Shown here: piece by piece, positions 1-64,000 of the stretch | How the letters are laid out: each line of letters opens with the position of its first letter | How positions within the stretch are numbered: the stretch's first letter is position 1 | Assembly: GCA_965649765.1 (NCBI GenBank) | Contig: OZ287749.1 | Coordinates: 7,564,001 to 7,628,000 of the forward strand | Reading direction: 5' to 3' | DNA from: Bispira polyomma | Taxonomy: Eukaryota | DNA: 64,000 bases | Notes under the pieces: model-generated | What the model was told of the DNA's origin: nothing | The model's database searches: none | What the model saw: the letters and a program-made list of their open reading frames with translations, nothing else | Program-made: the position numbers and the translations under genes

Positions 1-41
1 GACTCCCTATGTATACTGTGTAATGTTTTTCCTGTTTCTAG

Positions 42-209
42 CACTGTATCAGTCGCTCCAAGGAGTGGCAGGCCAAGTTGGAGCGTGGCCTTCACCTCTG
101 GAGACAGTTACAGGTGTGTGCTCAGCCCGTGGAGGAGTGTGTGACTGAGGCAGAGAATGTTCTAGAACAAGAAGGAGATCAAGTGGATGAACTTATCGCC
201 AGCCACAAG
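42..209 (+). CDS. SYNE1: nesprin-like exon 1 (HCISRSKEWQ...IASHK)
   Basis: ttctag/AAG-gtgaga, 168 nt, phase 0-0. Confidence 0.85.
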
Positions 210-3200
210 GTGAGATGGGTAGATGACACAGTTTTATTTAGATCTTAGTATTGGAGTATAGTAAGACCAGGGGGAGCTATGTCAAATTTAAAGTTATTTT
301 ACCACGGTTTCTTGGGTGTAAAGCAAAGCCTGATATTTTTACTAATCCTCACAAACATGGCAATTTTACCACCATTTCTATTACATCACCACCAAGGCAA
401 GTTTAATACTCGTGACTCCCAACAGGCGGCATTTGACCTATTATCCCCTCTGTTTTGGCGGTATGTGACCTACTGTACCTTTCTTTACTTAGTATCTGAC
501 CTATTTTTCCTCCTATTTAGACAGTATTTGACCTGGTTTACCTTTCTTCGGGTAGTATTTGACCTATTTTCCGTCTTCATTTACGCAGTTTTTGACCTGG
601 TTTACCTTTCTTAAGGTGGTATTTGACCTGGTTTATCTTTCGTTAGACTGCATTTGACCTATTTCTTGTCTATGTAGGCGTTATTTGACCTACTTTTCTT
701 TTTTGCTAGGCGGTGTTTGACCACATGGATGTGCGACTACTGCGTGAGTTTGAGAAGGCCGCCCAGGACTTGTTACAGGTGCTTGACGCTGAAGACAAAG
801 TGGACTTAGAACAGAGTATGAACACCCTTTCAGAAAGGTGGCAGGTAAGAAAGGAAAGACTCTCTCGGATTCTGCAGAATTCTAACACTCAGGCTCAGAT
901 CAAAGGTGTCCAGATGGAGGGAAGTAACGACAAGTATGATTGCATAGTTGGATGCTGCGTAGAAAGCTCTTCTAACATCCATAGCTTATTTCTATCTTCA
1001 TGAGTTGCTCATAGCTCTCATTTGAAATGAGTTTAAATTGTGCCCTGAAATATATCTGTAGTAAAACTCACTGTCTCGGACAGGTTGCAGGTGAAAAAAG
1101 AATGGATCTCTAAAATCTGTAATAAAACTCACTGCAGGCTGCACTTATCCAAGAATTTAACACCAATTTTGAGAATCGTTGTTGAGATATTTGATATATT
1201 TTAGTGTACATCTTTCCAATGTATAAACTGTAGCACCTATGTTGTCTTCACCTCTGTAAACATTATATGATTAAGTATAGCACAGGTCAGCTTATACAAG
1301 GATATCTGTGCGTTTCAGGAGCTACAGCACCATGCACCTCTGCGCCTCCTACGCCTAGAGTTCCAGGTGCCAGAGGAAGTATTTCTGGGACACCTGGGCG
1401 TTGCCGAGGGAACGTTAGCTGAGGAAAAACAAGGACTAGAGGAGAAAGCGAGCATTAAAGACTTGCTGAGGAAACACAAGGTAGAAATGTTGTGAAAGGG
1501 AATTTGAATTTATTTGGGTTTTACGTCACTTTCAACAGCTTAGGTCATATTATGAAAGGGCCATATCTAATGGTGGAAGAAAACAGTGCAGAACCACTGT
1601 AAACCACCGGCCTACGACAAGTACATGACAAACTTTTCCGGACGAAGGAATAAATGGGATGCGAACCCACATTGGTGAGAGGCCAGTGATTGTGAAGCAG
1701 GCGGTTCTAAACATTATGCCACCGTGGCCCCCTGTTTTGACAGAGAATTACAAGGTGTATTCGTCTTACAGGGAAGGACTTTATGGACTGAATTAGGAAA
1801 CATAAGGTTCAACTGCGACTTTTTGCAATGTTGTTAGATTTTCTGGTTGGAGGATAAATAATAAGGACTTCTAATGTGAGAAGGTCAGCACAGGGTTGAC
1901 AGTTCTGCATATGGCATCAACAAAGGTGCCTTGACTAACACTAAGTAGAGGGTTGTATGGGATTTTCTGGTTGGTTGTATAGTCGAACTTTGAAAATTCT
2001 GATAACTTTGCACTGTCAGGAAAACACCAAATGGCCAAACATAAGGGAGCTTGACCCGATGACCATACATCAAAAAGGTTGTCACCAGAAATGAATACGG
2101 CCAGGAATGATGTAGGATCACTATGTCAGTGAACATGTGTGTAAAATCTTTGATGTTTAGTAATGACAGTATATTTTCCTTTTCTACTATGTGATACATG
2201 TCTTTATGGCCTATTTTAGACTAACGTGTCAGATTCCTTATTCATTCCCCCCATTCTAATCCCTGTGCTTCAGGCGGTGTTTGAGGAGAGTGAGCTGGTT
2301 CCTGCCTGTGAGGGGGCCCTCTCACAGATGCAAGGACACAGCGACCGTCTGTTACAGTTAGAGCGTGAGGACACGTCTCTACAGGAAGCAGTGGAGGAGT
2401 ACACGCGCCGCTGGCAAGAAGTCCTCTCCTTGATACGGGACTTGTCACAGCGACTGGAACAGGTGCCTGAAAGGTGGAGGCAGTACAACACAAAGTAAGT
2501 GGAAATCAGGGTGTGGCGGAGAGTAAGTGATAATAGGGTGGAATACGAACTGAGTGAAAATAGGGGTAAAATAGGGAGTGGGTGATAATAGGGATATAAT
2601 ACAGAGTTAATAGATTGGTTTTCGTGTGTTATTTTTGTGTCTAATAGACTGGTTTTGACATGTTGTTTCTGTGTCTAATAGACTTGTTACCCTGTGTTGT
2701 AGGCTGGAGGAGTTTGTGGAATGGATGAATGGCGTGGAGGACACAGTGTCAGAATTAGAGAAGGAGAGTCTGTCAGTACAGGAGTATAAAGATACACTGG
2801 CCAAATTCCAGGTACATTTTAACTATACTAGACATGCATTCTGTGTACACTGGCCATTCTGTAATCATTATCAACAACTACAGGAACAGCCATCAGAGTG
2901 CCTACCTCCGCCAAGATGTCACAGTGACAGAAAGTAAACAAAAAAAAATTTTGATAAAATTCCTACATTTTCACTTCTAACTGGATCTGCTCCATTGGCA
3001 TCCCTGGTGATAAACAATTCGCCAAATGAATCAAGGGACATGGACGAAAATGTCACATCCTTAGCAGAGCCTTGATAGTTATATTTAAGTTCTGTGTCTG
3101 TTGACATTAAAGTTCTGCTACATCAAGATATTGAACACACGGTAGTTCTGTTGTAAACAGTCATATTTTTAGGCTTATACTAACGAAATATCAATAGTAG

Positions 3201-6200
3201 AGGCGTTCATGAATATTGAAAAAGAAAAATACAAACAAGTGTTTTGTGTGCATTTTAAACGTTCGATGGTGTGAAATTAATGTCACGAAGCCCGAACACA
3301 AGGTTAAGTATTTTATTCCTATTCTAAAATGGTGAAAGTTTAATTTTATCAAATAACAATTCTCATCTGAAAAATAATGACACTGTTCCATGTTATGGCT
3401 GTTCCATCATATGAACATACAGGACAACAGAGTTTACAAAACAAAAACCATTGAAAATACCCCCCCAAACAAAAACCATTGAAAATACCCCCCCAAAAAA
3501 ATGCCAACTATTTACTAGTAATCAAAAATTACTGAAAGATTAATTGATTGCGATTACAGTGCTTTTTGTTGCATCAAATTCTGTCCAGGAAATGGCTGAG
3601 ATATTTAAGTTTCCTTAAAAGTACCCATCATTTTATGAATATGGATGGAACAGCCCTGCTTTATTTACAGTGTTTTATACAGAATTTATACATTGCACGA
3701 AAGACGTGTTCATGGGCGTTGTTCAGCCTATGATTTTAGAATATGTGTTTGAGAATAAACGCTCAATAGTACATGTACATACACATACAAAGGTGAAGTA
3801 ATTTCTTCCATTAACCTTGATTGTAGCAAATGATAACTCCCAGGTTTGAGGTAAGTCTGCTGCTGTCACTGTTTTGACATCTATCTGTTAGTGACGTGTA
3901 CTAACACCCCAGTTTTGCTGTGAATACAAAGATGTAATCTGAATTAATATATTTATTATACACACTGAAAGGAACTGATTTCAATAGAAGCTGGTTTGTT
4001 TCCGCAATCTATTTCTAGTTGCACCATCTACATTGGTTTTTAAAATTTTAAAAGTTTTGTTATTAAAACACATGCTGAATTTGAGTGTTTGATAACTGCA
4101 CGTTTTGCTGATTAATAGATTTACACAAAGTATATGGCTGAGAGAGTTTGATGAGGCACAGATTTTTGTGAAGTATGCGAGTTAGATGTGACCGGCGTTT
4201 GGCTGGAGCAATTCAAATAGAGTCAAAAACTAGAAGTTCCAAGATGAAATGTGAAAGTGTATTTTCAATCCCTAAAATTCTCATATGAAATTTTTGCTGT
4301 AAAAGACCGACTAATTGGCTATTATCTTGTAAACAAAAAGAAAAAAAGAAAATGGTATGTTGTGATTCTAAAATTTAATCTTCTATATTGTTGTACAGCA
4401 GTACTGCTTTGAAAAACACGATGCATTTCACTTAGGTTAAAATTTGTCAGTCATGATCTAGTTATATAGTATATGTAGTTTGATCATAGGAGCAATTATA
4501 TTTATTCCAAATTTTTTTAGGAATAAAATCTCCCACTGCCTTGCAGTCTTTTACTGATACTCTTTTATATTCCACACAGAACGTGGTACAGAACATAGAA
4601 TCTCAGCGTGGCGACGCCAAGTGGTTGAAGACAACACTAAAGGAGCTACTAGAGACTGCGTCCGCCCAGGAGGCCCAGTTAGAACAACAGCGACTGGACA
4701 CCATACTGGCCCGATACAAAACACTAATGCCGGCCATTGAGATCACCACTACACGCTCATCTATGGTGGTCAGGTCATATGACTTTAAGGAAGACATGGA
4801 GAGAAAGACCGACTGGCTCAAGGTCACAGAGGACAAACTAGCTGTAAGTGTTAGAGGGGGTTCAAGTTCACTGGGGACAATATGGCTGTAAGTGTTAGAT
4901 GGGGTTCAAGGTCACTGGGGACAATCTGGGTGTAAGTATTAGATGGGATTCAAGGTCACTGAGTACAGTATGGCTGTAAGTGTTAGAGAGGGTTCAATGT
5001 CACTGGGAATAAACTGGCTGTAAGTCTAGGGGGTTCAAGGTCACTAGGGATAATCTGGCTGTAAGTGTCAGAGGGGGTTCAAGGTCACTGAGTATAAACT
5101 GGCTGTAAGTGTTTGACAGGGCTCAAGGTCACAGAATTCAAACTGGCTGTAAGTGTTTGACAGGGCTCAAGGTCACAGAATTCAAACTGGCTGTAAGTTT
5201 TTAAAAATATATGGGATCACGTTCTATGATATGTGTCATAGTTACTTCACTAGCATCCTCACTTCGGCATTGTTTTTCATGCAAAACAATGTGGGAATAA
5301 GTAGTATAGTTCTAAATATGCACTTTTCATAATGTAGTCTATTGCCCATAGAAATAAGTTAAATATGTGAGAATAGTAAAAAGCAAGTACTTTATATGTA
5401 AGAAATCATGGTAGAACATCAATCCTCTTCAGCTGTGAATTGTGCGGATGTGTTTACATTGAGACAAAGGCTGTAGGCAATATTTACAAAAGTATTTGGT
5501 CTACGCGAATGCTAATATAGTTGTAAATTTTGAAGGATTTTATATACACATCTTTTGGTTAATTGATTCTATTGGTGCACTTAAGATGATCGTGTCAATT
5601 ATTCGCATTAAAAATGCACAATATAATACACATATTTTGCATACATAAATATTGTTCATAAATAAATAATATGTAAATAATGTTTCAGGATGACCTTGCT
5701 ATGGATGACCTTGCCTCAGTCCGGGTGTTGCTAGAAGAACAAGCCCAAATCTTAGCCAAACTGGAGCAGGAGAAGCCTAACCTCCAGACTGACATTGCTC
5801 AAGGTCGCCGGATGCTTCGGGATGAGAATGCTCCGGATTTCTTGCAGGAAACTGTCGGGGATCTGGAGGAGCGCCTGGTTGAGGCAGAGAAGATGGCTCG
5901 GCTCAAAATGGCGCGATTACAGGAAGGGGCGCAAAACTGGGAGAGTTACGAGACTGGTAAATCTCAGTTACAGGACTTCCTGCGAAGAGCCGAGATAGAG
6001 GCTGGACGTAAAGCGCCCCCTGGTGGCCAAGAGACCATACAGAAGGAACTGACCGCCAAACAGGAAATGATGGTCGCGATACAAGACTTACAGCCCGAAG
6101 TGGACAAACTGAATGTGCTCGGTAAGACATTACAAGAGACCGCCAGCGAGGCAGCCCAGGATAGTCTGAAACAGGAAGTCGTCACTATACAGGAACGGAT

Positions 6201-9200
6201 GGAGGCATTAACACTCCGACTAACTGAAAGAGTGACGGATCTACAGCAAGGTGACTCCAAGTGGACAGAGTTCTACACACAGCTCAACATGTTCTCTGAT
6301 TGGCTGGCGGAAAAACAACAGGAACTAAAGGAGATTCACGAGAGTGAAGCCACGCCAGACCAGCAGTTTGACCAGGCCAAGGTATGTACATATTTCTACA
6401 AATCTGGACACACTTAGGGATGACCCAGGTAAAAACAACTACAGGTCCCTTGCATGGTTGTACTAAAGGGTTACTAGGTTATATGTATCACCAACCCACG
6501 GGCCATAGGATAGGCATATGTTTTGCTCACTTAAGGGCTACAGGATAGTCATATGTATCGTCACTCAAGGGCCATTGGATAGTCATAGGTTTGACCAGAT
6601 TGAAGATGATAAGTAGTAGAGATTAAACATACAAACGATATAACTGACACTGTGAATTGTAATTTCTAAAGTGGGCGTCTGTTACTCCAGTTCAACTAAT
6701 AACCTGTACCATTGTTAATACTTTCAGTTCTCTTAATTAGACATCTGACCTACTGTTTCATGTTGTCTTTCTACAGGTGGTCTGTTCTGAGATCTTTGAC
6801 AACCATGTTGGTTTGGAGCGTCTCGAGGAAGCTGGTGGTGACTTGGCCGCGGGCTACAGGTCTCGGGAGACTGCGGCGGTCAGATCTAAACTAGCCACAC
6901 TGAGAAGGTCATGGGAGAGTCTGTGTTCTCAAGCTAAAGACAGGTACGGGAGATCTATATGGAATAGAACCCTCTGTATAGTAAATGTACAATAAAATCT
7001 GTGTACACTAGATAGATGCCAGAACCTTGGTTATATCATCAAGGTCTTTCGTTACTAGAGTATACACATAAAGTTGTATCTGGGCGAGGTCGAAGTTGAA
7101 ATTTAGTTTTAATCTCAAGGTTGTTGACTAGCAACCGATGCTATTTGTTACTCCTAGAATCTATTTCTGTTGTCAACACCCCAAAAATGGTGTTTTCTTT
7201 TTGCTCCAGAAGTCAACAAAAAAGGGGTTAACAAACATCAACAGTTAGAAACCTAATCGATTTGACATCATCTCTGCAGTAGTTTCACAAGTTTGATTAT
7301 AGTCAGCCCTACTAATACTTTGATGTTCCAGATATCACAGACTATTGATCCCTTGTTATTCCAATCTATTGATGCTTTCTAGTCTCTTTATGTTCCATTT
7401 CTCCCAGCTCTAGTAACCATTCCAGTGTGACATTATTTTCCCAGGCACTTTGCTGTGTTTTCATCATGTTTTATCCTCTATTTATCCAGGTTCAGCAGTC
7501 AATGATACTTTTGTTTTGCTTTTCTTACTTACACAGGTCTAGCAGTCTGTCTAGTGATGTTACACACTGGCACCAGTACCAGAACATGGTCCAGCACCTG
7601 TTACCATGGTTAGACTCAGCAGAGCGCCACCTAGACGATGTACCAGAGAAAGCCAGTAGTCAGAACGAGGCTCAGCAGATGTACGAACAGCACCAGGTGT
7701 GTGTGTTTGTGTGTACAGTAAAACCTTCCTTAGTGAACACCTCAGAATAGTGAACACATCAGAATAGTGAACACATCAGAATAGTGAACACCTCAGAATA
7801 GTGAACACCTTAGAATAGTGTACACCTTTGCTAGTGAGACAAAGAATAGTGAACACCTCTGATAGTGAACACCTCAGAATAGTGAACACCTCAGAATAGT
7901 AATCACCTCAGACTAGTGAACACCTTAGAATAGTAAACACCTCAGAATAGTAAACACCTCAGAATAGTGAACACCTTAGAATAGTGTACACCTTTGCTAG
8001 TGAGACAAAGAATAGTGAACACCTCTGATAGTGAACACCTCAGAATAGTGAACACCTCAGAATAGTAATCACCTCAGACTAGTGAACACCTTAGAATAGT
8101 GAACACCTCAGAATAGTAAACACCTCAGAATAGTGAACACCTTAGAATAGTGTACACCTTTGCTAGTGAGACAAAGAATAGTGAACACCTCTGATAGTGA
8201 ACACCTCAGAATAGTGAACACCTCAGAATAGTAATCACCTCAGACTAGTGAACACCTTAGAATAGTAAACACCTCAGAATAGTAAACACCTCAGAATAGT
8301 GAACACCTCAGAATAGTGAACACCTCAGACTAGTAAAACACATTTGAAAAGTGAACACCTCAGAATAGTGAACACCTTAGACTAGTGAACACCTCAGAAT
8401 AGTGAACACCTTAGACTAGTGAACACCTCATAATAGTGAACACCTCAGACTAGTGAACACCTCTCCACAATGAACTATTTATCACTGCCCTGTCAAACCA
8501 CCAATTGTACAGTACCTCTGAATAATGAACGCAATACCTCTGAATAGTGCATGCAGTACCTCTGGATACTGCACGCAGTACCTCTGAATAGTGAACCTAA
8601 AGTCAACTTATAAAGAGTTGAAATCTCTTGCCCTGGGGCCGTTGGGCCTATGTTACTATCGTTCACTGGTTATATGAGTTCTTAAACAAGAGGTGTGGTA
8701 CATAAAACATAAATACAGCAATATTAACACAGTAAAATTTTGTGGAGATTCATATTCTGTTTACTAGGGAAGCTGCAAACCAAAATAAACCGAAGTTTGC
8801 AACACTTACGTCTGCTGCACTGGTGTTTTTCTTTAGTCAATGAATAACTTATCCCATCTTGTTTTTGTTTGACAGGTGTTTCTTGGTGAGCGAGATGAAC
8901 ACAGTGATCTATACGATCGTCTTCTGGCAGAGGCAGGTCACTTGACTGACAAGCCGCAGGTGTCTGAGGACCTTGCCCAAATACAGACCCGCTGGGCGAC
9001 CATGTACACAGGCTCTGAGGAGCGCGGTGCTAGTGTGGGGAAGGCTGTGGAGGGCTGGGCCCAGTATAGGGCTGCTGTGGTACAGGTGGAGGATCTACTG
9101 GGAAAGTTTACTGAGAAACTGGTGGCGCCACCTGTGGTCAATACTGTGGAACTAGAGAGCTTACAGTCGGAGCTCTCGCTCTGTATGGTCAGTTGGCCTA

Positions 9201-12200
9201 TTCTTAGAGTTTTGTCTCAGCCAGTTAGATTGGCTAAAAAATATTTATAGAATCTTATCCTTGGTGTGCTGTATATCCAGGACGTAAGTAAGCATATAGT
9301 AACTGACTAAAATTAATAGTACCTTACAAATATATATGCATTTTAATACGTAATTCGATATATCCTGTGCTTGATTAATTATACTGACAATATTTATTTT
9401 TCTCTCAACAAAAATCACAGTTTTAAATAATCAAAACAAATGGGAAACACCGATCCACAAACCCGAAGGCCCCTCGATATCAAGTACACAAACTATATAT
9501 GAACTGTAGAATATTTGTGAATACTCTCCTAGCAGATCAAGCCTATTTTAGCTTACGTAACCCAACTTTCCAGTTAAAGTCCTCTTCACTCCGTAAACTG
9601 TTTTCCATTTTTTCACAGGCTGTTGCTGAGGAGTGCCACATCAACAAGAGTGCCATGGCAACACTAAACCAGGCCAAAGTACAGCTGGAGCCCCAACTCA
9701 ACCCAATGGGGGTCAACCAGGTCAACACAGAATGCTCTGCCCTCTCAAGGTCGTACAGTGACCTTGAAGGTCAGACCGACGCCAGGGTTCAGACGGTGAG
9801 GGAAGCCTTAGAGGAGAAGAGAGAGTTCTGGAACCGCTGGGAGGCGTTTGAGAAATGGCTGGGGAGAACACAGAAGAAACTCAGTGCAACCAATGAGATT
9901 TACTCCGATGACATGAAAGGAGCAGCCAAGAAACTTGAGGTGGGTGGTCTGTTGGACTGTGTTAGATGATTGGCTCTTAATAAAGCGTTAACTGATTATA
10001 TTATGTGTACAGGTAAAAAATGTTTCTTTTAGCTCACTTGACAAAAAATCTTTCATGTGGAAAATTATTAGTGAAGCATAAGTATGACATGTAATATAAC
10101 TACAGTATGACCTCTATTTTACGGCCATCTTGGGAAAGTGAGAATTTGCTTGAATAAAAGAAGGTCCGTTAAAATAGAAGTGGCATTTTAGTTTAAAACA
10201 ATAGCAAAAGATTTTTCAAAGAATTTTATTCTTAGAGTTTTGTCTTAGCCAGTTAAATTGGCTAAACATATTTTTTTAAATAATCTTATCGGCTAGGAGA
10301 AACAAAATCATTGCATTTTATCATAAAACAATAGCAAAAATATGTTTGGGAGAGTGACATTGAGTTTGTAAAATGGAATATTTGGATAATAGAGGGTCGG
10401 ATAATAGAGGGTAGGATAATAGAGCGTCGCATAATAGAGGGTTGGATAATAGAGGGTCGTATAATGAAGGGTCGGGTAATAGAGGGTCTATTGTATTTTT
10501 AAAAAGAGGTTGGATACATGAGGCATAAACCCTGTAATTAGAACACAAATTATGAATTAAGTTATAAGACTTGTTACATGGCATTTGGTGAACTTAACTA
10601 TGAACTGAATCCTTTTTGTCAGGTAATTTTTTAAAGCTTTGTGCATTTTTTTAAATCACAATGTGTTAATGTAAATCTTAATTGAGACATAAATTTGTCA
10701 ATATATATATACTGCATTATTGTTTCCAAATTCGAACCCATGGTGCTCATTTTCATGTTTAAAATACAAAAAGAACTTAGTATTTTTTTTTCCCAAAGAT
10801 TATTCTAGTTATATCTTTTACAATGGGCGCTGTGGATGCGCAGTAAGGGATATCACCTCCTAATACAGCAGGGCAGTTTCATATTTAATTTGGTCGCTTT
10901 TATAAATCTAGTCCTCACATTTCTCTCTTTACATTACATTTCCACAGGCCATTGAGGCGGAGTGTAAGACCCACGAGCCGGAGTTTGGCCAGCTCAGTAA
11001 GGATGTGCAGAGTTACCTGAGCTCTATACCCGAGTCTGAGCGAGACCCCCTCAATGAGCAGTACGTGGCACTGAGAGACGCCTTTGAGCAGCTACAGACA
11101 CTACTGGACTGTCGCGTTGAGCTGTGCGGAGAGTGGGGTCAATTCAGTGTAGTCCACAAAGACACAACGGCCAGAGCCAAGGCCCTACAGCAGAGGATGG
11201 AGTCACGTGACCTCACACAGGACGACCTCAACCAGATCAACGACGAACTGGCTGATGTTCAGGTAAGGGCGGAAGTCACCAGACATTTATAGGAATTCTC
11301 AACACTTCATTTATAGACCGTTCACACTGTCCGCGTTCTCGGAGCAGTTCTTCACTCATTCTAAGAACGTATGAGAACTTGAACAAACGTTTGAGAATGG
11401 GCCAAAAACGGGGGTGAAACTGGGGCGAACGAACAGGAGCTACAGCCGGACATTTTTAACATGTTCAAAGCTTCCGTGGGTGGATAGCTCTGAAAGCACA
11501 TCTTGAGAGAACTTGAGAAAACGGCAAAACTGCTCAGAACTTGTGTAAAACTGCTAAAATTTGTGTGATCTGGCCAGAACTGGAGAGAACTTTAGAAAAC
11601 GTAACATGACCTTGGCATAAACGGGGGTAAATGGGGGTAAAACTGGTCAAAAACGGGGGATGCAAATATATGCAAGTGCAAATGAGAATTTTCCCGCCTT
11701 TCCTATGAAATTCCTCAGGTCTTGAGTAAATAGCAATGCCGTGGCGTGAACTTGGACAATGTGTATGCACCATAAGTTGGTGTTACAGTGAAACTTGCAT
11801 GTAAATACAAACACCCAAAGGAACCCTCAAACAGGATCTTTATTGACAGGTGCTCTTCATATAGAGGTTGATTATTGCTATGAATACCAATTTTCAGGGA
11901 AGACTAATATTTCAATGAAGACCGCTAATTCAATGAAGACCACTTTTCAAGGTTCTCTTGTAATCTTGTAATCACTGTATATTATTCCTGATCAATAATT
12001 TTTTATGCAACTATCAAAAACAAAAGATGAATTGGAAATTCCCGCAATCTCACTGTTTGAAAACTGTAATTGCAACACCTAAATTTGTCCCTTTTCTCGA
12101 TTGTATCGATTTTGTAAATGTAAGTTTGTGATATATGTGTTTGTACTGTGTATGTAATGTAATGTGCGCTGTTTTTGTGAAAATTAAAAAAAACCCACAA

Positions 12201-15200
12201 ACCAAACTGATGCCTGCAAAATACTTTCAATATTGATATATAACACTCGGTGTGTACTCTATACTCTATCCAGGTGGCGCTAATAGACTGGGACACTCGT
12301 AAGGAGCAGCTTGAGAGTCTGATGAATGCTGGCCAGGTGTGCGTAAAGGACCGCTCCTCTCAACGGACCTTACACTTTAACACGGAAGTGGGGAACGTGG
12401 TGGCGTCTGTAGGCAGGATGTCCTCCTTGTTAGAGAAGAGACAGGGGCGCTTGGAGGAGGTGTCCGTCATGTGGCAGAAGTACGAGGACCAGAGACAGAT
12501 GTTACTGACCGCACTGGGTGGGATAAAGGACCAAGTACAGCAGAGTAAGGTCACCGATCCAACGCTAGAAGGGACCAAGACCTACCAAGGTCAGATTAAG
12601 GAGCTCGAAGGTCAACTTCAAGGTCAGGCGTCAAAGTTTGAGGAGTTCAGAGACTTGGGACGACAGCTGGGGACATTGGACCCTAGTAGAGCATCTAGGG
12701 TGCAGAAAGGTTAGTGTATACTAGGGATGTGGTATTGGCTAAAATAAACAAAAATTAAACTACACTGTGCAGGGTGTGGCCATATTGAAAGTAGTTCTTC
12801 CTACTCCCGTAGCATTAGGCTTTAGTATTGTCTTTAGGATGCGTCAGTTTGTATTCATGCACCTAAATCCAAGATGGCCGTCCCCTGTCCAGTAAATTTA
12901 GGACTTTCTATCAAAGGTGTTTAATTTATAAAAAATCTAATTGGACACCCGTTTTAAAGAGGAAGTACAGATAATGACAACAGTTTCGATGGATAAATCT
13001 TTTACACATCTTTTATAAACCCAAATTTCAGAAGTAGGCTTTTCTTTAATTACTCATGCAGTTCTCAGCAAAAACTCAGTTCCGATCTTTTAAAATCATT
13101 ATATTACAGCAGAACCTCTATTATCCGATCATGTTGGGAGAGCAAAGTTTTGTTTGGATCATGGAAGGATCTTAAAATAGATTGAGACATTTAAGTTAAA
13201 AACAATAGGAAAACAGACATTTGTGACGGAGAAAATGAGTTCATAAAATCGAATATTCAGATAACACATGTTTGGATAATAGTGATTTTACTGTATTTTT
13301 TACAATCTGTACTTTTCAATTCACTGTAGGTCAATCCGAGGTAGAGGCTTCCTGGGACCAGTGTCAGCAGTTACTTCAGTCCCGTCAAGCCGGCACCTCC
13401 AGTGTGGTGGGACTGTGGGTACAGTATCAGGACACATGTAGTACAGTGGAGAAAATACTGCATAAAGTGCAGCCAGTGGCTCATACAGAACTCTGCTTTA
13501 CTGAACACGCTCAGGCTAAGGACGCATTGGATCAGTTCAAGGTCAGTGGTAAAACGGTCAGTCAATCAGTTTGTGTGGTTACTTTGTGACCAAGTGACAT
13601 GTATACTACACCAAATACTACATGAAGTACAGCCACTGGCTATTACTAAAATCCTTTTACTAAGCATGCTCAAGCTGAGGATGCATCTGATCAGTTCAAA
13701 GGTGAGTGGTCAATCGACCAGTTTGTGGTCGGTTTGAGAAAGGCAGGTGTGGTACCACTGTATTAAATATCAGTTGTATTAAATAGTTTTTAATTAAGAT
13801 ATTGTAACGTAATGGTAAAATGACCAATAGTTCTAACCCTTTATACAGTTAAAGTTGTACAGAAAATGTTATACTAAACTACCAGTAGGTACCGTAGAGG
13901 TTAACCGACCCTTACAAATGGCTCCTACGGATTCCTGAAGGTGGACTACCTAAAATATTGATTAGAGATAATTATCAACTGATAAAGTCATGCAACTCGT
14001 TAACATTATTTTCAGAATGCGGAGTTAGATCTGAATGGTCAGCAGCGTCAGTTTGACTATCTCAGTAACAGGGGGAAACAGTTGCTACAGGAGACCAAGT
14101 CACTGCCTGGTTTTGACCGCCAACCCTTGACGGAGGAGATGGTTTCCATGACCACCAAATGGAAAAGCTGCCACAAGGCGCTTGGGGAGGGCAAGGAAGA
14201 GTTGGAAGAACAGCTGGTGTTGTGGGACCAGATCCAGTCGGGGAAAGAGGAGGTGGCGTCATGGTTACACGACACACTGGAACGGCTGGAGACATGTACC
14301 AGTAACTTTGGGGATACGGCTCATGTGCAGTCCACACTGACCAAGTATAAGGTACAATACAATCAAAAGTTTTTAAGTTGTCAAAATCTATTAAAGATAT
14401 TCATTGACACCATTTACATCCTGAGTAACTAGAGTAGATTTTTATAAGCTTCATCAAAGAGAAGAAATGCTTTAATTGCACATTTAAAACTTGTGTAAAA
14501 CTTGTGTAATCGTCCTGATGTTGATTGGCAAGCTATTCCAAAGCTAAGGAGCACTTTATAAAAAGGTTCTGTCGCCTGTGGTATTAAGGATAGATTTTGG
14601 CACTGTCAATAGCAGATAATCCCTTGATCTCAATGTTCTTGCTGGATGATATAATGTCGACATGTCTTTGATGTACTCAGGAGCCATACCATTTAAGGTT
14701 AAAATGTAAGTAACACGATTTTGAAATCAATTCTTTCATGTGACGCTTTTGCATATAAATAAAGCAATATTTTTAACTGTTAAAAATAAACAAGTGCATT
14801 GTTGTACTGTGTATTGTTGGATTAGTTCAGATATATTCAAAATATTGTGTAATTTGTGCAAAACTAGTACATGTGTCTACATGACCTAAAATGAGCAGAA
14901 ATTAATTAAAAAGGTACAGAGAATGAGGTGAAAGTTACTTGAATCAGATGACAGTTTAGGTCCAGAGAATACTGTGACTTGAATCAGATGACAGTTTAGT
15001 GAATGACAGTAGAATGACCTTTTACCCCAAAAGTAAAATAACCCTTTTTTGACACCACAGCCTATGTAGGCTATTGTTTTAACCCAGATGAGCTGTGGCT
15101 GGCAAAGGTTGTCATACTTGCTACAAAGATTACTCAGAGGGTGGTAGTGATTCATGATACAAATATTCCTTAGAGGGGTGTAGGTAGTGTATGAGTGTAT

Positions 15201-18200
15201 TTACAGTTCCTCATCAATTCTGCAAGGTTATCTCACACATTTTCTTATTCTATTTGTTAACAGAGTGAACTTCCCTCCTATGAAGATTCCTTTGAGTCGC
15301 TGTGTAAACGGATGCAGAGTCTTCAGGTTGTCAATAACAACACAGAGATTCCTAGTCTCGCCGAGTCACAGCATCATCTCGAGGGGCAGTTGGCGCACGC
15401 TCACGAGCTGGCCGAGAACCTGGATTCGCGGATGATCGACTTCACTGGTCAGCGGGAGAGTCTGGAGTCGCAGATTGAACAGGTGACTACATGGCTGGCC
15501 CAGCTCAGGGACAGGATGACCAAAGTGGACGATGTGTCGGGAAGTGACCGCGATCTACTGGAGAGGCTAGAGAAGGCGAAAACAGTGAAACAGGAGCTAC
15601 AGGTCGGCGAGACGAGAGTGAACGACCTTGAGAATCAGATCCAGAAACTAGCCTCGGAATATCAGACACCCGAGGAGGCTGCGCTTGGAAAAGACGTGTC
15701 TGTCATACGCAAGAAATACGGCACAGCCGTCGTCAAGGCGACCAAGGTGGAGGAGAACTTGAGGCAAGCCATCGAGAGCCTGGTGGATGAAGCGAGCCAA
15801 GAGCAGGCCCGATGGTTGAGCTCTGCCCAAGAAAAGGTTGCGTGGTGCTCCGACCTCTCGGGGGACAAGTACAGTATAGAGGCCAAACTGGCGACAGTAC
15901 AGGAACTCTTAGGAAGTGTCGGTCAGGGACAACAGAGGACCGGCGTGATGGCGGAGAAAATTAGTCTCTTACAGGCAGCCTCACCTAGAGATAAACATTC
16001 ACACTTAGAACAGAAGAAGAGGCTTGGACAGGTATCGTGGGATAGCTTTGTGGAGCAGCTTAACACGACCAAGTAAGTAACAGTGTTAATACACAGGGCA
16101 GCTTAATACCACCAAGTATGTACTAGTGTTAGTAGTACAATAACATGATTTTGTAGGGCATTATAAGTTTTCAACTGGCCACCACGAATCAGTATCAGTC
16201 CAAGGGCCATTGTTATTATCACTGATGTACTAGTTTCTGGTCTATTCTACTTTCCAGTCTAAACGGTTTTAGCATTACATCTAAAATGCTTACACATAAA
16301 AATGACAAAACAAACTTTGAATCTTTGAAATGGAAATGTTAATTAATATAAATACACATTTCAATGAGATATTTGCTCTTCAGTGTTTATAACTGGTACC
16401 ATATAAGAGACGTACACAACTTTTTAAATAGACTGGAAACTGGTAGCACCCTCATACTGTTGTATTGTCAGTTACTTTGATTTAGTCTTATTTCAACCTA
16501 ACCTTACAACAGCTGAATTTTGTAAAAATGGAACATTAAAATATCTAAAATATTTAGTAAAAACCCTTAATTTTCTGCCCCACTTTGTAGAGGTCGTCTC
16601 GAGTCCAACATGCACCAGTTAGAAGGTTATGACTCCCTCTACGACAGCCTCTCTCAGTGGCTCAAGGACACTGAGGTCAAGGTCAGAGGTGAGGCCGGGC
16701 TGAGGCCGACAATAGAGGCCAAACAGAGTCAACTGGAGGCCTTTAAAGTGAGTTTTATTGTATTTTGCTTTTTTAACATGCCTTATTGATGCGAGGCATC
16801 GTCTAAAATGCAACAACAGAATCAATAAACAAATAGAGAAGTCCCCCCAAGATATAGCCAAGATTGTAACGAAGAATATAGGGAGTTATACAGGGAGGTA
16901 TTGTGTTTTATTCGCTGTCAATTACTACACCTTTAGATTGTGTACACATATACAAGTGGTTTAAAAAATAACCAGTTTCCAGTAGTGTATATAGGCTGAA
17001 GATAATATTTTGTAAATGCAGTATTAAATACCATGGTGCACTTGTGTGTATACATTACTAAACCCTAAATTCTCACCAAATCACAGAGGGCAGTGGTGAC
17101 CTAGTGGTTAGAAGTGCCTGCTTCACAATCACTGGTCTGTCATCAATGTGGGTTTGAATCCCATTAGGTTCTTGTCATTGTAAGTTTAAGACATTTGATA
17201 AACACTGACCCCTGGTAATTTACCTATAGGGTCAATAATTGTAGAGATTGGTGGCCTTGTGGTTAGAAGCATCAGCTTCACAATCATTGGCCTCTCACCA
17301 ATGTGAATCCTGTTCATTCCTTTATATGGAAAAGTTTGCCAGGTACTCAATATAGGTCGGAGATTTACAGTGGCTTTAGCAAAGGTTTCTTTCACTATTG
17401 AACTTGGTCGTTATGATATGACCTATGTTAAAAGCGCCGTAAAACCCAACTAAATTCAATTTCCACTCACAGATCACAGACACGGACGTGGCAGCCCACA
17501 AACCAGGCCTGGAGTCATTATTAAGACAGGCCGACGAGATCTCTCGTAGTAACACGGACAGTCGGGTGAAGACATACGCTGAACAAGTGGGCACCAGGTA
17601 CAATGCAGTGACTGCAGTTGTCAAGGTGAGAGACAAGGTTGTCTAGGTAACGGGATAATATGGGTGTGCTGGTTTATATGTAGTTTATCTTGATTAGTAA
17701 GGCCTATTGTAACTTGCAATCTGAATGTGTTTTTACAAATGAAAATACTTACGGTAAAATTTCTTATATCATATAAATAGATGATATTTAGTACATTTAC
17801 TATCATTACGGTAAAATTTCTTATATCATACAACTAGGTGATATTTAGTAAATTTACTATCATTACAATTTAGGTAAAAAGATTATTTTAACCAGTTTAT
17901 TATTAGTAAAATTTTCGCTTCATCGCTGTTATTTTTTAAAAAAGAGCAATCCCAATTTGTTGTCTATTTTGTGTCTCTAGGAACACGTTTCTAAGATGAG
18001 CGATAATGTTGGAGATCACATGACCTATGTGGAGAGTTACCGAGCAGCCTCTGATTGGTTGAGTAACGCCAGCGAGTGTCTAGAAGGCTGCGCAGACGTG
18101 AGTGGAGAAAAGACAGTCATGTTAGAACGACTGGAGAATGTAAAGGTAAACTAGGATTGTTATTGCCAGAAATATACAGTCTTCTGCCTAGAACTCTGTG

Positions 18201-21200
18201 AAGTCATTTTGGTTTTTATCAGGCTCAGCCTGATATGGTTTTCACTCTTCGCCTTTATGTATTGGTTTGAAGCAATCAACCTGACCAAACTGAGGGGTAT
18301 TTGCTTAATATTATCAGTTGCTGCCTGATATTGCCACCATTTTGAAAGTACATGTAATATGTAAGGCCTTCAAGGATTGGTGGGAACCAATTGACCTGAT
18401 CAAACTGATGATTAATGTTTCTCACACTGTACGCCTGTGCCTTTTTAAAAGACAACTCTTGTTAATGTAGAGAAATATCTATAGTCTCACAAACACCATT
18501 TACTATCTAGCCAACAGTCCAAAAATGTAAGGACAATGGAAGCTATCATTTTCTCCTAGTATAACATCGCGTAAGTTGTCGTTAAAACAAATAGTTTCTG
18601 TACTACTCCTGTTACTCATATTTACTTGCAGGAGCTTTCACACAATAAGGACGAGGGTCAGGCTAAGTTTCACAAAGCTTTAGAGTGCGGGGAGAAACTG
18701 TACCCGACTACCTCTACAGACGGACGAGAAGTGATCCGTGGTGAGCTGCGTAGTCTGCGTGACGACTGGGACACGTACATGGACGGGCTGGCTGAGGTAC
18801 AGCGCCGCCTGGAGACCACGGTGGTACTATGGGAGGCATACGAGGACGGCTGTGTGTCCTTACAGAGGTGGTTAGAGGAAGTGGAACAAAAAGTGACCAG
18901 CGAGAGCGGAGCAAAGAGTACACTGCCTGAAAAGAAAGGGGCGTTAAATACATACAAGGTGAGTACACTGCCTGAAAAGAAAGGGGTGTTAAATACATAC
19001 AAGGTGAGTACACTGCCTGAAAAGATAGGGGCATCAAATACATACAAGGAGAGTACACTGTTTAAAAAGAAAGGGGCGTTAAATACATACAAGGAGAGTA
19101 CACTGCCTGAAAAGATGTTAAAAATGCACAAAGCTAGTACTCAATTTTAAGAGTGTATGTACACAAAATGAGTACACTGCCCGAAAAAAATAGTAATATT
19201 AGTCGTAAAAATGTTTTGTGTTATAATAAAATATTAAATAGGACTAGTTATAAAAATCTATAAAGGTGAATCTTAAAAAGCTACTGTTTTGCTTTTAACT
19301 TAACTAACCCTGGTTCCCTGTGTTTTAATTTTAATTTAACTAAGCCTGGTTCCCTGTGTTTTCAGTCCCTTCAGCAGGATATTGTGAGTCAGCAGAGCAG
19401 TGTGGACTCTGTAGTAGACAAGGGTCAAGCCCTAGAGACGTCCTCAGTGGCCAGTACTCTGACCCAGCTCAACACACGTTACAGGAGCTTGGGACACGCT
19501 GTTCAGGTAGGGTACTAGTTAGGTACTAATTAGAGGTCCACTCTAGGGGCCGCAGTGGCCTATTGGTTAGAGGCATCAGCTTAACAATCATTGGCCTCTC
19601 ACCAATGTGGGTTAGAATCCGGTTTGTTTCTTCATGTGAGAAAGTTGTTCTTCATAGATTCTTCCACTTTTTAATCCACCCATTGCGATATGACCTAAGC
19701 TGTTGTAAGTGACGTAAAACCCAACTCAATATAATTAAATATATTTAATAATAATAATAGTAATGCATTTTTAACGCGCTTTATTGATGCCAGGCATCTT
19801 CTAAAGCGCAACAGCAGAATCAGTGATCCAATCGTAAAGTCGATGGGCATAGCAAGGTCGTAAGGGTAGGGGGGTTAACAGCTGGTTGATCAGCAAGCAA
19901 CCAGATTGAGTATTAACCCACCCCGTAGCATCCGGCGGCAAGGGGCGCAACTCCCTTTCACGCTTCACATGGTGAAGGGTGCCGTAGGAGAAAGTATATC
20001 TCATCAGATCTTGTTACGATGTTTTTTCACCACCCTATATCTTTACAACGTGGTTCGTATTCTCCAAAGAAACTCGGCTCAAAGTAAGATTCAACTCTGA
20101 TGAAGGCTTTGTGGAAGTTATAGTACATAGAATAAACCCTATACTTATGACCATTTATTTTATTAGAGCTTTCAATGCTGAATTCAAATATGCAAGTCAT
20201 TGTTCACTTAACCCTAGCCAGAGATATGGGGACTTTAGATTTAAGATCTTTAGAGAATACGGCCCCAGATACATGCGTATGATGAGGTGTGGTTGCCTGT
20301 GTCTTGCCTTTCTATATATATTTCTTTTTATATATATATATATATATATATATAGGTACATATCTAAGTATGTGTGTCTTCACCTGTATTTTACCACCTA
20401 ATATGTATTAGGACCAGATATACAACTATGAGCAGGGTCCTTATTCTCGAAAGAAACTCGAGCTCAAAAGGAAGACCATGTGGAAGTTGTGTCAATAGAA
20501 ATTCCTTACATACGTGGACTTTAAATTTGAGCTTGAATCTGAGTTGAGCTTGAGATCTTTCGTGAATACGTCCACAGATGTCTATATCTATTGTTGTCTT
20601 CCCCTATATCTATAGGACCAGGTGCGTGAGTGTGATCAGGTGGTCGTACAGCACCAGGCATATGTAGACGCTCTGGCTCAGACCCGTGAGTGGCTAGACA
20701 CGCAGACGGACAGACTACAAGTGTGTGCAGAGCCCTCTAGTGAGAAACGCAACATACAGACTAAGTTAGACAGACTCAAGGTAAGTGTGGGCAGTATTGG
20801 ATGCTGTTTTTATATCACCAAAAAATGATAAAGAGAAAAGTATTTTTACAAGTACTTCTCTCAAAATGTAGGTTCAATTCCCATTCGTTTCTTCACGTGG
20901 GAAAGTTTGTCTGTACTTGCTGTAAGTCGGTGGCTTTCAGTGCTTCAGCTATATGGGCCAAGCTGCCGAAAGCAAAGTAAATTGCAACTAAATTCAAACT
21001 CTCAAAATGGAAGGGGCCTTGGTGCTGTAGAGATTATGTAACAATCGCCTTGAACCTCTGCAGTAATTTGTAATCTTGACCATGACATGTTTGTGGGAAA
21101 GTTGGCAGTAGATTTGCTGAAGGCTGGTAGTTTGCAATACATCTTGACCAGCTAGCTACCCTGTGTGGAGTTTGCTCTACCAGTATTGAAAGTAATATCA

Positions 21201-24200
21201 ATCCTAGATAAACTCAATCAACAGCGTCAAAGGAACTGTAAGCACAAATCTAGCTTATCTGTCTCAAAAAATTCCTGTTTAGTGAGTTTTTGTAAGTCAT
21301 TGATATTGATCCATATGTACCGTCTGTCTGTTGTTACTATCTATATGACTCTGTTTACACTTCTAGGAGTTACTACCAACAAAACAAGAAGGCGACTCCA
21401 AGGTAACACACGTAAAGTCACTGGCCGAGAAAACCGTGTCGCACACAGCGCCACCTGGTCAGCAGCAGATCCGTCGTGAGCTGGAGACCTTGAACTTTGA
21501 CTGGCAGAAGTACTGTAGTGAGCTGAAGGACGCGGAGTCTGGACTACAGGGGGCGTTAGAGGGCTGGAATGAGTACGATGAGCTGTACGACTCGCTTAAC
21601 AAGTGGCTCACTGACTTGGAGGGGGAAGTGAAGAATTACGAACTGAAGTCCTCACTGGGGGACAAACAAGGACAAGTCGTCAAGTATAAGGTGAGGGGTC
21701 GAGGGTGAGGGATGTAAGGGTGTAATATAGGGCTGAGTGACTTAGAGGGGGAAGTGAAGGATTATGAACTGAGTCATCACTGGGGGACAAACAGGGACAA
21801 GATGTCAAGTATAAGGTGAGGGGTGGTCAGATATAGGGTGTGAGGTCATCAAATGTAAGGTGATAGGTCGTCAGATGTACGGTGAGAGGTAGGGAGCGGG
21901 CGAGGGGGTCAGGGTGTAATATAGGGCTAAGTGACTGAGAGCGAGAAGTAAAGGATTCAGCCTGAAGTCGTTTAAACACAGACAAGTTGTCAAGTAGAAA
22001 GTTAGACATTGTTAAATATAAGGTGAGAGGTTGTTAAATATAAGGTGAGAGGTCGTCAAATGTAAGGTGAGAGGTCGTCAAATGTAAGGAGCAGGCTGGG
22101 GGTTTGGGGGTGAGGGTGTGAAATGGGGCTAACTGACTTCGAGGAGAAAGTGAAGGATTACAAACTAAAGTCGTTGAAACACGGACAGGTTGTCAAATAT
22201 AAGGTGAGAGGTCGTTAGTTATAAGGAGGTCAAATATAAGGTGAGAGGTCGTTAGATATAAGGAAGTCAAATATATGGTGGGGATTAGGGTGTAACATAG
22301 GACTGACTGACTTAGAGAGGAAGTGAGGGACTAGGGGTTAAGTCGTCACTGGGGGAGATACGGGCAAGTCATCAAATATAAGGTGGGTAGTCCTTAAATA
22401 TATGAGGTGATGGGTTGTCAGATATAAGGAGAGGGTAGGGGCAAACAATGGTGGGGGTCAAGGGTATATGAGGTGAGGAGATGTCCGATATAAGGTGAGG
22501 GTAGGGGCAGACGGTGGTGGGAGATAAGGGTGTATGAGGTGAGGGTAGGGGCAGACAGTAGTGGAGACAAGGCTGTAACATAGCAGTGTACAGACGGATA
22601 TATATATGTTGTTGTTGTATTGGAGATTAGATGTCCTTCAGTTTGCTTTTAAATGTGTTTTTAGTTTGCTGATATATTTGTTGGAATCAATTCGGGTGCA
22701 GGGATATTAACAAAATAAAAGTAGAATGATAAAAACTTCAAAACAAACACAATTTGATAATGAATACATTTTGTAATTACGTTTCTCTCCTGAATGAAAA
22801 CTTTGTTTCAAATTTGGTACTTTTTCTAGTCCTGTCTACTTGTCAGACTTACGCATATTGCCTTATTACACATGTACAGACACATACATCTACAGACACT
22901 TGCTGCTTCCTCAAATGTAAACACCTACATCCGCCAGTGGACTCGTTTACATTTGTGCATCTCAGACCCTCTCTCTGATAAGGTGTTCTACTGTACACTA
23001 TGCATGTGTTGACTTTCTAGTTTTGTTGACGTTTACTCTCTGGTAGGGCTGTTAAAGAGTTCTCGAGGTACTCGTTAAAAAAAGTTTTTTTCCTGACTCA
23101 TAGGTTCAAGTTTGACTTTTAAATAGGCAGTAGAAATTTTACCTATTTTAATCCATTAATGACCATGATTATTAACACCATTGATGACACCATTTCAATT
23201 TAGAGAAACCATGTCTGTTGACGCATTGGCAACACCAATCTATTGCAGTTTCCATGTCACTCGGTTTGTGTTGGAGTGTTTAATATGGTTTCTATGAAGT
23301 ATAGCGGGATAGATATGGTTTCTACAAACTATAGTGAGACTACTGTATGCAGGAGTAAATTTTGAAGACTATCATTCTATAATCTTTGTAGTATATTGAT
23401 TAAATCTCAACGATAGTGTTTACAAAATAAAGCTAAATATGGCCGTTTCTGTAGTTTACCACAAAAAATTAAGCTAAATAAGGCTGTTTCTGTAGTTTAC
23501 AGCAAACTATTCCCTGTGTCGTGAAGGATTAAGCAAGACTCACTTCAGAGGCCGTATTCACAAACATTTCTGGACTACAAATTCTTTGAAACATTGTTTT
23601 TAGCCAGTAAAATTGATTGAGACAAAAATTTGAAGACTAAGAATGTTTGAATACCAGCCCAGGTCTTTGGTGTTTTTAACACCCTGGAGAGAGAAATCCT
23701 TTAAGATATAAGGGTTCCAAGATTTGACTCGAATACTAAACTCACTACTCATTTTTCAGCCCTACAAAACAAGACACAAATTCATGTCTCTCTCTATCTT
23801 TATATATATTTGTACATGTACATCTGGGTGTGGTATGTGTGTGTGTGTTACCTAGGAGATAGATCATGTGATCAGGGCCAAGCAGTCTCAGTTTGACAGC
23901 TTAAACGTGAAAACGACAGTGATTCCCACCAGTCCCCGCCAGGCGGCAGCACTAGAGGTGCCCAGTGTGCGCACATTAGGGAGCGTGATGGCCTACAGGG
24001 TTGGTTGTTTACACTGAGTGGCATGGGCGTGGTTTTGGACGTAAAAACTAATGTGTGTGTTCTGTCGTTTTTTACCCACTCGAGTTTTGCCCTGAGTCCC
24101 TTTCCAACCATGTGTTATTGTGTAGATTCCGTTGTGTAGATTTGGTTGTCTAGTTCGTAAATGTTAATTTTGTGTAGGTTTATAGTAGAAGTGTGACAGA

Positions 24201-27200
24201 TACCAAAAATTAGGCCAGAGTAACCACAAACGTCTAACCTTCTCGATGTGCGTACCCGCATATTTAGTGTGAACCAAAATCCGGAAAACCGGTATGGCAA
24301 TATTGCGGCTGATGTATACAAAAAAAATTAGGCCAAAATTATTGTTTTTATGAAGAAAACATGTCAGACAGGTTATATCTATTAGTTTTCAAAGAGGTTT
24401 CAAATCCTCAAATATTATCAATTACAAAACATGCCACTGTGTGCTGATTACTGGTTACCCATTCACAGCCCTAGTTTATAGTCCGATATCACCTCTCTAT
24501 AAGATCTCAGTTGACTTTACAATTTGCAAAGAGCCTTTAAATTTGTAGATTTTTGGTGGAGAAAATAAATTGATCAATTTAGTTACATGTTAAACACTGA
24601 ATTCCTCGATCACTTAATATTTTGTTATGACCTCTGTAGCAATAGGCTGTTGTTATTAGAGTCAGTCTTAGTCACTGTTACGTGCATTTAGTCTGAAAAT
24701 AGATAGATCCAGTATCACCAGAAACACCCTACCCGTTTATTTAGTTTTTTTATGAGCGAGTCTAGCAAGGCTGTCTTGGTTTTAACGACATAAGTTAACA
24801 ATTTCTCCTTGTGTCAAACATGACAATCCCTGGTGATATATACTCTATATTAGACTCGAGTGGGTAAAAGCTCCACAGAAAGCTACTAACCGTTATTGTT
24901 TTTTATTTACTTTAGATGACAGGTGCTTTTTTGGAATATATTTGTTTCTGCCAGCGCCCCTTGCTGCCCTCCAACCATTTCCAGTATACCTCTTAAACTC
25001 TCTCTCCACAGTGAACAAATTTGTACCTGTGGCCGTATTCTCGAAAAAAATCCCCAAACTCCGACTCAACTCTTGAGTTTTTGCTCAGTTGCTATGGTGA
25101 CACACTCAGATTTTAGTTGAGATTAAATCTCAACTGTTTGTATTCTCCAATATTTTGAGTTGAGATTTTTCCCTCAACTCAAGCTCAAAGTTGAGCAAGG
25201 CTGTACCTGACTTAACTGTAATAAGAGCTGAAATAAAAATATGTTCGAGAATACCAAATAAGGAAAAAAGCTCAACTGAGCCAAAATCTTAGGCTTGAAC
25301 CTAAGTTTGGGTTTGAGTGGGTTTTTCTCGAGAATACTGCCGCTGAATCACAACCTCTTCATATGATCGTGTGTCACATTTCAATAAATAGTAACCATTT
25401 TAAAGCTTTGGTGGCTGATTCAAGCTTTCTTTTAAAATGTATAGTTTGATTTCTTTGCACTGAGAATTTGTGAAAAAAAATTATTGTGAAGATAGAATTT
25501 TGTAATTGTGGGAAAAAAATTAATTATTAGATATCCTTCGAGAAAAATTGAAATGTCACTCCAAATATATCGTAAAATGCTGAGGTTTCCGCATAAACTC
25601 ATAGAAATGATTAATTTATTTGGGTTTGGGGTAATGTTATACTTTTTTTTTAAATACTTAAATATGAAGAACGTTTTCTTTTGGTGGTGAATACTTGGAG
25701 AGGTGTACTGGAAATCAATACCATTTAATAATTTCAGTTTTTTCCAAAAAAATATTTCCGATTTTATCATAATATGCCATTTTTGTATGTATTCATTTCA
25801 GGTTTGTTTCCTATAATAACATTTTATGCACATATTTTACTTTACACACTGAATTGAACTGTTTTGTTTTTGTACACACACATTTTCTGTTTAGTTGTAG
25901 TTTGTTGCTTTATTTTATATTTGTGAATATTTTTCTGTGAAATCAATTAGTATTATGAATAAAGTTATAATGCATATTTTACTTGTTTTAGAAAATTGTA
26001 AAGATTCCAATATTTTTCAGATGATAATGAAATAACAAGTTCAAATAGTAGATAAGTTTCTAATTGCATCTACTTTGTGTGAAGAGAAATTAATTGATTT
26101 TGAGAATTAATTGTGATTGTTGTTCATGTATTTATATGTTTGTTTGCTTTATCACCAAAAAGTTATGCAGTAGATAAATCTTCTATATTGCGAAATTGTG
26201 AATTTTGTTCATACAATAGTGTCTTCAAAAAAAAAACCCAGTTTATCTGATGTTTGGATAACTAGAAATTCATTTAATAGAGGTTACCTGGAATGAGATG
26301 TTGTGGTTTTGTTATGCAGCCCTTTAAGGACATATATTGTCTTTTAACAGAGCCCCAGTTAGGACATGCATACTTTGTTATGGGGCCCCTTTATAGACAT
26401 CCATACTTTTGTCGTTCACACCTTTATCTCATTATATCAAGTAGTCTCATTCCAACAACTTAATTATCTCATCCCCACAAGATAGCAATGAGATGATTAT
26501 GTAATTATAGCAAGATAAATAAGTTTTTTTACCAAGATAAATTTTTGTTTATAACAAGGTAATTGAATATTTTTATTTCATGCCCTCTTTTTCCCAGTTA
26601 TTGTATCTACTGGAAAACTCTGGTGGATACTATGGATTAGTCATCGTTACACCGCTGCCGCCACCATGTCAGTGTGTGTAGAGATTTTACCGTTCTCCTG
26701 GGAAAACTTTTACACATAGGCTCCTGAAATTTACAGGAGGTTCTTTCTCTTACAAAAGCTTGCCTGTAAGTTATTTTGGCCTCACTTTGACAGAGAAGAT
26801 GGCCGCCACAGGCGTTTCTTTCAAAATAATCAGGCTTTTAACCGTGTCTGTTTCTCAGGTGTAGAAGGTTGAATCTCTTTACGGGTGATATGTGTAACAG
26901 ATATATATGTCCTTTATAAGCATGCAGACATTTGACCTTGAATCTCGCTTATTATTCGTCGTAGAGGTTTGGGATATGAAACCAACCTATAGGAAATCAT
27001 GGGCTACTAATCTTTTGCTGTAGTCAGATTTGACCTTGGATCCCTCATGCAAGGTCAAACGGGTAGGCCAAACTTTGAAGTGCCTATCTCACACTTATTG
27101 GTCCCACCTGTTTGCAATGTGAAACTCACTTGTTTTAGCATGAATGCCCTATAGGAAATCATAGGGTCCTAGCTTGGGTGCTAGCTAGGGTGCTTGCTAC

Positions 27201-30200
27201 CTAGGGTGATTTGTCTTTCTGGTGGATACAAATCTGCTTCGGTTCTCTGATATGCCAGATCTAGTTTCCTTATAGAAAGATACACCAGGACAGATTTTGA
27301 GGTTATTATGATTTTCAAGTTTAAGACTTCAGGGCCTGTGTTCAATGAGCGACTTAGCCAAGTCTTAGGCGTAAATCTAGCACAATAGTATACTGATTTA
27401 AGCCTAAGACTTGGCTAAGTCCCTTCGTAAATAAGGGCCTTTATAAACAATGACCACTGGTGATTTCTACTAGTACATTCAATGATTGCAGAGATTGGTC
27501 GCCTAGTGGTTAGAAGCATCAGCTTCATAATCACTGGCCTCACACCAATCTAGGTTTGAATCATATTTCTTCCTTCATGTGACAAAGTTTGTCAGGCACT
27601 TGCCATAGGACGGTGGATTTTTTTACCATTAAACCTGGCCGTCACAATATGACCTAAGCTGTTGAAAATGTAAAACCCAACTAAATTTAAATTTATTTTC
27701 ATTTCATATGGAGATGCATTTCTAAAATCTGTTAGATTCGCTTAGATTATGATAACCTAAGACCAATGATAATATAGTAATATTAATATAGTTAAATAGG
27801 TGCTATAAAAATTAATAATTTCTATTAGATTGTGTAAAATGGTCCATACATACAATAATATTGCAGAGTCAACCATCTCTTCAATATCACTGCTGTAAAT
27901 TGGGTAGCTAAATAGATTTCAAGATCTTTAAAAACTCTTCTAACTATTTCGGTTGACTATTTTGTACAAAACTTTTGATTTCACGCTCTTACTGTTGGCT
28001 CTCTGGGTGTGTTTCTTGTACTTGATGTTCTATTGGAGTTCCTGTGTGTGTATAAATGTTTTGCTGATATTTCACATATGTATCTGTATATAAATGGAAA
28101 GAAAAGTTCAAGTGAATTTAGACAGATGTACATACATATTTTTGTATTAACAATGTTTATTTTGACAAAGTTATGTTCGAATTTTCAATTTAATGAACAG
28201 TGGTCAAGTTGATTTATTGTTTAAGTTGCATTGTGTTTGAGCAGCAAAGTACATTCTTTTTTTTTACATTTACATGGTGTATTGTTTGGGGTTTGTTAAC
28301 AATCACACCTAAAGGTACTAGTATCGCCCTGACACCACAGAATTACATAAAAATCAACTGTTTATCAATTACTTGCAGGCGATGCAGCAAGATCTAGCCA
28401 GCCGTCAGCCTGATGTAGAAAACATCGGCGTGAAGGCCCAACATCTACAGGCAGCAGAGTCCAAGATGTCTGCCGGTACCTCTCAGTTAAATGCCAGGTA
28501 CCAGGCTCTCAGAATCACCATAAAGGTAGGTACTCTATCTCTCTAAAATATATTTTCTCTAAAGCATTTTAAATAAATATGACGTTGGAAAAGATGCACC
28601 TTATGTTTAAGGTTACATTAAACTCAATGATAATCTTATGAATGTCATGCAATTATTACACTTTGTGTCCATAATTACTTCCCTGTCTTTTCAGTTGTCT
28701 TAAGTTTATAGATTTGTATAATTTGTCTAAAAGGGTTATCAAAGATTTAACTAATCTCTAATAACTTCAAAGTTAAGACGGTCTATGTCATTAGTAATAA
28801 TTAAGCCATATTAAAAAGCGTGATACCTCTAGTGATAGAAAATGATGCCTGATGCTGTTATAGAATGTGCTGAAAGTAGTCTAAGGTGCTTGTGAAGTTT
28901 TAAACAATTTTTTTTAGTTGGGTGCAGTTAAATATTTATAAAATGAAAGTGTGAGTATAAGACTGTTGTACATTGAGGTGCTTCAAGTTAATTGATTAAA
29001 TTTAGAAAAAAAAACAACCCTCAAACTATTCCGATAATTAAAGTCTTCTGACTGTTGTACAATTGTGCTTTGTACAGGACATGATTCAGAAGTGGGAGCG
29101 TCTTGCATCAGAACACGAAGCCTACACCTCGCAGTACGCTGCCGCCACCAAGTGGCTGAATGAGTTAAGTAAGAAAGTACAGGGGTGCGACGATGTGAGT
29201 GGGGAGCAGCGCGTGGTGGAGGAGAGACAGGGTCACCTACAGGAAGTGATCCTAGAGAAGGAAGATGGGGCGCCGCGGGTACACAGAGCCCTGGAGAGCG
29301 GGGAAAAACTCTACCCTAATACAGCCAGTGAGGGACGAGAGATCATTAGACAGGAGCTCAGGTGGGTCTTAAGGAGGGTGTGTGTGAGAGGGGAGGGGAA
29401 CTCTACCCCAATACAGCCAGGGAGAGAGGTTGCGGGTGGGGATGGGGAGGGGGGGGGGACGAGGTATTAGTGGTCTGTTAGGATTTCATTAAAATTCCCT
29501 ACAATGGATCACATGTGTAAGATCGTGTATCTTGCTTATAAAGATAGTTACGGAAATACATTCTAAAATAATCCTAGAAATCTTTGAATCCTAAACAGTG
29601 ATGCTTTATATCATAGACAGTAACATAAAAGCACACTACTACATTGGTGTCCTCAGTCTTCTATAAACAGTTGTTACTGTTGTCATGGTTTTAGGGGTCT
29701 GCGTGAGAAGTGGGAGGGAGTCACAGACGCCCTGTCAGACACACAGAGACAGCTGGAGGTCTGCCTCGGACAACTTAGCTCTTTTGAGGACAGTCGGGAA
29801 CAGTTCTCCAAGTGGCTGACTGACACTGAGGTCAAAGTCAAATTACAGGCTGACCTCAAGGCGACCTTGCAGGAAAAGAAAGTACAGGCACAAAGCCACA
29901 AGGTTAGTAAATCAAGGTCAAGGTCAAACTACAGGCTGACCTTGTGGACACTTAACACAGGAGAAGACAGTAGAGGGTATTTACCACAGTGTAGGTCAAG
30001 GTCACCTTACAGGAGAGAAAAATACAGACACAGAGCCACAAAATGAGTAGTAAAGGTCAAGGTTACACTACAGCCTGACCACAAGGTCACTTTACAGGAG
30101 ATATATGTACTGGTAACAGCTAAGGCCCGCCCACAGTTAAGGCTCACCCTGAATAGAATTGTGAATATCTCTAAAAACCATTGTTATTTGTGTTATTTGA

Positions 30201-33200
30201 ACACAGTAAGTATTGTGATATTGAAAATAAAAAGACATACTAAATTGACTAGTATATTGACAACATATTTGAAGGCAATCTTTTGGGCCTAAAGTGTTAG
30301 TAGGCCTTAACTGTTACAGCAACAGTACAGTCTCAGATGCGAGTAGGTAGAGAATGAAGATAAAGCCGGAGTGAGTAGCTTAAGGTCATGCTGCTGTCTG
30401 AGTTCAAGGTCACATAACAAGAGAAAACACCATCTCAAGACCCTTGTGGTTAGGGAATCAATATAATTACCATATTCTCTGTAATAACGGCCACTGGGAC
30501 AATACCTGTTATTATGTTGGACATTTTTCTCGGTCTACTTCTCAATTTATTAGTATCCAAGTGTAGTATAGACCAGTGTTTTACACCAAGTCTTTACACT
30601 TAACCCGACATCTTTTTCCAGGTCCAGCATCAGGACATTCTCTCACACCAGCATGTACTGGACTCTCTCACTGAACGTGTTCACACGATGCAGGCCCGCA
30701 CTTCTACAGACTCACGGGTGGGGCGACAGCTACAGGAACTGGCCTCACATTACAGAGAGCTGTGTAGTATGAGTAGAGACCTACTGGATAGGTTCCAAGT
30801 ACAGGTGTGTATACAGTGTGTATGTCAGGTGTGTGTATAGGTGTATGTCAGGTGTGTATACAGGTGTAAGTCAGGAACTGAGATCCCGTTACAGAGAGCT
30901 GTGTAGTATGAGTAGAGACCTACTGGATAGGTTCCAAGTACAGGTGTGTATACAGTGTGTATGTCAGGTGTGTGTATAGGTGTATGTCAGGTGTGTATAC
31001 AGGTGTATGTCAGGAACTGAGATCACATTACAGAGCTCTGTGCAGTATGAGTAGAGACCTACTGGATAGGTTCCAAGTACAGGTGTGTATACAAGTGTGT
31101 GTAGATATATTTTTGGTGATAAGTGAAGGTTTATTCGTGTACTTGGTTTCAGAAACTATATCTCGGGTAGCAGTGTTACGCTCGGGTGCGTAGGGCACTG
31201 GGTACCCGTTGAGATTACTAACCCCTAAATCTAGGGCATAATATAAAGTGTAGGACAGGTATGTATATACCATCTGTACATTGTGTCCTATTACAAAATC
31301 TCAAACTGTTTGCAGGTGAGCGAGCATCAGTCGTATAGTGACAGTCACCAGGAGTGTGTGGACACGCTGAACACACTCCGAGAGAGGCTTACTTCCTGTA
31401 GACAGGCCGTGGCCGATAGATACGCCATACAGAACACATTGGAACACTTACAGGACCTACAGTACCAGGTGAGTCTCTACCAATCAGATTGTCTGTTACA
31501 TACAGAACACATTGGAACACTAATAAGACCTACAGTACCAGGTAGTCTCCGCCAATCAGATTGTCTGTTACATACAGTGACTTATCACATCATAAGCATG
31601 TTAAAGCCATAAATATGTCAATTATGACATTGTCTGTGATGTATCACAATAGCAGAAGTCAAAAATATGATTGTAGTTGCAAATATAAAGCCTAACCTGA
31701 GAGAATAACAGATTAATTGTTTGTCACTTTCCATCAATACCAAAAACAGTGGCCCTTTAAACATATTTGACAGTGTGTTTTCATATTGTAGTCATGGTAA
31801 CCTTGGTGTTTCCGTAGATTCAAGATGCAGAGACTAAGACCAAGTCCGTGTCCCAACTGTGTGACAAAACCCAGCAGACGACCTCTATCGGGGGGACGGA
31901 GTTGCTGAAGAGAGAGATGGCCTCGCTGCGCTCAGACTGGGAGGCTCTGTCTGCCGAGGCTGTGGATGTCAGGATGGGACTAGAGAGGGCGCTACTGCAG
32001 TGGCAGGAGTTTGAGGAGGCGCATGAGTTACTGACAGGATGGATGCAAAGGTGTGAACAGACACTGAAAGGACTGGAGCTAAAAGCCACGCTAGAGGAGA
32101 AACAGGAAGTGGCTACACGACTGAAGGTAGGAGGGGCATTGTGGGAAACGGGAAGGGGGGGAGGGATGTAACAGGAAGTGACTGCACGACTATAGGTAGG
32201 AGGGGCATTGTGGATAACGGGAGGGGGTAATTTGGGTGAATTTACAACCCATGCCAAACTGATTATGGGTGTTTTAAGTTCAAATATCAACCGCTTTGCA
32301 AGTTAATCTTCACAAAATTGCAACGTCCAATGGAAATGTTCAGTATTAAAAAATGCAAAAGAAATACAAAAGAGAAAAAAAAAAAAATACAGAAGATAAT
32401 TAAAACCATCTATATTTAGCATGATTCTTTATGTGAGGTAGGTGATGTTACAGTATATTTGTTTTGGACATTTAATGGAGCACTTATAATGTAGTTCTCA
32501 TTCTGTCAAACCGTGACCGCGTGTCAACATATCATGTATTTATGTAATCTAAGCTGCAATTGTGTTAATTTCCCTGTTCTCTAATTATTTTCCTATCAGA
32601 CGCTGAGGACAGAAGTGGAGGAGCATCAGTCAGACGTTGACAAGTTCACTGACCAGGTCCAGAGCCTAATGGTGAGCACTAGTGATGTGAGACTGCCCAC
32701 GTACGTCTCCCAGACAACCAGTCGCTATGAGAACCTTCACAGCGCAGTCAGAGACCAGATGAACAGGTGGGACAAGTACGTTACTGACCACCTGGAATAC
32801 AGAGAGAAGTACAACACCTTTACCAAGTGGCTCAAGGTCACTAAGGACAAACTGGACACGCCCACTAGTGGCCGAGGCACTGACCAGGACTCGTTACATG
32901 AGAGACGTAAACGGTTGGAGCTGGTTGTACAGGAGAAAGACGATGGCTTTCAGAAACTAAACGCCGCTGTAGAACAAGGCGATAAACTCTACCCCGACAC
33001 CGCCACAGCGGGACGGGAAAAGATTCGGCAGCAGCTACGCACAGCAAAGGAAGTGTGGGACAGTCTCCTGAGTGGTATCACTGAGCAGCAGAGGAAAGTG
33101 GAGACAGAACTCAGCCAGTGGGTGACGTACAGCGAGGGGGCGAAATCTGTGGAGACATGGCTGAGTGAGATGGAGGGTCTAGTGAAGGGAGAGCTAGAGC

Positions 33201-36200
33201 TGAAGGACACACTGGCTGAGAAACGGGGACAGCTACAGGGACAGAAGGTAAGGGGGTGGGGCAGAGAGAGGGGGCTTAGAGGGTGGGCTAATGGTTGAAA
33301 GAGATGGAGGAGGGTCTAGTGAAGGAGATCTGGAGCTGAAGGATAACGGAGACAGCTACAGGGACAGAAGGTAACGGGGTGGGGAAGAGAGGGTGGGGCA
33401 TAGAAGGGGAGGGGGGTAGTGGCTGAGTGAGATGGAGGGTCTAGTGAAGGGAGATTTGGACAGGGACAGAAGGTAAGGGAAAGGGGCAATGATAAGGGGG
33501 TTGGGGCAGGGATACAGGGGTGGGGAAAAATAGGGGTGGGGCTAAGATAGAGGGGTAGAGCAGAGATAGGGTGGGGTAAGATAGAGGGCAGAGATAGAGG
33601 GTGTCGGTATAGGAATAGGGGGTGGGGCATGTCTAGACAACAGGAATAGAAAGTAAGGGGATGGGGAATGAGCACAGATATAGGGGAGTGAGCACAGGTC
33701 ACAGTGCGGTTAGGCACAGGTAGGGGTATAAGATAAGGGTGCAAATAGAGAGATAGAAAATCAGAGGGCTGGGTAGAATATTTACAGTTAAGGGTCGGGG
33801 ATTAGGCTGCGGTTGCACTGAATGAGTGTTAGGAGTGGGATAATTGTGTCCATGTAAGGGGTCCGAGATAGAAGTATTACATTTTAGATTATTTTTAGAT
33901 TACAAATACTGTCATATACTACTTAATGAGTTGTTGTCTGTGACTATGGTAACTGTTTCCATGCTGTTGTTTCCAGGGTTACTTACATGACATCAGTTCA
34001 CATAGCCGTGCTGTGGAGTCTGTTGTAGAAAAGGCTCAGTCCTTGTTACAAACCTCCACAAGCGGGGCGGTCACACAGGTTGCCCAGGAAACCTCCTCCA
34101 GATACAACGCACTGATGGACAAAACCAGGGTAAGTCTGTTTGATTAGATATGTATGTGTGTTTGTCTCTGCTTTAATGATGGTGGCCTTTTTCACACACT
34201 CAGGAATTTGACACAAAGTGCACCATATTGCCTTGGCAACTGAAATAACTGGTGCATCTTCAAGTTTATAGAAATATTTGTTTGTTGTATGTACAAACAA
34301 TGTGTTCTTTCAAAGTCAAACAATCCTATTATGTGGTAACATGCAATGCTCTCTAGTTTGTATAATCTGGTAAGTGCATCCTTCCACTCTGACATGATGT
34401 GTATTTCCCCCCTTTATTACAGGAGTATATCGTGGAGTGTGAGAGGCGCGTGTCTGAGCATGCTCAGTACACAGAGACTCACCAGGTGGCGCTCGAGTGG
34501 CTTGCACTGATGAGCGACAGGCTCCAGATGTGTACAGATGTCGGCGGAGACAAACACGCAGTGTCTAACAGACTGGATAGGGTCAAGGTTAGTGCAGGAA
34601 CTCTGTGTGTAGGGATATTGGTGAAGTCAAGGTCACTGCATGAACTCTGTGGATGGGGGTGTTGTAATGGGAGGCAGTGTCAAGGTCACTTAATATTAAA
34701 TTTAAAAAAAAAAAAAACAAACCCTGTCCCAATAGCCTTCACTTTGTAGATGTTTTACTATACATCCTATCTGTAAAAGCTATAAGACTTAAGAAACAAT
34801 AGGGGATGGTCTCAAGTATGAATGTAGGTTCGGTTTAAAAAAGATTTCTAAAACATTAACAATTAAGGATAGGTGGACTGTTATGAAAGCATTATGAAAG
34901 CCCATGACTGAGTCGGCAATGAGTTTGTTAAAGTGAACATTGCCATTAGTTCAGATGATTGAGTTTCTCCTGTGTATGTTTTCAGGATCTTCTGAGTAGT
35001 CGCCCCGAGGGGGAGACCAAACTAAAGCAGTGTGAGTCTGTATCAGAGAGTGTTCTACCCAACACTGGCCCCAACGGCAGGGACGTCATACAACAGGAAG
35101 TGGGTAGTCTGAGGGAGGGATGGACACAGTACTGTACAGACGTGGACGCTACACAGACAAACCTGGCTGCTGTAATGAAAAGGTGTGTGGGTGAGGGTGT
35201 GTGTGTATGGGTGTATGTCTGGGTGAGGGTGTGTGACGCTAAACTGGATATAAAACTAAATCTAAAATGCAACCAGTCCCAGTGTTGTGTTCTAAAATGC
35301 CCAACTCTTTATTTCTCATATTTTGAGGTTGAATGAGTGTGTGAGTGTCTGTGAGTTTGTGTGTGTTGTGTAAGTATAAATCTAACCAACCTAAATCCTC
35401 TGTCTCTTGTACTTCACTTGTCATAGGTGGAATGAGTACGAAGCCGCTTATGAAGAGTTACTGAACTGGGTCAAGGAGACAGAAAAGAAGGTCAAGGCTG
35501 TGACCTTAGTTGCGACCTTGGATGAAAAGAAGACTCAGGTTACCAAGTTCAAGGTCAGTGTATAAAGGTTTTGGTTCTCCTTTTCTCCACCGTGTGTGCA
35601 AATTATTTGATTTCACCGGGGGTGTGACGGGTGAGCACAAATGGGCCGTATGGTTAGTTTAAACCCATCTGAGGAGTTAGTTTAGCAACATGGGCGGCTG
35701 ATGTAAACAAAAGTATGTCAAAAAATTACAATTCTAACATAATTATGAGGAAAACGTATAATTATTTACTAAAATTAAACAATAATAATTTGTACTTTGA
35801 CAAAGTGTTTTGATCTGACATGTGATAATGTAATGAATTTTATGTTCATAATGTGCATGTTTTCGAGTAGTTTTCAAATAAATTGGGCCTATTATTGATT
35901 AACGGCAAACCCGGTTACACCCTTAAATAGCACCAGTTTAATTTTTTAATTAATAGATGTGAAGCAAATATACAACTTAATATGTGTGCAGCAAATGTGT
36001 AACTAAGAGATGAGAGACGAAGTAGTTTAGATTGCAATTCTTGCTTGTACTGTTTGCTGCAATGACCTCGATTTTGATTGGACGTTTTATAATTATGTGA
36101 CTGATCATATGACCACAGGAGCAGTACAAGTCAGTGGAGGAGTTTTCTGCCGATATTGACAAGTTCTCAGACATGGAGAATGTAAGGGGGACTTTGTCTG

Positions 36201-39200
36201 CATGTGACTTGTTGTCTCTAGCTGTTTGTGCGTGTGTGTGTATAATATACTCCCCTTTAAAACCAATGGGCACTATGGTCACCTAAGGGTCTTAACCATT
36301 TGCCTGCCTACCAGCCGTAAATATAGGAAACGTTATTCATTTACGAAAAGCCTATCTGCTTTATACATACTTGTCACTGACTATACACGATGTTTTCTTT
36401 TTGAATGGAGATGCACATCATTGTCATTTATAAGCCTGTGTAGTAAATGAAAAACACATAAAGGGAATGTTTTAGCCTATGTATTTACTAGTTAGTGCTA
36501 GTGTGTGGATAATACTGTTAAATTAGCCCATAGTGAGATGGTTAGGACTTGGATATGGTGAAATTACAAGCATTTCAAGCTTTCTACACTATTTTGTACA
36601 ATAATTCTTCCTAATAATATATTTTTCGGTGAAACCGGTTCTTGCTTTTGACTTCTGATAGATCGGTTTAGCATTCAAACCAAGCGGAAAGCTATTATCC
36701 GGTTTGCCATCTTCTACACTACTCAAGAGTGATGTGTATTAAGGTCAGTTGTTCACTGAGAATGACTGACCTCTAGTGACCTCAGTTGTCCATTGATTTA
36801 AGGGTGTAGTGTATTAGCTCTTCTGTGTTCTACATTCCTCTTCAGAAGGTGTTGGTGACCTAGTTGCATGTTGCAAGCCACTGTTTGTTTAGGTTGTAAT
36901 GGCAGCAATAAAGGGAAGGCATTAGATTACTAACCTTACGTTTTCTTTATGTGCTTATTTCCCCTTCAAAAATACTTCCTTTGATGAAATTTTAAGGTGG
37001 ATTTTAGTCTAGACAAGTTAAGACAGGTCCGTGGTTTACAGTGGCTTTAGCACTGGTCTCTTCTGCCATTTGATCTGACTGTTATAATGTGACTTTAAGC
37101 TGTTATAAGCGATCTAAAACCCATTTGAATCCACACAGTTTCCTGTGAATCACCTCTGTATTTCTCATTTTAACCAACGATCATGCGAGGTAATGCAACC
37201 TTCTTGTGTTCAGTAACAATATTTAAGTCCAGCATATGATGCACAGAAACATTTGCAGACAAGTCAGAGACCGTATTCACCAAAGGACTTAGTCTTAACT
37301 TAGTCTTAACTTAGTCTTGAGGTTTAATTTTTAAGTCTAAAATATCCAAGACTGTCTATTTTCTTAGTGTTAAGAGCAAATTTCTCTTACTGAGAAATCT
37401 AAGGAGAAACATCTTAAGCTAAAGGCTTCAGTTAATTTATAGACCTTGTGTGAAAATTGTCCCAGATCTTTTAAGGGAAGATGCCAGGCTGTAATTTTAA
37501 ATGCAAAAACATTATTATATTCACAAGTAAAATATGCTTCTAAAACACAGTTCAGTGCAGCTTTAATTGCAAGGTCTTCCACTGCTTGGTGATGGGTGTA
37601 TGTTTAACTGTATAATGTTCTTTTGTATGTTATTAGGTATGAAATGTTCCTGTTTTGTGATGTCATTTTAGTTCTATACTAACTATTGGAGAAAGGATTT
37701 CACCAGTTTTTGGTTCAATGTTTAACATATTTTCTGTACCATTTGATGATATGGGACATTAGGAATAAACGAACCTTTAGGCAAATCTAGAAAAGCAAAC
37801 TATACATGTATGTGCTTGTTAAAAGGAATTGCTTCAAAGTATTTGCATAAATATTAATTTTTTTTTGGTCAAAAGATGCCACATTTTATTTCTTGGTCGA
37901 TACGTTTCCCCTATCTTTTGATAAAATGACACCCTAGATTTAGAAATAATGCTATCTTTATTCAGACTGAGTTGGCAGTGAAGTTGATGGGAATTTTTAT
38001 AGTCCCAGAATATCGTCCTCTCCTTAAACATACAGAACTTTTTACACACATATTGGTGTGGCACACCAGTTTGCAGTGCCAGTACCGATTCATCAGTACA
38101 GATTCATCAGTACTGAATCACCAGTACATCAAAGAATAATGCCTTATTTATGTAACACTACAAAATACATGCACATCACAAAATGGCTCAGTGAGACAAT
38201 TTTAATGTGCTGTCTATCGAGAATGTAATGAAAGGTACCATTTGAAATGACTATTAAGATACACTTAGTCCTTCTCAGATATAAGAAAGTTATGACTTAA
38301 AAGGTTGTGCTGTCTGTCGAGAATGTAATGAAAGGTACCATTTGAAATGACTATTAAGATACACTTAGAATGGTCCTTCTCAGATATAAGAAAGTTATGA
38401 CTTAAAAGGTGAAACAATAAGTCTCTTAACATTTTAAATATCCCAGCAAGAATTTCAACATACCTGCTGTACTGTTCTGGTGCGATATACTCACGCATGT
38501 CTGTGAATGATGCTCTAGCCAATTTTATCCGTGACCCTACTTAGAAATAGGTAGTCAACTAATGTATGATGCTATTTATATTTTAGTATGTAGTTTGTGG
38601 ATGTTGGTTGTCTTTTAGAGATAGTTTTCTCTTCATATGTTCTATACATGTATCTTATCCATTGTTTCAGGATATACTTTATCATGTCTAACATGTAGCT
38701 TATTTAGTATTTCAGGTCAGTTTGTTAGATTTAACTCTAGTAGAACTTCTATTATCCAAACATGTTGGGAGAGCATGTTTTTTATTTAGATAATAGAAGA
38801 TTTGTAAAATAAAAGACAGTTTGGGAAATTTTTTGGAGTGAATGTCAAATATTTGGATAATAGAAGTTCAGATAGTAGAGGTTCTAGTGTCTTTATATTT
38901 CAGGGTCGTATCTGACTTCTGACCTTATAGCTTCTATTTTGTATGGTGTTTTTTTTATCAAAATGGTCTTTTGTTTAAAACAGATTACAAAAAAAAAAGG
39001 ACTTTATGAAGTGTTTTTTTCTAATTAAAGTATTCTATGGCAGTTTAAAATATTCAGGAGTAGTTATCTTCTACGAAAACCTTTAATAAAATAATAAACA
39101 TTATTTCCATTGCAAGGATGTAAAGATTCTATGAGCCTTTTTGTATCGTAATTGTAATATTGAAAGTGTTTAGACCAGGTATTTGGAATAGGCCAGATGC

Positions 39201-42200
39201 AGTATATCCAATATACATTTAATCCCTGTCAATTTTGGCTAAAGAATCTAGGTGACAAATCTAAAACTCTCACTTGTAAAGAAGAGCAATATCGGCATAT
39301 TTATTCACTACATTAAAAGCTTGGTTTGAAATGCCAGGTACTATTTTCATTCTTACATAGTGGTCTTGTTTGCCTAGTGGTTAAGGTTTGTCTTGGTGAT
39401 CAGAAAGTCCCTGTTTCTAATCCTGGTTGAAAGTCTTGGTCTGGTGATCAAAAGGTCACATAATATTATATACTATTACGTAGCTTAGTGGTTAGAGAGT
39501 CGGTCTAGTGATCAGAAAGTCCCTGGTTCACCCCTTAGGAATACTTCTAGGGTAGGATAACATCCTTGGGCAAGATGTGACCTCACCATTGCGTACTAAT
39601 GATGACCCAGGTTATGTTGTAGGACTATCCCTTTTAGAAAATGAGCGCGTTAGAGGATGTTCTCATCAATTTGGCACTTTGTAAGTGTTTCAATTATTAT
39701 TATTATTAAGATAATATATCACTAGGGTGCTATATAAATGATTCAATAATAATTATAGTAAAACAAACGATAATATATGAACGTTACAGGAACTACTACA
39801 AGACATCAAGTCTCGCCAGCAACAAGTGGATCTTGTTGCCGACAGAGCTCAGACCGTGTCCCAGGTTACTGCGGAAACCAGAGTAGCAACCTATGTGACC
39901 CAAGTGACAACCAGGTACCAGTCACTGCTTACAACTGCAAAGGTAGGAATTAGCTTTTATGTGTGTAGTTAACTCTCATATAATTTTAAAAAGACCCATA
40001 TAACAGGACGAATTAGCTGGCTATGGTACCCTTTACTATGTGAAGGGTAAAAGGGAGTTGTGCTCCTTACTGCTACTGTTAACCCCCCCTACTCTTACGA
40101 CCTTGCTATGCCAATAGTCTTTACCATTGGATTACCATCAATAAAGCGCATTAAAATGCATAATAATAAAAATAATTCTCTATTTTGCTGTTTTGGTGAA
40201 AATAAAAGGAAAATGGATGTCTGTATTCTTAGGATTTGACACTAACAGTCTTGGAGCATTTCATTTGTAGCAGTTTGGTTTGTGGTAGTGTTTTAAGGTG
40301 TTTACAAACTGTATGAAGTAGTTCAGAAAAGCCTGAATGATCAGCGCCGTAAAAAATATTTTTAGCCAATCAAATTGTGAAAATGAAAGAATAAGAATCT
40401 TTGTGAATACCAGCCCTGGTGTACATATTAAATGACAGGTGCGGCAAAATATTTCTTAGTTTATAAACTTATACCATAGCAGAGTTAAAAATTATATGTG
40501 ATGCCTGAGGTAGTTTGTGGTGTGTGTTTAAGAGACTTCAGCTGTGTGTAAACCCATTGCTGAAAAATTTCCTTTAGTTCTCGAAGGTAGGTTTCTCCTA
40601 CTTGTGAAATGATTGAAACAGTTTTGAGTTTGGTCAGCTTTTCAGTGTTGTTGACATTGTGTACTTCAGGACATTGTGAAGAAGTGTGAGCAGAATGTTG
40701 TAGAGCACGAGGATTATAAGGACAAGTATCAGACGGCAGCGAGATGGGTGGAGGGGGCTCGTGAAAGATACACCTCCTCTACTACACTGGGGAATACACG
40801 CACAGATGTACAGACTAAACAACACACTATACACGTAAGTAAGGGGGTAGTGAGGTCGGTAAAGGAGGGAGAGGTATACCTCCTCTACTAGGGAATACAC
40901 GGACTGATGTACAGACTAAACAACACACTATACACGTAAGTTGGATCGATCAATATCAAAATATTTGAATTTGGTTAGCTTTAAACTCTCGCCATTTAGT
41001 AAAACCTTCATGCCACTTCTGTAAACATGGCCGCAAACAAGTATTTCAAAGTGCGACAAATTGCTTTATTGCGATAACAGGACTTCGGTCCAGTTTGATA
41101 AATATTTTGATATGTACTATACCATACCCATACCTACATATCAGTATTGTCATAACCTCAAATGTATCTATACACAATTTTACAGGCTTTAGTACTGGTT
41201 TTGAGTGTATCAGTCAAGCTCTAGAGTCTATAGCAAGTTGACTGTTCACATACTAGTAGCGTCTGTATATAAGACCTAATCCCTGTGTACATATTTCAGC
41301 CTTTAGTCCAGGAGGAGGCTGGTTTTAGGAAGTTTTATAAGTCTTATAAAACGTTTGTTGTACTTGGATCAATATTGTATTTTACCTAAGATTTATCACT
41401 GTATACATTGTGAGTTAGTTTGAGATTGTTGGCAGTATTTTTAAGTCAATATAAGCCTTTTTTTGTCTGAGATATAATACTAGTTCACTGTATTCACTTT
41501 CCAGGCTTTAGTCCATGAGAAAGAGTCAGGCTTTGAGCGTGTCAGCCAAGCTCTAGAATCCGGAGACAAACTCTACCCTAGTACTTCTACAGAGGGCAGA
41601 GAGATCATACGTAACGAGTTACGCCGGCTAAAGACAGACTGGGACGGTCTCTATGATGATGTACTGAGTGTACAGCGCCATCTAGAGGTCAGTCTGGTGC
41701 AGTGGACGTCATTTGAGGACAGTTACGAGCAGCTGGAGGGATGGCTGGAGAATATGGAGGGTCAACTGGCAGGGGAGATACCATTACACGCTACACTGGA
41801 GGAAAAGAAGGGACAGTTACAGACTTATAGGGTGAGTGTACCAGGGGTGGGGTTAGAGGGGGGTGGTGTAGGGAGAGGGATGGCTGAGGAATATGGAGGG
41901 TCAAATGGCTGAGGAGTTGCCGGTACATGCTACATTGGAGGAGAACATGGGACAGTCTCAGATGGGTTGATGTGGCTGTACAAGGGGTAGAGGGTGGGGG
42001 TCAGGGTTTTGGTGAGGAGTGACGTTGGGGTAGGGGACTGTCGATCGAGGAGAAATGCATTGGGGGTGAGGTATTACTGGGAGATTGTGGGGGTTGGGGA
42101 AATGTACAGGGTGGGTTGGGGTCAAAGCATGGTTATTGTGATGGGAATTCCAGTCCAGTTAATGTCCAAATCTGTAGTCCTCTCAGTGTGTAAGTAGTAA

Positions 42201-45200
42201 ATATACCTTTAGTTTGTGGCTCAGATAGAATATAGTGTAAAGCCTGTAATGTCTAGGGATATTTGTTTAGTCTTTTTAGTATAACTCCACTTCTGGTTAT
42301 ATGTCTAACTGTGTCATTGATTATGTTCGAGTTAAACCTACTATTGACGTCATTAATGTATCTGTATATTACACAGAACCTTGCCCAAGACGTGACGTCC
42401 TACCAGCGTGTTATAGACGGAACCCTAGATAAAGCACAGAGTCTGGCCAAGACCAGTAGTGACCCCAAACTGTCTGAGAACATACAGAAACTGAACCAGA
42501 GATACAGGGCACTGTGTACACAGTCTAAGGTAACATAGCCACCAACAGTTTACAGAAATGAAAAGTACTGCAGGAAAAGTACATCTTCAAAGTTTAATAC
42601 ATTGGTTTATCATGGGTATAGCTTGCTTAAAATCAATTTTTGGCACATGATAATGTACATTTCTTAACCCAAAAAACCCATGTTCTGTTATTGATGACTG
42701 GCACAGAGTCCTCGCCATTTGTAGTCTTCGCTGATATTCCTACTATAATGTATTTTGATGTAAACATATCCATCTTTACTTGGTGTATGTAAGCAGTATT
42801 TACATGTGTATATTGTTTTTGTCATATACATGTGTGTGGTCTCTAGTGGCCTAGTAGTTAGGGAGTTGGTCTGGTGATCAGAAGGTCCCTGGTTCAACTT
42901 CCATTGGGGGAGTTGGTTCGGTGATCGGAAGATCCCCGGTTTGACTCCTGTAATGTCCCAGGTTCATTGGTGGGATAATATCGTGGAGCAAGATGTGAAC
43001 ACGCCATTGCCTTCTGATCTAGGCTATGTTGTAGGACACATGATTGGTTGATTGATTCGGTTGTTGCACTTTATACGATGCCTTGCATCAATAAAAGCAT
43101 GTTAAAAATATGTAATAGAATACAATAATAATCCATTGCCACCCCATGTTTCAGGAGCGTGTGAGTGTATATGAAGACATTGTGAAGGCTCAGCAGTCCT
43201 ACCAGAATGCGTTATCAGAGTGTCGGGAGTGGCTGAGTAACATGGAGGAGAGACTCCAAGTGTGTAGGGATATGGGAGGGGATAGACACACAGTACAGAA
43301 CAGACTGGATAGATTACAGGTAAGAGGGGGTGAGGGAGACTGTGGTGTGTGGGTGCTGGTAATATGGAGGAATGTAGGAGTGTGTAGGGATATGGGAGGC
43401 AATAGGCATACAGTACAGAACAGATTGGATAGATTATAGGTAAGATAATAGGGGTTTGTATGTGTGGGAGGGGGTTGGTAAAGGTGAGGGGGTGGGTGTT
43501 AGAGGTGGGGTAATATGGAGGAACATGTTACAGGTAAGATAGGGGGAGGTGGCATGCCAGGGTGAGTCACATACAGGAGAGACTCCCAAGTGTGTTAGGA
43601 CATGAACAGAGGGTGTGTGGTTTGTCGGAAGAGGGATGTTAGAGCAAGAGGTGGAATGGACAAGGGTAGGGTGAGGGGTGAGAGGGTGGGGCAATGGAAT
43701 GAGTCGGTGGGGCAAGGGGTGAGAGGGTGGGGCAATGGAATGAGTGGGTGGGGCAAGGGGTGAGAGGGTGGGGCAATGGAATGAGTCAGTGGGGCAAGGG
43801 GTGAGAGGGTGGGGCAATGGAATGAGTGGGTGGGGCAAGGGGTGAGAGGATGGGGCAATGGAATGAGTCGGTGGGGCAAGGGGTGAGAGGGTGGGGCAAT
43901 GGAATGAGTCGGTGGGGCAAGGGGTGAGAGGGTGGGGCAATGGAATGAGTCGGTGGGGCAAGGGGTGAGAGGGTGGGGCAATGGAATGTGTGGGGCAAGG
44001 GGATCAGGGGGTGAGTTGAGGATGTTAGTGGCTAGAATAATGGGGTGAGTGGGTCAACAAGGTGAGAGGGTGGGGCAATGTTGTGAGATCTAACATCAGG
44101 GTTTATGGATTAAGGGATAGAGTGCATCTTAAAAATTTCTTTTTAGTCAGTGAAATAATTTTGCCGATTTTTCTGCTTCTTAAATCTATCATTACTGACA
44201 GTGTGTGATTGTATGCTTTGTGCTTGTACCACCTGATTTGTGGCATGAACTGTCCCAAGAGTGTGTCATGATTAACTTCTTTTAATGATTATACTGTAAG
44301 AAGTACAGTCTGCATGTTCATGTATATGATTGAAACAATCACAAAATAATCCTGTTCAATTAAAATGTGAATTTCAAGGTATAAGTTGTATCCTCAAAGT
44401 TCATGTTGAAGGCATATGGTCTGACCCAAGTTTGACCTTGAAGCATGACCATGGTGGCCTCTTTTGTTAGAATTGCTTGTTTCACAATCACATGTCTCTC
44501 ACCGATGTGGGATTGTATGTTGATCATTCCTTCATGTGTGGGGAAGTTTTTTAGTTGCTTGCTGTAGTACGGTGGTTTACAGTGCTTCAGCACTGGTTTC
44601 TTCCACCATTGAATCTGCCATATGACCGAAGTTTTTGAAAGTCACATAAAACTCAACTAAATTCAAATGTTGTTTCCCTTGTATCTATGTCCAAAATCCT
44701 CATGGTTGGAAATAGGTTATTGTTACCTCCAATGGTATTTACCATGAACTTATGAATATATCTGTATAGGTGATCATTGTAGTTACCCTGTTTTGGACAG
44801 CCATGATTTAATTCATAATTTATGTAGTATGGTCATGCTTCATGTTTTCTGCGCTACGGGGTTTTCGGCGTACCGCATTAACTTTGTAGGTATTTTACAA
44901 TAAAAGTAATTTTATTATGTACGCCGAAAACCCCAACGATCATTATACCAGTATATTCATCAGTGTTACTTATATCACTTTTACAATGAACTATTTTGGG
45001 CAGATTATTTATTTATTTGATCAAAATAATCATACTAATGTCAAATTTGTAAAATATATTAATTTCTTACACAATAAAATTGTTGCAAAAATACTGATTA
45101 TTGTTTATTAACGTTCAGAGAACAATTACAGATTATAGCCATTGATTTAAGATGATTTATGTGCATGTGTTAATGGTGCCCCCCCTTGTTTTATCCCTCA

Positions 45201-48200
45201 TAGCGGAGATGTGTAAGTGTGGTGTATAAATGTGTACCATGCACCTTGTGTCTCTCTGTGTACATAGCTTTGTGGAGAAACACCCCACGCTTTGTATTCA
45301 AAATCTATTGAATTTTGAATCCCCCAATATTTCAAAACTGACGAAAATGTGTTTGTTGCATAAAGATCTTCTACTGACGAGCTCAGTAGAACTTCTACTA
45401 TCTGGACAAGTTGGGAAGAGCTAAATTTTATTAGGATGATAGAACATTCATAAAATAGAAGTTGTATTGTAGAAGAAAACAATAGGAAAACAAAGTTGGG
45501 AGAGTGAAATGGTGTACTACATATTTTAACATCAGATATTTGGCTAATAGAAGTTTGGATAATGGGGGTTCTACAATAATATCTGTAACAATTACTGAAG
45601 ATTTGATTTTCACAATATTGACTCATTGAATTGGACGGCCACTGATTCCCTGTTATATATAAAGATTACAGTGTGTGATCAATGAATAACGTCATGGTAA
45701 CAGCTGTTGGAAGATTTTAAATGGCATTATTTTCTTGATCTAATTGTAATAATTCCTCTATGTATTAACAAACTGCCTCCTGTTTGCAATGTTTTAATCC
45801 TGGAATTACTATGGTTACTGACATACTAATATTTCTGCAATGTGTGTTGTTTTATAATAAACACACCCTCTGGATTTGAAGTGTTGCACCTATGTAAGCT
45901 TTCAAAGTATACTGACTTTTCTTGAGGAACTGTTTGTCCTCAATAGGGCTGCAATAGGTAGGAAAGACCGGAATATTTGAGTACTCTTATAACTAAAACT
46001 GATTGACTCGAGTATTCATGGGGTTTAGTATGTACCTATGACAAGTATTTAGTCAACTTTGGAGGAAAAAAAAAATTACCAGATATTGTAAAGTGTACAA
46101 TGAGTTGTTGATCATTATTGGATCAAAAATCTCCCATAGTTTGATGCTATTGGGCCAAAATGAGTACACACAGAAGGCATTTTAAGCAGCATTGCGATAA
46201 CGCAATTTTTTCAAGAAATCGAGAGTTTGAGACATTTTATGGAATCACACTTATTGTCTCAAATGTTCGGGGGAAAACTATATCAGATACTAATTGCCTT
46301 AGAGACCGGTGGTTTACACTATGAAAGAGAGATTTGTCCATAGTACAGGGGCGATATTCACATGTCTTAACTTTGTCTTAGCTTAAGATTTTGGTCTTTG
46401 ATTTTGGCCGCAAAGGTTAAGATTTTTGGTCTTAATCCAGTGACAGTAAGAAAAGATTGTTGGTTAGTGATAACTTTGCACCAACAGCCACTGGATTCCC
46501 CAAAAATAAATCTGGCCATCCCTTTAGAACACCAGATGTTGAAAAATTAGGTAAAATCCCAAATAAATTGAAACTTAAAATAGTTATGCATGTTAGTTAA
46601 TTTGTTCCACCAGCACACTCGGGAAAATTAATGCCAAATAATTTCAGTAAAACCTTGAAAGAGTGTGTAATTGTACATAAAAGATGGGAGTGAATCAATT
46701 GCATGTACCAATGTTGTATGAATTACCCATTAACAAGTTAACAACTCTGTACAGAAAATATTGTTGTAAATATTAACAGTAGTAAAACGTTGGACGGGTA
46801 ATATGAACGGATTCATTTATATTCATTTATATTTATTTAAAGATATTAATATTTTGATTAAGTGATTTCTCTGTACCAGTTAATATCACAAAATCACCAG
46901 TAAAGAGCTTATGTAACTGATTTCTATGGTTTGTTTTTGATCGATTTACATCTTTCACATTTAATGATCCAGTGTCCTTGTACTGTAAGTGTATATCTTC
47001 ACTATTACGTTATACATGTTCTCATATGTTAACATACATTCTTAACTGATAAAATTGTTGTTTGATTTCAATTTTTAATCATGACTGATTTTCTTGTTAA
47101 AATTTTCTCTAAAAACCAAAGATTTGTTTGAACTAAATTTTAACATTATTTACCTCTATAAACTTTACCTTTTTCATGGTTAATACACTAAAATATTAGA
47201 GAATTACATAAATTTATTCCATTATTTGGTGATGGGTTTATAATATGCTTAGCTATACAATTATATTTATTGCATGTATAGAAGTTATGTATGGAAGTTA
47301 CCTGAAAGCTTACAAAGATGTTGACATTTCATTAACAGGATATTAGGAAAGCCCAAAGCGAAGGGGAACCACGAATCAATGATGTCATAGTTCAGAGTGA
47401 GGCTGTCCTCCCTAATACAGCAGCAAGGGGGCAGGAGCTTATTGTGAGGGAGACCGAACAAGTAAAGACTGATTGGCAGGAACTGATGAATGGATTGGAA
47501 GAGGTAAGGATGAAACTGACCAGTCTATACTTTGTGACCTAGCGGCAAGAGTATTTGACTTTGGATCAGAGGGTCCCAGGTTCAATGCTCACTGCTGGCC
47601 TGGTGATTATACTCTTGGACACTTCACACCAAGTTACTTGTCTCTACCCAGGTGTATAAATTGGTATCTGGCTGCTAGTGGGTGTTAGTCTTTGTGCGCC
47701 GTATGTGGCAGCACGGCTAATATGCTTCCTGAGGGAGCTGATACTGAACAATTGGTTGGCAAGTAGTCAGATGAGGCCTCATCATGTGTGATATCAGACT
47801 ATAAACCTACATTGACTTGTCTGTGGAGTGACCACTGTTATAAACTGACCATTCTGTTCTTGTACTTGTAGACTGAGGAACAGCTGACCCTGTGTGTTCA
47901 GCAGTGGATTGATTATGAGGAGATCAGTGAGCGCGTGGGTGGCTGGCTGAAAGATGTGGACACTGAACTGAGAACCGTGGAACTCTGTGGTACATTACAA
48001 GAAAAACACCAGAGATTGCAGCATATTAAGGTAGGACCTGTGTGTTAACAGAGAAATGGGGAATGTTACAGTGTTAAGGTCGAAATTACATCATATTAAA
48101 GTAGTAACTCTGTGTCATTTTACAGAAACAGAAGCAGAAATTATTTGCTAAAAATTACAAATATGTCAAGATTTGTCAAGCTATATATATCTAAAAGCTC

Positions 48201-51200
48201 ATTGTACAATTTTCAAGCAGAGTAGGCCTAATTATATTAATCTGTGTACAATGTTTAGGCAATCCCAGCCTATTGTATTAATATGTGTACACTTTTTCAG
48301 GCAATCCACGATGATCTGAACACTCGTCAGGCAGAACTAGACGAGTTAACAGACAAGTGTCAGGCACTAGCTCGGACCTCAGGGGACACCAGACTGACCT
48401 CTCAGGCTAGTCAACTCAGTACCAAGTACCAGTCACTGGAACTCAGTGTCAAGGTTAGTAACAAAGGTCACAGGGGTTAATTGATAAACACTCAGTGTCA
48501 AGGTCAGTCAACCCAGTACCAGGTACCAGTCACTGACACTCAGTGTCATGCTCAGTCACCAAGGTCACTGACGTTAAATTGTAAACACTCGGTGTCAAGG
48601 TCAGTTACCAAACTCACAGGGGTTAAATAGTAAACATAAGTTCTAGGTCATTATCAGATGCGTGGTTGTACGGATTCTGTAATTGCAAATGTATGATATT
48701 TTCGGTGACCATAGTGTGAAGTATTGTTTTTGTAAGAACAGAACATGTTTATTTGCTGTTAGGGCACAAGCCTCTTGCACATACATATACATAAAAATAA
48801 CTAACAAAAAGAACATACTCAATATTTGATTAGCACATCATATATGTCATTTTAATAACAAAAATAAGTGCTTCAAAGAACATCAATTGTAATCATTAAG
48901 TAGTAAACTGTCAGTTAAATTTAAATTACACTTTAACCTCTATTATTCAAAATTCTATTACCTGAATATTGAATTCTTAGAACTTGTTTTCAGTCTGTTA
49001 AATTTAGTTATTTCTGTTGTTATACAGGAGCTGGTGCGTAGGTGGGAGCAGTATGTGTTGGATCATGAGAAGTATGAGGACGCTTACCACAACTGTTCTG
49101 AGTGGCAGAAAGATCAGGCCAGTAAACTGAGATCTTGTACCTCAACAGAGGGGGATAGGGTCACACTGAACAACAGGCTGAGTAAACTACAGGTATTAAG
49201 ATTTTAAGATTTTGATTATCATTTAACTTAGCCCCTTACAATTTGATCTGATAAAAAAATAAACACTAAAAAAAAGTGTGATAATGAAATTTGTTTCTTT
49301 TCACACTTTTTTTCTCGATTTTCCAGGAAGTTCTCCAAAACAAAGAAGAGGGTTAGTCCTCCCTTTAGCAAGCTATGCACGCGACCCACTTAGTACAGAC
49401 AGTAATTCTCTCACTGCTTTCCAACTTTCCAGGAAGGTCTCTAGAACAAAGAAGAAAGGTTACTCCTCCCAGCAGCTAAGCACTTGGTGGTGTAATGGTT
49501 AACAAACTTGCCTCACACCTCTGGGGTGGTGGGTTTCGAATCTTGGCTGCGACTTTATGTGGGAAAGTTGGCTGTAACTTACCCAGTGGTTTATAGTGCA
49601 GAATATTGACCAACTAATATACACTGCCCCCACCAATGAAATTACCCGTCAGTGATATGACCTATACAATGTGTTGAAAGTGACGTTAAAACCCATAACC
49701 AGATCAAATTACAGTCAGTAATTACTCGTTTTCTAACTTTCCAGGAAGTCCTCCAGAACAAAGAGCAGGGTTACTCCTCCCTCCAGCAAGCTGTGGACGC
49801 GGCCCACTTAGTACAGCCCAGCACGTCTGCCCCGGGTAAGGACCACATCGCGGAGGATCTGCAGGGCTTACGTCAGGACTGGGAGGACATGATTTCACTG
49901 ATGAGCGGTGGAAAGTCCCGCCTAGAAACGGCCCTCACCCACTGGGATCACCATGATGACACAGTGACGGCACTTAACAAGTGGCTCACGGACATGGAGG
50001 ACAACCTAAAGCAGGAGAGTGCACTCCAGGCCACCTTGTCTGAGAAAAGGTCACAGCTAGAGAGGGTCAAGGTCAGTACTCAATCTGCAAGCTGCACTTT
50101 ATAAATTATCTGTCTTTTTGTGATTGCACCGATTTCATTTTTATTGTGGCACCAATTTTAAGCGAGAACACATTTATTGTGTATATCTAAAAATATTAAT
50201 ACCGGAGTATGTTTAAGGGGGTTGCCGACATCATAGGACACTGTATATTTTGGGTACTGTCGGAAAGGCTTAGTGCTCTGAAAAAATGATTAATCTGTCT
50301 TTATTTTCATTAAGTCTGACTTCATACTTACAAAGTTAGGCACTTTTGTGACGAAAAAAATTGCCATCTTAAACTTTTTCTGCTGTGATCTGTCACAGCA
50401 ATATAATAGTAAAGATATACATTTTATATCCCGTGCTGTATTGCATATCAAAACATCCTATTTCATGGCCGGGTGGATAAGAAAACAATTTACTTGTTGA
50501 TGGCCTCCCCTTCCTTTAAATTGTGGGCAACAGCTTGTATGTATTCAATGTTTTCTAGAGTTAGATATTTCTAACAGTAACTGGAATCTAAGTGTTTTGC
50601 TATCATTGTTTTCTGACTAATATTTTATGATACACTTCTGTAATAATGCACTGTTATAAAGACTCTAATAAAAGTACTTTATTCTCTTTATTTCAAGCAC
50701 CACTAATAAATATTGTAGTAACCGTTTTCTTGCGTCACACACTTTTCTGGTAGAGTAGAATTTGTATTTCTTTTTTGAACGAAAAGTCAATAAGACTATA
50801 AACCTGTAGGATTTGAACCTGTATAAACATGTATGAACCAGATGTAATTCATAGAATTACGTCAGTGAAAAAGTGTTGTATTGTGGAAATAACTTGTTGT
50901 ATCTGTTGCATTCATTGTGTCATCTCTATATTAATTATAATAACTGATTAATATTAAGTTCTAACTTTAGAAAATAATCAATGTGTTTAGGGTGCAAAGC
51001 GTAGCGTTTCCCTACAGGAGTCAACTGTACAGGAAGTCACGGACACGGCAAGTCTCACTTCACCCCTTCATTATAGCTTTGCCTCCTGTTTATACAGCCT
51101 AATCCCTGCTTATATCAATACATTGTTAACACACACACACATGAAATGACTGTTGGTCAAATTTTATGAAAATCTGAAGATTATACATTTAAATTGATGT

Positions 51201-54200
51201 CTATTTCAAAGTGTACTAGATATGTCAAATTTATTTTTAAATTTGAATTTAATTTTAAATTCGAGTATGTAATAGAAACCTGTGGCCGTATTCTCGAAAG
51301 GAACTCCAGCTCAAACTCAGACTCAACTCAAGTGACGGCCTATGTGAAAGTCATTGTATCTAGACGTAACCTGTACTTATTACCATTTATTTTAATAGAG
51401 TTTTCAGTGCTGAATTCAAATATGCACTCAGATTTTACTTAACTTAACCCTAGCCAGAGATAAGTGAACTTTTATTTTGAGTCTGAGTTGAGCTTGAGAT
51501 CTTTTGAGAATATGGCCACAGTAGTATAGATTTGAGAACAGCCCTTGTTGTGTGTGTGTGTCACCAGTGTATGCCCTTAGTGCTCGAGTTTGTTCCTGCT
51601 TTGGTGATTGGAATTTACAAACGTTTATGTGTAAAGTTTTGGGGGCATGACAATTAGTGATGCTGGTTTTATTAGTGGGTAAATTGTTTGGGTTGGTGGA
51701 GATCGATATCGAACATGAAATTACTTCAGCCGATATATCAGCCGATATTAGGACACAGAAAAGAAAGTTGTGAAGAAACTAGAATGTATTTCCAAAACGA
51801 AAAACCTGCCTGAATAAAACTGGAAGTGAAAACCGCTAAATATGTTTACAAGTGAAAATGGACTTAAAATGGACATCACTTATTATTTAAAAGGTATTAA
51901 CCATAAAATAAAATAAAAAGTGTTGTATAAATGTTGTCCCAAGGTGTAATATGTGTCTATTATGATATGTCTATGTGTCTGTTATGTGTTTGTATTACAC
52001 ATCGATATTGGCACGCAAAAGCCCGAACAATAAATAAATATCGGTGATATGGATAAACAATTTACTCACTAGGTTTTACTAAACTTTGCGCCTTAGAATT
52101 TGATAGCGCCTTAGAAGTTGAAAAATCCAAAATAGACACCTACAGTCCCAGTCTGAGTTTACAACTAAATATCTAAATAGAAAAATATATTTCTTATACT
52201 CCCAGTTATTTTTAGTCTAGGCATCCATTCCTCAAAAAATTACATTGGCTTGCCATTCATTATCAAATTCTGCTTAAAAATCCTTCTACCTCGCTACTCG
52301 TCTTTCCTCCAGTAACCTCAACAGAGGAAAGAGACTTCCTGTTTCCTCTGTATAACCCACCACGAGGGCTGGATCTAGAGCTTTCTGAAGCGCTGCCCCT
52401 AGGTTATAGAATGGTCTTCCAGTCTAGGTTAGATTACTAGAAACACTTTCTGGATTTAGGAATAAATTTTTTTAGTTCCCTCGCATCCTTCCTTTAGAAG
52501 ATGCCTCGTATTGTAAGACTCTAATTGTCATATTATTTCTGTGTGTAAAAATATGTTTTTGTAAAACCCCTCAAAAAAAAAATTGTTAAATTTTAAGGGC
52601 AAACAGGTTAAATATTAGTCAGATTGATCCTGTTGATTGCATGCTTGGTTTTGGGAAACTTCAATGTAGATATTGCAGATTAATAGCTTTGTGGCTGTCA
52701 TACTTTTGCGTGCTCCGCCAAAGAATGTTTGTATCTCTTCGCTTGTTTGCCATATGGATTATTACACAAAAACTAGTGGACTGATGTACATGAAATTTGG
52801 TGGAGGAATGTGATATGGAAGATTTCATCAAAATTTGGAGTGGATTCTGATAGCAGTTTAAGGAAAAAAAATTCTACACTTTTGACACTTTGGTCATGTG
52901 TGGTGCCCTGGCGGAGGTATGCACTCTACTGAATGGCCCTTGTAGGTTGTACTTTATTTGCCGTTTAATGATGAAGGCATCAAAAATTTACTTTATCCGG
53001 TTTCTTCCACCATTAAATCTGCCCTTCGTGATATTGGCCTAAGCTGTTAAAAGTGATGTGAAACCCAACTAAATTCAAATTCTGAAGCTCTTCACTTTAA
53101 GGACTTTGTAGTGTTTTGTGTAGCATGTCAGATGTCATAAATCCTAAATTAGTATTGCAGTTTGATTTGAATTATTCGTATTCAGAAAAGCATGGAATGC
53201 TTGCAGTATTTTTTGTTTCATCCATATATCATTAATTTCTGTGAATTAAACTCTTACAATCGTTATTTGTTCTACAGACACGATTTGTCTCAACTCTTTG
53301 TAACTTTGCTGCCTTTTCATGTCTTTTTTTATATTAGTTATGTTTGACCTATGATTATTAGATGACCTTTGGCCTCATTTTGAAAAACGAGATGGTAGTT
53401 GTGTCAACTTTTTTACTGATGATGTTTTGCAGCTCCGGTGGATACAACATGCATTTGTCCTCCTATTCAATCTGTCTAATGTTGTTATATTCACAAATAT
53501 TCATTCATATCTTGGCCATTAAATTGTAGCCTGTCTATTAGTATAGAGGTTTGTTTCAGCTTTTGATACAAATATGTCTGACAGGGTAATATTCCTTTTT
53601 TTGTTCACAGATCCAATCTGTAAAAGTGTCTAGTCAGCAAGCGACAGTGACCGCTGCTAATGAGCGAGGAGTGACCTTGACCCAAGCTACCCATGACCCT
53701 CAGATACAAAGTGACACCACTCAAGTGGTCAAACGCTATAATGTGGTCAGACAGACCGCAAAGGTGGGTGGTCAGTATGCTTCACAGGTGACCGAGAGGG
53801 GAATGTAGAAAAACAGTTTAAATTTTTAGGCAAATTATCAGCGAGATAGATATGTGCAGTGTAAACTTCTTTGAGTGAAACATTGTAAAGTTAGCTTTGT
53901 CTTTAAATGGAGAAAAGTCTGTGGTCCCTTGAAGGCCTTTACTATTAAATTGTACTTTGTGTTAAGTGGAATACCTGCTAAAGTAGAAGTACTTCTCGTG
54001 GTCCATTGAGGTTCTACTTAAAAGGGTTTAAGTGTATCGGAGTCGAGTTCTTAGAAAATTAATATTTGATGTAATATTACAATCTGTAATTCTACAAATT
54101 TGTGGTTATATTGACTGCACAATAAAAATCCAGGCTCTAAATTTCAAAATTTGTACTTTTACTACAGACATTAAGTGCTTGAACCTCACATTAGTTTAAA

Positions 54201-57200
54201 GTGTTTATGAAGCATTCCTGCCTTGATGCCGAGTCTTATGTTCTTTTCCTACAGGATCTAGAAAGTCACTGTGATCATGTGACCCACGAACACCAGCAGT
54301 ACCAGGATGTGTACCAAGACGCACGTGATTGGCTGACAGCGGCACAGGACCGACTAGTGGCGTGTGCTGATATACATGGAGATAGACATAGTCTACAGGC
54401 CAAATATCAAAAGGTAGGGGGCACTAGTGTGTGTAACAAAAAGTAGGGGGTGCTAGTGTGTGTAACAAAAGGTAGGGGGCGTTAGTGTGTGTAACAAAAG
54501 GTAGGGGGCGCTAGTGTGTGTAACAAAAGGTAGGGGGCGCTAGTGTGTGTAACAAAAGGTAGGGGGCGCTAGAGTGTGTAACAAAAGGTAGGGGGCGCTA
54601 GTGTGTGTAACAAAAGGTAGGGGGCGCTAGTGTGCTGATATACACAGAGATAGCGTTGCTTGTGACAAGGTTTGGGTTTCTGTTAATTTTGTGGTGCCTC
54701 GTGTGTGTAGTGATAACGCACTCGTCTCCCATCTCTGCAGTCTTGGGTTCCATTATCAGCCCTAGCATGTATCTGGAAAATTGGCAGTAAATTTGCTGAA
54801 GGCCGGTGGTTTACAGAGCAGAAAAACTCTGATCAACTACCCTTGTTATGATTTACTCCATTAGTGAACTGTCCGTCGTGATATGACAGAAGACTTCTTT
54901 ATAGCGACATTAAACACAAACTAAAATAATATAGACCCCTTAATGTACTACTTTTGTTCATGTGATCTGTGTATTTTTAGGCAGGTGACTTGGCGGCCAC
55001 ACGTTCTGTTGGTGAGGCCAAACTACGTCAAGTCCAGGACCGAGGGGCAGCCACTCTGACCAATACATCAGCCAAGGGTCAGGAGAGTCTGAGACAGGAG
55101 ATGAAGTCATTGACGGAGGACTTTAGTCACTGGACCAGTAGTGTGACAGAGACATCCACTCAGTTAGGTAAGGAGGGTATATTAAGTGTTAGGTCATAGA
55201 TTGGCGAAGGACTTTAGTCACTGGACCAGTAGTGTGAAAGAGACATCCACACAGTTAGATAAGGAGGTTGGAGTAAGGGTGGTAGGTCATAGATTAGCTG
55301 AATGTCTGAATGATTACATTAGGATGGGCTGATAGAGTTAGGTAAGGGTGGTGTAGTTTTGTCGAGTATTGCATTGGACAAAAAGTTTTGGTAGTAATAA
55401 CAGGTCCAATACAAGATGCATGTCCAAACAAGGAAGTGTTTCCATTTACAGAACGCCTGCTGTCACAGTGGGGTGAATATGACCGTAGTTATGAGGACCT
55501 GAGTCACTGGCTCAAGGATATGGAGGTCAAGGTCAAAGCCTCGACTGAACTCCAGCCCACTCTGGTGGAGAAAAAGGCTCTACTCAACAAATACAAGGTA
55601 TGTGTGTATTTAATGGGTGCAAAGTTTTGACAGGTACAAGGTTTGCATGTGCTTTACAAGGTATGTGTGTACTTAACAGATTCAAGGTACAAAACTTAAC
55701 TATGTGTGTACTTTACAAGGTACCTGTGTACTTAACAAGATATGTGCAGATATGTGTTTACTTTATAAGGTATGTGTGTACTTTATAAGGTACGTGTATA
55801 CTTTACAGATGTAAGGTATGTGGGTACTTTACAATTACAAGGTATGCATGTACTTTACAAGGTGTGTGTGCACTTTACAGATTTAAGGTATACGTGTACT
55901 TTACTAATAAGTACAAAATATCTGTATGTAATAACCACTCAAATTTAGGTGTATTTTTGCAATGTTAATTGGTTCCTAGCTTATATTTATCCATGTTTAA
56001 TATGGGAATTAAATTTAAACCTCTATTACACTGGTCTGACTGTAGGATTACCAGGAGGAGGTGAAGGTAAAGCAGCTTACATTTGACGGTCTGACTGATA
56101 AGACGCAGGTGTTACTGCAGAGTAGTTCAGACTCCCGTATTACAGCTCAACTCACACAACTCAACTCTAGATACACAGCACTGCTGGCCTATGTAAAGGT
56201 AAGGTATTGATACAGGTAGATATACAACACTGCTGGCCTATGTAAAGGTAAGGTATTAATACAGGTAGATATACAGCACTACTGGCCTATGTAAAGGTAA
56301 GGTATTGATACAGGTAGATATACAACACTGCTGGCTTATGTAAAGGTAAGGTATTGATACAGGTAGATATACAACACTGCTGGCATATGTAAAGGTAAGG
56401 TATTGATACAGGTAGGTATACAGCACTGCTGGCTTATGTAAAGGTAAGCCATTAATACAGGTAGATATACAGCACTGCTGGCCTATGTCAAGGTGAGCTA
56501 TTGATATAGGTAGGTATATAGTTCTGCTGGCTTTTGTAAAGGTGAGATATTAATGCAAGTAAAAGATAGGTATACAACTCTGCTGGAGGTTAAATAAAAT
56601 TTATTTGACTTTAGCCATGAAACCGCTTCTACAATGCAAACTTACAAATATAGGTTGTGTCTACTTCCACCTAGTCTTTGTTTCCGTCTTCCAAAAATTT
56701 GTTCACTGGTGTAGTCTTTCCTGTAGTGCAAAATACGATGTAGTTATGGCATGTTACCTTTTCTTCCTTCAGGACACTGTAAAGAAGTTAGAACAGCATG
56801 TGGAGGACCACCAGCAGTATAAGGAGGCTCACAGTCGCTGTTCCACCTGGTTAACATCTCACCACGAGAGGCTGTCCTCTCTGGCCGACACGGGGGGTGA
56901 CAGGGACATGGTCCAAGGTCAACTGGACAAACTCCACGACTTCCTGGTGATGAAGGAGGAGGGTCAAACCCTTATGCACACTGCTGCCACCTGGGGAGAA
57001 AAAAGCATGACGAGTACGTCTGGCGAAGGACGGGAGACGATACAGAGACAGCTACACGCTCTACAGCAAGCCTGGGACGGGTTTATGACTGGAATTAGTG
57101 ATACTAGGACAGCACTGGAGACACAGGTGGGTGGGAGGAGGGGGTGGGGGTAAGGGTGTGTGAGGGTTGGGGTATGAGGGTGGGGGGAATAGATGCAAAG

Positions 57201-60200
57201 GACATATTTAAGGAATAATCCACGACAAATCAAGGGTATATGATACTTATATATTTGGAAGTGTAGGAACAAAAGATGAAGCCTGAGTTTCTGCTACAGT
57301 GATAAAATTACCCTATATCCTGGTTTGGATGGGTTATTACGACTGTAACATGAAATGTCAAAATTAGTATCTAAATGGTGAAATGTTAAATTAAATAAAT
57401 ATTAGTGGAGGAATTATTTCACTGAGCGTAAGAAATATTATGGAGATTATATATTATCGGCCATTGCAAGGTTGTAGTCGGTGACCTAAGCTCATCCTGT
57501 TAGAATTGTTGCTTGCACATACTATTTTTATATGTAGCTTCTACAGTGGAGTGAGTTTGATGAAAACTTTGAGCAAATCCAGCGCTGGCTGAAGGACATG
57601 GAAAGGAGGTCACGTGACCCAGAACCGAGAACTGACCTTGGGGAAAAGAGGGCGCAGTTACAGAAGGTCAAGGTGAGCTTTCTAGTATAGTGGTAATGAT
57701 GAACACAAACAGAATTTCTAGGGATTGAATTGAAAGATACCAAAATTTCAATCCAAACTCTGTAGACTTGTGTATTCGGTATATAAACAGCTGGTAACCT
57801 GCATGTACCTGGTTTGTATTAGCAATATAACATGTATTAAATTCAAGCTTTAAAGTTAAGTTTGTGTAAACTATTCAAGCAGGTTTAAAGCATTCCTCCA
57901 TCTACGCTGAGAACAACAAAATATCGGGTACATACTAACACTTTTGTACAACATTTTTGTGAATTGTTGCAGTCGGCTTTTATAACGAGCATAAAATACT
58001 TTATAATAAAAAAAAAACTATGGTAAATCTTTGGATACAAGGAGACGTGTGTTGTTATTAGGGATTTGTGTTAAGAAGTTTAACCCTACATCAGAAAATC
58101 CTTGATTATCACCCGTTGAAGCTAATAGCCGTAAAAAACAGGTTTTAATATTGGGGGACACTGGTTCGGTTAACCCGGAGATTTTGATAAACAGAGGTCA
58201 GATAATCGGGCTCCTTCAGTACATGTATATCTATAGATTAAGTCCTCTGGGGCCGTATTCACGAAGGGACTTAGCCAGGTCTTAGGCTTAAATCAGTATA
58301 CTTTTGTGCTAGATTTAAGCCTAAGACCTGGCTAAGTCCTTTTGTGAATACAGGGCCAGGTACCTGCAAAGCTTACTCTCTATTATTCTAGTCAAGCTGC
58401 TTCCTTTAAGCTTTTTAGTCAAGTGCTTGTCGTTTTCCCATTAGGCTTTGTACCAGGATATCGTGGCTTATGACCACGTGATCGACTCCACAAAGGTGAA
58501 GGCCCAGGAACTGGTGGTTACCAGCCCGAGAAGCCAGGTGGCGCCACGTAGCAGTGACATCGTGAAACGCTACTTCACGTTAAAGGAGAAAGTAAAGGTA
58601 GGATTGCATGTGCATGAAACCCCTGCATGGGTTGTGTAGACATTGTTAGAACAGGGGGCCAGATTTAAGACAAGTCTTTGGGCAGCAGTGGCCAAATGTT
58701 AAGACAAAATTTCTAACTTTACGCCTAAGATTGATTGAAAGCAGTCACTGAATCAAGATTGGAAAAAGGGACAATAGTTTAGTCAAATTATCTATATCTT
58801 GGTTAAATATTAAGCATTTTATGGTATTCAAGGGAAATCGTTTTGCGTATCATGTGATAACTAATTTGGTTGTGAAATTCATATTGATGTAACTACTTAG
58901 GTTGTGATAGAAATCAGTATATTTGGTTGTACTTAAGCTGTTTCTATGTAAGCCATTTGTATGCTATTGCTTTATAAGATGCTACTTTTCAGGTATAATT
59001 CAGTCAGTATATAATTAACTGGTTTTCTAGTAAAAAATCACATTTTTAAGACAGCTTCTTGTTCACCCTGTTGCAATAGGAATTGATCTCTGTAATTGGT
59101 ATTGTATTTGGAACAAACACTGTTGCCGTGGTAACTCTCTGGCACTATAGGAACAAGTCTCTGTTCTCAAGAGAAAGGTATTTTTACACTGTTATTATGA
59201 TAAGTCTCTGTCACAATAGGAACAAGTATTTAGTGCCGAGAGGAAGGTATACACTGTTGCTATGGTAACTCTGTTGCTATAGTAACAAATCTCTGTCGTC
59301 AAGAGATAGGTATTGTATACATTGTTGCTATGGTAACTCTGTTGCTATTTGAACAAGTCTCAGTTGCTGTGATGCAGGTATTGTATACACAGTTGTTATG
59401 GTAACTCTCTGTTGCTATAGGAACAAGTCTCTGTTGCTGAGAGAGAGGTAGAGGACCATGAGATGTTTGTGAGCACCTGCCAACACTTCAACACCTGGTT
59501 ACGGGTCGCTAGGGAGAAACTGGCCACGTGTAGTGATACTTACGGAGACAAGATTACAGTTCAGAGCAAGATGGATAAAGTGAAGGTGAGTAGTCGGAGG
59601 GCAAAGATTTTGGGATTTGGGTGTTCTATATCATGGTGAAATCATTAGTAGTTATTTTGGGTAATGGGAAAATTATTCTTTATGTTGGAATCAAAAAAGC
59701 AAAAAGATACATATGATCATGTTAAACTTTGCTGTGGTAGAATTAATGTGTGTAAGAAATTTAGAAGTATTCTATCTCTATTCAAATTTTATTAAAATAA
59801 CATAATTTCCTTAATGAACATCTGGTACTTGACGAATAATTTTTTAATCCAAGGGCCTACATTTTGTGATAGAAGAGCCAGACTCTATCTACGGTTTTAT
59901 ATGCATATTTTCTGCACTGTGAAGACACTGTACTGTACAGCCTCACATATTAGATTTAAGTTTAGTGTTTATACTTGGTCACAGATTACATTTTCTGTGA
60001 GTATAATAGTAATTATACAGTGTAGTGTATGCTAAAGGTAGCAGTTGTAACTTATACAGTGTAGTGTATGTTAAAGGTAGCAGTTGTAGATAAGTAGAAT
60101 GGTGACTGGGGTTATTACCGTAAAACCTATATTATCTTAATATGTTGCGAGAGCAAGATTTTGTTTAGATAGTAGAATGTTCATAGAAGAGAAGAGGCTT

Positions 60201-63200
60201 TTTAGTACAAAACAATAAGAAAACAGAAAATTGGCAGAGTGAACATGAGTACATTAAATGGAGTATCTGGACAATAGATGTTCGGTCAATAGAGGTTCTA
60301 ATATACCTTTTCAAGTCAAATTCCATTCCTTTAATCATGTAACCCAAACCATCTATGAATCCTAAAAAGTACACGTGCAGGTAGTTTACAAAATTTGATC
60401 TTCCTCATAATTTGGATAAAAAAAATTGTATCCGTAAAACACTGCGCTAGAAAGTATTTCATTAAATCATTCCTACAACATGAACTAAAATTTAAAATGT
60501 CTTTTCTGCAGACCTTGAAGGAGAACCTGAGTGATGGAGCCGACCACTTAGCTAAGGTGAAGGACGCCAGTGGTCAGGTGACTGCCACCACCTCAAGGTC
60601 AGGTCAAGGGCGTATCAAACAGGACGTACAGCTCCTCACCCAGGACTACGACGATTTTAAGACACAAGTGAATTCCGCTCACACCGCCCTGGATACATGC
60701 TTAAGCAGGTACAGTGGGGGTGTACAGTACAATACTATAGTGTACTCTGTTTACTTAGTTCTCAAAAAGTAGTGTATTGTGCTATGTTTACTCAGTGGAT
60801 TAATACAATATTGTAAAGTATTTACTTTGATTACTAAGCAAGACTCAGCAGTTCAGCAGAAAACAAAGGCCAGTTGATACAGTTGTAATTTAATGAAATA
60901 CTTGTTAACTTCCCATGTGTCTTGAGGTATGCCCAGACTGTAGTTTGAAAGGTTGTTCTCCTAAAGGCCTGAGTACTTCTCTATTTATTGAGGTATTCAG
61001 TCACTCCATGTAAAAATCTCACTATGTTCCCTCACAGGTGGTCATATTACGAGGATGTGGTTCTAGTTTAGTATGTTCCCCTGTAGGTGGTCACATTACG
61101 ACGAAGCCCAGGAGAGATTTTCTGATTGGCTGCGTGAAGAGGAGTGTCATCTGAAGAGAGAGTTACCAGCCCAGGCCTCTCTGTTGGATATGGAGACACA
61201 GTATGCAGAGTGTCAGGTAGGGTGTATACTAAAACACAACCACGTACAAACTGTGATAGAGTTTTGTTTAACTTATCAGTTTTGTGCATGGTTTTTCACT
61301 CACCCAAAGGTATATGTGGCTTCTATTACCTGAACACTATCTTGCTCTGAGCAATGCTTGTACTGTATCAGTGTTACTTTTACAAAATTACCCAAGATGT
61401 TGAAGGTGATGTAAAACTAAAGTAAATCCAAATAGATTCCTACTTTTAGTAGAGCCACAGTAAGGGCTGTTACACTGCTTTCACAAAACACCTTTCCCAA
61501 AGGACTTGGGAACTACAACATTTTTTAGATGGTAGAGTCACCTGATTGTGGTGGCAAGCTAATTCAGTGGTAATTAACAGCTATACTACTTGGTAGGATA
61601 CTTCCTAATTAAGTATCTATAGGCGCTTTTTCAAACAGATGTCTCTTTTCCTTAATTTTCCTCTATTCTTGTGACTTTAAAACATCAAACTGAGATGACT
61701 AGCAGCCTACTGTTGAGTCTGAGTAATTAACAGGTGGCCCATAACCTTTTGCTGTAATAAAACATTGGTGATCCCCGAAAGTCCAGCTATCCTCACCCAA
61801 ATTGGTTTTAATGTACACCCAAGGTTCTTTACTGCCTTCAGTTCTCAGGAACTAATCAAAAGCCCTTTTATGTCATATATATATATCAAGTTTTATTAGA
61901 AATAGTAAGTATGACTATCTATCTCTGTGGCCCAATGGGGCCCTTGATTCTGTTCTTGTTGTATGTACCCTCATGGGCCTCTCCTTTCTCTTCTTGTTGT
62001 ATCTACCTCTGCATATATATCTATCACCACAGACTGAACACCAAACTGTTCTCACCCATCAGACTGAGATGGACCAGGTATCTCAGAATGCTCAGCTCTT
62101 ACTGGAGACAAACTCTGACGCCAGGATCTCTCACTCCATGACCCAACTCACTGCCAGGTACCAGAACCTGCTGTCTGTGGCTAAGGTAAGTTCTCTTAGC
62201 TAACTGCTTCATACTTTATTCTGTTCTTGTCTTCTATAACATAATTTTTGGCTGGCACTATTATCTGTCACGCAATGTAAAATTCGAAACACTAGCGGTC
62301 CTCACCCATGATTCAAAATTGTGGTCTATGTCAAAATTATCTGGTGACTATACAAATGTTTTATTCTGTTATACTTTGTTAGTACTATATCTCATGGGGG
62401 TCAAAACACCATTGATCCTTTTCAGGATAAGAAATCGTAGTTTAGGGACAAAACCATGTCTTGAGGAAAATATCGTAGTACCCTGTCGACAGCCTTGATA
62501 AAGTGATTTAAGGATTATTGACAAATGAATTATTTGTAATTGGTCAGCTGAGCAGTCGTGATGTAACCTAGAGAACGAAACAGTTTGCTGTATTGGTCAT
62601 TGTGTTGGATAGCACTGTCAGTTTGTGTTTTAATTGCCTTATATTTTTTAAGACTGATCTTCAAAACGTCTAAAATTCAGTTGATGGTCACCTCAGGCTA
62701 ACTACTAATCATTCACTTTAGGGTTGTCAGAAAAGTGTAAAACCCAACCATTAAATCCTTCAATTGATAGTCACGTTTAAATTTGTTATTCCCATTTAAA
62801 CCTCTAATTCATTTATAGATCACCTTAAAAATTGTTAGTTCCAGCTTCAGTTTGTTTAGTTTACAACCAAAAATGTGTGTAACATTTATTACAGGATCAG
62901 CAGAAACGCCTAGAAGGTCAGTGTAGTGATATGAGGCGCTATCAGTATGCTGTTGACGATTTGACGGCCTGGTTAGATGCCAGTGAACAGAAACTACAGG
63001 AAGTGAGCAACCCGAGTGGCAGTAGAGAGGAAGTGGAGGCTCGGCTCACCAGAACTCGGGTAAATGGTCTGGGGGGGTAAAATGTAGAGAGAATGTCAGG
63101 TGTGAGAAGGTTAGGCGTGAGAAGGTCAAGTGTAAGAAGGTTAGGTGTGAGAAGGTTAGGTGTGAGACGGTTAGGTGTGAGACGGTTAGGTGTGAGACGG

Positions 63201-64000
63201 TTAGGTGTGAAAAGGTCAGGCGTGAAAAGGTCAGGCGTGAGAAGGTCAGGCGTGAGAAGGTCAGGTTTGAGGAGGTTAGGTGTGAGAAGGTTAGGTGTGA
63301 GAAGGTTAGGAGTGAGAAGGTCAGGTGTGAGAAGGTCAGGTGTGAGAAGGTCAGACGTGAGAAGGTTAGGTGTGAGGAGGTTAGGTGTGAGAAGGTCAGG
63401 TGTGAGAAGGTCAGGTGTGAGATGGTTAGGTGTGAGGTGGTTAGGTGTGAGAAGATCAGGTGTGAGAAGGTTAGGTGTGAGAAGGTTAGGTGTGACAATG
63501 ATTGGAGACTTACTAATAGGTCTTTTGTGATATTTTTATAGTTGGAGTAGATTTTTTATGCACAGTCAAAGGCCTTTAATTCAGGGGTTGTAAATGTGGT
63601 CAAGACCTTGACTGTTAGACTAGTTTTATTACATGTAATTTTTTAATTGTGGAGCTTTTCTACTCTTTGTTTATGAATATATTTTGAATATATGGACAAA
63701 GTTGTATCTAAAGTCACAAATATCAAACTCAAAAAAATATGAACACCATAATTATGATAAACTCTATAAAGTCCCTGAGCTGTTCACTGACCTTTTCACA
63801 AAGTTATAGAAATTTTGGGAGTGGCCCGATAAGAAAGTGTGGGCTGTACTGGGAAAGTTCAAAGTTTTAATCTCCTTATCTCTTATTTTCTTATTTAATT
63901 TCCTTATCTCTTATTAATAGGAGTTGATGAGTCAAGTTGACCTTGGCAGTGGAAAGCTCCGCAGTACGTCTGACCTTGCAGACAAGGTCATTCCGGCCCT
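42..64000 (+). CDS. SYNE1: Giant spectrin-repeat protein, nesprin-1/Msp-300-like (internal portion, 58 exons, about 4,360 aa; 5' and 3' ends outside the window)
   Basis: All exon phases join without stops. Tandem spectrin repeats (W in helix A, heptad Leu). Recurrent GEKLYPxTxxEGRExIRxELR and TLxEKxxQL motifs typical of the Msp-300/nesprin-1 rod. Orthology is by motif recognition, not by search. Confidence 0.88.
421..722 (+). repeat. degenerate ~31-bp tandem repeat of the exon-2 acceptor
   Basis: About 9-10 units of pyrimidine tract + (t)ag + gcggtatttgacc; the last unit is the real acceptor. Confidence 0.8.
710..844 (+). CDS. SYNE1: exon 2 (AVFDHMD...SERWQ)
   Basis: gctag/CAG-gtaaga, 135 nt. 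Confidence 0.9.
1319..1480 (+). CDS. SYNE1: exon 3 (ELQHHAPLRL...LRKHK)
   Basis: tttcag/AAG-gtagaa, 162 nt. Confidence 0.88.
1501..1731 (-). mobile_element. tRNA-derived SINE, family A
   Basis: Reverse complement of the + strand copies; A/B-box-like head; tail gtgacgtaaaacccaa..aaattcaaat. Confidence 0.8.
2274..2494 (+). CDS. SYNE1: exon 4 (AVFEESE...QYNTK)
   Basis: cttcag/AA-gtaagt, 221 nt, ends phase 2. Confidence 0.9.
2703..2811 (+). CDS. SYNE1: exon 5 (LEEFVEW...LAKFQ)
   Basis: tgtag/CAG-gtacat, 109 nt, phase 2-0. Confidence 0.9.
3827..3850 (+). CDS. candidate 24-nt alternative microexon (QMITPRFE)
   Basis: ttaac..ttgattgtag acceptor, GAG-gtaagt donor, phase 0-0 in a phase-0 intron. 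Confidence 0.55.
4580..4843 (+). CDS. SYNE1: exon 6 (NVVQNIE...EDKLA)
   Basis: acacag/GCT-gtaagt, 264 nt. Confidence 0.9.
4815..5198 (+). repeat. ~44-bp tandem repeat (9 copies) of the exon-6 end plus donor
   Basis: tcaaggtcac..aaactggctgtaagt recurs about every 44 nt. Confidence 0.9.
5689..6381 (+). CDS. SYNE1: exon 7 (DDLAMDD...FDQAK)
   Basis: tttcag/AAG-gtatgt, 693 nt. Confidence 0.92.
6777..6943 (+). CDS. SYNE1: exon 8 (VVCSEIF...QAKDR)
   Basis: ctacag/AG-gtacgg, 167 nt, ends phase 2. Confidence 0.9.
7537..7696 (+). CDS. SYNE1: exon 9 (SSSLSSD...YEQHQ)
   Basis: acacag/CAG-gtgtgt, 160 nt. Confidence 0.9.
7716..8600 (+). repeat. 17-bp minisatellite (tagtgaacacctcagaa) with a 166-bp higher-order unit, probably inside a Tc1/mariner-like MITE
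   Basis: About 40 units; the variant block gtacacctttgctagtgagacaaag is at 7820, 7986 and 8152; starts ta-cagtaaaacc. Confidence 0.85.
8876..9187 (+). CDS. SYNE1: exon 10 (VFLGERD...LSLCM)
   Basis: gacag/ATG-gtcagt, 312 nt. Confidence 0.9.
9619..9939 (+). CDS. SYNE1: exon 11 (AVAEECH...AKKLE)
   Basis: tcacag/GAG-gtgggt, 321 nt. Confidence 0.9.
10380..10495 (+). repeat. 15-bp repeat ggataatagagggtc (3' arm of a Tc1-like MITE)
   Basis: About 7 units; same motif as the MITE arms at 13108 and 38739. Confidence 0.65.
10948..11262 (+). CDS. SYNE1: exon 12 (AIEAECK...LADVQ)
   Basis: ccacag/CAG-gtaagg, 315 nt. Confidence 0.9.
12274..12709 (+). CDS. SYNE1: exon 13 (VALIDWD...RVQK)
   Basis: atccag/G-gttagt, 436 nt, ends phase 1. 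Confidence 0.9.
13107..13295. mobile_element. Tc1/mariner-like MITE
   Basis: ta-cagcagaacctctattatcc ... ggataatagtgattttactg-ta inverted termini; relatives at 38739-38890, 45383-45576 and 60164-60303. Confidence 0.65.
13330..13541 (+). CDS. SYNE1: exon 14 (GQSEVEASW...LDQFK)
   Basis: ctgtag/AAG-gtcagt, 212 nt, phase 1-0. Confidence 0.9.
14016..14351 (+). CDS. SYNE1: exon 15 (NAELDLN...LTKYK)
   Basis: tttcag/AAG-gtacaa, 336 nt. Confidence 0.9.
14470..14740 (-). mobile_element. L2/CR1-clade LINE 3' fragment (degenerate RT C-terminus)
   Basis: Minus-strand translation ERIDFKIVLL..NGMAPEYI..YHPARTLRS..LLTVPK..TGDRTF..AP.LWNSLPINIR with stops; this is the characteristic L2 ORF2 tail. Confidence 0.8.
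15264..16072 (+). CDS. SYNE1: exon 16 (SELPSYE...LNTTK)
   Basis: taacag/AA-gtaagt, 809 nt, ends phase 2. Confidence 0.92.
16591..16747 (+). CDS. SYNE1: exon 17 (GRLESNM...LEAFK)
   Basis: ttgtag/AAA-gtgagt, 157 nt. Confidence 0.9.
17086..17460 (+). mobile_element. SINE family A, two tandem copies (head fragment plus near-full copy)
   Basis: cctagtggttagaagc A-box-like, gggtttgaatcc B-box-like, shared tail. Confidence 0.8.
17473..17625 (+). CDS. SYNE1: exon 18 (ITDTDVA...TAVVK)
   Basis: tcacag/AAG-gtgaga, 153 nt. Confidence 0.88.
17981..18145 (+). CDS. SYNE1: exon 19 (EHVSKMS...LENVK)
   Basis: ctctag/AAG-gtaaac, 165 nt. Confidence 0.9.
18632..18958 (+). CDS. SYNE1: exon 20 (ELSHNKD..GEKLYP...LNTYK)
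   Basis: ttgcag/AAG-gtgagt, 327 nt. Confidence 0.92.
18916..19185 (+). repeat. 45-bp tandem repeat (4+ copies) of the exon-20 end plus donor
   Basis: gagtacactgcctgaaaagaaaggggcgttaaatacatacaaggt. Confidence 0.92.
19366..19506 (+). CDS. SYNE1: exon 21 (SLQQDIV...GHAVQ)
   Basis: tttcag/CAG-gtaggg, 141 nt. Confidence 0.9.
19546..19731 (+). mobile_element. SINE family A
   Basis: Same head and tail as the other copies; internal deletion. Confidence 0.8.
19765..19990 (-). mobile_element. interspersed repeat (SINE/LINE 3' part)
   Basis: Reverse complement of 40022-40168; same tail at 16770-16830 and 43050-43125. Confidence 0.6.
20049..20577. mobile_element. two Harbinger-like MITEs flanking a (TA)n tract
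   Basis: ggccgtattctcgaaag...gagaatacggcc-type termini; homologous to 51280-51521. Confidence 0.7.
20616..20780 (+). CDS. SYNE1: exon 22 (DQVRECD...LDRLK)
   Basis: ctatag/AAG-gtaagt, 165 nt. Confidence 0.9.
21367..21690 (+). CDS. SYNE1: exon 23 (ELLPTKQ...VVKYK)
   Basis: ttctag/AAG-gtgagg, 324 nt. Confidence 0.92.
21691..22575 (+). repeat. nested degenerate copies of the exon-23 end plus donor
   Basis: At least 4 copies of gacttggagggggaagtgaag..tataaggtgag and many short aaatataaggtgag units. Confidence 0.85.
23044..23764. mobile_element. hAT-like non-autonomous element with a nested Harbinger-like MITE (23548-23662)
   Basis: tagggctg...cagcccta termini with subterminal actcga motifs; no TSD found. 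Confidence 0.5.
23856..23999 (+). CDS. candidate alternative exon A (EIDHVIRAKQSQFDSLNVK...VMAYR)
   Basis: cctag/AGG-gttggt, 144 nt, phase 0-0. The N-terminal 19 aa align in register with exon 24. GC-rich island in an AT-rich intron. Confidence 0.6.
24186..24473. mobile_element. hAT MITE
   Basis: TAG...CTA termini and a perfect 8-bp TSD gtttatag on both sides. Confidence 0.75.
24916..24996 (+). CDS. candidate alternative terminal exon (MTGAF...QYTS-stop)
   Basis: Consensus branch point TACTAAC (24884-24890), U-rich tract and tttag; in-frame TAA at 24994; AATAAA at 25383 and 25958. Confidence 0.3.
   Translation: MTGAFLEYICFCQRPLLPSNHFQYTS
25027..25345. mobile_element. Harbinger-like MITE
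   Basis: ctgtggccgtattctcgaaaaaa ... tttttctcgagaatactgccgctg inverted termini. Confidence 0.7.
26603..27266 (+). mobile_element. Helentron/HINE-like non-autonomous element
   Basis: ctggtggatac near both ends, internal tttgaccttg motifs, ends ctagtt; classification is inferred. Confidence 0.4.
27330..27441. mobile_element. palindromic MITE (reverse-complement copy of 58247-58359)
   Basis: Long inverted arms gacttagccaagtcttaggc / gcctaagacttggctaagtc. Confidence 0.8.
27496..27695 (+). mobile_element. SINE family A
   Basis: Same head and tail. Confidence 0.8.
28379..28525 (+). CDS. SYNE1: exon 24 (AMQQDLA...RITIK)
   Basis: ttgcag/AAG-gtaggt, 147 nt. Confidence 0.9.
29078..29361 (+). CDS. 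SYNE1: exon 25 (DMIQKWE...RQELR)
   Basis: gtacag/AG-gtgggt, 284 nt, ends phase 2. Confidence 0.9.
29695..29902 (+). CDS. SYNE1: exon 26 (GLREKWE...AQSHK)
   Basis: ttttag/AAG-gttagt, 208 nt. Confidence 0.9.
29912..30100 (+). repeat. degenerate copies of the exon-26 end
   Basis: ggtcaaactacaggctgacc..caggagagaaaaatacagacacagagccacaa. Confidence 0.75.
30622..30804 (+). CDS. SYNE1: exon 27 (VQHQDIL...RFQVQ)
   Basis: ttccag/CAG-gtgtgt, 183 nt. Confidence 0.9.
30733..31100 (+). repeat. 139-bp near-perfect triplication of the exon-27 end plus donor
   Basis: caggaactg at 30733, 30872 and 31011. Confidence 0.92.
31316..31468 (+). CDS. SYNE1: exon 28 (VSEHQSY...DLQYQ)
   Basis: ttgcag/CAG-gtgagt, 153 nt. 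Confidence 0.9.
31818..32126 (+). CDS. SYNE1: exon 29 (IQDAETK...ATRLK)
   Basis: ccgtag/AAG-gtagga, 309 nt. Confidence 0.9.
32600..33247 (+). CDS. SYNE1: exon 30 (TLRTEVE...LQGQK)
   Basis: tatcag/AAG-gtaagg, 648 nt. Confidence 0.92.
33301..33480 (+). repeat. two copies of the exon-30 end plus donor in a G-rich intron start
   Basis: gagatggagggtctagtgaagg..cagggacagaaggtaa. Confidence 0.85.
33977..34129 (+). CDS. SYNE1: exon 31 (GYLHDIS...MDKTR)
   Basis: ttccag/AGG-gtaagt, 153 nt. Confidence 0.9.
34423..34587 (+). CDS. SYNE1: exon 32 (EYIVECE...LDRVK)
   Basis: ttacag/AAG-gttagt, 165 nt. Confidence 0.9.
34986..35182 (+). CDS. SYNE1: exon 33 (DLLSSRP...AVMKR)
   Basis: tttcag/AG-gtgtgt, 197 nt, ends phase 2. 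Confidence 0.9.
35427..35553 (+). CDS. SYNE1: exon 34 (WNEYEAA...VTKFK)
   Basis: tcatag/AAG-gtcagt, 127 nt. Confidence 0.9.
36119..36181 (+). CDS. candidate alternative exon B (EQYKSVEEFSADIDKFSDMEN)
   Basis: ccacag/AAT-gtaagg, 63 nt, phase 0-0. Resembles the helix-B starts of exons 30 and 35. TGCATG lies 17 nt downstream. Confidence 0.65.
36846..36912 (+). CDS. candidate alternative terminal exon (KVLVT-stop) with AATAAA
   Basis: Pyrimidine tract and ttcag, TAG at 36861, AATAAA 36907-36912, U/GU-rich stretch downstream. Confidence 0.35.
37265..37465. mobile_element. Harbinger-like MITE (degenerate)
   Basis: ccgtattcaccaaaggacttagtc start; internal cttagtcttaa repeats. Confidence 0.5.
38206..38410 (+). 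repeat. ~100-bp intronic tandem duplication
   Basis: tgtgctgtct.tcgagaatgtaatgaaagg...gacttaaaaggt twice, near identical. Confidence 0.9.
39360..39705 (+). mobile_element. tRNA-derived SINE, family C (duplicated head)
   Basis: tagtggttagagagtcggtctagtgatcagaaagtccctggttc; homolog at 42847-43125. Confidence 0.65.
39790..39942 (+). CDS. SYNE1: exon 35 (ELLQDIK...LTTAK)
   Basis: ttacag/AAG-gtagga, 153 nt. Confidence 0.9.
40670..40834 (+). CDS. SYNE1: exon 36 (DIVKKCE...QHTIH)
   Basis: cttcag/CAC-gtaagt, 165 nt. Confidence 0.9.
41505..41831 (+). CDS. SYNE1: exon 37 (ALVHEKE..GDKLYP...LQTYR)
   Basis: ttccag/AGG-gtgagt, 327 nt. Confidence 0.92.
42377..42529 (+). CDS. SYNE1: exon 38 (NLAQDVT...CTQSK)
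   Basis: acacag/AAG-gtaaca, 153 nt. Confidence 0.9.
42847..43125 (+). mobile_element. SINE family C
   Basis: Homologous to 39483-39705. Confidence 0.65.
43155..43319 (+). CDS. SYNE1: exon 39 (ERVSVYE...LDRLQ)
   Basis: tttcag/CAG-gtaaga, 165 nt. Confidence 0.9.
43674..44000 (+). repeat. 41-bp G-rich minisatellite (~8 copies)
   Basis: ggggtgagagggtggggcaatggaatgagtcggtggggcaa. Confidence 0.92.
44451..44667 (+). mobile_element. SINE family A
   Basis: Same head and tail. Confidence 0.8.
45204..45212 (+). CDS. candidate 9-nt microexon (RRC)
   Basis: ccccttgttttatccctcatag CGGAGATGT gtaagt; phase 0-0. Confidence 0.55.
46973..46984 (+). CDS. candidate 12-nt microexon (CPCT)
   Basis: About 60-nt AG-free U-rich tract ending atccag, then TGTCCTTGTACT gtaagt; phase 0-0. 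Confidence 0.5.
47339..47503 (+). CDS. SYNE1: exon 40 (DIRKAQS...NGLEE)
   Basis: taacag/GAG-gtaagg, 165 nt. Confidence 0.9.
47536..47810 (+). mobile_element. tRNA-derived SINE, separate family
   Basis: tRNA-like head (gacctagcggcaagagt..caggttcaatgc) followed by tctctacccaggtgtataaattggta, a typical SINE core-like motif. Confidence 0.55.
47872..48030 (+). CDS. SYNE1: exon 41 (TEEQLTL...LQHIK)
   Basis: ttgtag/AAG-gtagga, 159 nt. Confidence 0.9.
48301..48453 (+). CDS. SYNE1: exon 42 (AIHDDLN...ELSVK)
   Basis: tttcag/AAG-gttagt, 153 nt. Confidence 0.9.
49028..49192 (+). CDS. SYNE1: exon 43 (ELVRRWE...LSKLQ)
   Basis: atacag/CAG-gtatta, 165 nt. Confidence 0.9.
49300..49480 (+). repeat. two degenerate upstream copies of the exon-44 acceptor and exon start
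   Basis: ttccaggaag..aacaaagaag..ggtta.tcctccc at 49321 and 49428. Confidence 0.88.
49484..49710 (+). mobile_element. SINE family B (related to A)
   Basis: tggtgtaatggttaa..cacctctg..gtttcgaatc..gggaaagttgg..gttgaaagtgacgttaaaaccc; relatives at 21014-21140 and 54700-54925. Confidence 0.75.
49745..50071 (+). CDS. SYNE1: exon 44 (EVLQNKE...LERVK)
   Basis: ttccag/AAG-gtcagt, 327 nt. Confidence 0.92.
50991..51047 (+). CDS. candidate alternative exon C (GAKRSVSLQESTVQEVTDT) with GC donor
   Basis: gtttag/ACG-gcaagt, 57 nt, phase 0-0; aligns in register with the start of exon 45. Confidence 0.55.
51280..51521. mobile_element. Harbinger-like MITE
   Basis: ctgtggccgtattctcgaaag ... cttttgagaatatggccacag inverted termini. 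Confidence 0.78.
51673..52071. mobile_element. hAT MITE
   Basis: 17-bp TIR tagtgggtaaattgttt / aaacaatttactcacta; 8-bp TSD ggttttat / ggttttac. Confidence 0.8.
53611..53763 (+). CDS. SYNE1: exon 45 (IQSVKVS...RQTAK)
   Basis: tcacag/AAG-gtgggt, 153 nt. Confidence 0.9.
54255..54413 (+). CDS. SYNE1: exon 46 (DLESHCD...AKYQK)
   Basis: ctacag/AAG-gtaggg, 159 nt. Confidence 0.9.
54409..54652 (+). repeat. 29-bp tandem repeat (8 copies) of the exon-46 donor
   Basis: aaaaggtagggggcgctagtgtgtgtaac. Confidence 0.92.
54981..55167 (+). CDS. SYNE1: exon 47 (AGDLAAT...STQL)
   Basis: ttttag/G-gtaagg, 187 nt, ends phase 1. Confidence 0.88.
55452..55597 (+). CDS. SYNE1: exon 48 (ERLLSQW...LNKYK)
   Basis: ttacag/AAG-gtatgt, 146 nt. 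Confidence 0.9.
55580..55905 (+). repeat. ~20-30-bp degenerate tandem repeat of the exon-48 donor
   Basis: tacaaggtatgtgtgtactt recurs about 12 times. Confidence 0.85.
56046..56198 (+). CDS. SYNE1: exon 49 (DYQEEVK...LAYVK)
   Basis: ctgtag/AAG-gtaagg, 153 nt. Confidence 0.9.
56168..56586 (+). repeat. 49-bp tandem repeat (8+ copies) of the exon-49 end plus donor
   Basis: tagatatacagcactgctggcctatgtaaaggtaaggtattgatacagg. Confidence 0.93.
56773..57126 (+). CDS. SYNE1: exon 50 (DTVKKLE...ALETQ)
   Basis: cttcag/CAG-gtgggt, 354 nt. Confidence 0.92.
57538..57672 (+). CDS. SYNE1: exon 51 (LLQWSEF...LQKVK)
   Basis: atgtag/AAG-gtgagc, 135 nt. Confidence 0.9.
58247..58359. mobile_element. palindromic MITE, near-perfect ~113-bp hairpin
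   Basis: ctggggccgtattcacgaagggacttagccaggtcttaggcttaaatc / gatttaagcctaagacctggctaagtccttttgtgaatacagggccag. Confidence 0.85.
58445..58597 (+). CDS. SYNE1: exon 52 (ALYQDIV...KEKVK)
   Basis: cattag/AAG-gtagga, 153 nt. Confidence 0.9.
59065..59450 (+). repeat. ~68-bp tandem repeat (5+ copies) of the exon-53 acceptor and exon start
   Basis: tgttgctatggtaactctctgttgctataggaacaagtctctgtt..aggta. Confidence 0.9.
59421..59585 (+). CDS. SYNE1: exon 53 (EQVSVAE...MDKVK)
   Basis: ctatag/AAG-gtgagt, 165 nt. Confidence 0.9.
60512..60708 (+). CDS. SYNE1: exon 54 (TLKENLS...TCLSR)
   Basis: ctgcag/AG-gtacag, 197 nt, ends phase 2. Confidence 0.9.
61087..61216 (+). CDS. SYNE1: exon 55 (WSHYDEA...YAECQ)
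   Basis: ctgtag/CAG-gtaggg, 130 nt. Confidence 0.9.
62033..62185 (+). CDS. SYNE1: exon 56 (TEHQTVL...LSVAK)
   Basis: ccacag/AAG-gtaagt, 153 nt. Confidence 0.9.
62895..63059 (+). CDS. SYNE1: exon 57 (DQQKRLE...LTRTR)
   Basis: ttacag/CGG-gtaaat, 165 nt. Confidence 0.9.
63090..63495 (+). repeat. 15-bp minisatellite (~27 copies)
   Basis: tgagaaggt(t/c)aggtg. Confidence 0.93.
63921..64000 (+). CDS. SYNE1: exon 58, partial (ELMSQVDLGSGK...)
   Basis: taatag acceptor; open to the window end. Confidence 0.85.

What the first reader, a model, noticed from the sequence alone, without database searches (positions are those of the whole stretch)
421..61090. Pervasive splice-site echoes: exon edges plus their splice sites are tandemly amplified into the introns
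Seen directly: more than 20 of 57 donors (exons 2, 6, 14, 16, 20, 23, 25-30, 32, 36, 37, 39, 41, 42, 46-49) are followed by 1-12 copies of their own exon end plus GT site. About 7 acceptors (exons 2, 21, 37, 44, 53, 55, and weakly 5 and 58) are preceded by copies of their own acceptor region. Every unit is locus-specific (about 20-160 bp) and copies range from near-identical to heavily decayed, so this is a recurring process and not one TE family. The functional site is always the exon-proximal copy. Intron interiors show far fewer locus-specific duplications. Inference: either a mutational mechanism centred on splice junctions (transcription/splicing-coupled breaks repaired by microhomology-mediated template slippage), or a high general duplication rate filtered by selection. 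It implies a spliceosome that must ignore arrays of near-perfect decoy sites. I cannot verify whether this has already been described.
Basis: partly seen in the sequence, partly recalled or inferred. Interest (0 to 1): 0.9.

Follow-up and report, generated by a model that had tools for sequence, protein, structure and literature searches.

The report
Splice-site tandem echoes in fan worm
In one very large gene of what is most likely a fan worm, about one exon end in four has been copied head-to-tail into the next intron, the pattern called 'mirages' in amphioxus, at about seven times the rate for intron interiors, which suggests exon ends are duplication hot spots whose copies the splicing machinery tolerates.

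Summary
Real, not an artefact, and of a described kind. The window is 58 exons (4,353 open codons) of a nesprin-1/MSP-300-like gene, most likely from a sabellid fan worm. 19-21 of 57 donors carry tandem copies of their own exon end plus GT in the intron; about 5-6 acceptors do. With predicted flank exons of the same gene, 32/118 donors (27%) echo against 3.9% of deep-intron points (6.9x; 11.5x for the best-matching copies). Acceptors (9/117) and intronic pseudo-donors (5/97) are near background. Contigs from three sequencing runs match the echoes exactly. A relative about 1.0 substitutions per four-fold site away keeps every exon border checked and has its own echoes (9/55 donors), mostly with its own synonymous states; distant orthologs have 0/46. 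Copies decay neutrally, GT is not purged, and only 1/31 first decoys keeps an open frame. This matches amphioxus 'mirage' minisatellites and human F7-type VNTRs. What is new is the lineage, the density and a measured donor-specific excess. The trigger is inferred, not shown; only one gene was tested and no RNA was available.

The parts
42..64000 (+). 58 coding exons of a nesprin-1/MSP-300-like spectrin-repeat gene (4,353 aa open; the gene runs beyond both window ends)
   Evidence: borders of exons 1-54 conserved in the sister species
424..730 (+). exon 2 acceptor array, 31-nt unit, about 9 decayed copies (just under threshold)
4815..5198 (+). exon 6 donor echo, 44 nt x 8.7
13453..13710 (+). 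exon 14 donor echo, 160-nt unit, one copy, 79% identical
16055..16122 (+). exon 16 donor echo, 43-nt unit, one copy
18915..19115 (+). exon 20 donor echo, 45 nt x 4.5; the only first decoy that keeps an open frame
19285..19362 (+). exon 21 acceptor-side repeat (intron tail only, AG not included)
21605..22577 (+). exon 23 donor echo, about 126-nt unit with 22-66 nt sub-arrays
29294..29430 (+). exon 25 decayed exon-tail copy; junction itself lost
29829..30101 (+). exon 26 donor echo, three decayed copies (78%)
30733..31100 (+). exon 27 donor echo, 139 nt x 2.6, 94%
31426..31577 (+). exon 28 donor echo, 73 nt x 2.1, 6-nt overhang
32101..32225 (+). exon 29 donor echo, 69-nt unit
33157..33480 (+). 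exon 30 donor echo, about 124-134 nt unit, three junction copies
34580..34690 (+). exon 32 weak donor echo (mostly intronic, 44 nt)
40763..40941 (+). exon 36 donor echo, about 101-106 nt unit, 93%
41165..41560 (+). exon 37 acceptor echo (decayed)
41736..41970 (+). exon 37 donor echo, decayed, GT lost
43217..43600 (+). exon 39 donor echo, 120-nt unit, followed by a 41-nt G-rich array at 43674-44002
48012..48105 (+). exon 41 weak donor echo, 70-nt unit
48226..48307 (+). exon 42 acceptor echo, 41 nt x 2
48409..48636 (+). exon 42 donor echo, 49/97-nt units
49310..49800 (+). exon 44 acceptor echo, two upstream copies of acceptor plus exon start
54408..54655 (+). exon 46 donor array, 29 nt x 7.8; a 77-80% similar array lies at the same place in the sister species
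55109..55295 (+). exon 47 donor echo, 91 nt x 2
55590..55904 (+). exon 48 donor echo, 20-26 nt units
56168..56551 (+). exon 49 donor echo, 49 nt x 7.8
59117..59450 (+). exon 53 acceptor array, 68 nt x 4.8
61020..61105 (+). exon 55 acceptor echo, about 49-nt unit

Best explanation
These are 'mirage'-type minisatellites: ordinary head-to-tail DNA duplications (median unit about 70 nt) that straddle an exon-intron border. In this lineage they arise several times more often across functional 5' splice sites than in intron interiors. SHOWN: the excess at real donors; DNA-level tandem geometry with both exon and intron sequence in each unit; repeated independent origin in two species; neutral decay of the copies. 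INFERRED: (1) the exon end and the G-rich intron head are a local slippage or break hot spot, probably because of transcription and early spliceosome assembly there (R-loop or pausing); (2) a seed duplication is expanded and homogenised by normal minisatellite turnover; (3) donor echoes persist because the most upstream donor is used and the rest is spliced out; (4) acceptor echoes are either made less often or more often purged. The copies are tolerated by-products, not a splicing device.
For: 32/118 donors vs 3.9% deep-intron first copies (6.9x; still p=0.001 against 4x background); 11.5x for the best-matching class. Out-of-window replication 13/61 donors. TRF: 19 vs 4.05 expected. Strong pseudo-donors in introns 5/97 sense, 2/52 antisense, so the motif alone does nothing; G content shifts background only from 3.4% to 5.5%. 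Sister species 9/55 vs 2.9%; at shared donors 36, 39, 47 the echoes carry own-species synonymous states. Mismatch 0.10 at codon positions 1-2, 0.21 at position 3, 0.07-0.09 at GT (p=0.18 vs positions 1-2); CpG transitions doubled (p=0.036); 1/31 first decoys keeps an open frame. Purely intronic arrays also cluster within 40 nt of junctions (13 vs 5.2 expected, p=0.003). Non-echo intron heads are G-skewed (G 0.33, C 0.11 in the first 20 nt, which include the donor motif; still 0.25 vs 0.14 at 20-40 nt). Upstream-donor choice shown for human F7 (PMC1557585).
Against: All statistics come from one gene; the flank exons are model predictions. No RNA run, so which donor is spliced is inferred from orthology. 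Breakpoints are not pinned to the splice site (exon share of unit 0.09-0.96), so nothing directly ties the event to splicing. Overhangs at two-copy events are mixed (-14 to +14 nt) and do not prove microhomology. An exon-wide high duplication rate with purging of exon-internal and acceptor events gives a similar picture. The exon 46 array is more conserved between species than neutral decay predicts.
Confidence: 0.58

Rival explanations
1. Exon DNA as a whole (GC-rich, methylated) duplicates faster than AT-rich intron DNA. Duplications inside exons and across acceptors are removed by selection, and only those that run out across a donor survive. No link to the splice site itself.
For: Units hold more exon than intron (median share about 0.63, KS p=0.05, though detection favours this); exon interiors carry no surviving upstream copies; CpG decay points to methylated exons; acceptor-spanning arrays 2 vs 4 expected; echo donors are slightly stronger than others (p=0.02), as a tolerance filter predicts.
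Against: Wholly intronic arrays also start within 40 nt after donors (7 vs 2.6 expected); G-rich intron points duplicate only slightly more often.
Confidence: 0.24
2. Uniform duplication rate; junction copies only look enriched because the exon copy is conserved and cannot be deleted, so the pair stays recognisable longer.
For: The 1:2 mismatch ratio of codon positions 1-2 to position 3 shows the exon partner is frozen; this could explain the weak acceptor signal (1.6x).
Against: That bias is at most about 2x; the observed 6.9x rejects 2x, 3x and 4x background; the excess is greatest for the best-matching copies; acceptors share the bias but not the excess; the background is overestimated because it includes echoes of unannotated exons.
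Confidence: 0.06
3. Echo arrays are selected regulatory elements: extra U1 or other protein binding sites that strengthen exon definition, tune splicing or supply fail-safe donors.
For: 119/139 decoys keep GT and 87 score within 1 unit of the real site; mismatch at -3..+2 is a little lower than at codon positions 1-2 (0.089 vs 0.119, p=0.12); the exon 46 array persists in both species.
Against: Positions mostly differ between species (both 6, focal only 15, sister only 4, neither 28; p=0.17); decay fits neutrality; 30/31 first decoys would shift frame or stop; orthologs do without (0/46).
Confidence: 0.08
4. RNA-templated events (reverse-transcribed pre-mRNA or splicing intermediates) are inserted next to their source.
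For: Donor specificity and same-strand orientation would fit a splicing intermediate.
Against: Units include intron sequence of variable length (2-90 nt in most) and no copy joins two exons or ends exactly at the junction; geometry is plain tandem.
Confidence: 0.03
5. Assembly artefact.
For: None.
Against: Run contigs match; copies are diverged with codon-position structure; an independent assembly of another species has its own echoes.
Confidence: 0.01

Closest known systems
Amphioxus 'mirage' minisatellites (Adh3, globins BflGb6/9, PGBD5, troponin C; PMC3087553, PMC3902484, which cite Canestro et al. 2002)
   Same: Locus-specific tandem copies of an exon-intron boundary at 5' or 3' sites; units 10-160 nt; several copies at 81-100% identity; splice signals kept in many copies; origin unexplained.
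   Different: Here an annelid; about 27% of donors of one gene; enrichment measured against intron interiors and donor-specific; turnover shown between two species. Length polymorphism, somatic instability and normal splicing by RT-PCR, reported for amphioxus, were not tested here.
Human boundary-spanning VNTRs: F7 intron 7 (37 nt), CBS intron 13, 6-16 gene intron 2, lamin B2, PDGF (PMC1557585)
   Same: First unit spans the donor; identical pseudo-donors follow; the most upstream site (sometimes the next one or two) is used.
   Different: Scattered single cases in human, against about one donor in four here.
Intron gain by tandem genomic duplication (Rogers 1989 as cited in PMC3087553; PMC3265369)
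   Same: Tandem duplication of a segment holding splice signals.
   Different: There a duplication inside an exon creates a new intron; here the unit spans an existing border and the copy is spliced out. No intron gain from an echo was shown here.

Membership tests
mirage minisatellites | tandem repeat whose unit spans an exon-intron boundary (exon edge, splice signal and intron edge) | tested here: met
mirage minisatellites | unit is locus-specific, about 10-160 nt, copies about 80-100% identical | tested here: met
   units 29-160 nt, 74-100%; each query matches its own intron and none of 56 others; exon 46 unit found only here in the genome
mirage minisatellites | both donor and acceptor boundaries can be duplicated | tested here: met
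   19-21 donors, 5-6 acceptors
mirage minisatellites | many copies keep GT/AG signals | tested here: met
   119 of 139 projected decoy donors keep GT
mirage minisatellites | mRNA is spliced at the authentic, exon-proximal site | tested here: inconclusive
   no RNA run held the stretch; exon-proximal borders give one open frame and match the sister species at exons 1-54
mirage minisatellites | copy-number polymorphism or somatic instability | tested here: inconclusive
   the three runs show no differences over the echoes and are probably one animal; contigs break inside arrays
transposable element or dispersed satellite family | shared unit sequence across loci | tested here: not met
alternative 5' splice-site (exon extension) system | decoy use keeps the reading frame and positions are conserved | tested here: not met
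   1/31 open; positions mostly species-specific
nesprin-1 / MSP-300 (host gene) | SYNE1-type spectrin repeats with N-terminal calponin-homology domains and C-terminal KASH | tested here: inconclusive
   PF25034 and PF00435 hits; best named relatives are nesprin-1-like; CH-like exons upstream; KASH not looked for
Sabellinae (host animal) | mitochondrion with cox1-3, atp8, nad3 on one strand and the eight other protein genes on the opposite, G-rich strand (type III, PMC13602327) | tested here: met
   (cox1-3 and nad3 vs eight genes; atp8 not located); erythrocruorin linker genes present; species not identified

The most novel reading that the evidence does not exclude
Functional 5' splice sites are themselves germline mutagenic in sabellid worms: co-transcriptional events at the donor (U1 binding, polymerase pausing, R-loop on the G-rich intron head) trigger local tandem duplication at 5-10 times background, genome-wide, for as long as one neutral substitution per site has taken. 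The same process would explain amphioxus mirages.
Probability: 0.3. Interest if true: 0.8.

Novelty: new member of a known kind. Interest (0 to 1): 0.52.

Why it matters
Mirages are known from a few amphioxus genes with no mechanism. A protostome lineage with about a quarter of donors affected, and a measured donor-only excess, turns that into a testable question: is there a mutational hot spot at 5' splice sites? It also gives many natural arrays of identical donors for testing how the first site is chosen, and raw material for tests of intron gain by duplication. In practice the echoes mislead gene predictors: my first model ran exons into echoes or called echo copies as exons.

Tried and rejected
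The 180 kb of flanks turned out to be the same gene, and three short linker-gene loci held no informative donors. The spliced model was searched exon by exon by reference; the joined protein was only checked locally for an open frame and was not sent to any search. Purging of decoy GT: tested, not seen. In-frame bias of units: not seen (7/31). Donor motif or G content as the sole trigger: rejected. Shared hot-spot positions between species: not significant (p=0.17). CTCF-like reading of the exon 46 unit: the canonical pattern had no match in the genome, so unsupported. Microhomology: mixed, not established. Polymorphism: the runs were uninformative. The original 2002 mirage paper is not held and is cited second-hand. 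The published Sabellastarte assembly is 1,786 Mb, so it is not this genome. Literature searches found no report in annelids and no genome-wide count; the library is incomplete.
Full report
What the window is. The window lies on contig C2 of a 1,035-Mb, 75-contig animal assembly. Its mitochondrion reads with the invertebrate code and carries cox1-3 and nad3 on one strand and eight other protein genes on the opposite, G-rich strand, the 'type III' layout described for Sabellinae fan worms (PMC13602327). Erythrocruorin linker genes are present. A sabellid is therefore likely; the species was not identified. The exons hit spectrin and SYNE1 spectrin families and the named relatives are nesprin-1-like. 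The gene appears to fill most of the 244 kb I could read. The model was searched exon by exon; the joined protein was not sent to any search.

Observation. Aligning each exon tail to its own intron and to the 56 others gave 18 clear donor echoes; a junction-centred test gave 19, adding exons 32, 41 and 48 and missing 25 and 37, whose junction copy has decayed. Together that is 21 donors. Five acceptors span the AG (37, 42, 44, 53, 55), exon 2 is just under threshold, and exons 5, 21, 56 repeat only the intron tail. Units are mostly 29-160 nt (median about 70), contain both exon and intron sequence, and are 74-100% identical to the source. Contigs built from three public runs cover 53900-59800, and the long contigs across the echoes show no differing letters. 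The runs are probably one animal and may be the source of the assembly, so they exclude assembly error but say nothing on polymorphism.

More than chance? The fair control for a donor is an intron point with a copy downstream and none upstream. That applies to 3.9% of deep-intron points against 32/118 donors (27%, 95% interval 19-36%), including 13/61 predicted donors outside the window. The excess survives a background multiplied by 4 (p=0.001) and rises with copy quality: 3.3x, 8.8x, 11.5x. Tandem Repeats Finder gives 19 donor-spanning arrays against 4.05 expected. Acceptors are near background (9/117 vs 4.9%; donor vs acceptor p=1e-4). Strong donor-like motifs deep in introns are at background (5/97), and G content moves the background only from 3.4% to 5.5%. 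The background is if anything too high, as it includes an echo at an unannotated exon. All of this is one gene. Unchecked notes from other windows of this genome describe the same pattern; they are leads, not support.

Comparison. An orthologous contig (ENA ERZ22147071, 84% amino-acid identity, about 1.0 substitutions per four-fold site) keeps the borders of exons 1-54 at the exon-proximal site; it lacks intron 12 and has extra introns inside exons 16 and 30. It has its own donor echoes (9/55 vs 2.9% background, p=3e-5), for example at exons 3, 21 and 43 where the focal species has none, and an acceptor array at exon 28. Sharing of positions is not significant (p=0.17). Where both species have an echo (36, 39, 47) the copies mostly carry their own species' synonymous states, so they arose or were refreshed after the split. 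Four more distant, unnamed orthologs show 0/46 (p=1e-5). The process is thus a long-lived trait of this lineage. One exception is the exon 46 array, 77-80% alike between species while other intron DNA does not align; it is unexplained.

Fate of the copies. Mismatch is 0.10 at codon positions 1-2 and 0.21 at position 3, as expected if the copy drifts while the exon is held by selection. GT positions (0.07-0.09) do not differ from positions 1-2 (p=0.18). CpG transitions are doubled. Decoys are therefore neither purged nor clearly conserved: 119/139 keep GT. Use of the first decoy would keep an open frame in 1 of 31 cases. This argues against a splicing device.

How it probably works. Shown: DNA-level tandem duplications across real donors occur or persist far more often than elsewhere, repeatedly, and decay neutrally. 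Inferred: the exon end and G-skewed intron head are a local slippage or break hot spot linked to transcription or early spliceosome assembly; seeds expand by ordinary minisatellite turnover; donor echoes are harmless because the most upstream donor is chosen, as shown for the human F7 array (PMC1557585); acceptor echoes are made less often or purged more. The main rival, a raised rate across exon DNA filtered by selection, is not excluded. Against it, purely intronic arrays also cluster within 40 nt of junctions (13 vs 5.2 expected). Breakpoints are not pinned to the junction and microhomology is not established.

Known or new. The structure is the 'mirage' of amphioxus (PMC3087553, PMC3902484), whose origin those authors call unclear, and it occurs in several human genes. 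The structural membership tests are met; normal splicing and length polymorphism could not be tested. I found no report from annelids and no measurement against intron interiors, within an incomplete library. Verdict: a new member of a known kind, with a density and donor-specific excess that make the open question of its origin testable. Interest 0.52.

Noticed in passing
window 23846-24020: Extra exon in the 6.7-kb intron 23, 87.5% identical in the sister species; reads about 53 codons to a stop, so possibly an alternative or terminal exon.
   Followed up: partly
window 36090-36211: Conserved 63-nt in-frame exon (36119-36181) in the 4.2-kb intron 34, 79% identical in the sister species; likely an alternative exon.
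   Followed up: partly
window 45184-45270: Short intronic stretch 75% identical at the matching place in the sister species, inside intron 39; a candidate microexon.
   Followed up: no
window 54408-54655 and the matching sister intron (L030/L033): The exon 46 array is shared with the sister species, where it lies behind a different functional donor and is split by a reverse-transcriptase element of about 6.4 kb; more conserved than neutral decay predicts.
   Followed up: partly
L001 10719-11190; L035 359-829 and 1135-2326; L001 7925/7926: The sister species has an extra intron in exon 16, two in exon 30 (one with its own 41-nt x 22 donor array) and lacks intron 12: intron turnover between the two species. 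Direction not established.
   Followed up: partly
window 7731-8463, 63089-63495, 43674-44002: Minisatellites that start 30-40 nt after a donor, or behind an echo, without clear exon sequence; the 15-nt unit at 63089 itself resembles a donor site.
   Followed up: partly
window 58245-58355: Short element at very high copy number (summed contig depth above 300,000); similar short repeats occur in many introns.
   Followed up: no
L004/L005 (mitochondrion, 15,503 nt): Two-strand gene layout matching the Sabellinae 'type III' pattern.
   Followed up: partly
G000 C5 46.77 Mb and 17.74 Mb: Two dynein heavy-chain loci with near-identical exon spacing, perhaps a recent gene duplication.
   Followed up: no

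What the first reader, a model, noticed from the sequence alone, without database searches (positions are those of the whole stretch)
23856..51047. Ladder of three hidden half-exons that are in-register paralogs of the next helix-B exon: alternative exits or mutually exclusive exons
Three of the four longest introns (after exons 23, 34 and 44) sit at the same structural position, after the ..TLxEKxxQxxxxK loop. Each hides a phase-0, 3n exon whose first ~19 aa align without gaps to the next constitutive exon: EIDHVIRAKQSQFDSLNVK vs AMQQDLASRQPDVENIGVK; EQYKSVEEFSADIDKFSDM vs ELLQDIKSRQQQVDLVADR; GAKRSVSLQESTVQEVTDT vs IQSVKVSSQQATVTAANER. They are diverged at the DNA level but stop-free, unlike the recent echoes. 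Each is followed by a candidate acceptor giving an early stop and an AATAAA. Inference: a modular switch that caps the rod mid-repeat, giving a length series of KASH-less isoforms, or that breaks the repeat to make a hinge. Alternative 3' ends are established for vertebrate SYNE1, but this repeated half-helix design is unusual.
Basis: partly seen in the sequence, partly recalled or inferred. Interest (0 to 1): 0.85.

Follow-up and report, generated by a model that had tools for sequence, protein, structure and literature searches.

The report
Conserved hidden exons in invertebrate nesprin
A giant nucleus-to-cytoskeleton linker gene (nesprin) of an invertebrate hides four small optional exons, kept across distant species and all inserted at the same mid-helix point of its repeats, which probably let cells bend or lengthen the protein rod locally rather than cut it short.

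Summary
The three hidden exons are real. They rank 1-3 of 635 intronic candidates against a helix-B profile, and orthologous introns of other animals keep them with both splice sites. h1 is 144 nt, not 57 (4/4 genomes; dN 0.05, dS 0.66). h2 is 63 nt (6/6). h3 is 57 nt with a GC donor, found only in the close relative (2/6). The fourth long intron hides a 9-nt microexon (6/6). The gene is a CH-spectrin-KASH nesprin/MSP-300 orthologue. The insertion point is mid-helix B, not a loop, and only h1 is closest to the next exon. The 'stop + AATAAA exit' idea fails for h2 and h3: no conserved acceptor, and AATAAA is absent in several orthologous introns. Only h1 is followed by conserved orphan acceptors and an RNA stem. 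Best reading: regulated in-frame internal exons that lengthen or hinge single repeats (cassette about 0.5; h1 perhaps mutually exclusive). No RNA data were available, so splice partners are unproven. A conserved giant KASH-less terminal exon lies 24 kb downstream. The scan had noted these exons only on this same window.

The parts
21367..21690 (+). constitutive exon ending mid-helix B (phase 0), upstream of h1
23856..23999 (+). h1: 144-nt alternative exon; full-length diverged duplicate of the next exon (helix-B start, Pro/Ser-rich middle, conserved R-x-L-x-x-V-M-x-R end); weak invariant donor GTTGGT
   Evidence: conserved in L004:7397, L005:1353 (141 nt), L008:9989; dN 0.051, dS 0.66 vs L008
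24882..24995 (+). single-copy non-coding block: TACTAAC branch point (24884) and orphan acceptor CAG|GT at 24922/24923; substitutions not coding-like
   Evidence: conserved in L008:17699-17792
24977..24994 (+). 5' arm of a conserved long-range RNA stem
   Evidence: 18 bp here, 16 bp in L008; score 40 against at most 23 for the other 221 block pairs
25359..25460 (+). conserved non-coding block inside the stem's loop; its AATAAA (25383) is not conserved in place
25698..25715 (+). 3' arm of the conserved RNA stem
25781..25834 (+). second conserved pyrimidine tract and acceptor-like CAG|GTT (25801/25802); stop after 4-5 codons in both species
28379..28525 (+). c1: constitutive helix-B/C exon, 147 nt
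35427..35553 (+). constitutive exon upstream of h2
36119..36181 (+). h2: 63-nt (21 aa, three heptads) alternative exon, GT donor, conserved branch-point region
   Evidence: same length and donor position in L028:15609, L001:4910, L002:2246, L003:4405, L004:12933
39790..39942 (+). c2: constitutive helix-B/C exon
45204..45212 (+). 9-nt microexon (R/Q-R/K-C) at the equivalent mid-helix-B boundary of the other repeat type
   Evidence: exactly one pattern match, in the orthologous intron, in every genome that covers it; none on reverse strands
49745..50071 (+). constitutive exon upstream of h3
50991..51047 (+). h3: 57-nt alternative exon with conserved GC donor (GCAAGT); lineage-restricted
   Evidence: conserved in L010:11203 (dN 0.26, dS 0.62); no intron or only a ~95-nt intron in four distant genomes
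53611..53763 (+). c3: constitutive helix-B/C exon

Best explanation
The window is the regular double-spectrin-repeat rod of an invertebrate nesprin (MSP-300 orthologue), whose introns fall at a fixed phase-0 point 12 residues into helix B. Tandem duplication of helix-B exons into those introns, followed by divergence and (h2, h3) truncation at new donors, gave optional in-frame exons; a 9-nt microexon uses the same point. Most likely they are tissue-regulated cassette exons spliced in front of the next constitutive exon of an otherwise intact transcript. h2 continues helix B by exactly three heptads and keeps the hydrophobic register. The microexon adds about one turn. h3 adds 19 residues out of heptad phase. 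h1 adds, or swaps in, a helix-Pro/Ser-linker segment like a dystrophin hinge. The effect is to lengthen, stagger or soften single repeats, tuning rod length and compliance, not to end the protein. Shown: the exons exist and are conserved with both splice sites, purifying selection on h1, register, structural position. Inferred: inclusion, downstream partner, tissue control, mechanical effect.
For: Both splice sites and 3n length are conserved in 4/4 (h1), 6/6 (h2), 6/6 (microexon) and 2/6 (h3) genomes while the introns are otherwise unalignable. Weak or non-canonical donors are conserved (GTTGGT, GCAAGT), and synonymous divergence is lower than in neighbouring exons (dS about 0.6 against 0.9 to saturated); both are typical of regulated alternative exons (general knowledge). 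Flanking introns stay 1-2 kb even where other introns are about 100 nt. GCATG (Rbfox motif) occurs 24 times against 10.2 +/- 3.1 expected in the 300-nt flanks (the loci are not all independent). h2 length is invariant at 21 aa. No conserved acceptor or poly(A) site follows h2, h3 or the microexon. No docking/selector stem links h flanks to c flanks, and all exons are 3n, so nonsense-mediated decay cannot enforce exclusivity. Human nesprin-1 has a PCR-verified 47-aa Ser/Pro-rich cassette exon inside a repeat (exon 93; PMC3388047).
Against: No junction was observed: the only runs holding this DNA are genomic, and no fetched protein contains any of the exons. h1 has the length and both ends of a mutually exclusive duplicate. 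h1 is followed by conserved orphan acceptors and a stem that a plain cassette model does not need. h3's 19 aa breaks heptad phase.
Confidence: 0.5

Rival explanations
1. Mutually exclusive substitution: each h exon replaces the following constitutive exon. h1 swaps an intact B/C segment for a Pro-rich hinge; h2 and h3 delete about 30 residues and leave a two-helix repeat.
For: h1 is 47-48 aa against 49 for c1, has the same phase, scores best against the c1 family, and keeps the helix-C-end Arg at -9 and Arg/Lys at 0. AlphaFold predicts helix only at residues 2-15 and 27-30, with pLDDT falling to about 52 in the C-terminal half.
Against: By the criteria in PMC3228551 (length difference at most 20 aa, score at least 15%), h1 scores 2-8.5% and h2/h3 differ by 30-32 aa. 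There is no steric, frame or RNA-structure mechanism to enforce exclusivity. Plausible for h1 (about 0.35) and less so for the others.
Confidence: 0.2
2. Long-range exits: the small exons finish helix B and splice tens of kb to a shared phase-0 acceptor, such as the giant Ser/Pro/Arg-rich terminal exon at G000:C2:7652428-7656273. This would give a series of KASH-less CH-rod-tail isoforms of different rod length.
For: That terminal exon exists, has a phase-0 acceptor at the same mid-helix-B position, ends in a stop, and is conserved (70% in the close relative; weak hits in the same gene position in two distant contigs). h2 and h3 stop 6-8 residues before the end of helix B, as a cap would.
Against: The giant exon already has an adjacent phase-0 donor (window-equivalent 76841) and a conserved ATG exon in its own intron. 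No conserved complementarity links h flanks to the conserved blocks before it. Skipping 20-40 exons would be needed.
Confidence: 0.13
3. Local alternative last exons: each h exon splices to a nearby acceptor with a stop and poly(A) site, or reads through its weak donor, truncating the rod.
For: After h1 there is a single-copy conserved branch point and acceptor (24884, 24923), a second acceptor (25802) with a stop after 4-5 codons in both species, UTR-like conserved blocks and a conserved stem; no conserved donor follows. For h1 alone the probability is about 0.3.
Against: Nothing comparable follows h2, h3 or the microexon. AATAAA is absent downstream in L028, L001 and L003 (h2), L010 (h3) and L005 (h1). 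The blocks are not detectable in distant genomes. A 6-kb mobile element sits between h1 and the blocks in the relative, which argues against read-through into a continuous 3' UTR.
Confidence: 0.14
4. Unused relics of old exon duplications.
For: No transcript evidence was found.
Against: Frame, length and both splice sites are conserved across genomes whose constitutive exons are only about 45-60% identical in protein; dN/dS is about 0.08 for h1.
Confidence: 0.03

Closest known systems
Human nesprin-1 (SYNE1) cassette exons 93 (47 aa) and 6', and nesprin-2 exon 107' (23 aa) (PMC3388047)
   Same: Small in-frame optional exons in a CH-spectrin-KASH nesprin; exon 93 adds a Ser/Pro-rich 47-aa piece to a rod repeat. 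Alternative 3' ends also occur.
   Different: The exons here are recognisable duplicates of helix-B exons, in register, at one recurring repeat position. No homology to exon 93 was tested or is claimed.
Drosophila Msp300 isoforms (PMC8616381)
   Same: Orthologous gene family with 11 postulated isoforms, internal starts, four poly(A) signals, a few alternative coding exons and KASH-less forms.
   Different: The fly's regular repeat region is largely one giant exon (4400-aa genomic ORFs), so these introns are missing there; no matching insertions were found in fly proteins.
Mutually exclusive exons from tandem exon duplication (criteria in PMC3228551)
   Same: Adjacent paralogous exon in the same phase; h1 has nearly the same length as its neighbour.
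   Different: Similarity is below the cut-off, h2 and h3 are truncated, and no competing RNA structures were found.
Neural/muscle microexons (own knowledge)
   Same: 9-nt frame-preserving exon, strong GTAAGT donor, deep conservation.
   Different: Tissue and regulator untested; an upstream UGC motif is seen in only some genomes.
Dystrophin proline-rich hinges (own knowledge)
   Same: h1 would place a Pro/Ser-rich break in a spectrin rod.
   Different: Here it is optional and lies inside a repeat, not constitutive between repeats.

Membership tests
Nesprin-1/MSP-300 family (host gene) | N-terminal CH domain on the same strand | tested here: met
   PF00307 match at C2:7536356, + strand, 28 kb upstream; the exons in between were not modelled
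Nesprin-1/MSP-300 family (host gene) | Spectrin-repeat rod | tested here: met
   PF25034 over cut-off for two exons; helical repeat model of an orthologue, pLDDT 90; named relatives are nesprin-1-like
Nesprin-1/MSP-300 family (host gene) | C-terminal KASH domain | tested here: met
   PF10541, E 7e-21, C2:7752177, + strand; rod-like exons continue up to it
Functional alternative coding exon | Conserved splice sites, frame and purifying selection | tested here: met
   (h3 in two genomes only, dN/dS about 0.4)
Functional alternative coding exon | Junction reads showing inclusion and skipping | not testable with these tools
   only genomic runs hold the DNA
Cassette exon | Joined to both flanking constitutive exons | not testable with these tools
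   no RNA; inferred from lack of alternatives
Mutually exclusive exon pair | Length within 20 aa and same phase | tested here: inconclusive
   met for h1; not met for h2 and h3
Mutually exclusive exon pair | Similarity score at least 15% of self score | tested here: not met
   h1 2-8.5%; h2 and h3 negative
Mutually exclusive exon pair | Enforcing mechanism (steric, frame/NMD, docking-selector pairing) | tested here: not met
   kb spacing, all exons 3n, no conserved pairing with c flanks
Alternative last exon series | Conserved downstream acceptor with stop after each exon | tested here: not met
   present only after h1, in the close relative
Alternative last exon series | Conserved poly(A) signal | tested here: not met
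   AATAAA at chance density and absent in several orthologous introns

The most novel reading that the evidence does not exclude
The four small exons are regulated exits that finish helix B and splice over 37-64 kb to one shared giant disordered terminal exon, so one gene makes a quantised length series of actin-binding rods with a common tail: a spliced molecular ruler, for example for muscle lattices.
Probability: 0.13. Interest if true: 0.85.

Novelty: new variant of a known kind. Interest (0 to 1): 0.5.

Why it matters
Alternative splicing of nesprins is known, but I found no paper in the held library (six searches) on a conserved set of helix-B-derived partial duplicates and a microexon all placed at one mid-helix point of the repeat. 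It gives a natural series of 3, 19, 21 and 48-residue perturbations at the same structural site, with which to test how spectrin repeats tolerate mid-helix insertions and how cells tune linker mechanics. None of the fetched proteins, including named database entries, carries these exons. If the exons are long-range exits instead, it would be a new way to set the length of a giant protein.

Tried and rejected
RNA evidence: the three runs found were genomic (contigs cover introns evenly). Search for h peptides or mid-helix insertions in about 200 fetched proteins: none. The h1 profile search found only the close relative's genomic ORF; the ESM Atlas gave no hit at 0.9 or above. Rfam: nothing in 21691-53700. 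The KVLVT-stop terminal exon after h2 and the 12-nt CPCT microexon (46973) are not conserved. No docking/selector pairing between h flanks and c flanks or the giant exon's intron was found; the only conserved duplex is the stem after h1 (an energy-based version timed out). The conserved blocks after h1 are single copy, so they are not repeats.
Full report
Observation. The six peptides are at the stated places, in phase 0 after AG. A 43-exon model of 14016-63059 is stop-free over 3111 codons. The four longest introns are 6688, 4236, 4019 and 3539 nt; the next is 1109. Against a profile of 13 constitutive helix-B exon starts, the three hidden segments rank first, second and third among 635 intronic AG+57-nt frames and beat all 1191 reverse-strand controls. 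Their scores are positive only in zero register. They are not chance.

The gene. Exons hit PF25034. A CH match lies 28 kb upstream and a KASH match 124 kb downstream on the same strand, and named relatives are nesprin-1-like. It is a nesprin/MSP-300 orthologue in a 1.04-Gb animal genome, probably a lophotrochozoan (inference from a snail hit at about 50% identity). An AlphaFold model of an orthologous stretch that lacks the h3 intron puts the boundary at residues 218|219 inside helix 207-226, followed by helix 228-245. The insertion point is therefore 12 residues into helix B, not a loop.

Conservation. Orthologous genomic regions came from five other genomes: four distant (exons about 45-60% identical in protein) and one close (about 80%, introns unalignable). 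h1 is a 48-aa exon ending at 23999. It recurs in all three other genomes that cover the intron, always ending at G|GTTGGT; against the close relative dN is 0.051 and dS 0.66. h2 is 63 nt with a GT donor at the same base in six of six genomes. h3 is 57 nt with a GC donor in both this genome and the close relative; two distant genomes have no intron there and two have about 95 nt, so h3 is lineage-restricted. The remaining long intron holds a 9-nt microexon at 45204-45212, found once, in the orthologous intron, in six of six genomes. All four long introns thus hide a conserved 3n exon at a mid-helix-B boundary.

Origin. h1 scores best against the family of its neighbour c1 and keeps the Arg at -9 and the basic last residue shared by all helix-B/C exons, so it is a full-length diverged duplicate whose middle became Pro/Ser-rich. 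AlphaFold gives a confident helix only for its first 15 residues. h2 and h3 are generic helix-B paralogs; their neighbours rank 4th and 5th of 13.

Where do they splice? This could not be observed. The only runs holding the DNA are genomic, and no fetched protein carries the exons. The joined-model search and fold were left out. Indirect tests follow. Local exits: AATAAA occurs at 1.24 per kb in these introns and is absent downstream of h2 in three of six genomes, of h3 in the relative and of h1 in one genome. No acceptor is conserved after h2, h3 or the microexon. After h1, however, four single-copy non-coding blocks are conserved with the close relative: a TACTAAC branch point with acceptor at 24923, a UTR-like block, a second acceptor at 25802, and a 16-18-bp stem (24977-24994 with 25698-25715) that far outscores 221 other block pairs. 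These may be a last exon, a splicing-regulatory RNA bridge or recursive splice points (both acceptors are followed by GT); they remain unexplained. Mutual exclusion: h1 fits by length but not by similarity, h2 and h3 fit neither, and no enforcing mechanism is visible (PMC3228551). Cassette use: all exons are 3n, donors are weak but conserved, synonymous sites are slowed, flanks are enriched in GCATG (24 against 10.2 +/- 3.1), and h2's invariant 21 residues are three heptads, which keeps the hydrophobic stripe continuous into c2 (sequence reading). Human nesprin-1 has a verified 47-aa Ser/Pro-rich cassette inside a repeat (PMC3388047).

A true KASH-less exit exists further on. A 3846-nt phase-0 exon at C2:7652428-7656273 encodes 1281 Ser/Pro/Arg-rich residues and a stop. 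It lies in a 21-kb intron at the same mid-helix-B position and is conserved (70% in the close relative; weak hits in the same gene position in two distant contigs). It has its own adjacent phase-0 donor and a conserved short ATG exon in front, so it does not need the h exons. Long-range splicing of the h exons to it is not excluded, but no pairing signal supports it.

Verdict. These are real, conserved alternative exons of an invertebrate nesprin. The best reading is in-frame cassettes that lengthen or hinge single repeats (0.5); rivals are mutual exclusion (0.2, mainly h1), local last exons (0.14, h1 only), long-range exits (0.13) and relics (0.03). Alternative splicing of nesprins and Msp300 is known (PMC3388047, PMC8616381); this recurring mid-helix design was not found in six literature searches. 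It is a new variant of a known kind, interest 0.5.

Noticed in passing
G000:C2:7652428-7656273 (L013:4428-8273): Giant 1281-aa Ser/Pro/Arg-rich alternative terminal exon with a stop, in a 21-kb intron; conserved; would give a KASH-less isoform.
   Followed up: partly
G000:C2:7651003-7651044 (L013:3003-3044): Conserved 42-nt ATG exon (begins MAGLKGILR) with a phase-0 donor, 1.4 kb before the giant exon; with five other conserved blocks it suggests an internal start making a short, rod-less product.
   Followed up: partly
window 24882-25834: Chain of conserved single-copy non-coding blocks with a branch point, two orphan acceptors and a 16-18-bp long-range stem; function unexplained.
   Followed up: partly
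window 46973-46984: 12-nt CPCT microexon candidate; not conserved in any relative.
   Followed up: yes
window 21700-22560, 18916-19140, 43327-43444, 54411-54637: Tandem 'echo' copies of exon 3' ends with their donors; the close relative has similar echo arrays after the same exons (L010, L028).
   Followed up: no
L008:10712-16940: About 6-kb mobile element with a tyrosine-recombinase-like ORF and inverted ends, inserted just after h1 in both haplotypes of the close relative.
   Followed up: partly
G000:C2:7684765-7698600: Three further long low-complexity ORFs (455, 801, 1096 codons) inside the nesprin gene, probably large non-repeat or alternative exons.
   Followed up: no
G000:C2:7720500-7724700: Retroelement with reverse transcriptase-like ORFs (DIRS-like by appearance) in an intron of the gene.
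   Followed up: no
G000:C10:9790263 and C2:44503759: Two other KASH-domain matches in the genome.
   Followed up: no
L001:15115-15126: Possible 12-nt microexon (RCLI) in a 1.4-kb intron of a distant relative that is short in this genome.
   Followed up: no

Follow-up and report, generated by a model that had tools for sequence, protein, structure and literature searches.

Of the introns measured in the window, a 64,000-nt stretch of the Bispira polyomma genome (C2:7564001-7628000), the longest separates helix A from helix B of one spectrin repeat in a giant nesprin-1/Msp300 gene, and it contains a 63-nt open segment whose product resembles the start of a helix B. We refer to this segment as exon B. 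From its sequence and from comparison with other animals, we judge that exon B is probably an optional cassette exon, joined by 35553>36119 and 36181>39790, which would add 21 residues to a single repeat of a very long protein. All window features described below lie on the forward (+) strand, unless they have no orientation.

A candidate cassette exon in a nesprin-1/Msp300 gene

Domain matches place the window inside a gene of the nesprin-1 type. A CH domain (PF00307) lies at C2:7536356 (+), 27.6 kb upstream of the window, and a KASH domain (PF10541) at C2:7752177 (+), 124 kb beyond it, the latter being linked to the gene by strand and position only. The rod between them matches SYNE1-type spectrin repeats (PF25034 and PF00435). 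The exons of the window are collinear with the Msp300-like proteins of Lineus and Littorina, in a chain that runs from the CH domain through the window, and over 750 aa the window protein is 42-46% identical to its orthologues in gastropods and Lineus. The C-terminal tail of the Lineus protein gave no match in the own-genome search, and a weak collinear tblastn match (21%) near window-coordinate 90.8-92.3 kb. Foldseek confirmed the spectrin-repeat fold and provided no further information. On these sequence matches, the gene is a giant nesprin-1/Msp300 with its CH domain upstream and a candidate KASH domain downstream.

The intron in question (35554..39789; 4,236 nt) is preceded by a constitutive exon (35427..35553) that closes helix A (…KKTQVTKFK; Pfam Spectrin positions 1-44) with a phase-0 donor, and followed by a constitutive exon (39790..39942) that encodes the native helix B and the start of helix C (ELLQDIKSRQQQ…). 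Exon B itself (36119..36181; phase 0-0) encodes EQYKSVEEFSADIDKFSDMEN and is bounded by ccacag/GAG...AAT/gtaagg; that is, it has AG and GT ends, keeps the frame and contains no stop. Splice sites were scored with a matrix built on sites of the same gene (40 acceptors, 41 donors). The acceptor of exon B scores 7.3, above 15 of the 40 constitutive acceptors, and its donor is weak (5.4, with only four of the 41 constitutive donors lower). Public DNA contigs are identical to the window over 35300-36359 and 36636-37312, and the exon B region is therefore not an assembly error. These contigs, from three runs of unrecorded library type, contain joints within repeats and none at the exons, and have no bearing on expression.

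A preliminary description of this DNA had claimed that the 63-nt exon closely mimics a helix-B start, and the comparison bears this out. The nearest match in the window is the helix-B start of a paralogous exon (32600..33247), to which exon B aligns in exact register with 8 of 21 residues identical and a BLOSUM score of 39. Taking the best score against 12 helix-B starts, none of 20000 shuffles equals that of exon B; the likeness to 15 helix-B starts of the window gives P=0.0014. The best matches overall are the helix-B starts of the downstream exon in lophotrochozoans (Lottia 8/21, DIDKF; P=0.0002). Among 13 helix A/B introns of the window, such a peptide occurs only in exon B's own. The resemblance is beyond chance. 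Exon B is probably derived from a duplication of the start of a helix-B exon.

Conservation at the orthologous junction

A metagenome scan with the frame of exon B gave 593 pattern matches, none of which was confirmed, and the helix-A exon as sole query found no match among six candidates. A second scan, which used a two-sequence alignment as query, yielded contigs L004-L012. Among these, L004 alone spans the orthologous intron of a spliced gene. L012 extends no more than 385 nt ahead of the downstream exon, and the high scores for helix B in L009-L012 were attributed to their ordinary constitutive exons.

L004 comes from a distantly related animal, its flanking exons being 33-60% identical to those of the window. 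Within the same intron, at 2220-2282, it contains a 63-nt phase-0 exon, EIMTDMEKHETPFEELCIQED, that ends in AT/GTAAGG and is helix-B-like in its turn (P=0.0003). In 3000 shuffled introns, a 63-nt exon appeared in four, a helix-B score this high in none, and the two together in none. Exon B is thus conserved, in one species, in position, length, phase and register, with little conservation of sequence: the two exons share just 3 of 21 residues and 27 of 63 nt (P=0.03), and the donor of the L004 exon is weak (2.2). Alignment of the whole introns at the DNA level gave matches at chance level only. An 11-mer common to both exons, GACATGGAGAA, stands at different positions in them and was taken as chance.

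The L004 exon also bears on the suggestion that exon B acts as an alternative first exon, with an N-terminally truncated isoform beginning at its ATG near the donor (…GACATGG, Met-Glu-Asn). This ATG is in frame and in good context, and nesprins use internal promoters (PMC3388047, PMC8616381). However, in both species a good 3' splice site and coding-like, helix-B-like sequence precede the ATG, and the ATGs of the L004 exon lie at other places. We regard this use as very improbable.

Further evidence comes from arthropod proteins. We retrieved 76 rows, from which P0001 and P0239 were dropped (they matched another repeat) and five were lophotrochozoan. At the orthologous junction, 35 of the 69 arthropod proteins carry a helix-B-like insert of 24 or 25 aa and 34 carry none, with no insert of any other size; for 18 species, forms with and without it are both annotated. 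When 13 orthologues are aligned over 3,000 residues, the insert is one of two indels of at least 12 residues. Insects are among its carriers, and one centipede, one horseshoe crab and one spider each have a similar insert. L007 has no intron at the junction and reads through a 25-aa insert. The proteins of Drosophila and tephritids are without it, and genomic ORFs continue across the site; it is also absent from nine Lineus RefSeq isoforms and four gastropod models.

The 25-aa cassette of arthropod Msp300/nesprin-1 (for example, Tribolium X15 versus X18, Neocloeon X1 versus X2, Colletes X10 versus X11) sits at the same helix A/B junction as exon B and, like exon B, is in frame and helix-B-like in register; it is optional among the annotated forms. 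Beyond this helix-B likeness there is no specific homology: exon B scores 6.7 against the arthropod inserts, and ordinary helix-B exons of the window score 11.1, 9.2 and 6.8. Because exon B is no nearer to the inserts than ordinary helix-B starts are, and has 21 residues rather than 25, one shared origin is not established. The arthropod cassette is known as a database annotation. We found no description of it, or of exon B, in the open-access listings searched, and lists of insect cassette exons could occur in the supplements of such papers.

These comparisons also weigh on the view that exon B is never spliced, being either a local duplicate in decay or a pseudo-exon formed by chance. Elsewhere in the gene, exon starts and ends do have decayed copies (49327, 49433 and 18959-19150), and the weak donor of exon B and its low identity to the L004 exon would fit such a history. 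Against it, the L004 exon shares length, phase, position, donor and register; the similarity to the exon at 32600 weakens toward the donor and is absent from the flanking intron; one of the two long indels in the arthropod rod alignment falls at this site; and the DNA of exon B is single-copy. We consider a pseudo-exon unlikely.

A candidate early end and the TGCATG motifs

The preliminary description had further proposed that exon B leads into a compact alternative 3' end. The elements that it named are present: an AG at 36844-36845, KVLVT-stop (36846..36863, the coding part of the candidate terminal exon) and an AATAAA, the candidate poly(A) signal, at 36907..36912. The acceptor, an orphan, scores 11.2, above 31 of the 40 constitutive acceptors, and ranks second among the 260 AG of the intron; another at 36849 (score 1.2) was set aside. 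The U-rich element said to follow does begin at about 36938, but it is the edge of a dispersed repeat (36935..37023, unoriented) with nine other genomic matches at 74-80% identity.

It is possible, if rather doubtful, that exon B serves mainly as the penultimate exon of a short isoform, spliced 36181>36846, ending at KVLVT-stop and cleaved near 36930. Such an isoform, a nesprin of ~3,900 aa, would contain CH, lack KASH and finish with helices A and B of an open repeat, and its use can coexist with use of exon B as a cassette. Several observations agree with it besides the rank of the acceptor. A strong acceptor with an AATAAA within 100 nt is found in only 3% of 300 shuffled introns, so that the layout is modestly beyond chance. 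In L004 the order is alike: the exon is followed after 153 nt by the highest-scoring orphan acceptor (9.6, with CTCTTCAG at its end here too) and then by the only AATAAA of the intron, an arrangement seen in 1.5% of 1000 shuffles. The thresholds of these shuffle tests were chosen after inspection of the data. The acceptor at 39790 is poor in pyrimidines (0.41, the lowest of 40), a Tegillarca gene model stops at this very junction (ILARTDLIF), and human nesprins are reported to have numerous 3' ends within introns, each adding a short tail of its own (PMC3388047).

The peptide, however, is unconserved: the L004 acceptor gives LSFIYFSIKKKLILHRWW-stop, and the AATAAA there lies in an A-run ahead of the stop. 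(A similar LLVT-stop in L004 was rejected: it lies out of frame, its acceptor is poor (1.4) and the match is not significant, P=0.11.) None of the annotated arthropod isoforms examined stops after the insert, in cluster look-ups that can miss short isoforms; eight sequences that do so are unnamed Logan/ENA ORFs starting with V just past the junction, and we interpret them as frames that run on into the intron. In gastropods and Lineus, the models without KASH extend about 2,900-3,100 aa further. Given the L004 orthologue, the arthropod cassette, the unconserved peptide and the lack of an ending after the insert among the annotated arthropod isoforms examined, in-frame splicing to 39790 is favoured over the candidate KVLVT-stop end, which is weaker than the cassette reading. 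Thus, of the earlier interpretation, the alternative helix-B-like exon is retained, and its continuation into a terminal exon is not preferred.

A TGCATG, the Rbfox-type motif, lies 17 nt beyond the donor of exon B (36199..36204), exactly where it had been reported; a second copy is found upstream of exon B (35854..35859) and a third just past the stop (36865..36870). The motif is not enriched, at least three copies being present in 42 of 300 shuffled introns. In L004 there is a GCATG 113 nt and a TGCATG 386 nt downstream of the exon, and none at the matching place. Control of exon B by Rbfox is possible.

The third copy raises another use for the strong acceptor, namely that it serves a 3-nt microexon (36846-36848; AAG, Lys) rather than a terminal exon. 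The donor would be AAG/GTGTTG, whose score of 4.5 is near the 5.4 of exon B, and the TGCATG 16 nt beyond it mirrors the arrangement at exon B; in human, TGCATG is reported to be enriched downstream of alternatively spliced microexons (PMC4317164). Yet only two of the 41 constitutive donors score below 4.5, and the equivalent acceptor of L004 is not followed by a GT. We find a microexon quite unlikely.

Predicted structural effect and relation to known systems

When the cassette is included, exon B would occupy the helix-B slot, and part of the native helix would be extruded at the B-C turn, forming a looser segment. The change of register could alter the stiffness or the binding surface of a single repeat, as the arthropod 25-residue cassette would. 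A prediction made with the arthropod-type insert of 25 aa, in place of exon B, and read from pLDDT and secondary structure alone, is consistent with this. In AlphaFold's model of the insert-bearing L007 repeat, the insert is helical with pLDDT 90-95, and native residues 91-110 fall to 61-64; in the insert-free control, helix B is unbroken over 42-80, and blocks at or above 90 extend across helix B and the B-C turn.

More broadly, and only tentatively, we suggest that a mid-rod repeat of protostome nesprin-1/Msp300 possesses a splice-controlled spare helix B that predates the split of arthropods and lophotrochozoans. Its inclusion might allow folding in two registers and so provide slack, or a loop for binding; the repeat would then act as a tissue-specific mechanical switch, confined to one site of a 7,000-residue rod. 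The lophotrochozoan exon may also cap a short isoform whose last element is an open half-repeat (A+B).

Nesprins are well known for alternative exons and early ends, and as a class the present case is ordinary. It is less ordinary that one helix A/B junction among many should have an optional duplicated helix in insects and, on the present evidence, an exon in Bispira polyomma and L004, while the helix is absent in Drosophila, where Msp300 is studied. Such a junction would offer a conserved and testable tuning point in a mechanical scaffold: stability, unfolding force and partners can be compared directly between two forms of one repeat that differ by 21-25 residues. Exon B is also likely to be real, although gene models now available for gastropods and nemerteans do not include it.

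In human, cassette exon 93 of nesprin-1 (47 aa) and exon 107' of nesprin-2 (23 aa), together with intronic 3' ends, are short in-frame optional exons and early ends of the kind proposed here; these cassettes are described as unique peptides, whereas exon B would be a duplicate of the repeat's own helix (PMC3388047). Drosophila Msp300 isoform B has the CH domains and lacks KASH, and CH-containing isoforms are reported to act at Z-discs (PMC8616381, PMC11230431); a KVLVT-stop end would yield a product of this class. In arthropods, gastropods and Lineus, the KASH-less models stop about 2,900-4,000 aa beyond the junction, and the Tegillarca model is the only one seen to end at it. A further parallel is SH3i of alphaII-spectrin, an alternatively spliced 20-aa insert that is reported to raise Mena/VASP binding and to mark a Z-disc/intercalated-disc isoform (PMC3751641). 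SH3i belongs to a different gene and adjoins an SH3 domain, and the analogy is one of function only; like the cassette proposed here, it is short, optional and carried by a protein with spectrin repeats.

Exon B and its host intron

The + strand of the window (C2:7564001-7628000) carries a long series of SYNE1-type spectrin-repeat exons, in a genome of 1,035 Mb. In Lineus and Littorina, Msp300-like proteins are collinear with this series. Over 750 residues, four gastropods and Lineus show 42-46% identity to it, arthropods 28-31%. On the same strand there is a CH domain 27.6 kb before the window and, 124 kb past it, a KASH domain; two more KASH-domain matches occur in the genome (G000 C10:9790263 and C2:44503759). 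One repeat is interrupted between its helices A and B by the intron at 35554-39789 (4,236 nt), which falls near residues 3,840-3,940 in the orthologous proteins. By contig depth, high-copy repeats occupy 36520-36700, 37100-37340, 38600-38900 and 39400-39700, clear of exon B and of 36720-36934. The constitutive acceptor that closes the intron (39770-39789) has the lowest pyrimidine content among 40 acceptors (0.41).

The preliminary description had placed in this intron a 63-nt exon that mimics the start of a helix B, followed by an Rbfox motif. The exon is indeed found at 36119-36181, in phase 0 (EQYKSVEEFSADIDKFSDMEN), and public contigs agree with the window sequence. Scored with matrices derived from the gene's own splice sites (40 acceptors, 41 donors), its acceptor is middling (7.3) and its donor weak (5.4); at these scores the 46.8 kb of + strand intron contain two phase-0 candidates, the second being a portion of a real exon left unmasked, and the - strand contains none. 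The mimicry holds as well: 8 of 21 residues agree in register with the exon at 32600, and none of 20,000 shuffles matched this score as best of 12 in exact register. Compared with 15 helix-B starts of the window, the likeness has P=0.0014, and the best fit is to the lophotrochozoan helix-B start following this very junction (P=0.0002), with DIDKF at the same positions in Lottia. The other 12 of the window's 13 introns between helices A and B contain no helix-B-like peptide. Given this best fit, exon B is likely to have arisen by duplication of a helix-B exon start.

Local duplications of exon junctions are present in this gene: at 49327 and 49433 the beginning of the 49745 exon recurs as a pair of decayed tandem copies (EVLQNKEEG-stop), each preceded by a strong acceptor (15.2 and 12.0). 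At 18959-19150, tandem units like STLPEKKGALNTYK, copies of the preceding exon's end, extend into the intron and yield an additional in-frame donor near 19003.

The motif TGCATG occurs at 36199, as described, and again at 35854 and 36865. In mammals its location 3' of an alternative exon is the activating position (PMC4317164). Three copies in the intron are equalled by 42 of 300 shuffles, and the corresponding intron of L004, a contig of a distant animal, has no TGCATG at the position matching 36199; control of exon B by Rbfox is possible. That exon B is a real exon we regard as very probable, and we infer, with somewhat less assurance, that Bispira polyomma probably splices it as an in-frame cassette.

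The same junction in other animals

Searching metagenomes with the upstream exon as query returned nine loci. L004 carries an orthologous exon series (33-60% identity), whose intron at 1915-3026 contains a 63-nt phase-0 exon at 2220-2282 (EIMTDMEKHETPFEELCIQED), ending in AT|GTAAGG exactly as exon B does, with acceptor 8.6, donor 2.2 and helix-B likeness at P=0.0003. Among 3,000 Markov-shuffled introns, 148 contain any phase-0 exon, four a 63-nt one, and none reaches so high a helix-B score. In this one-species comparison the two exons have three residues and 27 of 63 nt in common; thus conservation extends to length, phase, position and register, and not to sequence. Since the L004 orthologue of the 39790 helix-B exon is split into 57 nt (3027-3083) and 96 nt (3260-3355), the 63-nt and 57-nt exons could be mutually exclusive.

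At the orthologous junction we compared 76 proteins, dropping two that matched another repeat. A helix-B-like insert of 24 or 25 residues is present in 35 of the 69 arthropod models, insects, Strigamia, Limulus and Larinioides among them, and absent from the other 34 and from all five lophotrochozoan ones. The junction is visible in 101 of 168 further cluster members: 49 have a 25-residue insert, 43 have none, eight unnamed ORFs end just past the junction, and one matched on one side only. Forms with and without the insert are annotated in 18 species of four insect orders, chiefly Hymenoptera; the insert is the sole difference between Neocloeon X1 and X2. By annotation, arthropods splice this insert in and out. 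Across 3,000 aligned residues of 13 orthologues, only one indel besides this insert reaches 12 residues, and on the intron-less contig L007 the frame continues through the insert. Drosophila and tephritids lack the insert, as do all nine Lineus isoforms. Because exon B resembles the arthropod inserts no more than ordinary helix-B starts do, the two may have one origin or stem from two independent duplications. Several arthropod ORFs (P0309, P0415-P0420, P0012, P0017) have frames of 2,600+ residues that end exactly at the junction; the junction intron appears to be retained and adjacent introns absent.

A candidate early end

A compact alternative 3' end had also been proposed, in which exon B would be spliced to 36846, giving a short isoform ending KVLVT-stop. 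KVLVT-stop (36846-36863) and AATAAA (36907) are both in place. The acceptor ranks second among the intron's 260 AG, and one this strong with AATAAA within 100 nt arises in 3% of 300 shuffles. The U-rich downstream element exists but belongs to the margin of a dispersed repeat, and the terminal peptide is unconserved. L004 has the same order of exon, strongest orphan acceptor and then sole AATAAA of the intron (1.5% of 1,000), but its AATAAA sits in an A-run ahead of the in-frame stop. The thresholds of these shuffle tests were set after the fact. An LLVT-stop look-alike in L004 was rejected as a counterpart, since it lies out of frame and lacks significance (P=0.11). A Tegillarca model terminates at the junction in nine residues of unrelated sequence, and the literature reports many early ends of such type in human nesprins (PMC3388047) and a CH+ KASH- isoform B in Drosophila (PMC8616381; PMC11230431); however, no annotated arthropod isoform terminates after the insert, and KASH-less models terminate about 2,900 residues or more beyond the junction. 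We consider this early end rather unlikely. The 36846 acceptor could instead serve a 3-nt microexon, whose donor scores 4.5.

Among the C-termini of P0168-P0172, gastropod models share a KASH-less tail and Lineus has a similar one; a weak collinear match (21%) lies downstream in Bispira polyomma, at about 90.8-92.3 kb in window-relative terms.

Predicted structure and known systems

Returning to the cassette, the AlphaFold models, read as pLDDT and secondary structure, cover the L007 repeat with its arthropod-type 25-residue insert and an insert-free control. Without the insert, helix B is unbroken (42-80), with blocks of at least 90 over helix B and the B-C turn; skipping is thus predicted to give a normal spectrin repeat. 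With it, the spectrin-repeat fold remains, the insert is helical (pLDDT 90-95), the helix extends to residue 92, and the pLDDT of native residues 91-110 falls to 61-64. The spare helix would occupy the helix-B slot and the native helix end would be displaced at the B-C turn. As 21 residues make three heptads and 25 make seven turns of 3.6, the hydrophobic face would persist at either length. Inclusion would loosen the repeat locally or create a new surface for binding, much as a 20-residue insert of alphaII-spectrin raised Mena/VASP binding (PMC3751641).

Optional exons in nesprins are already known; exon B copies a helix of the very repeat that hosts it, at a junction used likewise across arthropods. 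It was found described nowhere in the open-access literature searched, supplements aside, though the insect form is present in RefSeq models. Drosophila, which lacks the insert, offers in Msp300 isoform B a precedent for the class of product that the KVLVT end would yield (PMC8616381; PMC11230431).
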